Shown one piece after another: positions 1-64,000 of a stretch of DNA of 64,000 bases. The position numbers were made by a program, and so were the translations under genes. The stretch spans positions 27,584,001 to 27,648,000 of the forward strand of contig CP086569.2 of assembly GCA_009914755.4 (NCBI GenBank), written 5' to 3'. Origin of the DNA: the human T2T-CHM13v2.0 reference genome, Homo sapiens. Within the stretch, counting starts at the first letter, position 1. Every line of letters starts with the position of its first letter. Below the pieces are notes generated by a model that ran no database searches, had not been told where the DNA came from, and saw nothing but the letters and a program-made list of their open reading frames with translations.

Positions 1-2873
1 GAGTGTAGTTGAATGGAATGGAATGGTATGGAACGTACTGGAATGGAATGGATAAGAATGGAATGGAATGGAATCGCATGGAATTGAATAGAATGAAATC
101 GAATTGAATAGAATCAAAAGGAAAAAATGGAGGCAAATGGAATCGAATGTCATAGAATCGAACGGTTTTGAATGTCAGTGAAAGGAAACGAATGGAATGC
201 GATGAAGTGGAGCGGAGTGGAGTGGAAAGGAGTGCAATGGAATAGGGTGGAACAGAATTTAATGGAACAGAGTGGATTGGAGTGGACTGGAGTGGAATGG
301 AAAGGGAAGGAATGGGATTGAAAGGAGTGGCGTGCAGTGGAGTGGAGTGGCATGGAGTGGAGTGGAGTGGAATGGAGTGGAATGGAATGGAGTGGAATGG
401 AGTGGATTGGAATGGAATGGAGTGCAGAGGAATGGAATGGAATGGTATAGAGTGGACAGGAATGGAGTGGAGTGGATTGGAATGGAATGGAATGTAAGGG
501 AATGGAACTGAATGGACTGGAATGGAATGGAGTAGAATGGAATCACAGGGAATCAAATTGGATTGAATCGAATCGAATGGAGAAAATGAAATCAAATGAA
601 ATTGAATGGAATCGAATTGAATGTAAACAATGGAATCCAATGGAGTCAAATGGAATCGAATCAAATGGTTTTGAATGGCATCAAATGAAATGGCATGGAA
701 GGCAGTGAATTGGAGTGGAGTGGAATAGAGAGGAATGAATTGGAATGGAGTGTAGTGGAATGGAGTGGATTGGATTGGAATGGAATGGAATAGATTGGAT
801 TGGAGTGGTGCAGAGTGGAGTGGACTGGAGTGCAGAGGAATGGAGTGGAGTGAAGTCCAGTTGAGTGGAATGGAATGGAGTGGAGCAGAGTGGAATTCAA
901 AAGAATGAAGTGGATTGGTATGGAATGGAATGGCGTGGAATGGCGTGGAATAGAATGGAATGGAATCGCATGGAATGATATGAAATCAAATCGAATTGAA
1001 CGGAAAATTATGAATCCAATGGAATAGAAAGGATTCTAAAGGAATGGATTCGAAAGGCATTGAATGGAATGGAAAGGAATGCAGTGAAGTGGAGTGGAGT
1101 GGAGTGGAATGTTTTAGAGTGAACTGGGGTGGATTGGAACTCTATGGCGGGGAGTGGAGTGAAGTGGATTGGAGTGGAATGGAGCGCAATGGACTGGAGT
1201 GGAGTGGAATGGATTGGAGTGGAGTGGAGTGCATCGGAGTGGAGTGCTGTGGAGTGGACTAGAGTGGGGTGGAGTGGAGTGCATTGGAGTGGAATGGAAC
1301 GGAGTGGGGTGGAATGGAATGGAATGGAATCAAATCGCATGGTAATGAATCAAATGGAATCAAATCGAATGGAAATAATGGAATCGAAGGGAAACGAATG
1401 GAATCGAATTGCACTGATTCTACTGACTTCGAGGAAAATGAAATGAAATGCGGTGAAGTGGAATGGAGGGAATGTATTAGGGTGGAATGGAATTGAATGG
1501 TGTGGAGTGGAGTGGAGTGCCCAGGAGTGGAATGGGAAGAAATGGAATTGAACGGAGTGGAGTGGAGTGGAATGGGGGATAATGGAGTGGAGTAGAGTGG
1601 AGTGGAGTAGAGTGGAATGGGTTGGAGTGTAATGCAGAGTACAGGAGTGGAGTGCGGTGGACTGGAGTGGAGTGGAGTTGAGTGGAGTGGATTGGATTGA
1701 AATAGAGCGGAGCAGAGTGGAATGGAATTGAATCACATGGTATTGAATCAAATCGAATGGAATTAAATCGAATGAAAAAATGGAATCAAAAGCAAACGAA
1801 TGGAGTCAAACCTCATTGGTTAAACTGACATCGAAAAATATCAAATGAAATGTGGTGAAGTGGAGTGGAGTGTAATGAAATGGGGTGGAATGAAATTGAA
1901 TGGAGTGGAGTGGATTGGAGTCTACTGGAGTGGAATGGAACGGAATGCAAAGGAATGGAATAGAATGCAGTGAAGTGCAGTGCAGTGAAGTGGAGTGGAA
2001 AGGAATGGAATGGAATGGAATGGAATGGAATGGAATGGAATGGAACGGAATCAAATGGTATCGAAGTGAATCGAATCTAATGAAATTGATCGGAAAAAAT
2101 GGAATGGAGTAGAATCGAATAAGATGGATTCAAAGGCAACAAATAGAATTGAATGGAATGCGGTGAGGTGGAGGGCATTGGAATGGAGTTGAATGGAATG
2201 GGGTATAATTGAATTGAATGGAGTGGAGTGGATTGTAGTGGACTGGAGTGGAATGGAACGGAATGGGCAGGAATGGAATTGAAAGGGGTGAATTGGAATC
2301 GAGTGCTGTGGATTGGAGTAGACTGCATTGTAGTGGATTGGAGTGGAAAGAAGTGGAGTGGAATGGAATGGAATGCAATGGAGTGGAGTGGAATGGAATG
2401 GAGTGGAGTAGAATGGAATTTAATGGAGTGGAGTGGAATTGAGTGGAATGGAGAGTAATGGAGTGGAGTGGACTGGAGCGAAGTGGAGTGTAGTGCATTG
2501 GACTGTAGGGGATTGAAGTGGCTTGGAGTGCAATGGAGTGGAGTGGAATGGAATGTAATGTAATGGAATGGAATGGAGTGGAATGGAATCGAATCACATG
2601 GAACTGAATCAAATCGAATTGAATGAAATTGAATGGAAAAAATGGAATGAAATGGAATCAAATCGAATGGATTCGAATGACATTGAATGGAATCGAAAGG
2701 AATGCAGTGAGGTGGAGTTGAGTGGAGTGGAGTGGAATGGAATGGGATGAATGGAATTGACTGGAGAGGAGTGGAATGGAATGGAATGGAAAGGAATGGA
2801 ATTGAACGAAATGGAGTGTAGTAGAATGTAGTGGATTGGAGTGGAGTGCAGGGGAGTGCAGTGGAATGAAGAG
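1..2873. repeat. HOR unit A1 (2,873 bp)
   Basis: Phase landmark at 1 and 2874. The (GGAAT)8 tract is at 2002 to 2041. Confidence 0.85.
2002..2041 (+). repeat. Uninterrupted (GGAAT)8 microsatellite-like tract nested in HOR A (exemplar; the homologous tract has 4 to 9 copies in other A units)
   Basis: Exact ggaat x8 followed by ggaac. Copy number in the homologous tracts is A1 8, A2 8, A3 8, A4 5, A5 7, A6 6, A7 to A10 4 each, A11 9. Confidence 0.9.
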
Positions 2874-5746
2874 GAGTGTAGTTGAATGGAATGGAATGGT
2901 ATGGAACGTACTGGAATGGAATGGATAAGAATGGAATGGAATGGAATCGCATGGAATTGAATAGAATGAAATCGAATTGAATAGAATCAAAAGGAAAAAA
3001 TGGAGGCAAATGGAATCGAATGTCATAGAATCGAACGGTTTTGAATGTCAGTGAAAGGAAACGAATGGAATGCGATGAAGTGGAGCGGAGTGGAGTGGAA
3101 AGGAGTGCAATGGAATAGGGTGGAACAGAATTTAATGGAACAGAGTGGATTGGAGTGGACTGGAGTGGAATGGAAAGGGAAGGAATGGGATTGAAAGGAG
3201 TGGCGTGCAGTGGAGTGGAGTGGCATGGAGTGGAGTGGAGTGGAATGGAGTGGAATGGAATGGAGTGGAATGGAGTGGATTGGAATGGAATGGAGTGCAG
3301 AGGAATGGAATGGAATGGTATAGAGTGGACAGGAATGGAGTGGAGTGGATTGGAATGGAATGGAATGTAAGGGAATGGAACTGAATGGACTGGAATGGAA
3401 TGGAGTAGAATGGAATCACAGGGAATCAAATTGGATTGAATCGAATCGAATGGAGAAAATGAAATCAAATGAAATTGAATGGAATCGAATTGAATGTAAA
3501 CAATGGAATCCAATGGAGTCAAATGGAATCGAATCAAATGGTTTTGAATGGCATCAAATGAAATGGCATGGAAGGCAGTGAATTGGAGTGGAGTGGAATA
3601 GAGAGGAATGAATTGGAATGGAGTGTAGTGGAATGGAGTGGATTGGATTGGAATGGAATGGAATAGATTGGATTGGAGTGGTGCAGAGTGGAGTGGACTG
3701 GAGTGCAGAGGAATGGAGTGGAGTGAAGTCCAGTTGAGTGGAATGGAATGGAGTGGAGCAGAGTGGAATTCAAAAGAATGAAGTGGATTGGTATGGAATG
3801 GAATGGCGTGGAATGGCGTGGAATAGAATGGAATGGAATCGCATGGAATGATATGAAATCAAATCGAATTGAACGGAAAATTATGAATCCAATGGAATCG
3901 AAAGGATTCTAAAGGAATGGATTCGAAAGGCATTGAATGGAATGGAAAGGAATGCAGTGAAGTGGAGTGGAGTGGAGTGGAATGTTTTAGAGTGAACTGG
4001 GGTGGATTGGAACTCTATGGCGGGGAGTGGAGTGAAGTGGATTGGAGTGGAATGGAGCGCAATGGACTGGAGTGGAGTGGAATGGATTGGAGTGGAGTGG
4101 AGTGCATCGGAGTGGAGTGCTGTGGAGTGGACTAGAGTGGGGTGGAGTGGAGTGCATTGGAGTGGAATGGAACGGAGTGGGGTGGAATGGAATGGAATGG
4201 AATCAAATCGCATGGTAATGAATCAAATGGAATCAAATCGAATGGAAATAATGGAATCGAAGGGAAACGAATGGAATCGAATTGCACTGATTCTACTGAC
4301 TTCGAGGAAAATGAAATGAAATGCGGTGAAGTGGAATGGAGGGAATGTATTAGGGTGGAATGGAATTGAATGGTGTGGAGTGGAGTGGAGTGCCCAGGAG
4401 TGGAATGGGAAGAAATGGAATTGAACGGAGTGGAGTGGAGTGGAATGGGGGATAATGGAGTGGAGTAGAGTGGAGTGGAGTAGAGTGGAATGGGTTGGAG
4501 TGTAATGCAGAGTACAGGAGTGGAGTGCGGTGGACTGGAGTGGAGTGGAGTTGAGTGGAGTGGATTGGATTGAAATAGAGCGGAGCAGAGTGGAATGGAA
4601 TTGAATCACATGGTATTGAATCAAATCGAATGGAATTAAATCGAATGAAAAAATGGAATCAAAAGCAAACGAATGGAGTCAAACCTCATTGGTTAAACTG
4701 ACATCGAAAAATATCAAATGAAATGTGGTGAAGTGGAGTGGAGTGTAATGAAATGGGGTGGAATGAAATTGAATGGAGTGGAGTGGATTGGAGTCTACTG
4801 GAGTGGAATGGAACGGAATGCAAAGGAATGGAATAGAATGCAGTGAAGTGCAGTGCAGTGAAGTGGAGTGGAAAGGAATGGAATGGAATGGAATGGAATG
4901 GAATGGAATGGAATGGAACGGAATCAAATGGTATCGAAGTGAATCGAATCTAATGAAATTGATCGGAAAAAATGGAATGGAGTAGAATCGAATAAGATGG
5001 ATTCAAAGGCAACAAATAGAATTGAATGGAATGCGGTGAGGTGGAGGGCATTGGAATGGAGTTGAATGGAATGGGGTATAATTGAATTGAATGGAGTGGA
5101 GTGGATTGTAGTGGACTGGAGTGGAATGGAACGGAATGGGCAGGAATGGAATTGAAAGGGGTGAATTGGAATTGAGTGCTGTGGATTGGAGTAGACTGCA
5201 TTGTAGTGGATTGGAGTGGAAAGAAGTGGAGTGGAATGGAATGGAATGCAATGGAGTGGAGTGGAATGGAATGGAGTGGAGTAGAATGGAATTTAATGGA
5301 GTGGAGTGGAATTGAGTGGAATGGAGAGTAATGGAGTGGAGTGGACTGGAGCGAAGTGGAGTGTAGTGCATTGGACTGTAGGGGATTGAAGTGGCTTGGA
5401 GTGCAATGGAGTGGAGTGGAATGGAATGTAATGGAATGGAATGGAATGGAGTGGAATGGAATCGAATCACATGGAACTGAATCAAATCGAATTGAATGAA
5501 ATTGAATGGAAAAAATGGAATGAAATGGAATCAAATCGAATGGATTCGAATGACATTGAATGGAATCGAAAGGAATGCAGTGAGGTGGAGTTGAGTGGAG
5601 TGGAGTGGAATGGAATGGGATGAATGGAATTGACTGGAGAGGAGTGGAATGGAATGGAATGGAAAGGAATGGAATTGAACGAAATGGAGTGTAGTAGAAT
5701 GTAGTGGATTGGAGTGGAGTGCAGGGGAGTGCAGTGGAATGAAGAG
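2874..5746. repeat. HOR unit A2 (2,873 bp)
   Basis: Phase landmark at 2874. (GGAAT)8 tract at 4875 to 4914. Confidence 0.85.
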
Positions 5747-8629
5747 GAGTGTAGTTGAATGGAATGGAATGGTATGGAACGTACTGGAATGGAATGGATA
5801 AGAATGGAATGGAATGGAATCGCATGGAATTGAATAGAATGAAATCGAATTGAATAGAATCAAAAGGAAAAAATGGAGGCAAATGGAATCGAATGTCATA
5901 GAATCGAACGGTTTTGAATGTCAGTGAAAGGAAACGAATGGAATGCGATGAAGTGGAGCGGAGTGGAGTGGAAAGGAGTGCAATGGAATAGGGTGGAACA
6001 GAATTTAATGGAACAGAGTGGATTGGAGTGGACTGGAGTGGAATGGAAAGGGAAGGAATGGGATTGAAAGGAGTGGCGTGCAGTGGAGTGGAGTGGCATG
6101 GAGTGGAGTGGAGTGGAATGGAGTGGAATGGAATGGAGTGGAATGGAGTGGATTGGAATGGAATGGAGTGCAGAGGAATGGAATGGAATGGTATAGAGTG
6201 GACAGGAATGGAGTGGAGTGGATTGGAATGGAATGGAATGTAAGGGAATGGAACTGAATGGACTGGAATGGAATGGAGTAGAATGGAATCACAGGGAATC
6301 AAATTGGATTGAATCGAATCGAATGGAGAAAATGAAATCAAATGAAATTGAATGGAATCGAATTGAATGTAAACAATGGAATCCAATGGAGTCAAATGGA
6401 ATCGAATCAAATGGTTTTGAATGGCATCAAATGAAATGGCATGGAAGGCAGTGAATTGGAGTGGAGTGGAATAGAGAGGAATGAATTGGAATGGAGTGTA
6501 GTGGAATGGAGTGGATTGGATTGGAATGGAATGGAATAGATTGGATTGGAGTGGTGCAGAGTGGAGTGGACTGGAGTGCAGAGGAATGGAGTGGAGTGAA
6601 GTCCAGTTGAGTGGAATGGAATGGAGTGGAGCAGAGTGGAATTCAAAAGAATGAAGTGGATTGGTATGGAATGGAATGGCGTGGAATGGCGTGGAATAGA
6701 ATGGAATGGAATCGCATGGAATGATATGAAATCAAATCGAATTGAACGGAAAATTATGAATCCAATGGAATCGAAAGGATTCTAAAGGAATGGATTCGAA
6801 AGGCATTGAATGGAATGGAAAGGAATGCAGTGAAGTGGAGTGGAGTGGAGTGGAATGTTTTAGAGTGAACTGGGGTGGATTGGAACTCTATGGCGGGGAG
6901 TGGAGTGAAGTGGATTGGAGTGGAATGGAGCGCAATGGACTGGAGTGGAGTGGAATGGATTGGAGTGGAGTGGAGTGCATCGGAGTGGAGTGCTGTGGAG
7001 TGGACTAGAGTGGGGTGGAGTGGAGTGCATTGGAGTGGAATGGAACGGAGTGGGGTGGAATGGAATGGAATGGAATCAAATCGCATGGTAATGAATCAAA
7101 TGGAATCAAATCGAATGGAAATAATGGAATCGAAGGGAAACGAATGGAATCGAATTGCACTGATTCTACTGACTTCGAGGAAAATGAAATGAAATGCGGT
7201 GAAGTGGAATGGAGGGAATGTATTAGGGTGGAATGGAATTGAATGGTGTGGAGTGGAGTGGAGTGCCCAGGAGTGGAATGGGAAGAAATGGAATTGAACG
7301 GAGTGGAGTGGAGTGGAATGGGGGATAATGGAGTGGAGTAGAGTGGAGTGGAGTAGAGTGGAATGGGTTGGAGTGTAATGCAGAGTACAGGAGTGGAGTG
7401 CGGTGGACTGGAGTGGAGTGGAGTTGAGTGGAGTGGATTGGATTGAAATAGAGCGGAGCAGAGTGGAATGGAATTGAATCACATGGTATTGAATCAAATC
7501 GAATGGAATTAAATCGAATCAAAAAATGGAATCAAAAGCAAACGAATGGAGTCAAACCTCATTGGTTAAACTGACATCGAAAAATATCAAATGAAATGTG
7601 GTGAAGTGGAGTGGAGTGTAATGAAATGGGGTGGAATGAAATTGAATGGAGTGGAGTGGATTGGAGTCTACTGGAGTGGAATGGAACGGAATGTAAAGGA
7701 ATGGAATAGAATGCAGTGAAGTGCAGTGTAGTGAAATGGAGTGGAAAGGAATGGAATGGAATGGAATGGAATGGAATGGAATGGAATGGAACGGAATCAA
7801 ATGGCATCGAAGTGAATCGAATCTAATGAAATTGATTGGAAAAAACGGAATGGAGTAGAATCGAATAAGATGGATTCAAAGGCAACAAATAGAATTGAAT
7901 GGAATGCGGTGAGGTGGAGGGCATTGGAATGGAGTTGAATGGAATGGGGTATAATTGAATTGAATGGCGTGGAGTGGATTGTAGTGGACTGGAGTGGAAT
8001 GGAACGGAATGGGCAGGAATGGAATTGAAAGGGGTGAATTAGAATTGAGTGCTGTGGATTGGAGTAGACTGCATTCTAGTGGATTGGAGTGCAAAGAAGT
8101 GGAGTGGAATGGAATGGAATGCAATGGAGTTGAGTGGAATGGAATGGAGTGGAGTAGAATGGAATTTAATGGAGTGGAGTGGAATTGAGTGGAATGGAGA
8201 GTAATGGAGTGGAGTGGACTGGAGCGAAGTGGAGTGTAGTGCATTGGACTGTAGGGGATTGAAGTGGCTTGGAGTGCAATGGAGTGGAGTGGAATGGAAT
8301 GTAATGGAATGGAATGGAATGGAGTGGAATGGAGTGGAATGGAATCGAATCACATGGAACTGAATCAAATCGAATTGAATGAAATTGAATGGAAAAAATG
8401 GAATGAAATCTAATCAAATCGAATGGATTCGAATGACATTGAATGGAATCGAAAGGAATGCAGTGAGGTGGAGTTGAGTGGAGTGGAGTGGAATGGAATG
8501 GGATGAATGGAATTGACTGGAGAGGAGTGGAATGGAATGGAATGGAAAGGAATGGAATTGAACGAAATGGAGTGTAGTAGAATGTAGTGGATTGGAGTGG
8601 AGTGCAGGGGAGTGCAGTGGAATGAAGAG
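5747..8629. repeat. HOR unit A3 (2,883 bp)
   Basis: Phase landmark at 5747. (GGAAT)8 tract at 7748 to 7787. Carries the 'aatcgaatcaaaaaatgg' variant at ~7511, which is shared with A7 to A10. Confidence 0.85.
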
Positions 8630-11496
8630 GAGTGTAGTTGAATGGAATGGAATGGTATGGAACGTACTGGAATGGAATGGATAAGAATGGAATGGAATGG
8701 AATCGCATGGAATTGAATAGAATGAAATCGAATTGAATAGAATCAAATGGAAAAAATGGAGGCAAATGGAATCGAATGTCATAGAATCGAACGGTTTTGA
8801 ATGTCAGTGAATGGAAACGAATGGAATGCGATGAAGTGGAGCGGAGTGGAGTGGAAAGGAGTGCAATGGAATAGGGTGGAACAGAATTTAATGGAACAGA
8901 GTGGATTGGAGTGGACTGGAGTGGAATGGAAAGGGAAGGAATGGGATTGAAAGGAGTGGCGTGCAGTGGAGTGGAGTGGCATGGAGTGGAGTGGAGTGGA
9001 ATGGAGTGGAATGGAATGGAGTGGAATGGAGTGGATTGGAATGGAATGGAGTGCAGAGGAATGGAATGGAATGGTATAGAGTGGACAGGAATGGAGTGGA
9101 GTGGATTGGAATGGAATGGAATGTAAGGGAATGGAACTGAATGGACTGGAATGGAATGGAATAGAATGGAATCGCAGGGAATCAAATTGGATTGAATCGA
9201 ATCGAATGGAGAAAATGAAATCAAATGAAATTGAATGGAATCAAAATGAATGTAAACAATGGAATCCAATGGAGTCAAATGGAATCGAATCAAATGGTTT
9301 TGAATGGCATCAAATGAAATGGCATGGAAGGCAGTGAATTGGAGTGGAGTGGAATAGAGAGGAATGAATTGGAATGGAGTGTAGTGGAATGGAGTGGATT
9401 GGATTGGAATGGAATGGAATAGATTGGATTGGAGTGGTGCAGAGTGGAGTGGACTGGAGTGCAGAGGAATGGAGTGGAGTGAAGTCCAGTTGAGTGGAAT
9501 GGAATGGAGTGGAGCAGAGTGGAATTCAAAAGAATGAAGTGGATTGGTATGGAATGGAATGGCGTGGAATGGCGTGGAATAGAATGGAATGGAATCGCAT
9601 GGAATGATATGAAATCAAATCGAATTGAACGGAAAATTATGAATCCAATGGAATCGAAAGGATTCTAAAGGAATGGATTCGAAAGGCATTGAATGGAATG
9701 GAAAGGAATGCAGTGAAGTGGAGTGGAGTGGAGTGGAATGTTTTAGAGTGAACTGGGGTGGATTGGAACTCTATGGCGGGTAGTGGAGTGAAGTGGATTG
9801 GAGAGGAATGGAGCGCAATGGACTGGAGTGGAGTGGAATGGATTGGAGTGGAGTGGAGTGGATCGGAGTGGAGTGCTGTGGAGTGGACTAGAGTGGGGTG
9901 GAGTGGAGTGCATTGGAGTGGAATGGAACGGAGTGGGGTGGAATGGAATGGAATGGAATCAAATCGCATGGTAATGAATCAAATGGAATCAAATCGAATG
10001 GAAATAATGGAATCGAAGGGAAACGAATGGAATCGAATTGCACTGATTCTACTGACTTCGAGGAAAATGAAATGAAATGCGGTGAAGTGGAATGGAGGGA
10101 ATGTATTAGGGTGGAATGGAATTGAATGGTGTGGAGTGGAGTGGAGTGCCCAGGAGTGGAATGGGAAGAAATGGAATTGAACGGAGTGGAGTGCAGTGGA
10201 ATGGGGGATAATGGAGTGGAGTAGAGTGGAGTGGAGTAGAGTGGAATGGGTTGGAGTGTAATGCAGAGTACAGGAGTGGAGTGCGGTGGACTGGAGTGGA
10301 GTGGAGTTGAGTGGAGTGGATTGGATTGAAATAGAGCGGAGCAGAGTGGAATGGAATTGAATCACATGGTATTGAATCAAATCGAATGGAATTAAATCGA
10401 ATGAAAAAATGGAATCAAAAGCAAACGAATGGAGTCAAACCTCATTGGTTAAACTGACATCGAAAAATATCAAATGAAATGTGGTGAAGTGGAGTGGAGT
10501 GTAATGAAATGGGGTGGAATGAAATTGAATGGAGTGGAGTGGATTGGAGTCTACTGCAGTGGAATGGAACGGAATGTAAAGGAATGGAATAGAATGCAAT
10601 GAAGTGCAGTGCAGTGAAATGGAGTGGAAAGGAATGGAATGGAATGGAATGGAATGGAACGGAATCAAATGGTATCGAAGTGAATCGAATCTAATGAAAT
10701 TGATCGGAAAAAATGGAATGGAGTAGAATCGAATAAGATGGATTCAAAGGCAACAAATAGAATTGAATGGAATGCGGTGAGGTGGAGGGCATTGGAATGG
10801 AGTTGAATGGAATGGGGTATAATTGAATTGAATGGAGTGGAGTGGATTGTAGTGAACTGGAGTGGAATGGAACGGAATGGGCAGGAATGGAATTGAAAGG
10901 GGTGAATTGGAATTGAGTGCTGTGGATTGGAGTAGACTGCATTCTAGTGGATTGGAGTGGAAAGAAGTGGAGTGGAATGGAATGGAATGCAATGGAGTGG
11001 AGTGGAATGGAATGGAGTGGAGTAGAATGGAATTTAATGGAGTGGAGTGGAATTGAGTGGAATGGAGAGTAATGGAGTGGAGTGGACTGGAGCGAAGTGG
11101 AGTGTAGTGCATTGGACTGTAGGGGATTGAAGTGGCTTGGAGTGCAATGGAGTGGAGTGGAATGGAATGTAATGGAATGGAATGGAATGGAGTGGAATGG
11201 AGTGGAATGGAATCGAATAACATGGAACTGAATCAAATCGAATTGAATGAAATTGAATGGAAAAATTGAATGAAATGGAATCAAATCGAATGGATTCGAA
11301 TGACATTGAATGGAATCGAAAGGAATGCAGTGAGGTGGAGTTGAGTGGAGTGGAGTGGAATGGAATGGGATGAATGGAATTGACTGGAGAGGAGTGGAAT
11401 GGAATGGAATGGAAAGGAATGGAATTGAACGAAATGGAGTGTAGTAGAATGTAGTGGATTGGAGTGGAGTGCAGGGGAGTGCAGTGGAATGAAGAG
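8630..11496. repeat. HOR unit A4 (2,867 bp)
   Basis: Phase landmark at 8630. The (GGAAT)n tract is reduced to 5 copies (10631 to 10655). There is an extra 'ggagtggaat' near 11191 and a 1-bp change at ~11258. Confidence 0.85.
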
Positions 11497-14394
11497 GAGT
11501 GTAGTCGAATGGAATGGAATGGTATGGAACGTACTGGAATGGAATGGATAAGAATGGAATGGAATGGAATCGCATGGAATTGAATAGAATGAAATCGAAT
11601 TGAATAGAATCAAATGGAAAAAATGGAGGCAAATGGAATCGAATGTCATAGAATCGAACGGTTTTGAATGTCAGTGAATGGAAACGAATGGAATGCGATG
11701 AAGTGGAGCAGAGTGGAGTGGAAAGGAGTGCAATGGAATAGGGTGGAACAGAATTTAATGGAACAGAGTGGATTGGAGTGGACTGGAGTGGAATGGAAAG
11801 GGAAGGAATGGGATTGAAAGGAGTGGCGTGCAGTGGAGTGGAGTGGCATGGAGTGGAGTGGAGTGGAATGGAGTGGAATGGAATGGAGTGGAATGGAGTG
11901 GATTGGAATGGAATGGAGTGCAGAGGAATGGAATGGAATGGTATAGAGTGGACAGGAATGGAGTGGAGTGGATTGGAATGGAATGGAATGTAAGGGAATG
12001 GAACTGAATGGACTGGAATGGAATGGAATAGAATGGAATCGCAGGGAATCAAATTGGATTGAATCGAATCGAATGGAGAAAATGAAATCAAATGAAATTG
12101 AATGGAATCGAATTGAATGTAAACAATGGAATCCAATGGAGTCAAATGGAATCGAATCAAATGGTTTTGAATGGCATCAAATGAAATGGCATGGAAGGCA
12201 GTGAATTGGAGTGGAGTGGAATAGAGAGGAATGAATTGGAATGGAGTGTAGTGGAATGGAGTGGATTCCAATGGATTGGAGTGGATTGGATTGGAATGGA
12301 ATGGAATAGATTGGATTGGAGTGGTGCAGAGTGGAGTGGACTGGAGTGCAGAGGAATGGAGTGGAGTGAAGTCCAGTTGAGTGGAATGGAATGGAGTGGA
12401 GCAGAGTGGAATTCAAAAGAATGAAGTGGATTGGTATGGAATGGAATGGCGTGGAATGGCGTGGAATAGAATGGAATGGAATCGCATGGAATGATATGAA
12501 ATCAAATCGAATTGAACGGAAAATTATGAATCCAATGGAATCGAAAGGATTCTAAAGGAATGGATTCGAAAGGCATTGAATGGAATGGAAAGGAATGCAG
12601 TGAAGTGGAGTGGAGTGGAGTGGAATGTTTTAGAGTGAACTGGGGTGGATTGGAACTCTATGGCGGGGAGTGGAGTGAAGTGGATTGGAGTGGAATGGAG
12701 TGCAATGGACTGGAGTGGAGTGGAATGGATTGGAGTGGAGTGGAGTGGATCGGAGTGGAGTGCTGTGGAGTGGACTAGAGTGGGGTGGAGTGGAGTGCAT
12801 TGGAGTGGAATGGAACGGAGTGGGGTGGAATGGAATGGAATGGAATCAAATCGCATGGTAATGAATCAAATGGAATCAAATCGAATGGAAATAATGGAAT
12901 CGAAGGGAAATGAATGGAATCGAATTGCACTGATTCTACTGACTTCGAGGAAAATGAAATGAAATGCGGTGAAGTGGAATGGAGGGAATGTATTAGGGTG
13001 GAATGGAATTGAATGGTGTGGAGTGGAGTGGAGTGCCCAGGAGTGGAATGGGAAGAAATGGAATTGAACGGAGTGGAGTGGAGTGGAATGGGGGATAATG
13101 GAGTGGAGTAGAGTGGAGTGGAGTAGAGTGGAATGGGTTGGAGTGTAATGCAGAGTACAGGAGTGGAGTGCGGTGGACTGGAGTGGAGTGGAGTTGAGTG
13201 GAGTGGATTGGATTGAAATAGAGCGGAGCAGAGTGGAATGGAATTGAATCACATGGTATTGAATCAAATCGAATGGAATTAAATCGAATGAAAAAATGGA
13301 ATCAAAAGCAAACGAATGGAGTCAAACCTCATTGGTTAAACTGACATCGAAAAATATCAAATGAAATGTGGTGAAGTGGAGTGGAGTGTAATGAAATGGG
13401 GTGGAATGAAATTGAATGGAGTGGAGTGGATTGGAGTCTACTGGAGTGGAATGGAACGGAATGCAAAGGAATGGAATAGAATGCAGTGAAGTGCAGTGCA
13501 GTGAAATGGAGTGGAAAGGAATGGAATGGAATGGAATGGAATGGAATGGAATGGAACGGAATCAAATGGTATCGAAGTGAATCGAATCTAATGAAATTGA
13601 TCGGAAAAAATGGAATGGAGTAGAATCGAATAAGATGGATTCAAAGGCAACAAATAGAATTGAATGGAATGCGGTGAGGTTGAGGGCATTGGAATGGAGT
13701 TGAATGGAATGGGGTATAATTGAATTGAATGGAGTGGAGTGGATTGTAGTGGACTGGAGTGGAATGGAAAGGAATTGGCAGGAATGGAATTGAAATGGGT
13801 GAATTGGAATTGAGTGCTGTGGATTGGAGTAGACTGCATTCTAGTGGATTGGAGTGGAAAGAAGTGGAGTGGAATGGAATGGAATGCAATGGAGTGGAGT
13901 GGAATGGAATGGAGTGGAGTAGAATGGAATTTAATGGAGTGGAGTGGAATTGAGTGGAATGGAGAGTAATGGAGTGGAGTGGACTGGAGCGAAGTGGAGT
14001 GTAGTGCATTGGACTGTAGGGGATTGAAGTGGCTTGCAGTGCAATGGAGTGGAGTGGAATGGAATGTAATGGAATGGAATGGAATGGAATGGAATGGAGT
14101 GGAATGGAATCGAATCACATGGAACTGAATCAAATCGAATTGAATGAAATTGAAAGGAAAAAATGGAATGAAATGGAATCAAATCGAATGGATTCGAATG
14201 ACATTGAATGGAATCGAAAGGAATGCAGTGAGGTGGAGTTGAGTGGAGTGGAGTGGAATGGAATGGGATGAATGGAATTGACTGGAGAGGAGTGGAATGG
14301 AATGGAATGGAAAGGAATGGAATTGAACGAAATGGAGTGTAGTAGAATGTAGTGGATTGGAGTGGAGTGCAGGGGAGTGCAGTGGAATGAAGAG
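11497..14394. repeat. HOR unit A5 (2,898 bp)
   Basis: Phase landmark at 11497. Contains a 20-bp 'ttccaatggattggagtgga' insertion variant at ~12257. (GGAAT)7 tract at 13518 to 13552. Confidence 0.85.
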
Positions 14395-17267
14395 GAGTGT
14401 AGTTGAATGGAATGGAATGGTATGGAACGTACTGGAATGGAATGGATAAGAATGGAATGGAATGGAATCGCATGGAATTGAATAGAATGAAATCGAATTG
14501 AATAGAATCAAATGGAAAAAATGGAGGCAAATGGAATCGAATGTCATAGAATCGAACGGTTTTGAATGTCAGTGAATGGAAACGAATGGAATGCGATGAA
14601 GTGGAGCGGAGTGGAGTGGAAAGGAGTGCAATGGAATAGGGTGGAACAGAATTTAATGGAACAGAGTGGATTGGAGTGGACTGGAGTGGAATGGAAAGGG
14701 AAGGAATGGGATTGAAAGGAGTGGCGTGCAGTGGAGTGGAGTGGCATGGAGTGGAGTGGAGTGGAATGGAGTGGAATGGAATGGAGTGGAATGGAGTGGA
14801 TTGGAATGGAATGGAGTGCAGAGGAATGGAATGGAATGGTATAGAGTGGACAGGAATGGAGTGGAGTTGATTGGAATGGAATGGAATGTAAGGGAATGGA
14901 ACTGAATGGACTGGAATGGAATGGAATAGAATGGAATCACAGGGAATCAAATTGGATTGAATCGAATCGAATGGAGAAAATGAAATCAAATGAAATTGAA
15001 TGGAATCGAATTGAATGTAAACAATGGAATCCAATGGAGTCAAATGGAATCGAATCAAATGGTTTTGAATGGCATCAAATGAAATGGCATGGAAGGCAGT
15101 AAATTGGAGTGGAGTGGAATAGAGAGGAATGAATTGGAATGGAGTGTAGTGGAATGGAGTGGATTGGATTGGAATGGAATGGAATAGATTGGATTGGAGT
15201 GGTGCAGAGTGGAGTGGACTGGAGTGCAGAGGAATGGAGTGGAGTGAAGTCCAGTTGAGTGGAATGGAATGGAGTGGAGCAGAGTGGAATTCAAAAGAAT
15301 GAAGTGGATTGGTATGGAATGGAATGGCGTGGAATGGCGTGGAATAGAATGGAATGGAATCGCATGGAATGATATGAAATCAAATCGAATTGAACGGAAA
15401 ATTATGAATCCAATGGAATCGAAAGGATTCTAAAGGAATGGATTCGAAAGGCATTGAATGGAATGGAAAGGAATGCAGTGAAGTGGAGTGGAGTGGAGGG
15501 GAATGTTTTAGAGTGAACTGGGGTGGATTGGAACTCTATGGCGGGGAGTGGAGTGAAGTGGATTGGAGTGGAATGGAGCGCAATGGACTGGAGTGGAGTG
15601 GAATGGATTGGAGTGGAGTGGAGTGGATCGGAGTGGAGTGCAGTGGAGTAGACTAGAGTGGGGTGGAGTGGAGTGCATTGGAGTGGAATGGAACGGAGTG
15701 GGGTGGAATGGAATGGAATGGAATCAAATCGCATGGTAATGAATCAAATGGAATCAAATCGAATGGAAATAATGGAATCGAAGGGAAACGAATGGAATCG
15801 AATTGCACTGATTCTACTGACTTCGAGGAAAATGAAATGAAATGCGGTGAAGTGGAATGGAGGGAATGTATTAGGGTGGAATGGAATTGAATGGTGTGGA
15901 GTGGAGTGGAGTGCCCAGGAGTGGAATGGGAAGAAATGGAATTGAACGGAGTGGAGTGGAGTGGAATGGGGGATAATGGAGTGGAGTAGAGTGGAGTGGA
16001 GTAGAGTGGAATGGGTTGGAGTGTAATGCAGAGTACAGGAGTGGAGTGCGGTGGACTGGAGTGGAGTGGAGTTGAGTGGAGTGGATTGGATTGAAATAGA
16101 GCGGAGCAGAGTGGAATGGAATTGAATCACATGGTATTGAATCAAATCGAATGGAATTAAATCGAATGAAAAAATGGAATCAAAAGCAAACGAATGGAGT
16201 CAAACCTCATTGGTTAAACTGACATCGAAAAATATCAAATGAAATGTGGTGAAGTGGAGTGGAGTGTAATGAAATGGGGTGGAATGAAATTGAATGGAGT
16301 GGAGTGGATTGGAGTCTACTGGAGTGGAATGGAACGGAATGCAAAGGAATGGAATAGAATGCAGTGAAGTGCAGTGCAGTGAAATGGAGTGGAAAGGAAT
16401 GGAATGGAATGGAATGGAATGGAATGGAACGGAATCAAATGGTATCGAAGTGAATCGAATCTAATGAAATTTATCAGAAAAAATGGAATGGAGTAGAATC
16501 GAATAAGATGGATTCAAAGGCAACAAATAGAATTGAATGGAATGCGGTGAGGTGGAGGGCATTGGAATGGAGTTGAATGGAATGGGGTATAATTGAATTG
16601 AATGGAGTGGATTGGATTGTAGTGGACTGGAGTGGAATGGAACGGAATGGACAGGAATGGAATTGAAAGGGGTGAATTGGAATTGAGTGCTGTGGATTGG
16701 AGTAGACTGCATTCTAGTGGATTGGTGTTGAAAGAAGTGGAGTGCAATGGAATGGAATGCAATGGAGTGGAGTGGAATGGAATGGAGTGGAGTAGAATGG
16801 AATTTAATGGAGTGGAGTGGAATTGAGTGGAATGGAGAGTAATGGAGTGGAGTGGACTGGAGCGAAGTGGAGTGTAGTGCATTGGACTGTAGGGGATTGA
16901 AGTGGCTTGGAGTGCAATGGAGTGGAGTGTAATGGAATGGAATGTAATGGAATGGAATGGAATGGAATGGAGTGGAATGGAATCGAATCACATGGAACTG
17001 AATCAAATCGAATTGAATGAAATTGAGTGGAAAAAATGGAATGAAATGGAATCAAATCGAATGGATTCGAATGACATTGAATGGAATCGAAAGGAATGCA
17101 GTGAGGTGGAGTTGAGTGGAGTGGAGTGGAATGGAATGGGATGAATGGAATTGACTGGAGAGGAGTGGAATGGAATGGAATGGAAAGGAATGGAATTGAA
17201 CGAAATGGAGTGTAGTAGAATGTAGTGGATTGGAGTGGAGTGCAGGGGAGTGCAGTGGAATGAAGAG
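14395..17267. repeat. HOR unit A6 (2,873 bp)
   Basis: Phase landmark at 14395. (GGAAT)6 tract at 16396 to 16425. Confidence 0.85.
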
Positions 17268-20120
17268 GAGTGTAGTTGAATGGAATGGAATGGTATGGAA
17301 CGTACTGGAATGGAATGGATAAGAATGGAATGGAATGGAATCGCATGGAATTGAATAGAATGAAATCGAATTGAATAGAATCAAATGGAAAAAATGGAGG
17401 CAAATGGAATCGAATGTCATAGAATCGAACGGTTTTGAATGTCAGTGAAAGGAAACGAATGGAATGCGATGAAGTGGAGCGGACTGGAGTGGAAAGGAGT
17501 GCAATGGAATAGGGTGGAACAGAATTTAATGGAACAGAGTGGATTGGAGTGGACTGGAGTGGAATGGAAAGGGAAAGAATGGGATTGAAAGGAGTGGCGT
17601 GCAGTGGAGTGGAGTGGCATGGAGTGGAGTGGAGTGGAATGGAGTGGAATGGAATGGAGTGGAATGGAGTGGATTGGAATGGAATGGAGTGCAGAGGAAT
17701 GGAATGGAATGGTATAGAGTGGACAGGAATGGAGTGGAGTGGATTGGAATGGAATGGAATGTAAGGGAATGGAACTGAATGGACTGGAATGGAATGGAAT
17801 AGAATGGAATCACAGGGAATCAAATTGGATTGAATCGAATCGAATGGAGAAAATGAAATCAAATGAAATTGAATGGAATCGAATTGAATGTAAACAATGG
17901 AATCCAATGGAGTCAAATGGAATCGAATCAAATGGTTTTGAATGGCATCAAATGAAATGGCATGGAAGGCAGTGAATTGGAGTGGAGTGGAATAGAGAGG
18001 AATGAATTGGAATGGAGTGTAGTGGAATGGAGTGGATTGGATTGGAATGGAATGGAATAGATTGGATTGGAGTGGTGCAGAGTGGAGTGGACTGGAGTGC
18101 AGAGGAATGGAGTGGAGTGAAGTCCAGTTGAGTGGAATGGAATGGAGTGGAGCAGAGTGGAATTCAAAAGAATGAAGTGGATTGGTATGGAATGGAATGG
18201 CGTGGAATGGCGTGGAATAGAATGGAATGGAATCGCATGGAATGATATGAAATCAAATCGAATTGAACGGAAAATTATGACTCCAATGGAATCGAAAGGA
18301 TTCTAAAGGAATGGATTCGAAAGGCATTGAATGGAATGGAAAGGAATGCAGTGAAGTGGAGTGGAGTGGAGTGGAATGTTTTAGAGTGAACTGGGGTGGA
18401 TTGGAACTCTATGGCGGGGAGTGGAGTGAAGTGGATTGGAGTGGAATGGAGTGCAATGGACTGGAGCGGAGTGGAATGGATTGGAGTGGAGTGGAGTGGA
18501 TCGGAGTGGAGTGCTGTGGAGTGGACTAGAGTGGGGTGGAGTGGAGTGCATTGGAGTGGAATGGAACGGAGTGGGGTGGAATGGAATGGAATGGAATCAA
18601 ATCGCATGGTAATGAATCAAATGGAATCAAATCGAATGGAAATAATGGAATCGAAGGGAAACGAATGGAATCGAATTGCACTGATTCTACTGACTTCGAG
18701 GAAAATGAAATGAAATGCGGTGAAGTGGAATGGAGGGAATGTATTAGGGTGGAATGGAATTGAATGGTGTGGAGTGGAGTGGAGTGCCCAGGAGTGGAAT
18801 GGGAAGAAATGGAATTGAACGGAGTGGAGTGGAGTGGAATGGGGGATAATGGAGTGGATTAGAGTGGAGTGGAGTAGAGTGGAATGGGTTGGAGTGTAAT
18901 GCAGAGTACAGGAGTGGAGTGCGGTGGACTGGAGTGGAGTGCAGTTGAGTGGAGTGGATTGGATTGAAATAGAGCGGAGCAGAGTGGAATGGAATTGAAT
19001 CACATGGTATTGAATCAAATCGAATGGAATTAAATCGAATCAAAAAATGGAATCAAAAGCAAACGAATGGAGTCAAACCTCATTGGTTAAACTGACATCG
19101 AAAAATATCAAATGTAATGTGGTGAAGTGGAGTGGAGTGTAATGAAATGGGTTGGAATGAAATTGAATGGAGTGGAGTGGATTGGAGTCTACTGGAGTGG
19201 AATGGAACGGAATGCAAAGGAATGGAATAGAATGCAGTGAAGTGCAGTGCAGTGAAATGGAGTGGAAAGGAATGGAATGGAATGGAATGGAACGGAATCA
19301 AATGGTATCGAAGTGAATCGAATCTAATGAAATTGATCGGAAAAAATGGAATGGAGTAGAATCGAATAAGATGGATTCAAAGGCAACAAATAGAATTGAA
19401 TGGAATGAGGTGAGGTGGAGGGCATTGGAATGGAGTTGAATGGAATGGGGTATAATTGAATTGAATGGAGTGGAGTGGATTGTAGTGGACTGGAGTGGAA
19501 TGGAACGGAATGGGCAGGAATGGAATTGAAAGGGGTGAATTGGAATTGAGTGCTGTGGATTGGAGTAGACTGCATTCTAGTGGATTGGAGTGGAAAGAAG
19601 TGGAGTGGAATGGAATGGAATGCAGTGGAGTGGAGTGGAATGGAATGGAGTGGAGTAGAATGGAATTTAATGGAGTGGAGTGGAATTGAGTGGAATGGAG
19701 AGTAATGGAGTGGAGTGGACTGGAGCGAAGTGGAGTGTAGTGCATTGGACTGTAGGGGATTGAAGTGGCTTGGAGTGCAATGGAGTGGAGTGGAATGGAA
19801 TGTAATGGAATGGAATGGAATGGAGTGGAATGGAATCGAATCACATGGAACTGAATCAAATCGAATTGAATGAAATTGAAAGGAAAAAATGGAATGAAAT
19901 GGAGTCAAATCGAATGGATTCGAATGACATTGAATGGAATCGAAAGGAATGCAGTGAGGTGGAGTTGAGTGGAGTGGAGTGGAATGGAATGGGATGAATG
20001 GAATTGACTGGAGAGGAGTGGAATGGAATGGAATGGAAAGGAATGGAATTGAACGAAATGGAGTGTAGTAGAATGTAGTGGATTGGAGTAGAGTGCAGGG
20101 GAGTGCAGTGGAATGAAGAG
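17268..20120. repeat. HOR unit A7 (2,853 bp)
   Basis: Phase landmark at 17268. (GGAAT)4 tract at 19269 to 19288. First unit of the A7 to A10 sub-family, with 'caaatgtaatgtggtg' at ~19110 and 'atcaaaaaatgg' at ~19038. Confidence 0.85.
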
Positions 20121-22993
20121 GAGTGTAGTCGAATGGAATGGAATGGTATGGAACGTACTGGAATGGAATGGATAAGAATGGAATGGAATGGAATCGCATG
20201 GAATTGAATAGAATGAAATCGAATTGAATAGAATCAAATGGAAAAAATGGAGGCAAATGGAATCGAATGTCATAGAATCGAACGGTTTTGAATGTCAGTG
20301 AATGGAAACGAATGGAATGCGATGAAGTGGAGCGGAGTGGAGTGGAAAGGAGTGCAATGGAATAGGGTGGAACAGAATTTAATGGAACAGAGTGGATTGG
20401 AGTGGACTGGAGTGGAATGGAAAGGGAAGGAATGGGATTGAAAGGAGTGGCGTGCAGTGGAGTGGAGTGGCATGGAGTGGAGTGGAGTGGAATGGAGTGG
20501 AATGGAATGGAGTGGAATGGAGTGGATTGGAATGGAATGGAGTGCAGAGGAATGGAATGGAATAGTATAGAGTGGACAGGAATGGAGTGGAGTGGATTGG
20601 AATGGAATGGAATGTAAGGGAATGGAACTGAATGGACTGGAATGGAATGGAATAGAATGGAATCACAGGGAATCAAATTGGATTGAATCGAATCGAATGG
20701 AGAAAATGAAATCAAATGAAATTGAATGGAATCGAATTGAATGTAAACAATGGAATCCAATGGAGTCAAATGGAATCGAATCAAATGGTTTTGAATGGCA
20801 TCAAATGAAATGGCATGGAAGGCAGTGAATTGGAGTGGAGTGGAATAGAGAGGAATGAATTGGAATGGAGTGTAGTGGAATGGAGTGGATTCCAATGGAT
20901 TGGAGTGGATTGGATTGGAATGGAATGGAATAGATTGGATTGGAGTGGTGCAGAGTGGAGTGGACTGGAGTGCAGAGGAATGGAGTGGAGTGAAGTCCAG
21001 TTGAGTGGAATGGAATGGAGTGGAGCAGAGTGGAATTCAAAAGAATGAAGTGGATTGGTATGGAATGGAATGGCGTGGAATGGCGTGGAATAGAAGGGAA
21101 GGGAATCGCATGGAATGATATGAAATCAAATTGAATTGAACGGAAAATTATGAATCCAATGGAATCGAAAGGATTCTAAAGGAATGGATTCGAAAGACAT
21201 TGAATGGAATGGAAAGGAATGCAGTGAAGTGGAGTGGAGTGGAGTGGAATGTTTTAGAGTGAACTGGGGTGGATTGGAACTCTATGGCGGGGAGTGGAGT
21301 GAAGTGGATTGGAGTGGAATGGATTGCAATGGACTGGAGTGGAGTGGAATGGATTGGAGTGGAGTGGAGTGGATCGGAGTGGAGTGCTGTGGAGTGGACT
21401 AGAGTGGGGTGGAGTGGAGTGCATTGGAGTGGAATGGAACGGAGTGGGGTGGAATGGAATGGAATGGAATCAAATCGCATGGTAATGAATCAAATGGAAT
21501 CAAATCGAATGGAAATAATGGAATCGAAGGGAAACGAATGGAATCGAATTGCACTGATTCTACTGACTTCGAGGAAAATGAAATGAAATGCGGTGAAGTG
21601 GAATGGAGGGAATGTATTAGGGTGGAATGGAATTGAATGGTGTGGAGTGGAGTGGAGTGCCCAGGAGTGTAATGGGAAGAAATGTAATTGAACGGAGTGG
21701 AGTGGAGTGGAATGGGGGATAATGGAGTGGATTAGAGTGGAGTGGAGTAGAGTGGAATGGGTTGGAGTGTAATGCAGAGTACAGGAGTGGAGTGCGGTGG
21801 ACTGGAGTGGAGTGGAGTTGAGTGGAGTGGATTGGATTGAAATAGAGCGGAGCAGAGTGGAATGGAATTGAATCACATGGTATTGAATCAAATCGAATGG
21901 AATTAAATCGAATCAAAAAATGGAATCAAAAGCAAACGAATGGAGTCAAACCTCATTGGTTAAACTGACATCGAAAAATATCAAATGTAATGTGGTGAAG
22001 TGGAGTGGAGTGTAATGAAATGGGTTGGAATGAAATTGAATGGAGTGGAGTGGATTGGAGTCTACTGGAGTGGAATGGAACGGAATGCAAAGGAATGGAA
22101 TAGAATGCAGTGAAGTGCAGTGCAGTGAAATGGAGTGGAAAGGAATGGAATGGAATGGAATGGAACGGAATCAAATGGTATCGAAGTGAATCGAATCTAA
22201 TGAAATTGATCGGAAAAAATGGAATGGAGTAGAATCGAATAAGATGGATTCAAAGGCAACAAATAGAATTGAATGGAATGAGGTGAGGTGGAGGGCATTG
22301 GAATGGAGTTGAATGGAATGGGGTATAATTGAATTGAATGGAGTGGAGTGGATTGTAGTGGACTGGAGTGGAATGGAACGGAATGGGCAGGAATGGAATT
22401 GAAAGGGGTGAATTGGAATTGAGTGCTGTGGATTGGAGTAGACTGCATTCTAGTGGATTGGAGTGGAAAGAAGTGGAGTGGAATGGAATGGAATGCAGTG
22501 GAGTGGAGTGGAATGGAATGGAGTGGAGTAGAATGGAATTTAATGGAGTGGAGTGGAATTGAGTGGAATGGAGAGTAATGGAGTGGAGTGGACTGGAGCG
22601 AAGTGGAGTGTAGTGCATTGGACTGTAGGGGATTGAAGTGGCTTGGAGTGCAATGGAGTGGAGTGGAATGGAATGTAATGGAATGGAATGGAATGGAGTG
22701 GAATGGAATCGAATCACATGGAACTGAATCAAATCGAATTGAATGAAATTGAATGGAAAAAATGGAATGAAATGGAATCAAATCGAATGGATTCGAATGA
22801 CATTGAATGGAATCGAAAGGAATGCAGTGAGGTGGAGTTGAGTGGAGTGGAGTGGAATGGAATGGGATGGATGGAATTGACTGGAGAGGAGTGGAATGGA
22901 ATGGAATGGAAAGGAATGGAATTGAACGAAATGGAGTGTAGTAGAATGTAGTGGATTGGAGTGGAGTGCAGGGGAGTGCAGTGGAATGAAGAG
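20121..22993. repeat. HOR unit A8 (2,873 bp)
   Basis: Phase landmark at 20121. (GGAAT)4 tract at 22142 to 22161. Carries 'aatagaagggaagggaatcgc' at ~21088 and the 20-bp ttcc insertion at ~20890. Confidence 0.85.
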
Positions 22994-25876
22994 GAGTGTA
23001 GTCGAATGGAATGGAATGGTATGGAACGTACTGGAATGGAATGGATAAGAATGGAATGGAATGGAATCGCATGGAATTGAATAGAATGAAATCGAATTGA
23101 ATAGAATCAAATGGAAAAAATGGAGGCAAATGGAATCGAATGTCATAGAATCGAACGGTTTTGAATGTCAGTGAATGGAAACGAATGGAATGCGATGAAG
23201 TGGAGCGGAGTGGAGTGGAAAGGAGTGCAATGGAATAGGGTGGAACAGAATTTAATGGAACAGAGTGGATTGGAGTGGACTGGAGTGGAATGGAAAGGGA
23301 AGGAATGGGATTGAAAGGAGTGGCGTGCAGTGGAGTGGAGTGGCATGGAGTGGAGTGGAGTGGAATGGAGTGGAATGGAATGGAGTGGAATGGAGTGGAT
23401 TGGAATGGAATGGAGTGCAGAGGAATGGAATGGAATAGTATAGAGTGGACAGGAATGGAGTGGAGTGGATTGGAATGGAATGGAATGTAAGGGAATGGAA
23501 CTGAATGGACTGGAATGGAATGGAATAGAATGGAATCGCAGGGAATCAAATTGGATTGAATCGAATCGAATGGAGAAAATGAAATCAAATGAAATTGAAT
23601 GGAATCGAATTGAATGTAAACAATGGAATCCAATGGAGTCAAATGGAATCGAATCAAATGGTTTTGAATGGCATCAAATGAAATGGCATGGAAGGCAGTG
23701 AATTGGAGTGGAGTGGAATAGAGAGGAATGAATTGGAATGGAGTGTAGTGGAATGGAGTGGATTCCAATGGATTGGAGTGGATTGGATTGGAATGGAATG
23801 GAATAGATTGGATTGGAGTGGTGCAGAGTGGAGTGGACTGGAGTGCAGAGGAATGGAGTGGAGTGAAGTCCAGTTGAGTGGAATGGAATGGAGTGGAGCA
23901 GAGTGGAATTCAAAAGAATGAAGTGGATTGGTATGGAATGGAATGGCGTGGAATGGCGTGGAATAGAAGGGAAGGGAATCGCATGGAATGATATGAAATC
24001 AAATTGAATTGAACGGAAAATTATGAATCCAATGGAATCGAAAGGATTCTAAAGGAATGGATTCGAAAGACATTGAATGGAATGGAAAGGAATGCAGTGA
24101 AGTGGAGTGGAGTGGAGTGGAATGTTTTAGAGTGAACTGGGGTGGATTGGAACTCTATGGCGGGGAGTGGAGTGAAGTGGATTGGAGTGGAATGGAGTGC
24201 AATGGACTGGAGTGGAGTGGAATGGATTGGAGTGGAGTGGAGTGGATCGGAGTGGAGTGCTGTGGAGTGGACTAGAGTGGGGTGGAGTGGAGTGCATTGG
24301 AATGGAATGGAACGGAGTGGGGTGGAATGGAATGGAATGGAATCAAATCGCATGGTAATGAATCAAATGGAATCAAATCGAATGGAAAAAATGGAATTGA
24401 AGGGAAACGAATGGAATCGAATTGCACTGATTCTACTGACTTCGAGGAAAATGAAATGAAATGCGGTGAAGTGGAATGGAGGGAATGTATTAGGGTGGAA
24501 TGGAATTGAATGGTGTGGAGTGGAGTGGAGTGCCCAGGAGTGGAATGGGAAGAAATGTAATTGAACGGAGTGGAGTGGAGTGGAATGGGGGATAATGGAG
24601 TGGATTAGAGTGGACTGGAGTAGAGTGGAATGGGTTGGAGTGTAATGCAGAGTACAGGAGTGGAGTGCGGTGGACTGGAGTGCAGTGGAGTTGAGTGGAG
24701 TGGATTGGATTGAAATAGAGCGGAGCAGAGTGGAATGGAATTGAATCACATGGTATTGAATCAAATCGAATGGAATTAAATCGAATCAAAAAATGGAATC
24801 AAAAGCAAACGAATGGAGTCAAACCTCATTGGTTAAACTGACATCGAAAAATATCAAATGTAATGTGGTGAAGTGGAGTGGAGTGTAATGAAATGGGTTG
24901 GAATGAAATTGAATGGAGTGGAGTGGATTGGAGTCTACTGGAGTGGAATGGAACGGAATGCAAAGGAATGGAATAGAATGCAGTGAAGTGCAGTGCAGTG
25001 AAATGGAGTGGAAAGGAATGGAATGGAATGGAATGGAACGGAATCAAATGGTATCGAAGTGAATCGAATCTAATGAAATTGATCGGAAAAAATGGAATGG
25101 AGTAGAATCGAATAAGATGGATTCAAAGGCAACAAATAGAATTGAATGGAATGAGGTGAGGTGGAGGGCATTGGAATGGAGTTGAATGGAATGGGGTATA
25201 ATTGAATTGAATGGAGTGGAGTGGATTGTAGTGGACTGGAGTGGAATGGAACGGAATGGGCAGGAATGGAATTGAAAGGGGTGAATTGGAATTGAGTGCT
25301 GTGGATTGGAGTAGACTGCATTCTAGTGGATTGGAGTGGAAAGAAGTGGAGTGGAATGGAATGGAATGCAATGGAGTGGAGTGGAATGGAATGGAGTGGA
25401 GTAGAATGGAATTTAATGGAGTGGAGTGGAATTGAGTGGAATGGAGAGTAATGGAGTGGAGTGGACTGGAGCGAAGTGGAGTGTAGTGCATTGGACTGTA
25501 GGGGATTGAAGTGGCTTGGAGTGCAATGGAGTGGAGTGGAATGGAATGTAATGGAATGGAATGGAATGGAGTGGAATGGAGTGGAATGGAATCGAATCAC
25601 ATGGAACTGAATCAAATCGAATTGAATGAAATTGAATGGAAAAAATGGAATGAAATGGAATCAAATCGAGTGGATTCGAATGACATTGAATGGAATCGAA
25701 AGGAATGCAGTGAGGTGGAGTTGAGTGGAGTGGAGTGGAATGGAATGGGATGAATGGAATTGACTGGAGAGGAGTGGAATGGAATGGAATGGAAAGGAAT
25801 GGAATTGAACGAAATGGAGTGTAGTAGAATGTAGTGGATTGGAGTGGAGTGCAGGGGAGTGCAGTGGAATGAAGAG
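22994..25876. repeat. HOR unit A9 (2,883 bp)
   Basis: Phase landmark at 22994. Same private variants as A8 (gaagggaaggg at ~23963, ttcc insertion at ~23763, gtaatgtggtg at ~24850). Confidence 0.85.
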
Positions 25877-28749
25877 GAGTGTAGTCGAATGGAATGGAAT
25901 GGTATGGAACGTACTGGAATGGAATGGATAAGAATGGAATGGAATGGAATCGCATGGAATTGAATAGAATGAAATCGAATTGAATAGAATCAAATGGAAA
26001 AAATGGAGGCAAATGGAATCGAATGTCATAGAATCGAACGGTTTTGAATGTCAGTGAATGGAAACGAATGGAATGCGATGAAGTGGAGCGGAGTGGAGTG
26101 GAAAGGAGTGCAATGGAATAGGGTGGAACAGAATTTAATGGAACAGAGTGGATTGGAGTGGACTGGAGTGGAATGGAAAGGGAAGGAATGGGATTGAAAG
26201 GAGTGGCGTGCAGTGGAGTGGAGTGGCATGGAGTGGAGTGGAGTGGAATGGAGTGGAATGGAATGGAGTGGAATGGAGTGGATTGGAATGGAATGGAGTG
26301 CAGAGGAATGGAATGGAATAGTATAGAGTGGACAGGAATGGAGTGGAGTGGATTGGAATGGAATGGAATGTAAGGGAATGGAACTGAATGGACTGGAATG
26401 GAATGGAATAGAATGGAATCGCAGGGAATCAAATTGGATTGAATCGAATCGAATGGAGAAAATGAAATCAAATGAAATTGAATGGAATCGAATTGAATGT
26501 AAACAATGGAATCCAATGGAGTCAAATGGAATCGAATCAAATGGTTTTGAATGGCATCAAATGAAATGGCATGGAAGGCAGTGAATTGGAGTGGAGTGGA
26601 ATAGAGAGGAATGAATTGGAATGGAGTGTAGTGGAATGGAGTGGATTCCAATGGATTGGAGTGGATTGGATTGGAATGGAATGGAATAGATTGGATTGGA
26701 GTGGTGCAGAGTGGAGTGGACTGGAGTGCAGAGGAATGGAGTGGAGTGAAGTCCAGTTGAGTGGAATGGAATGGAGTGGAGCAGAGTGGAATTCAAAAGA
26801 ATGAAGTGGATTGGTATGGAATGGAATGGCGTGGAATGGCGTGGAATAGAAGGGAAGGGAATCGCATGGAATGATATGAAATCAAATTGAATTGAACGGA
26901 AAATTATGAATCCAATGGAATCGAAAGGATTCTAAAGGAATGGATTCGAAAGACATTGAATGGAATGGAAAGGAATGCAGTGAAGTGGAGTGGAGTGGAG
27001 TGGAATGTTTTAGAGTGAACTGGGGTGGATTGGAACTCTATGGCGGGGAGTGGAGTGAAGTGGATTGGAGTGGAATGGAGTGCAATGGACTGGAGTGGAG
27101 TGGAATGGATTGGAGTGGAGTGGAGTGGATCGGAGTGGAGTGCTGTGGAGTGGACTAGAGTGGGGTGGAGTGGAGTGCATTGGAGTGGAATGGAACGGAG
27201 TGGGGTGGAATGGAATGGAATGGAATCAAATCGCATGGTAATGAATCAAATGGAATCAAATCGAATGGAAATAATGGAATCGAAGGGAAACGAATGGAAT
27301 CGAATTGCACTGATTCTACTGACTTCGAGGAAAATGAAATGAAATGCGGTGAAGTGGAATGGAGGGAATGTATTAGGGTGGAATGGAATTGAATGGTGTG
27401 GAGTGGAGTGGAGTGCCCAGGAGTGGAATGGGAAGAAATGGAATTGAACGGAGTGGAGTGGAGTGGAATGGGAGATAATGGAGTGGATTAGAGTGGAGTG
27501 GAGTAGAGTGGAATGGGTTGGAGTGTAATGCAGAGTACAGGAGTGGAGTGCGGTGGACTGGAGTGGAGTGCAGTTGAGTGGAGTGGATTGGATTGAAATA
27601 GAGCGGAGCAGAGTGGAATGGAATTGAATCACATGGTATTGAATCAAATCGAATGGAATTAAATCGAATCAAAAAATGGAATCAAAAGCAAACGAATGGA
27701 GTCAAACCTCATTGGTTAAACTGACATCGAAAAATATCAAATGTAATGTGGTGAAGTGGAGTGGAGTGTAATGAAATGGGGTGGAATGAAATTGAATGGA
27801 GTGGAGTGGATTGGAGTCTACTGGAGTGGAATGGAACGGAATGCAAAGGAATGGAATAGAATGCAGTGAAGTGCAGTGCAGTGAAATGGAGTGGAAAGGA
27901 ATGGAATGGAATGGAATGGAACGGAATCAAATGGTATCGAAGTGAATCGAATCTAATGAAATTGATCGGAAAAAATGGAATGGAGTAGAATCGAATAAGA
28001 TGGATTCAAAGGCAACAAATAGAATTGAATGGAATGCGGTGAGGTGGAGGGCATTGGAATGGAGTTGAATGGAATGGGGTATAATTGAATTGAATGGAGT
28101 GGAGTGGATTGTAGTGGACTGGAGTGGAATGGAACGGAATGGGCAGGAATGGAATTGAAAGGGGTGAATTGGAATTGAGTGCTGTGGATTGGAGTAGACT
28201 GCATTCTAGTGGATTGGAGTGGAAAGAAGTGGAGTGGAATGGAATGGAATGCAATGGAGTGGAGTGGAATGGAATGGAGTGGAGTAGAATGGAATTTAAT
28301 GGAGTGGAGTGGAATTGAGTGGAATGGAGAGTAATGGAGTGGAGTGGACTGGAGCGAAGTGGAGTGTAGTGCATTGGACTGTAGGGGATTGAAGTGGCTT
28401 GGAGTGCAATGGAGTGGAGTGGAATGGAATGTAATGGAATGGAATGGAATGGAGTGGAATGGAATCGAATCACATGGAACTGAATCAAATCGAATTGAAT
28501 GAAATTGAATGGAAAAAATGGAATGAAATGGAATCAAATCGAATGGATTCGAATGACATTGAATGGAATCGAAAGGAATGCAGTGAGGTGGAGTTGAGTG
28601 GAGTGGAGTGGAATGGAATGGGATGAATGGAATTGACTGGAGAGGAGTGGAATGGAATGGAATGGAAAGGAATGGAATTGAACGAAATGGAGTGTAGTAG
28701 AATGTAGTGGATTGGAGTGGAGTGCAGGGGAGTGCAGTGGAATGAAGAG
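25877..28749. repeat. HOR unit A10 (2,873 bp)
   Basis: Phase landmark at 25877. Same private variants as A8 and A9 (~26838, ~26644, ~27730). Confidence 0.85.
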
Positions 28750-31637
28750 GAGTGTAGTTGAATGGAATGGAATGGTATGGAACGTACTGGAATGGAATGG
28801 ATAAGAATGGAATGGAATGGAATCGCATGGAATTGAATAGAATGAAATCGAATTGAATAGAATCAAATGGAAAAAATGGAGGCAAATGGAATCGAATGTC
28901 ATAGAATCGAACGGTTTTGAATGTCAGTGAATGGAAACGAATGGAATGCGATGAAGTGGAGCGGAGTGGAGTGGAAAGGAGTGCAATGGAATAGGGTGGA
29001 ACAGAATTTAATGGAACAGAGTGGATTGGAGTGGACTGGAGTGGAATGGAAAGGGAAGGAATGGGATTGAAAGGAGTGGCGTGCAGTGGAGTGGAGTGGC
29101 ATGGAGTGGAGTGGAGTGGAATGGAGTGGAATGGAATGGAGTGGAATGGAGTGGATTGGAATGGAATGGAGTGCAGAGGAATGGAATGGAATAGTATAGA
29201 GTGGACAGGAATGGAGTGGAGTGGATTGGAATGGAATGGAATGTAAGGGAATGGAACTGAATGGACTGGAATGGAATGGAATAGAATGGAATCGCAGGGA
29301 GTCAAATTGGATTGAATCGAATCGAATGGAGAAAATGAAATCAAATGAAATTGAATGGAATCGAATTGAATGTAAACAATGGAATCCAATGGAGTCAAAT
29401 GGAATCGAATCAAATGGTTTTGAATGGCATCAAATGAAATGGCATGGAAGGCAGTGAATTGGAGTGGAGTGGAATAGAGAGGAATGAATTGGAATGGAGT
29501 GTAGTGGAATGGAGTGGATTCCAATGGATTGGAGTGGATTGGATTGGAATGGAATGGAATAGATTGGATTGGAGTGGTGCAGAGTGGAGTGGACTGGAGT
29601 GCAGAGGAATGGAGTGGAGTGAAGTCCAGTTGAGTGGAATGGAATGGAGTGGAGCAGAGTGGAATTCAAAAGAATGAAGTGGATTGGTATGGAATGGAAT
29701 GGTGTGGAATGGCGTGGAATAGAATGGAATGGAATCGCATGGAATGATATGAAATCAAATCGAATTGAACGGAAAATTATGAATCCAATGGAATCGAAAG
29801 GATTCTAAAGGAATGGATTCGAAAGGCATTGAATGGAATGGAAAGGAATGCAGTGAAGTGGAGTGGAGTGGAGTGGAATGTTTTAGAGTGAACTGGGGTG
29901 GATTGGAACTCTATGGCGGGGAGTGGAGTGAAGTGGATTGGAGTGGAATGGAGTGCAATGGACTGGAGTGGAGTGGAATGGATTGGAGTGGAGTGGAGTG
30001 GATCGGAGTGGAGTGCTGTGGAGTGGACTAGAGTGGGGTGGAGTGGAGTGCATTGGAGTGGAATGGAACGGAGTGGGGTGGAATGGAATGGAATGGAATC
30101 AAATCGCATGGTAATGAATCAAATGGAATCAAATCGAATGGAAATAATGGTATCGAAGGGAAACGAATGGAATCGAATTGTACTGATGCTACTGACTTCG
30201 AGGAAAATGAAATGAAATGCGGTGAAGTGGAATGGAGGGAATGTATTAGGGTGGAATGGAATTGAATGGTGTGGAGTGGAGTGGAGTGCCCAGGAGTGGA
30301 ATGGGAAGAAATGGAATTGAACGGAGTGGAGTGGAGTGGAATGGGGGATAATGGAGTGGAGTAGAGTGGAGTGGAGTAGAGTGGAATGGGTTGGAGTGTA
30401 ATGCAGAGTACAGGAGTGGAGTGCGGTGGACTGGAGTGGAGTGGAGTTGAGTGGAGTGGATTGGATTGAAATAGAGCGGAGCAGAGTGGAATGGAATTGA
30501 ATCACATGGTATTGAATCAAATCGAATGGAATTAAATCGAATGAAAAAATGGAATCAAAAGCAAACGAATGGAGTCAAACCTCATTGGTTAAACTGACAT
30601 CGAAAAATATCAAATGAAATGTGGTGAAGTGGAGTGGAGTGTAATGAAATGGGGTGGAATGAAATTGAATGGAGTGGAGTGGATTGGAGTCTACTGGAGT
30701 GGAATGGAACGGAATGCAAAGGAATGGAATAGAATGCAGTGAAGTGCAGTGCAGTGAAGTGGAGTGGAAAGGAATGGAATGGAATGGAATGGAATGGAAT
30801 GGAATGGAACGGAATGAAATGGTATCGAAGTGAATCGAATCTAATGAAATTGATCGGAAAAAATGGAATGGAGTAGAATCGAATAAGATGGATTCAAAGG
30901 CAACAAATAGAATTGAATGGAATGCGGTGAGGTGGAGGGCATTGGAATGGAGTTGAATGGAATGGGGTATAATTGAATTGAATGGAGTGGAGTGGATTGT
31001 AGTGGACTGGAGTGGAATGGAACGGAATGGGCAGGAATGGAATTGAAAGGGGTGAATTGGAATTGAGTGCTGTGGATTGGAGTAGACTGCATTCTAGTGG
31101 ATTGGAGTGGAAAGAAGTGGAGTGGAATGGAATGGAATGCAATGGAGTGGAGTGGAATGGAATGGAGTGGAGTAGAATGGAATTTAATGGAGTGGAGTGG
31201 AATTGAGTGGAATGGAGAGTAATGGAGTGGAGTGGACTGGAGCGAAGTGGAGTGTAGTGCATTGGACTGTAGGGGATTGAAGTGGCTTGGAGTGCAATGG
31301 AGAGGAGTGGAATGTAATGTAATGGAATGGAATGGAATGGAGTGGAATGGAATCGAATCACATGGAACTGAATCAAATCGAATTGAATGAAATTGAATGG
31401 AAAAAATGGAATGAAATGGAATCAAATCGAATGGATTCGAATGACATTGAATGGAATCGAAAGGAATGCAGTGAGGTGGAGTTGAGTGGAGTGGAGTGGA
31501 ATGGAATGGGATGAATGGAATTGACTGGAGAGGAGTGGAATGGAATGGAATGGAAAGGAATGGAATTGAACGAAATGGAGTGTAGTAGAATGTAGTGGAT
31601 TGGAGTGGAGTGCAGGGGAGTGCAGTGGAATGAAGAG
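28750..31637. repeat. HOR unit A11 (2,888 bp)
   Basis: Phase landmark at 28750. (GGAAT)9 tract at 30771 to 30815. ttcc insertion at ~29520. Confidence 0.85.
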
Positions 31638-32460
31638 GAGTGTAGTCGAATGGAATGGAATGGTATGGAACGTACTGGAATGGAATGGATAAGAATGGAA
31701 TGGAATGGAATCGCATGGAATTGAATAGAATGAAATCGAATTGAATAGAATCAAATGGAAAAAATGGAGGCAAATGGAATCGAATGTCATAGAATCGAAC
31801 GGTTTTGAATGTCAGTGAATGGAAACGAATGGAATGCGATGAAGTGGAGCGGAGTGGAGTGGAAAGGAGTGCAATGGAATAGGGTGGAACAGAATTTAAT
31901 GGAACAGAGTGGATTGGAGTGGACTGGAGTGGAATGGAAAGGGAAGGAATGGGATTGAAAGGAGTGGCGTGCAGTGGAGTGGAGTGGCATGGAGTGGAGT
32001 GGAGTGGAATGGAGTGGAATGGAATGGAGTGGAATGGAGTGGATTGGAATGGAATGGAGTGCAGAGGAATGGAATGGAATGGTATAGAGTGGACAGGAAT
32101 GGAGTGGAGTGGATTGGAATGGAATGGAATGTAAGGGAATGGAACTGAATGGACTGGAATGGAATGGAATAGAATGGAATCGCAGGGAATCAAATTGGAT
32201 TGAATCGAATCGAATGGAGAAAATGAAATCAAATGAAATTGAATGGAATCGAATTGAATGTAAACAATGGAATCCAATGGAGTCAAATGGAATCGAATCA
32301 AATGGTTTTGAATGGCATCAAATGAAATGGCATGGAAGGCAGTGAATTGGAGTGGAGTGGAATAGAGAGGAATGAATTGGAATGGAGTGGAGTGGAATGG
32401 AGTGGATTCCAATGGATTGGAGTGGATTGGATTGGAATGGAATGGAATAGATTGGATTGG
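31638..32460. repeat. HOR unit A12, partial (A-type head, 823 bp) ending at the A/B junction
   Basis: Phase landmark at 31638. A-type sequence runs through 32452 (agattgg). B-type begins by 32468. Already carries some B-like bases, for example 'atggagtggagtggaatgg' at ~32385 where other A units have 'gtgtagtgg'. Confidence 0.8.
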
Positions 32461-32467
32461 AGTGGTG
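32453..32467. other. A-to-B higher-order-repeat junction (breakpoint within a 15-bp stretch identical in both HORs)
   Basis: The last A-diagnostic base is at 32452 (agaTtgg versus B agaCtgg). The first B-diagnostic base is at 32468 (gtggtgTagagtgc versus A gtggtgCagagtgg). Downstream is continuous B-type sequence. Confidence 0.8.
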
Positions 32468-33009
32468 TAGAGTGCAGTGGATTGGAGTGGAGAGGAATGG
32501 AGTGGAGTGAAGTCGAGTTGAGTGGAATGGAATGGAGTGGAGCAGAGTGGAATGCAAAAGAATGAAGTGGATTGTTGTGGAATGGAATGGCGTGGAATGG
32601 AGTGGAATAGAATGGAATGGAATCGCATGGAAGGATATCAAATCAAATGGAATCGAAGGAAAATTATGAATCCAATGGAATCGAAAGGATTCCAAAGGAA
32701 CGGATTCAAAAGGCCTTTAATGGAATGGAAAGGTATGCAGTGAAGTGGAGTGGAGTGGAGTGGATTGTTTTAGAGTGAAATGGGGTGGATTGGAACACTA
32801 TGTGGTGGAGTGGAGTGTAGTGGATCGGAGTGGAGTGCCGTGGAGTGGACTAGAGTGGGGTGGAGTGGAGTGCATTGGAGTGGAATGGAGTGGAGTGGGG
32901 TGGAATGGAATGGAATGGCATCAAATCGCATGGTAATGAATCAAATGGAATCAAATGGAATGAAATAATGGAATCGAAGGCAAACGAATGGAATCGAATA
33001 GCACTGATT
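32461..33009. repeat. Partial B unit tail (alpha-type tail variants) immediately after the junction
   Basis: Matches B offsets ~2580 to 3130. Carries 'ggaatcgaaggaaaattatg' and 'aaggaacggattc', which are alpha-tail markers. Confidence 0.7.
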
Positions 33010-36000
33010 CTACTGACTTCGAAGAAAATGAAATGAAATGCGGTGAAGTGGAGTGGAGTGGAATGTATTAGGGTGGAATGGAATTGAATGGTGTGGAGTG
33101 GAGTGGAGTGCCCAGGAGTGGAATGGGAAGAAATGGAATTGAACGGAGTGGAGTGGAGTGGAATGGAGGGTAATGGAGTGGAATGGAGTGGAGTGGAGTA
33201 GAGTGGAATGGGTTGGAGTGGAATGCAGAGGACAGGAGTGGAGTGTGGTGGACTGGAGTGGAGTGGAGTTGAGTGGAGTGGATTGGATTGAAATAGAGCG
33301 GAGCAGAGTGGAATGGAATTGAATCACATGGTACTGAATCAAATCGAATGGAATTAAATCGAATGAAAAAACGGAATCAAAAGCAAACGAATGGAGTCAA
33401 ACCACATTGGTTAGACTGACATCGAATAATATCAAAAGAAATGTGGTGAAGTGGAGTGGAGTGTAATGAAATGGGGTGGAATGAAATTGAATGGAGTGGA
33501 GTGGAGTGGAGTCTACTGGAGTGGAATGGAATGGAATGGAAAGGAATGGAATAGAATGGAGTGAAGTGCAGTGCAGTGAAATGGAGTGGAAAGGAATGGA
33601 ATGGAAAGAATTGAATCAAATGGAATCGAAGTGAATCGAATCTAATGAAATTGAACGCAAAAAATGGAATGAGTAGAATCGAAAAAGATGGATTCAAATG
33701 GCAACAAATAAAATTGAATGGAATGCGGTGAGGTGGAGGGGATTGGAATGGAGTTGAATGGAATGGGGTGTAATTGAATTGAATGGAGTGGAGTGGAGTG
33801 AACTGGAGTGGAATGGAATGGAATGGGCAGGCCTGGAATTGAAAGGCGTGGAGTGGAGTGGAATTGAGAGGAGTGGAATGGAGTAGGGTGGATTGTGGTG
33901 GAGAATATTGGAAAAGAGTGGAGTGGAATGGAATGGAATGGAGTGGAGTGGAATGGAATGGAAAGGAATTGAGTGAAGTGGAGTGTAGTGGAATGGAGAG
34001 TAATGGAGTGGAGTGGACTGGAGTGGAGTAGATTGCAGTGCATTGGACTGTAGGGGATAGAAGTGGCTTGGAGTCCATAGGAGTGGAGTGGAATGGAATG
34101 GAATGGAGTGGAATGGACTGGAACGGAATGGAATGGAATGGATTTAAATGGCAGGGAATCAAATCGAATTGAATCATATTGAATCAAGTCGAATCTAGTG
34201 GAGGAAAGAAATCGAATGGAATCGAATGGAATGAATTGAATGGAGTCGAATATCAACCATGGAATCGAAAGTAATGTGGTAAAGTGGAGTGGAGTGTTAT
34301 GGAGTGGAATGGAATGGGGTGACATGGAATTGAATACAGTGGAGAGGAGTGGAGTGGATTGGGCTAGAGTGGAACGGAAAGGGAAGGAATGAAACTGAAT
34401 GGAGTGGAGTGGAATGGAGTGGAATGGAATGGAATGGAAAGGAATGGAATGGAATGGAATGGAAAGGAATGGAATGGAACGGAATGGAGTGGAATGGAAT
34501 CAAATCACATGGAACTGAATGAAACCGAATTGAATGAAATTGAATGGAGAAAATGGAATCAAATGGAGTCAAATCGAACGGATTCGAATGTCATTGAATG
34601 GAATCGAAAGGAATGCAGTGAGGTGGGGTTGAGTGGAATGGAGTGGAATGGAATGGGATGAATGGAATTGAATGGAGTGGAGTGGAATGGAATGGAATGG
34701 AAAGGAATGGAATTGAACAAAATGGAGTGTAGTAGAATGGAGTGGATTGGAGTGGAGTGCAGGGGAGTGCAGTGGAATGAAGAGGAGTGTAGTTGAATGG
34801 AATGGAATGTATGGAATGTCCTGGAATAGAATGGATAAGAATGGAATGGAATGGAATCGCATGGAATTGAATAGAATCAAATCGAATTGAATAGAATCTA
34901 ATGGAAAAAATGGAGTCAAATGGAATCGAATGGCATAGAATCGAACGGTTTTGAATGTCAGTGAATGGAAACGAATGGAATGCGATGAAGTGGAGCGCAG
35001 TGGAGTGGAAAGGAGTGCAATGGAATAGGGTGGAACTGAATTTAATGGGACAGAGTGGATTGGAGTGGACTGGAGTGGAATGGAATGGGAAGGAATGGGA
35101 TTGGAAGGAGTGGCGTGCAGTGGAGTGGAGTGGCATGGAGTGGAGTGGAGTGGAATGGAGTGGAATGGAATGGAGTGGAATGGAGTGGATTGGAATGGAA
35201 TGGAGTGCAGAGGAATGGAATGGAATGGTATAGAGTGGACAGGAATGGAGTGGAGCGGATTGGAATGGAATGGAATGGAACTGAATGGACTGGAATGGAA
35301 TGGAATAGAATGGAATCACAGGGAATCAAATTGGATTGAATCGAATCGAATGGAAAAAATGAAATCAAATGAAATTGAATGGAATCGAAATGAATGTAAA
35401 CAATGGAATCCAATGGAATCCAATGGAATCGAATCAAATGGTTTTGAATGGCGTAAAATGAGATCGCAAGGAAGGCAGTGAATTGGAGTGGAGTGGAATA
35501 GAGAGGAATGAATTGGAATGGAGTGGAGTGGAATGGAGAGGATTCCAGTGGAGTGGAGTGGATTGGATTTTAATGGAATGGAATAGACTGGATTGGAGTG
35601 GTGTAGAGTGCAGTGGATTGGAGTGGAGAGGAATGGAGTGGAGTGAAGTCGAGTTGAGTGGAATGGAATGGAGTGGAGCAGAGTGGAATGCAAAAGAATG
35701 AAGTGGATTGGTGTGGAATGGACTGGCGTGGAATGGAGTGGAATAGAATGGAATGGAATCGCATGGAAGGATATCAAATCAAATGGAATCGAAGGAAAAT
35801 TATGAATCCAATGGAATCGAAAGGATTCCAAAGGAACGGATTCGAAAGGCCTTTAATGGAATGGAAAGGTATGCAGTGAAGTGGAGTGGAGTGGATTGTT
35901 TTAGAGTGAAATGGGGCGGATTGGAACACTATGTGCTGGAGTGGAGTGTAGTGGATCGGAGTGGAGTGCCGTGGAGTGGACTAGAGTGGGGTGGAGTGGA

Positions 36001-36140
36001 GTGCATTGGAGTGGAATGGAGTGGAGTGGGGTGGAATGGAATGGAATGGCATCAAATCGCATGGTAATGAATCAAATGGAATCAAATGGAATGAAATAAT
36101 GGAATCGAAGGCAAACGAATGGAATCGAATTGCACTGATT
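33010..36140. repeat. HOR unit B1 (3,131 bp), alpha sub-type
   Basis: 'gggcaggcctgg' at ~33830. Short 'gcggattgg(aatgg)3aactg' at ~35251. 'ggagtggattggaatgg' at ~35170. Confidence 0.85.
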
Positions 36141-39100
36141 CTACTGACTTCGAAGAAAATGAAATGAAATGCGGTGAAGTGGAGTGGAGTGGAATGTATT
36201 AGGGTGGAATGGAATTGAATGGTGTGGAGTGGAGTGGAGTGCCCAGGAGTGGAATGGGAAGAAATGGAATTGAACGGAGTGGAGTGGAGTGGAATGGAGG
36301 GTAATGGAGTGGAATGGAGTGGAGTGGAGTAGAGTGGAATGGGTTGGAGTGGAATGCAGAGGACAGGAGTGGAGTGTGGTGGACTGGAGTGGAGTGGAGT
36401 TGAGTGGAGTGGATTGGATTGAAATAGAGCGGAGCAGAGTGGAATGGAATTGAATCACATGGTACTGAATCAAATCGAATGGAATTAAATCGAATGAAAA
36501 AACGGAATCAAAAGCAAACGAATGGAGTCAAACCACATTGGTTAGACTGACATCGAATAATATCAAAAGAAATGTGGTGAAGTGGAGTGGAGTGTAATGA
36601 AATGGGGTGGAATGAAATTGAATGGAGTGGAGTGGAGTGGAGTCTACTGGAGTGGAATGGAATGGAATGGAAAGGAATGGAATAGAATGGAGTGAAGGGC
36701 AGTGCAGTGAAATGGAGTGGAAAGGAATGGAATGGAAAGAATTGAATCAAATGGAATCGAAGTGAATCGAATCTAATGAAATTGAACGCAAAAAATGGAA
36801 TGAGTAGAATCGAAAAAGATGGATTCAAATGGCAACAAATAAAATTGAATGGAATGCGGTGAGGTGGAGGGGATTGGAATGGAGTTGAATGGAATGGGGT
36901 GTAATTGAATTGAATGGAGTGGAGTGGAGTGAACTGGAGTGGAATGGAATGGAATGGGCCGGCATGGAATTGAAAGGCGTGGACTGGAGTGGAGTTGAGA
37001 TGAGTGGAATGGAGTAGGGTGGATTGTGGTGGAGAATATTGGAAAAGAGTGGAGTGGAATGGAATGGAATGGAGTGGAGTGGAATGGAATGGAATGGAAT
37101 TGAGTGAAGTGGAGTGTAGTGGAATGGAGAGTAATGGAGTGGAGTGGACTGGAGTGGAGTAGATTGCAGTGCATTGGACTGTAGGGGATAGAAGTGGCTT
37201 GGAGTCCATAGGAGTGGAGTGGAATGGAATGGAATGGAGTGGAATGGACTGGAACGGAATGGAATGGAATGGATTTAAATGGCAGGGAATCAAATCGAAT
37301 TGAATCATATTGAATCAAGTCGAATCGAGTGGAGGAAAGAAATCGAATGAAATCGAATGGAATGAATTGAATGCAGTCGAATATCAACCATGGAATCGAA
37401 AGTAATGTGGTAAAGTGGAGTGGAGTGTTATGGAGTGGAATGGAAGGGGGTGACATGGAATTGAATACAGTGGAGAGGAGTGGAGTGGATTGGGCTAGAG
37501 TGGAAAGGAAAGGGAAGGAATGAAACTGAATGGAGTGGAGTGGAATGGAGTGGAATGGAATGGAATGGAATGGAATGGAATGGAATGGAATGGAATGGAA
37601 TGGAACGGAATGGAGTGGAATGGAATCGAATCACATGGAACTGAATGAAACCGAATTGAATGAAATTGAATGGAGAAAATGGAATCAAATGGAATCAAAT
37701 CGAACGGATTCGAATGTCATTGAATGGAATCGAAAGGAATGCAGTGAGGTGGGGTTGAGTGGAATGGAGTGGAATGGAATGGGATGAATGGAATTGAATG
37801 GAGTGGAGTGGAATGGAATGGAATGGAAAGGAATGGAATTGAACAAAATGGAGTGTAGTAGAATGGAGTGGATTGGAGTGGAGTGCAGGGGAGTGCAGTG
37901 GAATGAAGAGGAGTGTAGTTGAATGGAATGGAATGTATGGAATGTACTGGAATAGAATGGATAAGAATGGAATGGGATGGAATCGCATGGAATTGAATAG
38001 AATCAAATCGAATTGAATAGAATCAAATGGAAAAAATGGAGTCAAATGGAATCGAATGGCATAGAATCGAACGGTTTTGAATGTCAGTGAATGGAAACGA
38101 ATGGAATGCGATGAAGTGGAGCGCAGTGGAGTGGAAAGGAGTGCAATGGAATAGGGTGGAACTGAATTTAATGGAACAGAGTGGATTGGAGTGGACTGGA
38201 GTGGAATGGAATGGGAAGGAATGGGATTGAAAGGAGTGGCGTGCAGTGGAGTGGAGTGGCATGGAGTGGAGTGGAGTGGAATGGAGTGGAATGGAATGGA
38301 GTGGAATGGAGTGTATTGGAATGGAATGGAGTGCAGAGGAATGGAATGGAATGGTATAGAGTGGACAGGATTGGAGTGGAGCGGATTGGAATGGAATGGA
38401 ATGGAATGGAATGGAACTGAATGGACTGGAATGGAATGGAATAGAATGGAATCACAGGGAATCAAATTGGATTGAATCGAATCGAATGGAAAAAATGAAA
38501 TCAAATGAAATTGAATGGAATCGAAATGAATGTAAACAATGGAATCCAATGGAATCCAATGGAATCGAATCAAATGGTTTTGAATGGCGTAAAATGAAAT
38601 CGCAAGGAAGGCAGTGAATTGGAGTGGAGTGGAATAGAGAGGAATGAATTGGAATGGAGTGGAGTGGAATGGAGTGGATTCCAGTGGAGTGGAGTGGATT
38701 GGATTTTAATGGAATGGAATAGACTGGATTGGAGTGGTGTAGAGTGCAGTGGATTGGAGTGGAGAGGAATGGAGTGGAGTGAAGTCGAGTTGAGTGGAAT
38801 GGAATGGAGTGGAGCAGAGTGGAATGCAAAAGAATGAAGTGGATTGGTGTGGAATGGAATGGCGTGGAATGGAGTGGAATAGAATGGAATGGAATCGCAT
38901 GGAAGGATATCAAATCAAATGGAATCGAACGAAAATTATGAATCCAATGGAATCAAAAGGATTCCAAAGGAAAGGATTCGAAAGGCCTTTAATGGAATGG
39001 AAAGGTATACAGTGAAGTGGAGTGCAGTGGAGTGGATTGTTTTAGAGTGAAATGGGGTGGATTGGAACACTATGTGATGGAGTGGAGTGTAGTGGATCGG

Positions 39101-39281
39101 AGTGGAGTGCCGTGGAGTGGACTAGAGTGGGGTGGAGTGGAGTGCATTGGAGTGGAATGGAGTGGAGTGGGGTGGAATGGAATGGAATGGCATCAAATCG
39201 CATGGTAATGAATCAAATGGAATCAAATGGAATGAAATAATGGAATCGAAGGCAAACGAATGGAATCGAATTGCACTGATT
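36141..39281. repeat. HOR unit B2 (3,141 bp), beta sub-type
   Basis: 'gggccggcatgg' at ~36958. Long 'gcggattgg(aatgg)5aactg' at ~38381. 'ggagtgtattggaatgg' at ~38309. (GGAAT)10 tract at 37552 to 37601. Confidence 0.85.
37552..37601 (+). repeat. Uninterrupted (GGAAT)10 tract nested in HOR B (exemplar; length and interruptions vary between B units)
   Basis: Exact ggaat x10 followed by ggaac. The homologous tract in B1 (~34421 to 34480) is interrupted by ggaaa and differs in length. Confidence 0.85.
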
Positions 39282-41980
39282 CTACTGACTTCGAAGAAAA
39301 TGAAATGAAATGCGGTGAAGTGGAGTGGAGTGGAATGTATTAGGGTGGAATGGAATTGAATGGTGTGGAGTGGAGTGGAGTGCCCAGGAGTGGAATGGGA
39401 AGAAATGGAATTGAACGGAGTGGAGTGGAGTGGAATGGAGGGTAATGGAGTGGAATGGAGTGGAGTGGAGTAGAGTGGAATGGGTTGGAGTGGAATGCAG
39501 AGGACAGGAGTGGAGTGTGGTGGACTGGAGTGGAGTGGAGTTGAGTGGAGTGGATTGGATTGAAATAGAGCGGAGCAGAGTGGAATGGAATTGAATCACA
39601 TGGTACTGAATCAAATCGAATGGAATTAAATCGAATGAAAAAACGGAATCAAAAGCAAACGAATGGAGTCAAACCACATTGGTTAGACTGACATCGAATA
39701 ATATCAAAAGAAATGTGGTGAAGTGGAGTGGAGTGTAATGAAATGGGGTGGAATGAAATTGAATGGAGTGGAGTGGAGTGGAGTCTACTGGAGTGGAATG
39801 GAATGGAATGGAAAGGAATGGAATAGAATGGAGTGAAGGGCAGTGCAGTGAAATGGAGTGGAAAGGAATGGAATGGAAAGAATTGAATCAAATGGAATCG
39901 AAGTGAATCGAATCTAATGAAATTGAACGCAAAAAATGGAATGAGTAGAATCGAAAAAGATGGATTCAAATGGCAACAAATAAAATTGAATGGAATGCGG
40001 TGAGGTGGAGGGGATTGGAATGGAGTTGAATGGAATGGGGTGTAATTGAATTGAATGGAGTGGAGTGGAGTGAACTGGAGTGGAATGGAATGGAATGGGC
40101 AGGCATGGAATTGAAAGGCGTGGAGTGGAGTGGAATTGAGAGGAGTGGAATGGAGTAGGGTGGATTGTGGTGGAGAATATTGGAAAAGAGTGGAGTGGAA
40201 TGGAATGGAATGGAGTGGAGTGGAATGGAATGGAAAGGAATTGAGTGAAGTGGAGTGTAGTGGAATGGAGAGTAATGGAGTGGAGTGGACTGGAGTGGAG
40301 TAGATTGCAGTGCATTGGACTGTAGGGGATAGAAGTGGCTTGGAGTCCATAGGAGTGGAGTGGAATGGAATGGAATGGAGTGGAATGGACTGGAACGGAA
40401 TGGAATGGAATGGATTTAAATGGCAGGGAATCAAATCGAATTGAATCATATTGAATCAAGTCGAATCTAGTGGAGGAAAGAAATCGAATGGAATCGAATG
40501 GAATGAATTGAATGGAGTTGAACATCAACCATGGAATCGAAAGTAATGTGGTAAAGTGGAGTGGAGTGTTATGGAGTGGAATGGAAGGGGGTGACATGGA
40601 ATTGAATACAGTGGAGAGGAGTGGAGTGGATTGGGCTAGAGTGGAACGGAAAGGGAAGGAATGGAACTGAATGGAGTGGAGTGGAATGGAGTGGAATGGA
40701 ATGGAATGGAATGGAATGGAATGGAATGGAATGGAACGGAATGGAGTGGAATGGAATCGAATGACATGGAACTGAATGAAACCGAATTGAATGAAATTGA
40801 ATGGAGAAAATGGAATCAAATGGAATCAAATCGAACGGATTCGAATGTCATTGAATGGAATCGAAAGGAATGCAGTGAGGTGGGGTTGAGTGGACTGGAG
40901 TGGAATGGAATGGGAAGGAATGGGATTGAAAGGAGTGGCGTGCAGTGGAGTGGAGTGGCATGGAGTGGAGTGGAGTGGAATGGAGTGGAATGGAATGGAG
41001 TGGAATGGAGTGTATTGGAATGGAATGGAGTGCAGAGGAATGGAATGGAATGGTATAGAGTGGACAGGATTGGAGTGGAGCGGATTGGAATGGAATGGAA
41101 TGGAATGGAATGGAACTGAATGGACTGGAATGGAATGGAATAGAATGGAATCACAGGGAATCAAATTGGATTGAATCGAATCGAATGGAAAAAATGAAAT
41201 CAAATGAAATTGAATGGAATCGAAATGAATGTAAACAATGGAATCCAATGGAATCCAATGGAATCGAATCAAATGGTTTTGAATGGCGTAAAATGAAATC
41301 GCAAGGAAGGCAGTGAATTGGAGTGGAGTGGAATAGAGAGGAATGAATTGGAATGGAGTGGAGTGGAATGGAGTGGATTCCAGTGGAGTGGAGTGGATTG
41401 GATTTTAATGGAATGGAATAGACTGGATTGGAGTGGTGTAGAGTGCAGTGGATTGGAGTGGAGAGGAATGGAGTGGAGTGAAGTCGAGTTGAGTGGAATG
41501 GAATGGAGTGGAGCAGAGTGGAATGCAAAAGAATGAAGTGGATTGGTGTGGAATGGAATGGCGTGGAATGGAGTGGAATAGAATGGAATGGAATCGCATG
41601 GAAGGATATCAAATCAAATGGAATCGAACGAAAATTATGAATCCAATGGAATCAAAAGGATTCCAAAGGAAAGGATTCGAAAGGCCTTTAATGGAATGGA
41701 AAGGTATACAGTGAATTGGAGTGCAGTGGAGTGGATTGTTTTAGAGTGAAATGGGGTGGATTGGAACACTATGTGATGGAGTGGAGTGTAGTGGATCGGA
41801 GTGGAGTGCCGTGGAGTGGACTAGAGTGGGGTGGAGTGGAGTGCATTGGAGTGGAATGGAGTGGAGTGGGGTGGAATGGAATGGAATGGCATCAAATCGC
41901 ATGGTAATGAATCAAATGGAATCAAATGGAATGAAATAATGGAATCGAAGGCAAACGAATGGAATCGAATTGCACTGATT
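39282..41980. repeat. HOR unit B3 (2,699 bp): alpha-type head and beta-type tail, with a ~432-bp internal deletion
   Basis: Alpha marker 'gggcaggcatgg' at ~40097. Beta markers 'gtgtattgg' at ~41005 and the long aatgg run at ~41081. At ~40883 to 40890 ('gttgagtgga|ctggagtggaatggaatgggaagg') the sequence jumps ~432 bp relative to a full unit (compare 37765 to 38197 in B2). Confidence 0.8.
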
Positions 41981-44900
41981 CTACTGACTTCGAAGAAAAT
42001 GAAATGAAATGCGGTGAAGTGGAGTGGAGTGGAATGTATTAGGGTGGAATGGAATTGAATGGTGTGGAGTGGAGTGGAGTGCCCAGGAGTGGAATGGGAA
42101 GAAATGGAATTGAACGGAGTGGAGTGGAGTGGAATGGAGGGTAATGGAGTGGAATGGAGTGGAGTGGAGTAGAGTGGAATGGGTTGGAGTGGAATGCAGA
42201 GGACAGGAGTGGAGTGTGGTGGACTGGAGTGGAGTGGAGTTGAGTGGAGTGGATTGGATTGAAATAGAGCGGAGCAGAGTGGAATGGAATTGAATCACAT
42301 GGTACTGAATCAAATCGAATGGAATTAAATCGAATGAAAAAACGGAATCAAAAGCAAACGAATGGAGTCAAACCACATTGGTTAGACTGACATCGAATAA
42401 TATCAAAAGAAATGTGGTGAAGTGGAGTGGAGTGTAATGAAATGGGGTGGAATGAAATTGAATGGAGTGGAGTGGAGTGGAGTCTACTGGAGTGGAATGG
42501 AATGGAATGGAAAGGAATGGAATAGAATGGAGTGAAGGGCAGTGCAGTGAAATGGAGTGGAAAGGAATGGAATGGAAAGAATTGAATCAAATGGAATCGA
42601 AGTGAATCGAATCTAATGAAATTGAACGCAAAAAATGGAATGAGTAGAATCGAAAAAGATGGATTCAAATGGCAACAAATAAAATTGAATGGAATGCGGT
42701 GAGGTGGAGGGGATTGGAATGGAGTTGAATGGAATGGGGTGTAATTGAATTGAATGGAGTGGAGTGGAGTGAACTGGAGTGGAATGGAATGGAATGGGCA
42801 GGCATGGAATTGAAAGGCGTGGAGTGGAGTGGAATTGAGAGGAGTGGAATGGAGTAGGGTGGATTGTGGTGGAGAATATTGGAAAAGAGTGGAGTGGAAT
42901 GGAATGGAATGGAGTGGAGTGGAATGGAATGGAAAGGAATTGAGTGAAGTGGAGTGTAGTGGAATGGAGAGTAATGGAGTGGAGTGGACTGGAGTGGAGT
43001 AGATTGCAGTGCATTGGACTGTAGGGGATAGAAGTGGCTTGGAGTCCATAGGAGTGGAGTGGAATGGAATGGAATGGAGTGGAATGGACTGGAACGGAAT
43101 GGAATGGAATGGATTTAAATGGCAGGGAATCAAATCGAATTGAATCATATTGAATCAAGTCGAATCTAGTGGAGGAAAGAAATCGAATGGAATCGAATGG
43201 AATGAATTGAATGGAGTTGAACATCAACCATGGAATCGAAAGTAATGTGGTAAAGTGGAGTGGAGTGTTATGGAGTGGAATGGAAGGGGGTGACATGGAA
43301 TTGAATACAGTGGAGAGGAGTGGAGTGGATTGGGCTAGAGTGGAACGGAAAGGGAAGGAATGGAACTGAATGGAGTGGAGTGGAATGGAGCGGAATGGAA
43401 TGGAATGGAATGGAATGGAATGGAATGGAATGGAATGGAATGGAACGGAATGGAGTGGAATGGAATCGAATGACATGGAACTGAATGAAACCGAATTGAA
43501 TGAAATTGAATGGAGAAAATGGAATCAAATGGAATCAAATCGAACGGATTCGAATGTCATTGAATGGAATCGAAAGGAATGCAGTGAGGTGGGGTTGAGT
43601 GGAATGGAGTGGAATGGAATGGGATGAGTGGAATTGAATGGAGTGGAGTGGAATGGAATGGAATGGAAAGGAATGGAATTGAACAAAATGGAGTGTAATA
43701 GAATGGAGTGGATTGGAGTGGAGTGCAGGGGAGTGCAGTGGAATGAAGAGGAGTGTAGTTGAATGGAATGGGATGTATGGAATGTACTGGAATAGAATGG
43801 ATAAGAATGGAATGGAATGGAATCGCATGGAATTGAATAGAATCAAATCGAATTGAATAGAATCTAATGGAAAAAATGGAGTCAAATGGAATCGAATGGC
43901 ATAGAATCGAACGGTTTTGAATGGCAGTGAAGGGAAACGAATGGAATGCGATGAAGTGGAGCGCAGTGGAGTGGAAAGGAGTGCAATGGAATAGGGTGGA
44001 ACTGAATTTAATGGAACAGAGTGGATTGGAGTGGACTGGAGTGGAATGGAATGGGAAGGAATGGGATTGAAAGGAGTGGCGTGCAGTGGAGTGGAGTGGC
44101 ATGGAGTGGAGTGGAGTGGAATGGAGTGGAATGGAATGGAGTGGAATGGAGTGGATTGGAATGGAATGGAGTGCAGAGGAATGGAATGGAATGGTATAGA
44201 GTGGACAGGAATGGAGTGGAGCGGATTGGAATGGAATGGAATGGAACTGAATGGACTGGAATGGAATGGAATAGAATGGAATCACAGGGAATCAAATTGG
44301 ATTGAATCGAATCGAATGGAAAAAATGAAATCAAATGAAATTGAATGGAATCGAAATGAATGTAAACAATGGAATCCAATGGAATCCAATGGAATCGAAT
44401 CAAATGGTTTTGAATGGCGTAAAATGAGATCGCAAGGAAGGCAGTGAATTGGAGTGGAGTGGAATAGAGAGGAATGAATTGGAATGGAGTGGAGTGGAAT
44501 GGAGTGGATTCCAGTGGAGTGGAGTGGATTGGATTTTAATGGAATGGAATAGACTGGATTGGAGTGGTGTAGAGTGCAGTGGATTGGAGTGGAGAGGAAT
44601 GGAGTGGAGTGAAGTCGAGTTGAGTGGAATGGAATGGAGTGGAGCAGAGTGGAATGCAAAAGAATGAAGTGGATTGGTGTGGAATGGAATGGCGTGGAAT
44701 GGAGTGGAATAGAATGGAATGGAATCGCATGGAAGGATATCAAATCAAATGGAATCGAAGGAAAATTATGAATCCAATGGAATCGAAAAGATTCCAAAGG
44801 AACGGATTCGAAAGGCCTTTAATGGAATGGAAAGGTATGCAGTGAAGTGGAGTGGAGTGGAGTGGATTGTTTTAGAGTGAAATGGGGTGGATTGGAACAC

Positions 44901-45111
44901 TATGTGGTGGAGTGGAGTGTAGTGGATCGGAGTGGAGTGCCGTGGAGTGGACTAGAGTGGGGTGGAGTGGAGTGCATTGGAGTGGAATGGAGTGGAGTGG
45001 GGTGGAATGGAATGGAATGGCATCAAATCGCATGGTAATGAATCAAATGGAATCAAATGGAATGAAATAATGGAATCGAAGGCAAACGAATGGAATCGAA
45101 TTGCACTGATT
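41981..45111. repeat. HOR unit B4 (3,131 bp), alpha
   Basis: cagg at ~42797. Short aatgg run at ~44221. Confidence 0.85.
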
Positions 45112-48100
45112 CTACTGACTTCGAAGAAAATGAAATGAAATGCGGTGAAGTGGAGTGGAGTGGAATGTATTAGGGTGGAATGGAATTGAATGGTGTGGAG
45201 TGGAGTGGAGTGCCCAGGAGTGGAATGGGAAGAAATGGAATTGAACGGAGTGGAGTGGAGTGGAATGGAGGGTAATGGAGTGGAATGGAGTGGAGTGGAG
45301 TAGAGTGGAATGGGTTGGAGTGGAATGCAGAGGACAGGAGTGGAGTGTGGTGGACTGGAGTGGAGTGGAGTTGAGTGGAGTGGATTGGATTGAAATAGAG
45401 CGGAGCAGAGTGGAATGGAATTGAATCACATGGTACTGAATCAAATCGAATGGAATTAAATCGAATGAAAAAACGGAATCAAAAGCAAACGAATGGAGTC
45501 AAACCACATTGGTTAGACTGACATCGAATAATATCAAAAGAAATGTGGTGAAGTGGAGTGGAGTGTAATGAAATGGGGTGGAATGAAATTGAATGGAATG
45601 GAGTGGAGTGGAGTCTACTGGAGTGGAATGGAATGGAATGGAAAGGAATGGAATAGAATGGAGTGAAGGGCAGTGCAGTGAAATGGAGTGGAAAGGAATG
45701 GAATGGAAAGAATTGAATCAAATGGAATCGAAGTGAATCGAATCTAATGAAATTGAACGCAAAAAATGGAATGAGTAGAATCGAAAAAGATGGATTCAAA
45801 TGGCAACAAATAAAATTGAATGGAATGCGGTGAGGTGGAGGGGATTGGAATGGAGTTGAATGGAATGGGGTGTAATTGAATTGAATGGAGTGGAGTGGAG
45901 TGAACTGGAGTGGAATGGAATGGAATGGGCCGGCATGGAATTGAAAGGCGTGGAATGGAGTGGAGTTGAGATGAGTGGAATGGAGTAGGGTGGATTGTGG
46001 TGGAGAATATTGGAAAAGAGTGGAGTGGAATGGAATGGAATGGAGTGGAGTGGAATGGAATGGAATGGAATTGAGTGAAGTGGAGTGTAGTGGAATGGAG
46101 AGTAATGGAGTGGAGTGGACTGGAGTGGAGTAGATTGCAGTGCATTGGACTGTAGGGGATAGAAGTGGCTTGGAGTCCATAGGAGTGGAGTGGAATGGAA
46201 TGGAATGGAGTGGAATGGACTGGAACGGAATGGAATGGAATGGATTTAAATGGCAGGGAATCAAATCGAATTGAATCATATTGAATCAAGTCGAATCGAG
46301 TGGAGGAAAGAAATCGAATGAAATCGAATGGAATGAATTGAATGGAGTCGAATATCAACCATGGAATCGAAAGTAATGTGGTAAAGTGGAGTGGAGTGTT
46401 ATGGAGTGGAATGGAAGGGGGTGACATGGAATTGAATACAGTGGAGAGGAGTGGAGTGGATTGGGCTAGAGTGGAAAGGAAAGGGAAAGAATGAAACTGA
46501 ATGGAGTGGAGTGGAATGGAGTGGAATGGAATGGAATGGAATGGAATGGAATGGAATGGAATGGAACGGAATGGAGTGGAATGGAATCGAATCACATGGA
46601 ACTGAATGAAACCGAATTGAATGAAATTGAATGGAGAAAATGGAATCAAATGGAATCAAATCGAACGGATTCGAATGTCATTGAATGGAATCGAAAGGAA
46701 TGCAGTGAGGTGGGGTTGAGTGGAATGGAGTGGAATGGAATGGGATGAATGGAATTGAATGGAGTGGAGTGGAATGGAATCATATGGAAAGGAATGGAAT
46801 TGAACAAAATGGAGTGTAGTAGAATGGAGTGGATTGGAGTGGAGTGCAGGGGAGTGCAGTGGAATGAAGAGGAGTGTAGTTGAATGGAATGGAATGTATG
46901 GAATGTACTGGAATAGAATGGATAAGAATGGAATGGAATGGAATCGCATGGAATTGAATAGAATCAAATCGAATTGAATAGAATCAAATGGAAAAAATGG
47001 AGTCAAATGGAATCGAATGGCATAGAATCGAACGGTTTTGAATGTCAGTGAATGGAAACGAATGGAATGCGATGAAGTGGAGCGCAGTGGAGTGGAAAGG
47101 AGTGCAATGGAATAGGGTGGAACTGAATTTAATGGAACAGAGTGGATTGGAGTGGACTGGAGTGGAATGGAATGGGAAGGAATGGGATTGAAAGGAGTGG
47201 CGTGCAGTGGAGTGGAGTGGCATGGAGTGGAGTGGAGTGGAATGGAGTGGAATGGAATGGAGTGGAATGGAGTGTATTGGAATGGAATGGAGTGCAGAGG
47301 AATGGAATGGAATGGTATAGAGTGGACAGGATTGGAGTGGAGCGGATTGGAATGGAATGGAATGGAATGGAATGGAACTGAATGGACTGGAATGGAATGG
47401 AATAGAATGGAATCACAGGGAATCAAATTGGATTGAATCGAATCGAATGGAAAAAATGAAATCAAATGAAATTGAATGGAATCGAAATGAATGTAAACAA
47501 TGGAATCCAATGGAATCCAATGGAATCGAATCAAATGGTTTTGAATGGCGTAAAATGAAATCGCAAGGAAGGCAGTGAATTGGAGTGGAGTGGAATAGAG
47601 AGGAATGAATTGGAATGGAGTGGAGTGGAATGGAGTGGATTCCAGTGGAGTGGAGTGGATTGGATTTTAATGGAATGGAATAGACTGGATTGGAGTGGTG
47701 TAGAGTGCAGTGGATTGGAGTGGAGAGGAATGGAGTGGAGTGAAGTCGAGTTGAGTGGAATGGAATGGAGTGGAGCAGAGTGGAATGCAAAAGAATGAAG
47801 TGGATTGGTGTGGAATGGAATGGCGTGGAATGGAGTGGAATAGAATGGAATGGAATCGCATGGAAGGATATCAAATCAAATGGAATCGAACGAAAATTAT
47901 GAATCCAATGGAATCAAAAGGATTCCAAAGGAAAGGATTCGAAAGGCCTTTAATGGAATGGAAAGGTATACAGTGAAGTGGAGTGCAGTGGAGTGGATTG
48001 TTTTAGAGTGAAATGGGGTGGATTGGAACACTATGTGATGGAGTGGAGTGTAGTGGATCGGAGTGGAGTGCCGTGGAGTGGACTAGAGTGGGGTGGAGTG

Positions 48101-48242
48101 GAGTGCATTGGAGTGGAATGGAGTGGAGTGGGGTGGAATGGAATGGAATGGCATCAAATCGCATGGTAATGAATCAAATGGAATCAAATGGAATGAAATA
48201 ATGGAATCGAAGGCAAACGAATGGAATCGAATTGCACTGATT
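45112..48242. repeat. HOR unit B5 (3,131 bp), beta
   Basis: ccgg at ~45929. Long aatgg run at ~47341. Private 'ggaatcatatggaaagg' at ~46790. Confidence 0.85.
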
Positions 48243-51200
48243 CTACTGACTTCGAAGAAAATGAAATGAAATGCGGTGAAGTGGAGTGGAGTGGAATGTA
48301 TTAGGGTGGAATGGAATTGAATGGTGTGGAGTGGAGTGGAGTGCCCAGGAGTGGAATGGGAAGAAATGGAATTGAACGGAGTGGAGTGGAGTGGAATGGA
48401 GGGTAATGGAGTGGAATGGAGTGGAGTGGAGTAGAGTGGAATGGGTTGGAGTGGAATGCAGAGGACAGGAGTGGAGTGTGGTGGACTGGAGTGGAGTGGA
48501 GTTGAGTGGAGTGGATTGGATTGAAATAGAGCGGAGCAGAGTGGAATGGAATTGAATCACATGGTACTGAATCAAATCGAATGGAATTAAATCGAATGAA
48601 AAAACGGAATCAAAAGCAAACGAATGGAGTCAAACCACATTGGTTAGACTGACATCGAATAATATCAAAAGAAATGTGGTGAAGTGGAGTGGAGTGTAAT
48701 GAAATGGGGTGGAATGAAATTGAATGGAGTGGAGTGGAGTGGAGTCTACTGGAGTGGAATGGAATGGAATGGAAAGGAATGGAATAGAATGGAGTGAAGG
48801 GCAGTGCAGTGAAATGGAGTGGAAAGGAATGGAATGGAAAGAATTGAATCAAATGGAATCGAAGTGAATCGAATCTAATGAAATTGAACGCAAAAAATGG
48901 AATGAGTAGAATCGAAAAAGATGGATTCAAATGGCAACAAATAAAATTGAATGGAATGCGGTGAGGTGGAGGGGATTGGAATGGAGTTGAATGGAATGGG
49001 GTGTAATTGAATTGAATGGAGTGGAGTGGAGTGAACTGGAGTGGAATGGAATGGAATGGGCAGGCATGGAATTGAAAGGCGTGGAGTGGAGTGGAATTGA
49101 GAGGAGTGGAATGGAGTAGGGTGGATTGTGGTGGAGAATATTGGAAAAGAGTGGAGTGGAATGGAATGGAATGGAGTGGAGTGGAATGGAATGGAAAGGA
49201 ATTGAGTGAAGTGGAGTGTAGTGGAATGGAGAGTAATGGAGTGGAGTGGACTGGAGTGGAGTAGATTGCAGTGCATTGGACTGTAGGGGATAGAAGTGGC
49301 TTGGAGTCCATAGGAGTGGAGTGGAATAGAATGGAATGGAGTGGAATGGACTGGAACGGAATGGAATGGAATGGATTTAAATGGCAGGGAATCAAATCGA
49401 ATTGAATCATATTGAATCAAGTCGAATCGAGTGGAGGAAAGAAATCGAATGAAATCGAATGGAATGAATTGAATGGAGTCGAACATCAACCATGGAATCG
49501 AAAGTAATGTGGTAAAGTGGAGTGGAGTGTTATGGAGTGGAATGGAAGGGGGTGACATGGAATTGAATACAATGGAGAGGAGTGGAGTGGATTGGGCTAG
49601 AGTGGAACGGAAAGGGAAGGAATGGAACTGAATGGAGTGGAGTGGAATGGAGCGGAATGGAATGGAATGGAATGGAATGGAATGGAATGGAATGGAACGG
49701 AATGGAGTGGAATGGAATCGAATGACATGGAACTGAATGAAACCGAATTGAATGAAATTGAATGGAGAAAATGGAATCAAATGGAATCAAATCGAACGGA
49801 TTCGAATGTCATTGAATGGAATCGAAAGGAATGCAGTGAGGTGGGGTTGAGTGGAATGGAGTGGAATGGAATGGGATGAGTGGAATTGAATGGAGTGGAG
49901 TGGAATGGAATGGAATGGAAAGGAATGGAATTGAACAAAATGGAGTGTAATAGAATGGAGTGGATTGGAGTGGAGTGCAGGGGAGTGCAGTGGAATGAAG
50001 AGGAGTGTAGTTGAATGGAATGGGATGTATGGAATGTACTGGAATAGAATGGATAAGAATGGAATGGAATGGAATCGCATGGAATTGAATAGAATCAAAT
50101 CGAATTGAATAGAATCTAATGGAAAAAATGGAGTCAAATGGAATCGAATGGCATAGAATCGAACGGTTTTGAATGGCAGTGAAGGGAAACGAATGGAATG
50201 CGATGAAGTGGAGCGCAGTGGAGTGGAAAGGAGTGCAATGGAATAGGGTGGAACTGAATTTAATGGAACAGAGTGGATTGGAGTGGACTGGAGTGGAATG
50301 GAATGGGAAGGAATGGGATTGAAAGGAGTGGCGTGCAGTGGAGTGGAGTGGCATGGAGTGGAGTGGAGTGGAATGGAGTGGAATGGAATGGAGTGGAATG
50401 GAGTGGATTGGAATGGAATGGAGTGCAGAGGAATGGAATGGAATGGTAGAGAGTGGACAGGAATGGAGTGGAGCGGATTGGAATGGAATGGAATGGAACT
50501 GAATGGACTGGAATGGAATGGAATAGAATGGAATCACAGGGAATCAAATTGGATTGAATCGAATCGAATGGAAAAAATGAAATCAAATGAAATTGAATGG
50601 AATCGAAATGAATGTAAACAATGGAATCCAATGGAATCCAATGGAATCGAATCAAATGGTTTTGAATGGCGTAAAATGAGATCGCAAGGAAGGCAGTGAA
50701 TTGGAGTGGAGTGGAATAGAGAGGAATGAATTGGAATGGAGTGGAGTGGAATGGAGTGGATTCCAGTGGAGTGGAGTGGATTGGATTTTAATGGAATGGA
50801 ATAGACTGGATTGGAGTGGTGTAGAGTGCAGTGGATTGGAGTGGAGAGGAATGGAGTGGAGTGAAGTCGAGTTGAGTGGAATGGAATGGAGTGGAGCAGA
50901 GTGGAATGCAAAAGAATGAAGTGGATTGGTGTGGAATGGAATGGCGTGGAATGGAGTGGAATAGAATGGAATGGAATCGCATGGAAGGATATCAAATCAA
51001 ATGGAATCGAAGGAAAATTATGAATCCAATGGAATCGAAAAGATTCCAAAGGAACGGATTCGAAAGGCCTTTAATGGAATGGAAAGGTATGCAGTGAAGT
51101 GGAGTGGAGTGGAGTGGATTGTTTTAGAGTGAAATGGGGTGGATTGGAACACTATGTGGTGGAGTGGAGTGTAGTGGATCGGAGTGGAGTGCCGTGGAGT

Positions 51201-51363
51201 GGACTAGAGTGGGGTGGAGTGGAGTGCATTGGAGTGGAATGGAGTGGAGTGGGGTGGAATGGAATGGAATGGCATCAAATCGCATGGTAATGAATCAAAT
51301 GGAATCAAATGGAATGAAATAATGGAATCGAAGGCAAACGAATGGAATCGAATTGCACTGATT
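48243..51363. repeat. HOR unit B6 (3,121 bp), alpha
   Basis: cagg at ~49062. Short run at ~50465. Private 'gagtggaatagaatggaatggagtgg' at ~49321. Confidence 0.85.
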
Positions 51364-54300
51364 CTACTGACTTCGAAGAAAATGAAATGAAATGCGGTGA
51401 AGTGGAGTGGAGTGGAATGTATTAGGGTGGAATGGAATTGAATGGTGTGGAGTGGAGTGGAGTGCCCAGGAGTGGAATGGGAAGAAATGGAATTGAACGG
51501 AGTGGAGTGGAGTGTAATGGAGGGTAATGGAGTGGAATGGAGTGGAGTGGAGTAGAGTGGAATGGGTTGGAGTGGAATGCAGAGGACAGGAGTGGAGTGT
51601 GGTGGACTGGAGTGGAGTGGAGTTGAGTGGAGTGGATTGGATTGAAATAGAGCGGAGCAGAGTGGAATGGAATTGAATCACATGGTACTGAATCAAATCG
51701 AATGGAATTAAATCGAATGAAAAAACGGAATCAAAAGCAAACGAATGGAGTCAAACCACATTGGTTAGACTGACATCGAATAATATCAAAAGAAATGTGG
51801 TGAAGTGGAGTGGAGTGTAATGAAATGGGGTGGAATGAAATTGAATGGAGTGGAGTGGAGTGGAGTCTACTGGAGTGGAATGGAATGGAATGGAAAGGAA
51901 TGGAATAGAATGGAGTGAAGGGCAGTGCAGTGAAATGGAGTGGAAAGGAATGGAATGGAAAGAATTGAATCAAATGGAATCGAAGTGAATCGAATCTAAT
52001 GAAATTGAACGCAAAAAATGGAATGAGTAGAATCGAAAAAGATGGATTCAAATGGCAACAAATAAAATTGAATGGAATGCGGTGAGGTGGAGGGGATTGG
52101 AATGGAGTTGAATGGAATGGGGTGTAATTGAATTGAATGGAGTGGAGTGGAGTGAACTGGAGTGGAATGGAATGGAATGGGCCGGCATGGAATTGAAAGG
52201 CGTGGAATGGAGTGGAGTTGAGATGAGTGGAATGGAGTAGGGTGGATTGTGGTGGAGAATATTGGAAAAGAGTGGAGTGGAATGGAATGGAATGGAGTGG
52301 AGTGGAATGGAATGGAATGGAATTGAGTGAAGTGGAGTGTAGTGGAATGGAGAGTAATGGAGTGGAGTGGACTGGAGTGGAGTAGATTGCAGTGCATTGG
52401 ACTGTAGGGGATAGAAGTGGCTTGGAGTCCATAGGAGTGGAGTGGAATGGAATGGAATGGAGTGGAATGGACTGGAACGGAATGGAATGGAATGGATTTA
52501 AATGGCAGGGAATCAAATCGAATTGAATCATATTGAATCAAGTCGAATCGAGTGGAGGAAAGAAATCGAATGAAATCGAATGGAATGAATTGAATGGAGT
52601 CGAATATCAACCATGGAATCGAAAGTAATGTGGTAAAGTGGAGTGGAGTGTTATGGAGTGGAATGGAATGGGGTGACATGGAATTGAATACAGTGGAGAG
52701 GAGTGGAGTGGATTGGGCTAGAGTGGAACGGAAAGGGAAGGAATGAAACTGAATGGAGTGGAGTGGAATGGAGTGGAATGGAATGGAATGGAATGGAATG
52801 GAATGGAATGGAATGGAATGGAATGGAACGGAATGGAGTGGAATGGAATCGAATCACATGGAACTGAATGAAACCGAATTGAATGAAATTGAAAGGAGAA
52901 AATGGAATCAAATGGAATCAAGTCGAACTGATTCGAATGTCATTGAATGGAATCGAAAGGAATGCAGTGAGGTGGGGTTGAGTGGAATGGAGTGGAATGG
53001 AATGGGATGAATGGAATTGAATGGAGTGGAGTGGAATGGAATGGAATGGAAAGGAATGGAATTGAACAAAATGGAGTGTAGTAGAATGGAGTGGATTGGA
53101 GTGGAGTGCAGGGGAGTGCAGTGGAATGAAGAGGAGTGTAGTTGAATGGAATGGAATGTATGGAATGTACTGGAATAGAATGGATAAGAATGGAATGGAA
53201 TGGAATCGCATGGAATTGAATAGAATCAAATCGAATTGAATAGAATCAAATGGAAAAAATGGAGTCAAATGGAATCGAATGGCATAGAATCGAACGGTTT
53301 TGAATGTCAGTGAATGGAAACGAATGGAATGCGATGAAGTGGAGCGCAGTGGAGTGGAAAGGAGTGCAATGGAATAGGGTGGAACTGAACTTAATGGAAC
53401 AGAGTGGATTGGAGTGGACTGGAGTGGAATGGAATGGGAAGGAATGGGATTGAAAGGAGTGGCGTGCAGTGGAGTGGAGTGGCATGGAGTGGAGTGGAGT
53501 GGAATGGAGTGGAATGGAATGGAGTGGAATGGAGTGTATTGGAATGGAATGGAGTGCAGAGGAATGGAATGGAATGGTATAGAGTGGACAGGATTGGAGT
53601 GGAGCGGATTGGAATGGAATGGAATGGAATGGAATGGAACTGAATGGACTGGAATGGAATGGAATAGAATGGAATCACAGGGAATCAAATTGGATTGAAT
53701 CGAATCGAATGGAAAAAATGAAATCAAATGAAATTGAATGGAATCGAAATGAATGTAAACAATGGAATCCAATGGAATCCAATGGAATCGAATCAAATGG
53801 TTTTGAATGGCGTAAAATGAAATCGCAAGGAAGGCAGTGAATTGGAGTGGAGTGGAATAGAGAGGAATGAATTGGAATGGAGTGGAGTGGAATGGAGTGG
53901 ATTCCAGTGGAGTGGAGTGGATTGGATTTTAATGGAATGGAATAGACTGGATTGGAGTGGTGTAGAGTGCAGTGGATTGGAGTGGAGAGGAATGGAGTGG
54001 AGTGAAGTCGAGTTGAGTGGAATGGAATGGAGTGGAGCAGAGTGGAATGCAAAAGAATGAAGTGGATTGGTGTGGAATGGAATGGCGTGGAATGGAGTGG
54101 AATAGAATGGAATGGAATCGCATGGAAGGATATCAAATCAAATGGAATCGAACGAAAATTATGAATCCAATGGAATCAAAAGGATTCCAAAGGAACGGAT
54201 TCGAAAGGCCTTTAATGGAATGGAAAGGTATGCAGTGAAGTGGAGTGGAGTGGAGTGGATTGTTTTAGAGTGAAATGGGGTGGATTGGAACAGTATGTGG

Positions 54301-54504
54301 TGGAGTGGAGTGTAGTGGATCGGAGTGGAGTGCCGTGGAGTGGACTAGAGTGGGGTGGAGTGGAGTGCATTGGAGTGGAATGGAGTGGAGTGGGGTGGAA
54401 TGGAATGGAATGGCATCAAATCGCATGGTAATGAATCAAATGGAATCAAATGGAATGAAATAATGGAATCGAAGGCAAACGAATGGAATCGAATTGCACT
54501 GATT
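51364..54504. repeat. HOR unit B7 (3,141 bp), beta
   Basis: ccgg at ~52185. Long run at ~53596. Confidence 0.85.
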
Positions 54505-57500
54505 CTACTGACTTCGAAGAAAATGAAATGAAATGCGGTGAAGTGGAGTGGAGTGGAATGTATTAGGGTGGAATGGAATTGAATGGTGTGGAGTGGAGTG
54601 GAGTGCCCAGGAGTGGAATGGGAAGAAATGGAATTGAACGGAGTGGAGTGGAGTGGAATGGAGGGTAATGGAGTGGAATGGAGTGGAGTGGAGTAGAGTG
54701 GAATGGGTTGGAGTGGAATGCAGAGGACAGGAGTGGAGTGTGGTGGACTGGAGTGGAGTGGAGTTGAGTGGAGTGGATTGGATTGAAATAGAGCGGAGCA
54801 GAGTGGAATGGAATTGAATCACATGGTACTGAATCAAATCGAATGGAATTAAATCGAATGAAAAAACGGAATCAAAAGCAAACGAATGGAGTCAAACCAC
54901 ATTGGTTAGACTGACATCGAATAATATCAAAAGAAATGTGGTGAAGTGGAGTGGAGTGTAATGAAATGGGGTGGAATGAAATTGAATGGAGTGGAGTGGA
55001 GTGGAGTCTACTGGAGTGGAATGGAATGGAATGGAAAGGAATGGAATAGAATGGAGTGAAGTGCAGTGCAGTGAAATGGAGTGGAAAGGAATGGAATGGA
55101 AAGAATTGAATCAAATGGAATCGAAGTGAATCGAATCTAATGAAATTGAACGCAAAAAATGGAATGAGTAGAATCGAAAAAGATGGATTCAAATGGCAAC
55201 AAATAAAATTGAATGGAATGCGGTGAGGTGGAGGGGATTGGAATGGAGTTGAATGGAATGGGGTGTAATTGAATTGAATGGAGTGTAGTGGAGTGAACTG
55301 GAGTGGAATGGAATGGAATGGGCAGGCATGGAATTGAAAGGCGTGGAGTGGAGTGGAATTGAGAGGAGTGGAATGGAGTAGGGAGGATTGTGGTGGAGAA
55401 TATTGGAAAAGAGTGGAGTGGAATGGAATGGAATGGAGTGGAGTGGAATGGAATGGAAAGGAATTGAGTGAAGTGGAGTGTAGTGGAATGGAGAGTAATG
55501 GAGTGGAGTGGACTGGAGTGGAGTAGATTGCAGTGCATTGGACTGTAGGGGATAGAAGTGGCTTGGAGTCCATAGGAGTGGAGTGGAATGGAATGGAATG
55601 GAGTGGAATGGACTGGAACGGAATGGAATGGAATGGATTTAAATGGCAGGGAATCAAATCGAATTGAATCATATTGAATCAAGTCGAATCGAGTGGAGGA
55701 AAGAAATCGAATGAAATCGAATGGAATGAATTGAATGGAGTCGAATATCAACCATGGAATCGAAAGTAATGTGGTAAAGTGGAGTGGAGTGTTATGGAGT
55801 GGAATGGAATGGGGTGACATGGAATTGAATACAGTGGAGAGGAGTGGAGTGGATTGGGCTAGAGTGGAACGGAAAGGGAAGGAATGGAACTGAATGGAGT
55901 GGAGTGGAATGGAGTAGAATGGAATGGAATGGAATGGAATGGAATGGAATGGAATGGAACGGAATGGAGTGGAATGGAATCGAATGACATGGAACTGAAT
56001 GAAACCGAATTGAATGAAATTGAATGGAGAAAATGGAATCAAATGGAATCAAATCGAACGGATTCGAATGTCATTGAATGGAATCGAAAGGAATGCAGTG
56101 AGGTGGGGTTGGGTGGAATGGAGTGGAATGGAATGGGATGAATGGAATTGAATGGAGTGGAGTGGAATGGAATGGAATGGAAAGGAATGGAATTGAACAA
56201 AATGGAGTGTAGTAGAATGGAGTGGATTGGAGTGGAGTGCAGGGGAGTGCAGTGGAATGAAGAGGAGTGTAGTTGAATGGAATGGGATGTATGGAATGTA
56301 CTGGAATAGAATGGATAAGAATGGAATGGAATGGAATCGCATGGAATTGAATAGAATCAAATCGAATTGAATAGAATCTAATGGAAAAAATGGAGTCAAA
56401 TGGAATCGAATGGCATAGAATCGAACGGTTTTGAATGTCAGTGAATGGAAACGAATGGAATGCGATGAAGTGGAGCGCAGTGGAGTGGAAAGGAGTGCAA
56501 TGGAATAGGGTGGAACTGAATTTAATGGAACAGAGTGGATTGGAGTGGACTGGAGTGGAATGGAATGGGAAGGAATGGGATTGAAAGGAGTGGCGTGCAG
56601 TGGAGTGGAGTGGCATGGAGTGGAGTGGAGTGGAATGGAGTGGAATGGAATGGAGTGGAATGGAGTGGATTGGAATGGAATGGAGTGCAGAGGAATGAAA
56701 TGGAATGGTATAGAGTGGACAGGAATGGAGTGGAGCGGATTGGAATGGAATGGAATGGAACTGAATGGACTGGAATGGAATGGAATAGAATGGAATCACA
56801 GGGAATCAAATTGGATTGAATCGAATCGAATGGAAAAAATGAAATCAAATGAAATTGAATGGAATCGAAATGAATGTAAACAATGGAATCCAATGGAATC
56901 CAATGGAATCGAATCAAATGGTTTTGAATGGCGTAAAATGAGATCGCAAGGAAGGCAGTGAATTCTAGTGGAGTGGAATAGAGAGGAATGAATTGGAATG
57001 GAGTGGAGTGGAATGGAGTGGATTCCAGTGGAGTGGAGTGGATTGGATTTTAATGGAATGGAATAGACTGGATTGGAGTGGCGTAGAGTGCAGTGGATTG
57101 GAGTGGAGAGGAATGGAGTGGAGTGAAGTCGAGTTGAGTGTAATGGAATGGAGTGGAGCAGAGTGGAATGCAAAAGAATGAAGTGGATTGGTGTGGAATG
57201 GAATGGCGTGGAATGGAGTGGAATAGAATGGAATGGAATCGCATGGAAGGATATCAAATCAAATGGAATCGAAGGAAAATTATGAATCCAATGGAATCGA
57301 AAGCATTCCAAAGGAACGGATTCGAAAGGCATTTAATGGAATGGAAAGGTATGCAGTGAAGTGGAGTGGAGTGGAGTGGATTGTTTTAGAGTGAAATGGG
57401 GTGGATTGGAACACTATGTGGTGGAGTGGAGTGTAGTGGATCGGAGTGGAGTGCCGTGGAGTGGACTAGAGTGGGGTGGAGTGGAGTGCATTGGAGTGGA

Positions 57501-57625
57501 ATGGAGTGGAGTGGGGTGGAATGGAATGGAATGGCATCAAATCGCATGGTAATGAATCAAATGGAATCAAATGGAATGAAATAATGGAATAGAAGGCAAA
57601 CGAATGGAATCGAATTGCACTGTTT
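54505..57625. repeat. HOR unit B8 (3,121 bp), alpha
   Basis: cagg at ~55320. Short run at ~56731. Confidence 0.85.
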
Positions 57626-60600
57626 CTACTGACTTCGAAGAAAATGAAATGAAATGCGGTGAAGTGGAGTGGAGTGGAATGTATTAGGGTGGAATGGAAT
57701 TGAATGGTGTGGAGTGGAGTGGAGTGCCCAGGAGTGGAATGGGAAGAAATGGAATTGAACGGAGTGGAGTGGAGTGGAATGGAGGGTAATGGAGTGGAAT
57801 GGAGTGGAGTGGAGTAGATTGGAATGGGTTGGAGTGGAATGCAGAGGACAGGAGTGGAGTGTGGTGGACTGGAGTGGAGTGGAGTTGAGTGGAGTGGATT
57901 GGATTGAAATAGAGCGGAGCAGAGTGGAATGGAATTGAATCACATGGTACTGAATCAAATCGAATGGAATTAAATCGAATGAAAAAACGGAATCAAAAGC
58001 AAACGAATGGAGTCAAACCACATTGGTTAGACTGACATCGAATAATATCAAAAGAAATGTGGTGAAGTGGAGTGGAGTGTAATGAAATGGGGTGGAATGA
58101 AATTGAATGGAGTGGAGTGGAGTGGAGTCTACTGGAGTGGAATGGAATGGAATGGAAAGGAATGGAATAGAATGGAGTGAAGGGCAGTGCAGTGAAATGG
58201 AGTGGAAAGGAATGGAATGGAAAGAATTGAATCAAATGGAATCGAAGTGAATCGAATCTAATGAAATTGAACGCAAAAAATGGAATGAGTAGAATCGAAA
58301 AAGATGGATTCAAATGGCAACAAATAAAATTGAATGGAATGCGGTGAGGTGGAGGGGATTGGAATGGAGTTGAATGGAATGGGGTGTAATTGAATTGAAT
58401 GGAGTGGAGTGGAGTGAACTGGAGTGGAATGGAATGGAATGGGCCGGCATGGAATTGAAAGGCGTGGACTGGAGTGGAGTTGAGATGAGTGGAATGGAGT
58501 AGGGTGGATTGTGGTGGAGAATATTGGAAAAGAGTGGAGTGGAATGGAATGGAATGGAGTGGAGTGGAATGGAATGGAATGGAATTGAGTGAAGTGGAGT
58601 GTAGTGGAATGGGGAGTAATGGAGTGGAGTGGACTGGAGTGGAGTAGATTGCAGTGCATTGGACTGTAGGGGATAGAAGTGGCTTGGAGTCCATAGGAGT
58701 GGAGTGGAATGGAATGGAATGGAGTGGAATGGACTGGAACGGAATGGAATGGAATGGATTTAAATGGCAGGGAATCAAATCGAATTGAATCATATTGAAT
58801 CAAGTCGAATCGAGTGGAGGAAAGAAATCGAATGAAATCGAATGGAATGAATTGAATGGAGTCGAATATCAACCATGGAATCGAAAGTAATGTGGTAAAG
58901 TGGAGTGGAGTGTTATGGAGTGGAATGGAAGGGGGTGACATGGAATTGAATACAGTGGAGAGGAGTGGAGTGGATTGGGCTAGAGTGGAAAGGAAAGGGA
59001 AGGAATGAAACTGAATGGAGTGGAGTGGAATGGAGTGGAATGGAATGGAATGGAATGGAATGGAATGGAATGGAATGGAACGGAATGGAGTGGAATGGAA
59101 TCGAATCACATGGAACTGAATGAAACCGAATTGAATGAAATTGAATGGAGAAAATGGAATCAAATGGAATCAAATCGAACGGATTCGAATGTCATTGAAT
59201 GGAATCGAAAGGAATGCAGTGAGGTGGGGTTGAGTGGAATGGAGTGGAATGGAATGGGATGAATGGAATTGAATGGAGTGGAGTGGAATGGAATCATATG
59301 GAAAGGAATGGAATTGAACAAAATGGAGTGTAGTAGAATGGAGTGGATTGGAGTGGAGTGCAGGGGAGTGCAGTGGAATGAAGAGGAGTGTAGTTGAATG
59401 GAATGGAATGTATGGAATGTACTGGAATAGAATGGATAAGAATGGAATGGAATGGAATCGCATGGAATTGAATAGAATCAAATCGAATTGAATAGAATCA
59501 AATGGAAAAAATGGAGTCAAATGGAATCGAATGGCATAGAATCGAACGGTTTTGAATGTCAGTGAATGGAAACGAATGGAATGCGATGAAGTGGAGCGCA
59601 GTGGAGTGGAAAGGAGTGCAATGGAATAGGGTGGAACTGAATTTAATGGAACAGAGTGGATTGGAGTGGACTGGAGTGGAATGGAATGGGAAGGAATGGG
59701 ATTGAAAGGAGTGGCGTGCAGTGGAGTGGAGTGGCATGGAGTGGAGTGGAGTGGAATGGAGTGGAATGGAATGGAGTGGAATGGAGTGTATTGGAATGGA
59801 ATGGAGTGCAGAGGAATGGAATGGAATGGTATAGAGTGGACAGGATTGGAGTGGAGCGGATTGGAATGGAATGGAATGGAATGGAATGGAACTGAATGGA
59901 CTGGAATGGAATGGAATAGAATGGAATCACAGGGAATCAAATTGGATTGAATCGAATCGAATGGAAAAAATGAAATCAAATGAAATTGAATGGAATCGAA
60001 ATGAATGTAAACAATGGAATCCAATGGAATCCAATGGAATCGAATCAAATGGTTTTGAATGGCGTAAAATGAAATCGCAAGGAAGGCAGTGAATTGGAGT
60101 GGAGTGGAATAGAGAGGAATGAATTGGAATGGAGTGGAGTGGAATGGAGTGGATTCCAGTGGAGTGGAGTGGATTGGATTTTAATGGAATGGAATAGACT
60201 GGATTGGAGTGGTGTAGAGTGCAGTGGATTGGAGTGGAGAGGAATGGAGTGGAGTGAAGTCGAGTTGAGTGGAATGGAATGGAGTGGAGCAGAGTGGAAT
60301 GCAAAAGAATGAAGTGGATTGGTGTGGAATGGAATGGCGTGGAATGGAGTGGAATAGAATGGAATGGAATCGCATGGAAGGATATCAAATCAAATGGAAT
60401 CGAACGAAAATTATGAATCCAATGGAATCAAAAGGATTCCAAAGGAAAGGATTCGAAAGGCCTTTAATGGAATGGAAAGGTATACAGTGAAGTGGAGTGC
60501 AGTGGAGTGGATTGTTTTAGAGTGAAATGGGGTGGATTGGAACACTATGTGATGGAGTGGAGTGTAGTGGATCGGAGTGGAGTGCCGTGGAGTGGACTAG

Positions 60601-60756
60601 AGTGGGGTGGAGTGGAGTGCATTGGAGTGGAATGGAGTGGAGTGGGGTGGAATGGAATGGAATGGCATCAAATCGCATGGTAATGAATCAAATGGAATCA
60701 AATGGAATGAAATAATGGAATCGAAGGCAAACGAATGGAATCGAATTGCACTGATT
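57626..60756. repeat. HOR unit B9 (3,131 bp), beta
   Basis: ccgg at ~58440. Long run at ~59861. Shares the private 'ggaatcatatggaaagg' variant (~59288) with B5. Confidence 0.85.
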
Positions 60757-63700
60757 CTACTGACTTCGAAGAAAATGAAATGAAATGCGGTGAAGTGGAG
60801 TGGAGTGGAATGTATTAGGGTGGAATGGAATTGAATGGTGTGGAGTGGAGTGGAGTGCCCAGGAGTGGAATGGGAAGAAATGGAATTGAACGGAGTGGAG
60901 TGGAGTGGAATGGAGGGTAATGGAGTGGAATGGAGTGGAGTGGAGTAGAGTGGAATGGGTTGGAGTGGAATGCAGAGGACAGGAGTGGAGTGTGGTGGAC
61001 TGGAGTGGAGTGGAGTTGAGTGGAGTGGATTGGATTGAAATAGAGCGGAGCAGAGTGGAATGGAATTGAATCACATGGTACTGAATCAAATCGAATGGAA
61101 TTAAATCGAATGAAAAAACGGAATCAAAAGCAAACGAATGGAGTCAAACCACATTGGTTAGACTGACATCGAATAATATCAAAAGAAATGTGGTGAAGTG
61201 GAGTGGAGTGTAATGAAATGGGGTGGAATGAAATTGAATGGAGTGGAGTGGAGTGGAGTCTACTGGAGTGGAATGGAATGGAATGGAAAGGAATGGAATA
61301 GAATGGAGTGAAGGGCAGTGCAGTGAAATGGAGTGGAAAGGAATGGAATGGAAAGAATTGAATCAAATGGAATCGAAGTGAATCGAATCTAATGAAATTG
61401 AACGCAAAAAATGGAATGAGTAGAATCGAAAAAGATGGATTCAAATGGCAACAAATAAAATTGAATGGAATGCGGTGAGGTGGAGGGGATTGGAATGGAG
61501 TTGAATGGAATGGGGTGTAATTGAATTGAATGGAGTGGAGTGGAGTGAACTGGAGTGGAATGGAATGGAATGGGCAGGCATGGAATTGAAAGGCGTGGAG
61601 TGGAGTGGAATTGAGAGGAGTGGAATGGAGTAGGGTGGATTGTGGTGGAGAATATTGGAAAAGAGTGGAGTGGAATGGAATGGAATGGAGTGGAGTGGAA
61701 TGGAATGGAAAGGAATTGAGTGAAGTGGAGTGTAGTGGAATGGAGAGTAATGGAGTGGAGTGGACTGGAGTGGAGTAGATTGCAGTGCATTGGACTGTAG
61801 GGGATAGAAGTGGCTTGGAGTCCATAGGAGTGGAGTGGAATAGAATGGAATGGAGTGGAATGGACTGGAACGGAATGGAATGGAATGGATTTAAATGGCA
61901 GGGAATCAAATCGAATTGAATCATATTGAATCAAGTCGAATCGAGTGGAGGAAAGAAATCGAATGAAATCGAATGGAATGAATTGAATGGAGTCGAACAT
62001 CAACCATGGAATCGAAAGTAATGTGGTAAAGTGGAGTGGAGTGTTATGGAGTGGAATGGAAGGGGGTGACATGGAATTGAATACAATGGAGAGGAGTGGA
62101 GTGGATTGGGCTAGAGTGGAACGGAAAGGGAAGGAATGGAACTGAATGGAGTGGAGTGGAATGGAGCGGAATGGAATGGAATGGAATGGAATGGAATGGA
62201 ATGGAATGGAACGGAATGGAGTGGAATGGAATCGAATGACATGGAACTGAATGAAACCGAATTGAATGAAATTGAATGGAGAAAATGGAATCAAATGGAA
62301 TCAAATCGAACGGATTCGAATGTCATTGAATGGAATCGAAAGGAATGCAGTGAGGTGGGGTTGAGTGGAATGGAGTGGAATGGAATGGGATGAGTGGAAT
62401 TGAATGGAGTGGAGTGGAATGGAATGGAATGGAAAGGAATGGAATTGAACAAAATGGAGTGTAATAGAATGGAGTGGATTGGAGTGGAGTGCAGGGGAGT
62501 GCAGTGGAATGAAGAGGAGTGTAGTTGAATGGAATGGGATGTATGGAATGTACTGGAATAGAATGGATAAGAATGGAATGGAATGGAATCGCATGGAATT
62601 GAATAGAATCAAATCGAATTGAATAGAATCTAATGGAAAAAATGGAGTCAAATGGAATCGAATGGCATAGAATCGAACGGTTTTGAATGGCAGTGAAGGG
62701 AAACGAATGGAATGCGATGAAGTGGAGCGCAGTGGAGTGGAAAGGAGTGCAATGGAATAGGGTGGAACTGAATTTAATGGAACAGAGTGGATTGGAGTGG
62801 ACTGGAGTGGAATGGAATGGGAAGGAATGGGATTGAAAGGAGTGGCGTGCAGTGGAGTGGAGTGGCATGGAGTGGAGTGGAGTGGAATGGAGTGGAATGG
62901 AATGGAGTGGAATGGAGTGGATTGGAATGGAATGGAGTGCAGAGGAATGGAATGGAATGGTATAGAGTGGACAGGAATGGAGTGGAGCGGATTGGAATGG
63001 AATGGAATGGAACTGAATGGACTGGAATGGAATGGAATAGAATGGAATCACAGGGAATCAAATTGGATTGAATCGAATCGAATGGAAAAAATGAAATCAA
63101 ATGAAATTGAATGGAATCGAAATGAATGTAAACAATGGAATCCAATGGAATCCAATGGAATCGAATCAAATGGTTTTGAATGGCGTAAAATGAGATCGCA
63201 AGGAAGGCAGTGAATTGGAGTGGAGTGGAATAGAGAGGAATGAATTGGAATGGAGTGGAGTGGAATGGAGTGGATTCCAGTGGAGTGGAGTGGATTGGAT
63301 TTTAATGGAATGGAATAGACTGGATTGGAGTGGTGTAGAGTGCAGTGGATTGGAGTGGAGAGGAATGGAGTGGAGTGAAGTCGAGTTGAGTGGAATGGAA
63401 TGGAGTGGAGCAGAGTGGAATGCAAAAGAATGAAGTGGATTGGTGTGGAATGGAATGGCGTGGAATGGAGTGGAATAGAATGGAATGGAATCGCATGGAA
63501 GGATATCAAATCAAATGGAATCGAAGGAAAATTATGAATCCAATGGAATCGAAAAGATTCCAAAGGAACGGATTCGAAAGGCCTTTAATGGAATGGAAAG
63601 GTATGCAGTGAAGTGGAGTGGAGTGGAGTGGATTGTTTTAGAGTGAAATGGGGTGGATTGGAACACTATGTGGTGGAGTGGAGTGTAGTGGATCGGAGTG

Positions 63701-63887
63701 GAGTGCCGTGGAGTGGACTAGAGTGGGGTGGAGTGGAGTGCATTGGAGTGGAATGGAGTGGAGTGGGGTGGAATGGAATGGAATGGCATCAAATCGCATG
63801 GTAATGAATCAAATGGAATCAAATGGAATGAAATAATGGAATCGAAGGCAAACGAATGGAATCGAATTGCACTGATTCTACTGACTT
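60757..63887. repeat. HOR unit B10 (3,131 bp), alpha
   Basis: cagg at ~61572. Short run at ~62991. Shares the private 'gaatagaatggaatggagtgg' variant (~61841) with B6. Confidence 0.85.
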
Positions 63888-64000
63888 CGAAGAAAATGAA
63901 ATGAAATGCGGTGAAGTGGAGTGGAGTGGAATGTATTAGGGTGGAATGGAATTGAATGGTGTGGAGTGGAGTGGAGTGCCCAGGAGTGGAATGGGAAGAA
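63888..64000. repeat. Start of next B unit (partial, truncated by window end)
   Basis: The landmark 'gcactgattctactgacttcgaagaaaatgaaatgaaatgcgg' restarts at ~63879. Confidence 0.7.

What the first reader, a model, noticed from the sequence alone, without database searches (positions are those of the whole stretch)
32461..64000. Array B is a dimeric super-HOR: strictly alternating alpha/beta 3.13-kb sub-units (~6.26-kb period)
Three independent diagnostic sites alternate unit by unit: 'gggcaggc' versus 'gggccggc' near offset 820, short versus long 'gcggattgg(aatgg)n aactg' runs near offset 2240, and 'ggagtggattgg' versus 'ggagtgtattgg' near offset 2160. Tail variants 'gaaggaaaattatg...ggaacgg' versus 'gaacgaaaattatg...ggaaagg' alternate as well. 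The observed order is alpha (33.0), beta (36.1), hybrid (39.3), alpha (42.0), beta (45.1), alpha (48.2), beta (51.4), alpha (54.5), beta (57.6), alpha (60.8). So the true homogenisation unit in B is about 6.26 kb, not 3.13 kb.
Basis: seen in the sequence. Interest (0 to 1): 0.5.

Follow-up and report, generated by a model that had tools for sequence, protein, structure and literature searches.

The report
Two-unit repeat in pentamer satellite
The right half of this window is a (GGAAT)n-type satellite whose 3.13-kb repeat units really do come in two alternating flavours, so the block being copied is a 6.26-kb pair; this is a genuine but ordinary by-product of how satellite arrays grow by unequal exchange.

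Summary
From 32,468 to 64,000 the window holds ten full 3.12-3.14-kb units of a (GGAAT)n-derived satellite. Ten SNP columns and one 10-bp indel alternate perfectly between two unit types. Alpha is B01, B04, B06, B08 and B10; beta is B02, B05, B07 and B09. Units two apart differ at 1-24 sites, adjacent units at 30-39. In 200-bp windows, identity is 98.3-98.4% at odd unit offsets and 99.3-99.6% at even offsets. The alternating split ranks 1 of 126 possible 4|5 splits. The neighbouring array A (2.87-kb units) shows no alternation (rank 123 of 126).

Using array A as outgroup, both types carry derived states. Two adjacent units therefore diverged by about 1% and were then amplified together as a 6.26-kb block.

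The "hybrid" unit at 39,278 is alpha on the left and beta on the right. The join lies inside a 7-bp identity within two ~29-bp homologous stretches 432 bp apart, a footprint of out-of-register unequal exchange.

This is a dimeric nested tandem repeat, a known kind of organisation in human satellite 3-type DNA (for example D15Z1, 1.8/3.6 kb). No function is indicated for the pairing. The source organism and chromosome were not established. Interest is low.

The parts
1..32452 (+). Array A. About 11 units of 2873-2887 bp from the same pentamer-derived satellite family. It serves here as outgroup and negative control and has no alpha/beta alternation.
   Evidence: -
- Units are 98.8-99.9% identical within A and about 94% identical to B.
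- Informative sites define contiguous blocks, and the alternation split ranks 123 of 126.
32453..32467 (+). In-register switch from A-type to B-type sequence inside one unit (the junction unit 30185-33005, 2821 bp).
   Evidence: follows the sites that are fixed differences between A and B. The junction unit carries A states up to 32452, apart from one B state at 32390, and B states from 32468 onward.
32468..33005 (+). B-type tail of the junction unit. It carries the alpha-like (ancestral) state at the tail diagnostic sites.
   Evidence: One search shows GAAGG at 32655 and GGAACGG at 32692. One search shows these states equal those of array A.
33006..36136 (+). B01, an alpha-type edge unit and the most divergent copy.
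   Evidence: - It is alpha at 12 of the 15 alpha/beta diagnostic features tabulated, and beta-like at columns 1387, 1501 and 1801.
- It differs from every other unit at 24-36 SNPs.
36137..39277 (+). B02, a beta unit (beta1 sub-type, 3141 bp).
   Evidence: It is beta at all diagnostic columns. It differs from B05 and B09 by 8 SNPs each.
39278..41976 (+). B03, the recombinant unit of 2699 bp. It is alpha from 39278 to about 40887 and beta from about 40895 to 41976. The join lies at 40888-40894 and 432 bp are missing.
   Evidence: -: alpha states at columns 824-1501, beta states at columns 2183-2824.
- the join lies in the shared GAGTGGA of two ~29-bp homologous stretches.
- the left part differs from B04 by 1 SNP, and the right part differs from B02, B05 and B09 by 1 SNP each.
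41977..45107 (+). B04, an alpha unit (alpha1 sub-type).
   Evidence: It is alpha at all diagnostic columns. It differs from B06 and B10 by 5-6 SNPs.
45108..48238 (+). B05, a beta unit (beta1). It carries the beta-only CCGG/GCCGGC site at about 45931.
48239..51359 (+). B06, an alpha unit (alpha1, 3121 bp).
   Evidence: It differs from B10 by 1 SNP.
51360..54500 (+). B07, a beta unit of a diverged sub-type (beta2, 3141 bp). It lacks the beta1-specific tail changes.
   Evidence: - It is beta at all alternating columns.
- It differs from the other beta units at 15-19 SNPs.
- It carries the non-beta1 state at tail columns 2842, 2878, 2894 and 2946.
- It has a CCGG site at about 52183.
54501..57621 (+). 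B08, an alpha unit of a diverged sub-type (alpha2). With B07 it forms one variant dimer.
   Evidence: - It is alpha at all alternating columns.
- It differs from the other alpha units at 23-28 SNPs, with a dozen or more private changes.
- At column 562 it keeps the T found in array A and in B01.
57622..60752 (+). B09, a beta unit (beta1).
   Evidence: It differs from B05 by 6 SNPs. It has a CCGG site at about 58445.
60753..63873 (+). B10, an alpha unit (alpha1).
   Evidence: It differs from B06 by 1 SNP.
63874..64000 (+). Start of an eleventh unit, cut by the window end. It cannot be typed, because the first diagnostic site is at unit offset 824.
   Evidence: The anchor at 63874 is.

Best explanation
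Array B is a pentamer-derived (GGAAT)n satellite of the human satellite 3 type, organised as a nested tandem repeat with four levels.

| Level | Size | Similarity between copies |
|---|---|---|
| Pentamers | 5 bp | - |
| Irregular sub-repeats | about 320-500 bp | about 70-80% |
| Unit | 3.13 kb | about 99% |
| Dimer of two unit variants, beta then alpha | 6.26 kb | 99.3-100% between same-type units |

**Proposed history**
1. Two adjacent 3.13-kb units each accumulated private changes, reaching about 1% divergence. This step is shown.
2. Out-of-register events whose offset was a multiple of two units then copied the pair as a block. The candidate mechanism is unequal sister-chromatid or homologue exchange, or break-induced or slipped replication. 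This step is inferred; only the register is shown.
3. A young beta1-alpha1 version of the dimer spread locally around an older beta2-alpha2 copy.
4. A further exchange misaligned by 2699 bp (one unit minus one 432-bp sub-repeat interval) inserted the recombinant unit B03 between B02 and B04.

The pairing is a record of the array's turnover. It is not a device with a function of its own.
For: **Shown directly**
- 10 SNP columns plus a 10-bp indel co-segregate in perfect alternation.
- Even-offset identity exceeds odd-offset identity at every lag from 1 to 6. Mean SNP differences by lag are 33.7, 17.4, 33.2, 10.0, 33.0 and 5.0.
- The alternating partition ranks 1 of 126. The control array A ranks 123 of 126 and shows only neighbour-block similarity.
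- Polarising with array A, beta is derived at 7 alternating sites and alpha at 4, including the 10-bp deletion. Both lineages therefore diverged before amplification.
- Sub-types pair up only in the beta-then-alpha phase. B05-B06 and B09-B10 differ by 6+1 sites over 6.25 kb. B07-B08 differs from them by about 41 sites.
- The B03 breakpoint lies inside GAGTGGA, within two ~29-bp homologous stretches 432 bp apart.
- B03-left is 1 SNP from B04-left and 6 SNPs from the next closest alpha units. B03-right is 1 SNP from B02-right.

**From the literature**
- Kilobase units in HSat2/3 are called nested tandem repeats, and their periodicity varies locally within arrays.
- Published HSat3 unit sizes range from 584 to 3564 bp, and D15Z1 is listed as 1800/3600 bp.
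- Unequal exchange is the accepted explanation for DYZ1/DYZ2 block structure.
Against: - Only about 4.5 dimers are visible, and the array runs off the window end.
- The left edge does not keep the phase: an alpha-like tail is followed by an alpha unit.
- Lag-4 and lag-6 similarity exceed lag-2, so a larger duplication unit or nested recent duplications may overlie the dimer.
- The molecular mechanism cannot be distinguished from sequence alone. Candidates are sister-chromatid exchange, homologue exchange, replication slippage and gene conversion.
- The raw reads are not available, so assembly accuracy is assumed.
Confidence: 0.88

Rival explanations
1. The real period is longer than the dimer. 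It would be a 12.5-kb tetramer (beta1 alpha1 beta2 alpha2) or a larger segmental duplication, and the 6.26-kb alternation would be only a sub-level of it.
For: - Lag-4 and lag-6 comparisons are more similar than lag-2: 10.0 and 5.0 mean SNPs against 17.4.
- In 200-bp windows, 60-81% are perfect at lags 4 and 6 against 44% at lag 2.
- B05-B06 is nearly identical to B09-B10, with the diverged pair B07-B08 between them.
Against: - A strict tetramer predicts beta2 and alpha2 at B03 and B04. B04 is alpha1, and B03 is an alpha1/beta1 recombinant.
- Only one beta2-alpha2 dimer is present, so no 12.5-kb periodicity can be demonstrated.
- Even if this rival were true, the alpha/beta alternation would still stand.
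Confidence: 0.12
2. The alternation is an assembly artefact. Two slightly different unit populations, from two haplotypes or from two parts of the array, were interleaved by the assembler.
For: Satellite arrays are error-prone to assemble, and the reads could not be inspected here.
Against: - The alternation is regular over seven consecutive units, with 11 linked markers spread along each unit.
- It is accompanied by consistent length differences.
- The recombinant unit has a clean homology-mediated junction.
- A mis-join would not create a unit-by-unit alternation.
- Independent metagenome contigs carry an alpha-derived tail state (L010) and a beta-derived tail state (L015).
Confidence: 0.03
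3. The pattern is chance or recurrent mutation. Unlinked polymorphisms among 3.13-kb units happen to look alternating.
For: There are only nine typable units.
Against: - Ten of 35 informative columns fall on a single bipartition, the perfectly alternating one.
- That bipartition ranks 1 of 126 by distance.
- The adjacent array A, analysed identically, has no alternating column.
Confidence: 0.01
4. The hybrid unit B03 arose in two steps: an in-register alpha/beta crossover or gene conversion, followed by a separate 432-bp deletion. This contrasts with a single out-of-register exchange.
For: No diagnostic site lies between column 1501 and the deletion, or between the deletion and column 2183. 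The type switch is therefore only bracketed to columns 1501-2183.
Against: - One event explains both features.
- The deletion endpoints lie in homologous sub-repeat stretches.
- The two halves match the immediately flanking units B04 and B02 almost exactly, as a duplicative unequal exchange predicts.
Confidence: 0.15

Closest known systems
Nested tandem repeats (NTRs) of human satellite 3 (HSat3), e.g. DYZ1 (about 3.6 kb), as defined in the T2T centromere and Y-chromosome papers
   Same: - It is derived from a (CATTC)n/(GGAAT)n pentamer, with extreme strand asymmetry (GC skew about +0.72).
- It has kilobase units of high identity built from degenerate pentamers and A-rich interruptions.
- Periodicity changes locally within a contiguous array. 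Here it goes from 2.87 kb to 3.13 kb to 6.26 kb.
   Different: - Unit sizes of 2.87 and 3.13 kb match none of the published HSat3 unit sizes listed in Altemose 2014 Table S1, which range from 584 to 3564 bp.
- Species, chromosome and HSat3 subfamily could not be determined here.
D15Z1 (HSat3A5, chromosome 15), the KpnI 1.8-kb / 3.6-kb family
   Same: It is an HSat3 array in which a kilobase unit also shows a twofold periodicity, listed as 1800/3600 bp. This is the closest precedent for a dimeric level above an HSat3 unit.
   Different: The unit size differs. No sequence relationship was tested. The D15Z1 dimer was defined by restriction-site periodicity, not by a full set of linked variants.
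Alpha-satellite higher-order repeats, HOR haplotypes and 'superHORs'
   Same: - The logic is the same. Diverged neighbours are amplified together, so identity is higher at the multimer offset than at the monomer offset.
- Young variants expand locally within older ones, as in layered expansion.
   Different: - Alpha-satellite HORs are built from discrete 171-bp monomers that differ by 20-40%.
- Here the 'monomers' are 3.13-kb composite units that differ by only about 1%.
- The family is unrelated in sequence, and pericentromeric satellites of this type are not the kinetochore-forming DNA.
Composite beta-satellite/LSau NTR on chromosome 14 (2043 bp, 'and its 4086 bp dimer')
   Same: It is another documented case in which NTRprism reports both an NTR and its dimer.
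   Different: It belongs to an unrelated satellite family, and the basis of that dimer signal is not described at the variant level.

Membership tests
HSat3-type pentameric satellite ((CATTC)n/(GGAAT)n-derived) | The sequence is dominated by degenerate GGAAT/CATTC pentamers on one strand. | tested here: met
   - TRF reports a single period-5 array, consensus GAATG, over 11-63867.
- GC skew is +0.69 to +0.76 throughout.
- The sequence as read directly shows the same.
HSat3-type pentameric satellite ((CATTC)n/(GGAAT)n-derived) | Assignment to one of the 11 HSat3 subfamilies by subfamily-specific 24-mers (Altemose 2014). | not testable with these tools
   The held copy of the 24-mer list is truncated, and the part read lists only HSat2A1 24-mers. 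No human reference genome is available in the tools.
HSat3-type pentameric satellite ((CATTC)n/(GGAAT)n-derived) | Human (or primate) origin. | tested here: inconclusive
   - An exact 40-mer from the unit occurs on 20 ENA metagenome contigs that are 93-99% identical to A or B units. This fits a common host contaminant such as human.
- No sample metadata were available.
- There were no hits in the bacterial and archaeal genome collection.
Nested tandem repeat (NTR) / higher-order periodicity | A long unit repeats head to tail with much higher identity than its internal sub-repeats have to each other. | tested here: met
   Units are 98.8-100% identical. Internal sub-repeats are about 70-80% identical, with irregular 320-500-bp spacing.
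Dimeric (two-variant) higher-order level | Identity at the two-unit offset exceeds identity at the one-unit offset, with linked diagnostic variants alternating. | tested here: met
.
Dimeric (two-variant) higher-order level | The periodicity persists over a long array (tens of copies or more). | not testable with these tools
   Only about 4.5 dimers lie in the window, and the array is cut at 64000.
Alpha-satellite HOR (strict sense) | Built from a discrete number of about 171-bp monomers of similar length. | tested here: not met
   The base period is 5 bp and the sub-repeats are irregular. 'Super-HOR' is therefore an analogy, not a membership.

The most novel reading that the evidence does not exclude
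The beta1-alpha1 dimer could be a very young, still-expanding layer inside an older HSat3-type array, a small-scale counterpart of the layered expansion described for alpha-satellite HOR haplotypes. Its copy number, and the 2699-bp recombinant unit, would then be polymorphic between individuals. Together they would give a tractable marker for measuring the rate and register of unequal exchange in pericentromeric satellite DNA. A weaker speculation is that the beta-only CpG-containing site (GCCGGC) imposes a 6.26-kb periodicity on DNA methylation or chromatin.
Probability: 0.1. Interest if true: 0.4.

Novelty: new member of a known kind. Interest (0 to 1): 0.2.

Why it matters
**Consequences for annotation**
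- Array B is annotated correctly with a 6.26-kb period, not 3.13 kb. This affects periodicity calls, consensus building, and the design of probes or unique markers.
- The window is a compact, fully resolved example of how a pentameric satellite changes its repeat unit in steps. In 64 kb it goes from 2.87 kb, through an in-register switch, to 3.13 kb and then to a 6.26-kb dimer.
- It also contains a breakpoint-resolved product of unequal exchange.

**Limits**
- It does not change any concept. Multi-level periodicity and unequal exchange in satellites have been established for decades.

Tried and rejected
- **Ungapped offset identity over 33006-64000.** The 432-bp deletion in B03 shifts the register and depresses all long offsets (second block). 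The analysis was therefore restricted to 41977-64000.
- **First variable-column listing.** It hid SNPs inside the 432-bp region, because columns with the same gap pattern were merged. These were re-listed, which added columns 1801 and 1894 to the alternating set.
- **Source or chromosome identification.**
  - A scan of the bacterial and archaeal genome collection for a unit-specific 40-mer found nothing.
  - The metagenome scan found 20 related contigs without sample metadata.
  - No contig spans two diagnostic regions, so none can confirm alpha-beta linkage in another individual.
- **HSat3 subfamily typing.** Typing with the Altemose 2014 24-mers failed, because the held file is truncated within the HSat2A1 list.
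- **Literature searches.** Searches and the T2T centromere supplement gave no published HSat3 unit of 2.87, 3.13 or 6.26 kb.
- **Rfam scan.** The scan of the whole window found nothing.
- **Strict 12.5-kb tetramer.** Considered and not supported upstream, because B04 is alpha1.
- **Recent duplication in B as the cause of the extra ~350 bp relative to A.** Considered and rejected. That segment is only about 75% similar to any other sub-repeat, so loss in A is more likely.
- **Protein tools.** Not used. Open reading frames across pentamer repeats are not evidence of genes.
Full report
**What the window is**

The whole 64-kb window is one pentameric satellite.
- Tandem Repeats Finder reports a single period-5 array, consensus GAATG, from 11 to 63867.
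- Base composition is constant, at about 43-44% G+C with a GC skew of about +0.72. All copies therefore lie in one orientation.
- A 24-mer offset histogram shows two long periodicities, about 2.87 kb and about 3.13 kb, with their multiples.
- A conserved anchor, GATTCTACTGACTTCGA[G/A]G, occurs 22 times. It places eleven units of 2873-2887 bp in the left half (array A).
- It also places ten full units in the right half (array B). They start at 33006, 36137, 39278, 41977, 45108, 48239, 51360, 54501, 57622 and 60753, and an eleventh begins at 63874.

A and B units are about 94% identical to each other and 98.8-100% identical within each array. The A-to-B change is a clean, in-register switch inside one unit. 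At sites that are fixed differences between A and B, that unit carries A states up to 32452, apart from one B state at 32390. It carries B states from 32468 onward.

**Checking the observation**

These are GGGC[A/C]GGC near offset 820, GGAGTG[G/T]ATTGG, three versus five AATGG before AACTG, and GAA[G/C]GAAAATTATG. The only imperfection is the second tail site, GGAA[C/A]GG. It reads C instead of A at 54187, in the tail of the beta unit that starts at 51360.

A multiple alignment of the ten B units gives these unit types:

| Type | Units |
|---|---|
| Alpha | B01, B04, B06, B08, B10 |
| Beta | B02, B05, B07, B09 |
| Hybrid | B03 |

- Ten SNP columns alternate perfectly among the nine non-hybrid units: 824, 858, 865, 959, 1894, 2183, 2240, 2467, 2799 and 2824.
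- A 10-bp indel at columns 2256-2265 alternates in the same way.
- Column 848 has three states, with alpha uniform.
- Columns 1387, 1501 and 1801 alternate in all units except the edge unit B01.

Of 35 parsimony-informative SNP columns, 10 fall on the single alternating bipartition, which is the most frequent pattern.

**Is it more than chance?**

*Pairwise SNP counts*

| Comparison | Differences |
|---|---|
| Alpha-alpha, among B04-B10 | 1-24 |
| Beta-beta | 6-19 |
| Alpha-beta | 30-39 |

- Among all 126 ways to split the nine units 4|5, the alternating split gives the largest between-minus-within distance.
- Mean differences by unit lag over B04-B10 are 33.7, 17.4, 33.2, 10.0, 33.0 and 5.0 for lags 1 to 6.

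| Offset (units) | Mean identity | Perfect windows |
|---|---|---|
| 1, 3, 5 | 98.33, 98.43, 98.37% | 20-24% |
| 2, 4, 6 | 99.27, 99.58, 99.55% | 44-81% |

*Negative control.* Array A was treated identically. It has no alternating column, and its informative sites mark contiguous blocks (units 7-9 and units 1-2). The alternation split ranks 123 of 126, and lag means are flat at 19-26.

**How the dimer arose**

Array A serves as outgroup. The beta state is derived at seven alternating sites. The alpha state is derived at four, including the 10-bp deletion. Neither type is simply the ancestor of the other. Two neighbouring units each accumulated changes, to about 1% divergence, and were afterwards multiplied together.

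Sub-types support inheritance as a block.
- B04, B06 and B10 form a tight alpha1 group, 1-6 differences apart.
- B02, B05 and B09 form a tight beta1 group, 6-8 differences apart.
- B07 (beta2) and B08 (alpha2) are each diverged from their type, by 15-19 and 23-24 differences.
- B07 and B08 are adjacent. Read in the beta-then-alpha phase, the array is beta1-alpha1, beta1-alpha1, beta2-alpha2, beta1-alpha1. Read in the other phase, the sub-types mix.
- B05-B06 and B09-B10 differ at only 7 sites in 6.25 kb.
- B08 keeps an ancestral T at column 562 that is shared with B01 and all A units. The beta2-alpha2 pair and B01 therefore look like older copies, and beta1-alpha1 looks like a young local expansion.

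This is inference from shared states. The mechanism is inferred from the register and is not shown. It could be unequal sister-chromatid or homologue exchange, or replication-based duplication, at offsets of two units. It is the standard explanation for such arrays.

**The hybrid unit**

B03 (39278-41976, 2699 bp) has alpha states at all diagnostic columns up to 1501 and beta states from 2183 on. It lacks alignment columns 1626-2057, which is 432 bp.

The two deletion endpoints lie in homologous stretches:
- GAGTGGAATGGAGTGGAATGGAATGGGAT on the left.
- GAGTGGACTGGAGTGGAATGGAATGGGAA on the right.

In B03 the left flank is followed by the right-type C. This puts the crossover in the shared GAGTGGA at 40888-40894.

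| B03 half | Closest units | Next closest |
|---|---|---|
| Left | B04, 1 SNP | B06 and B10, 6 SNPs |
| Right | B02, B05 and B09, 1 SNP each | B07, 6 SNPs |

The simplest reading is one unequal exchange between two copies of the array misaligned by 2699 bp, which is 3131 minus 432. The exchange inserted a recombinant between B02 and B04 and left the alpha/beta phase intact. A deletion of 3563 bp from a longer array would give the same local structure and is not excluded. A two-step origin is possible but less economical.

**Internal anatomy**

A self-comparison of one unit shows about eight irregular sub-repeats. Each has a GGAGT/GGAAT-rich part and an A-rich part such as AATCGAATGGAATCAAAT. 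They are spaced about 320-500 bp apart and are 70-80% alike. B has one more sub-repeat than A, about 350 bp at unit coordinates 1109-1459. That segment is only about 75% similar to any other sub-repeat, so it is old and was probably lost in A.

**What it is called and what is known**

The T2T centromere paper proposes the term nested tandem repeat for the kilobase units of HSat2/3, because they are not built of discrete equal monomers. [quoted passage not shown]
- DYZ1 is a 3.6-kb HSat3 NTR.
- Altemose 2014 Table S1 lists published HSat3 unit sizes from 584 to 3564 bp. These include "1800/3600" for the chromosome 15 KpnI family, which is a precedent for a twofold level.
- An NTR "and its dimer" is also reported for a beta-satellite composite.
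- I found no published unit of 2.87, 3.13 or 6.26 kb.

The analogy to alpha-satellite HORs and superHORs holds for the logic but not for membership.

**Origin**

A unit-specific 40-mer is absent from the bacterial and archaeal genome collection. It is present on 20 ENA metagenome contigs that are 93-99% identical to A or B units. This is what one expects of a frequent host contaminant, most likely human. That is an inference, because no metadata were available.
- Those contigs mostly carry the ancestral state at each diagnostic site.
- One contig (L010) has an alpha-derived tail state and one (L015) a beta-derived tail state.
- None spans enough sequence to test linkage.
- HSat3 subfamily typing was not possible.
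- Rfam finds nothing in the window.

**A practical prediction**

The beta-specific C at column 824 creates GCCGGC, which contains CCGG. In silico, HpaII/MspI and NaeI-type enzymes cut 41977-64000 only at 45931, 52183 and 58445, giving 6252-bp and 6262-bp fragments. EcoRV, NcoI, SwaI and many other enzymes cut once per 3.12-3.14-kb unit.

**Verdict**

- The term should be NTR, not HOR.
- One tail site is imperfect.
- The edge unit is divergent.
- There is a variant dimer.
- The hybrid is a breakpoint-resolved product of unequal exchange.

The feature is a well-documented kind of satellite organisation with no indicated function of its own. It is a new instance rather than a new kind, and of low general interest.

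Noticed in passing
window 1-32452: Array A consists of 2873-2887-bp units that are 98.8-99.9% identical. Similarity is block-wise: units 1-2 are 99.9% alike and units 7-9 are 99.6-99.7% alike. There is no alternation. Unit lengths differ by multiples of 5 bp (2873, 2878, 2883, 2887).
   Followed up: partly
window 32453-32467 (junction unit 30185-33005): A-type sequence switches to B-type in register within a 15-bp interval of one unit, with a single isolated B state upstream at 32390. This looks like one homologous exchange between two diverged arrays of the same family.
   Followed up: yes
window 49347-49697 (and the same offset in every B unit): B units carry one extra sub-repeat of about 350 bp that is absent from all A units. 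It is only about 75% similar to any other sub-repeat, so it is old and was probably deleted in the A lineage. A in turn has a 65-bp stretch, and several stretches of 5-20 bp, that B lacks.
   Followed up: partly
window 51360-57621: The adjacent units B07 and B08 form a diverged variant dimer. B08 has a dozen or more private substitutions and shares the ancestral T at alignment column 562 with B01 and array A. B07 lacks four tail changes that the other beta units share. This suggests an older dimer flanked by a younger expansion.
   Followed up: partly
B alignment columns 1191-1246 (e.g. window 43166-43221 in B04): A cluster of sites (columns 1191, 1214, 1242, 1246) groups B01, B03 and B04 against the other alpha units, which carry the beta state there. 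This may be a short gene-conversion tract between unit types. The region lies in the B-specific insert, so it could not be polarised with array A.
   Followed up: no
L001-L020 (ENA metagenome contigs): Twenty metagenome contigs carry the same anchor 40-mer and are 93-99% identical to A or B units. L001 has two anchors 2801 bp apart. Further unit-length variants of this satellite family therefore exist elsewhere, in the same genome or in other individuals.
   Followed up: partly
window 45931, 52183, 58445 (also 36960): The only CCGG/GCCGGC sites in the regular part of array B are created by the beta-specific C. The beta-derived states here and at the GAACG tail site create CpG dinucleotides instead of destroying them.
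   Followed up: partly
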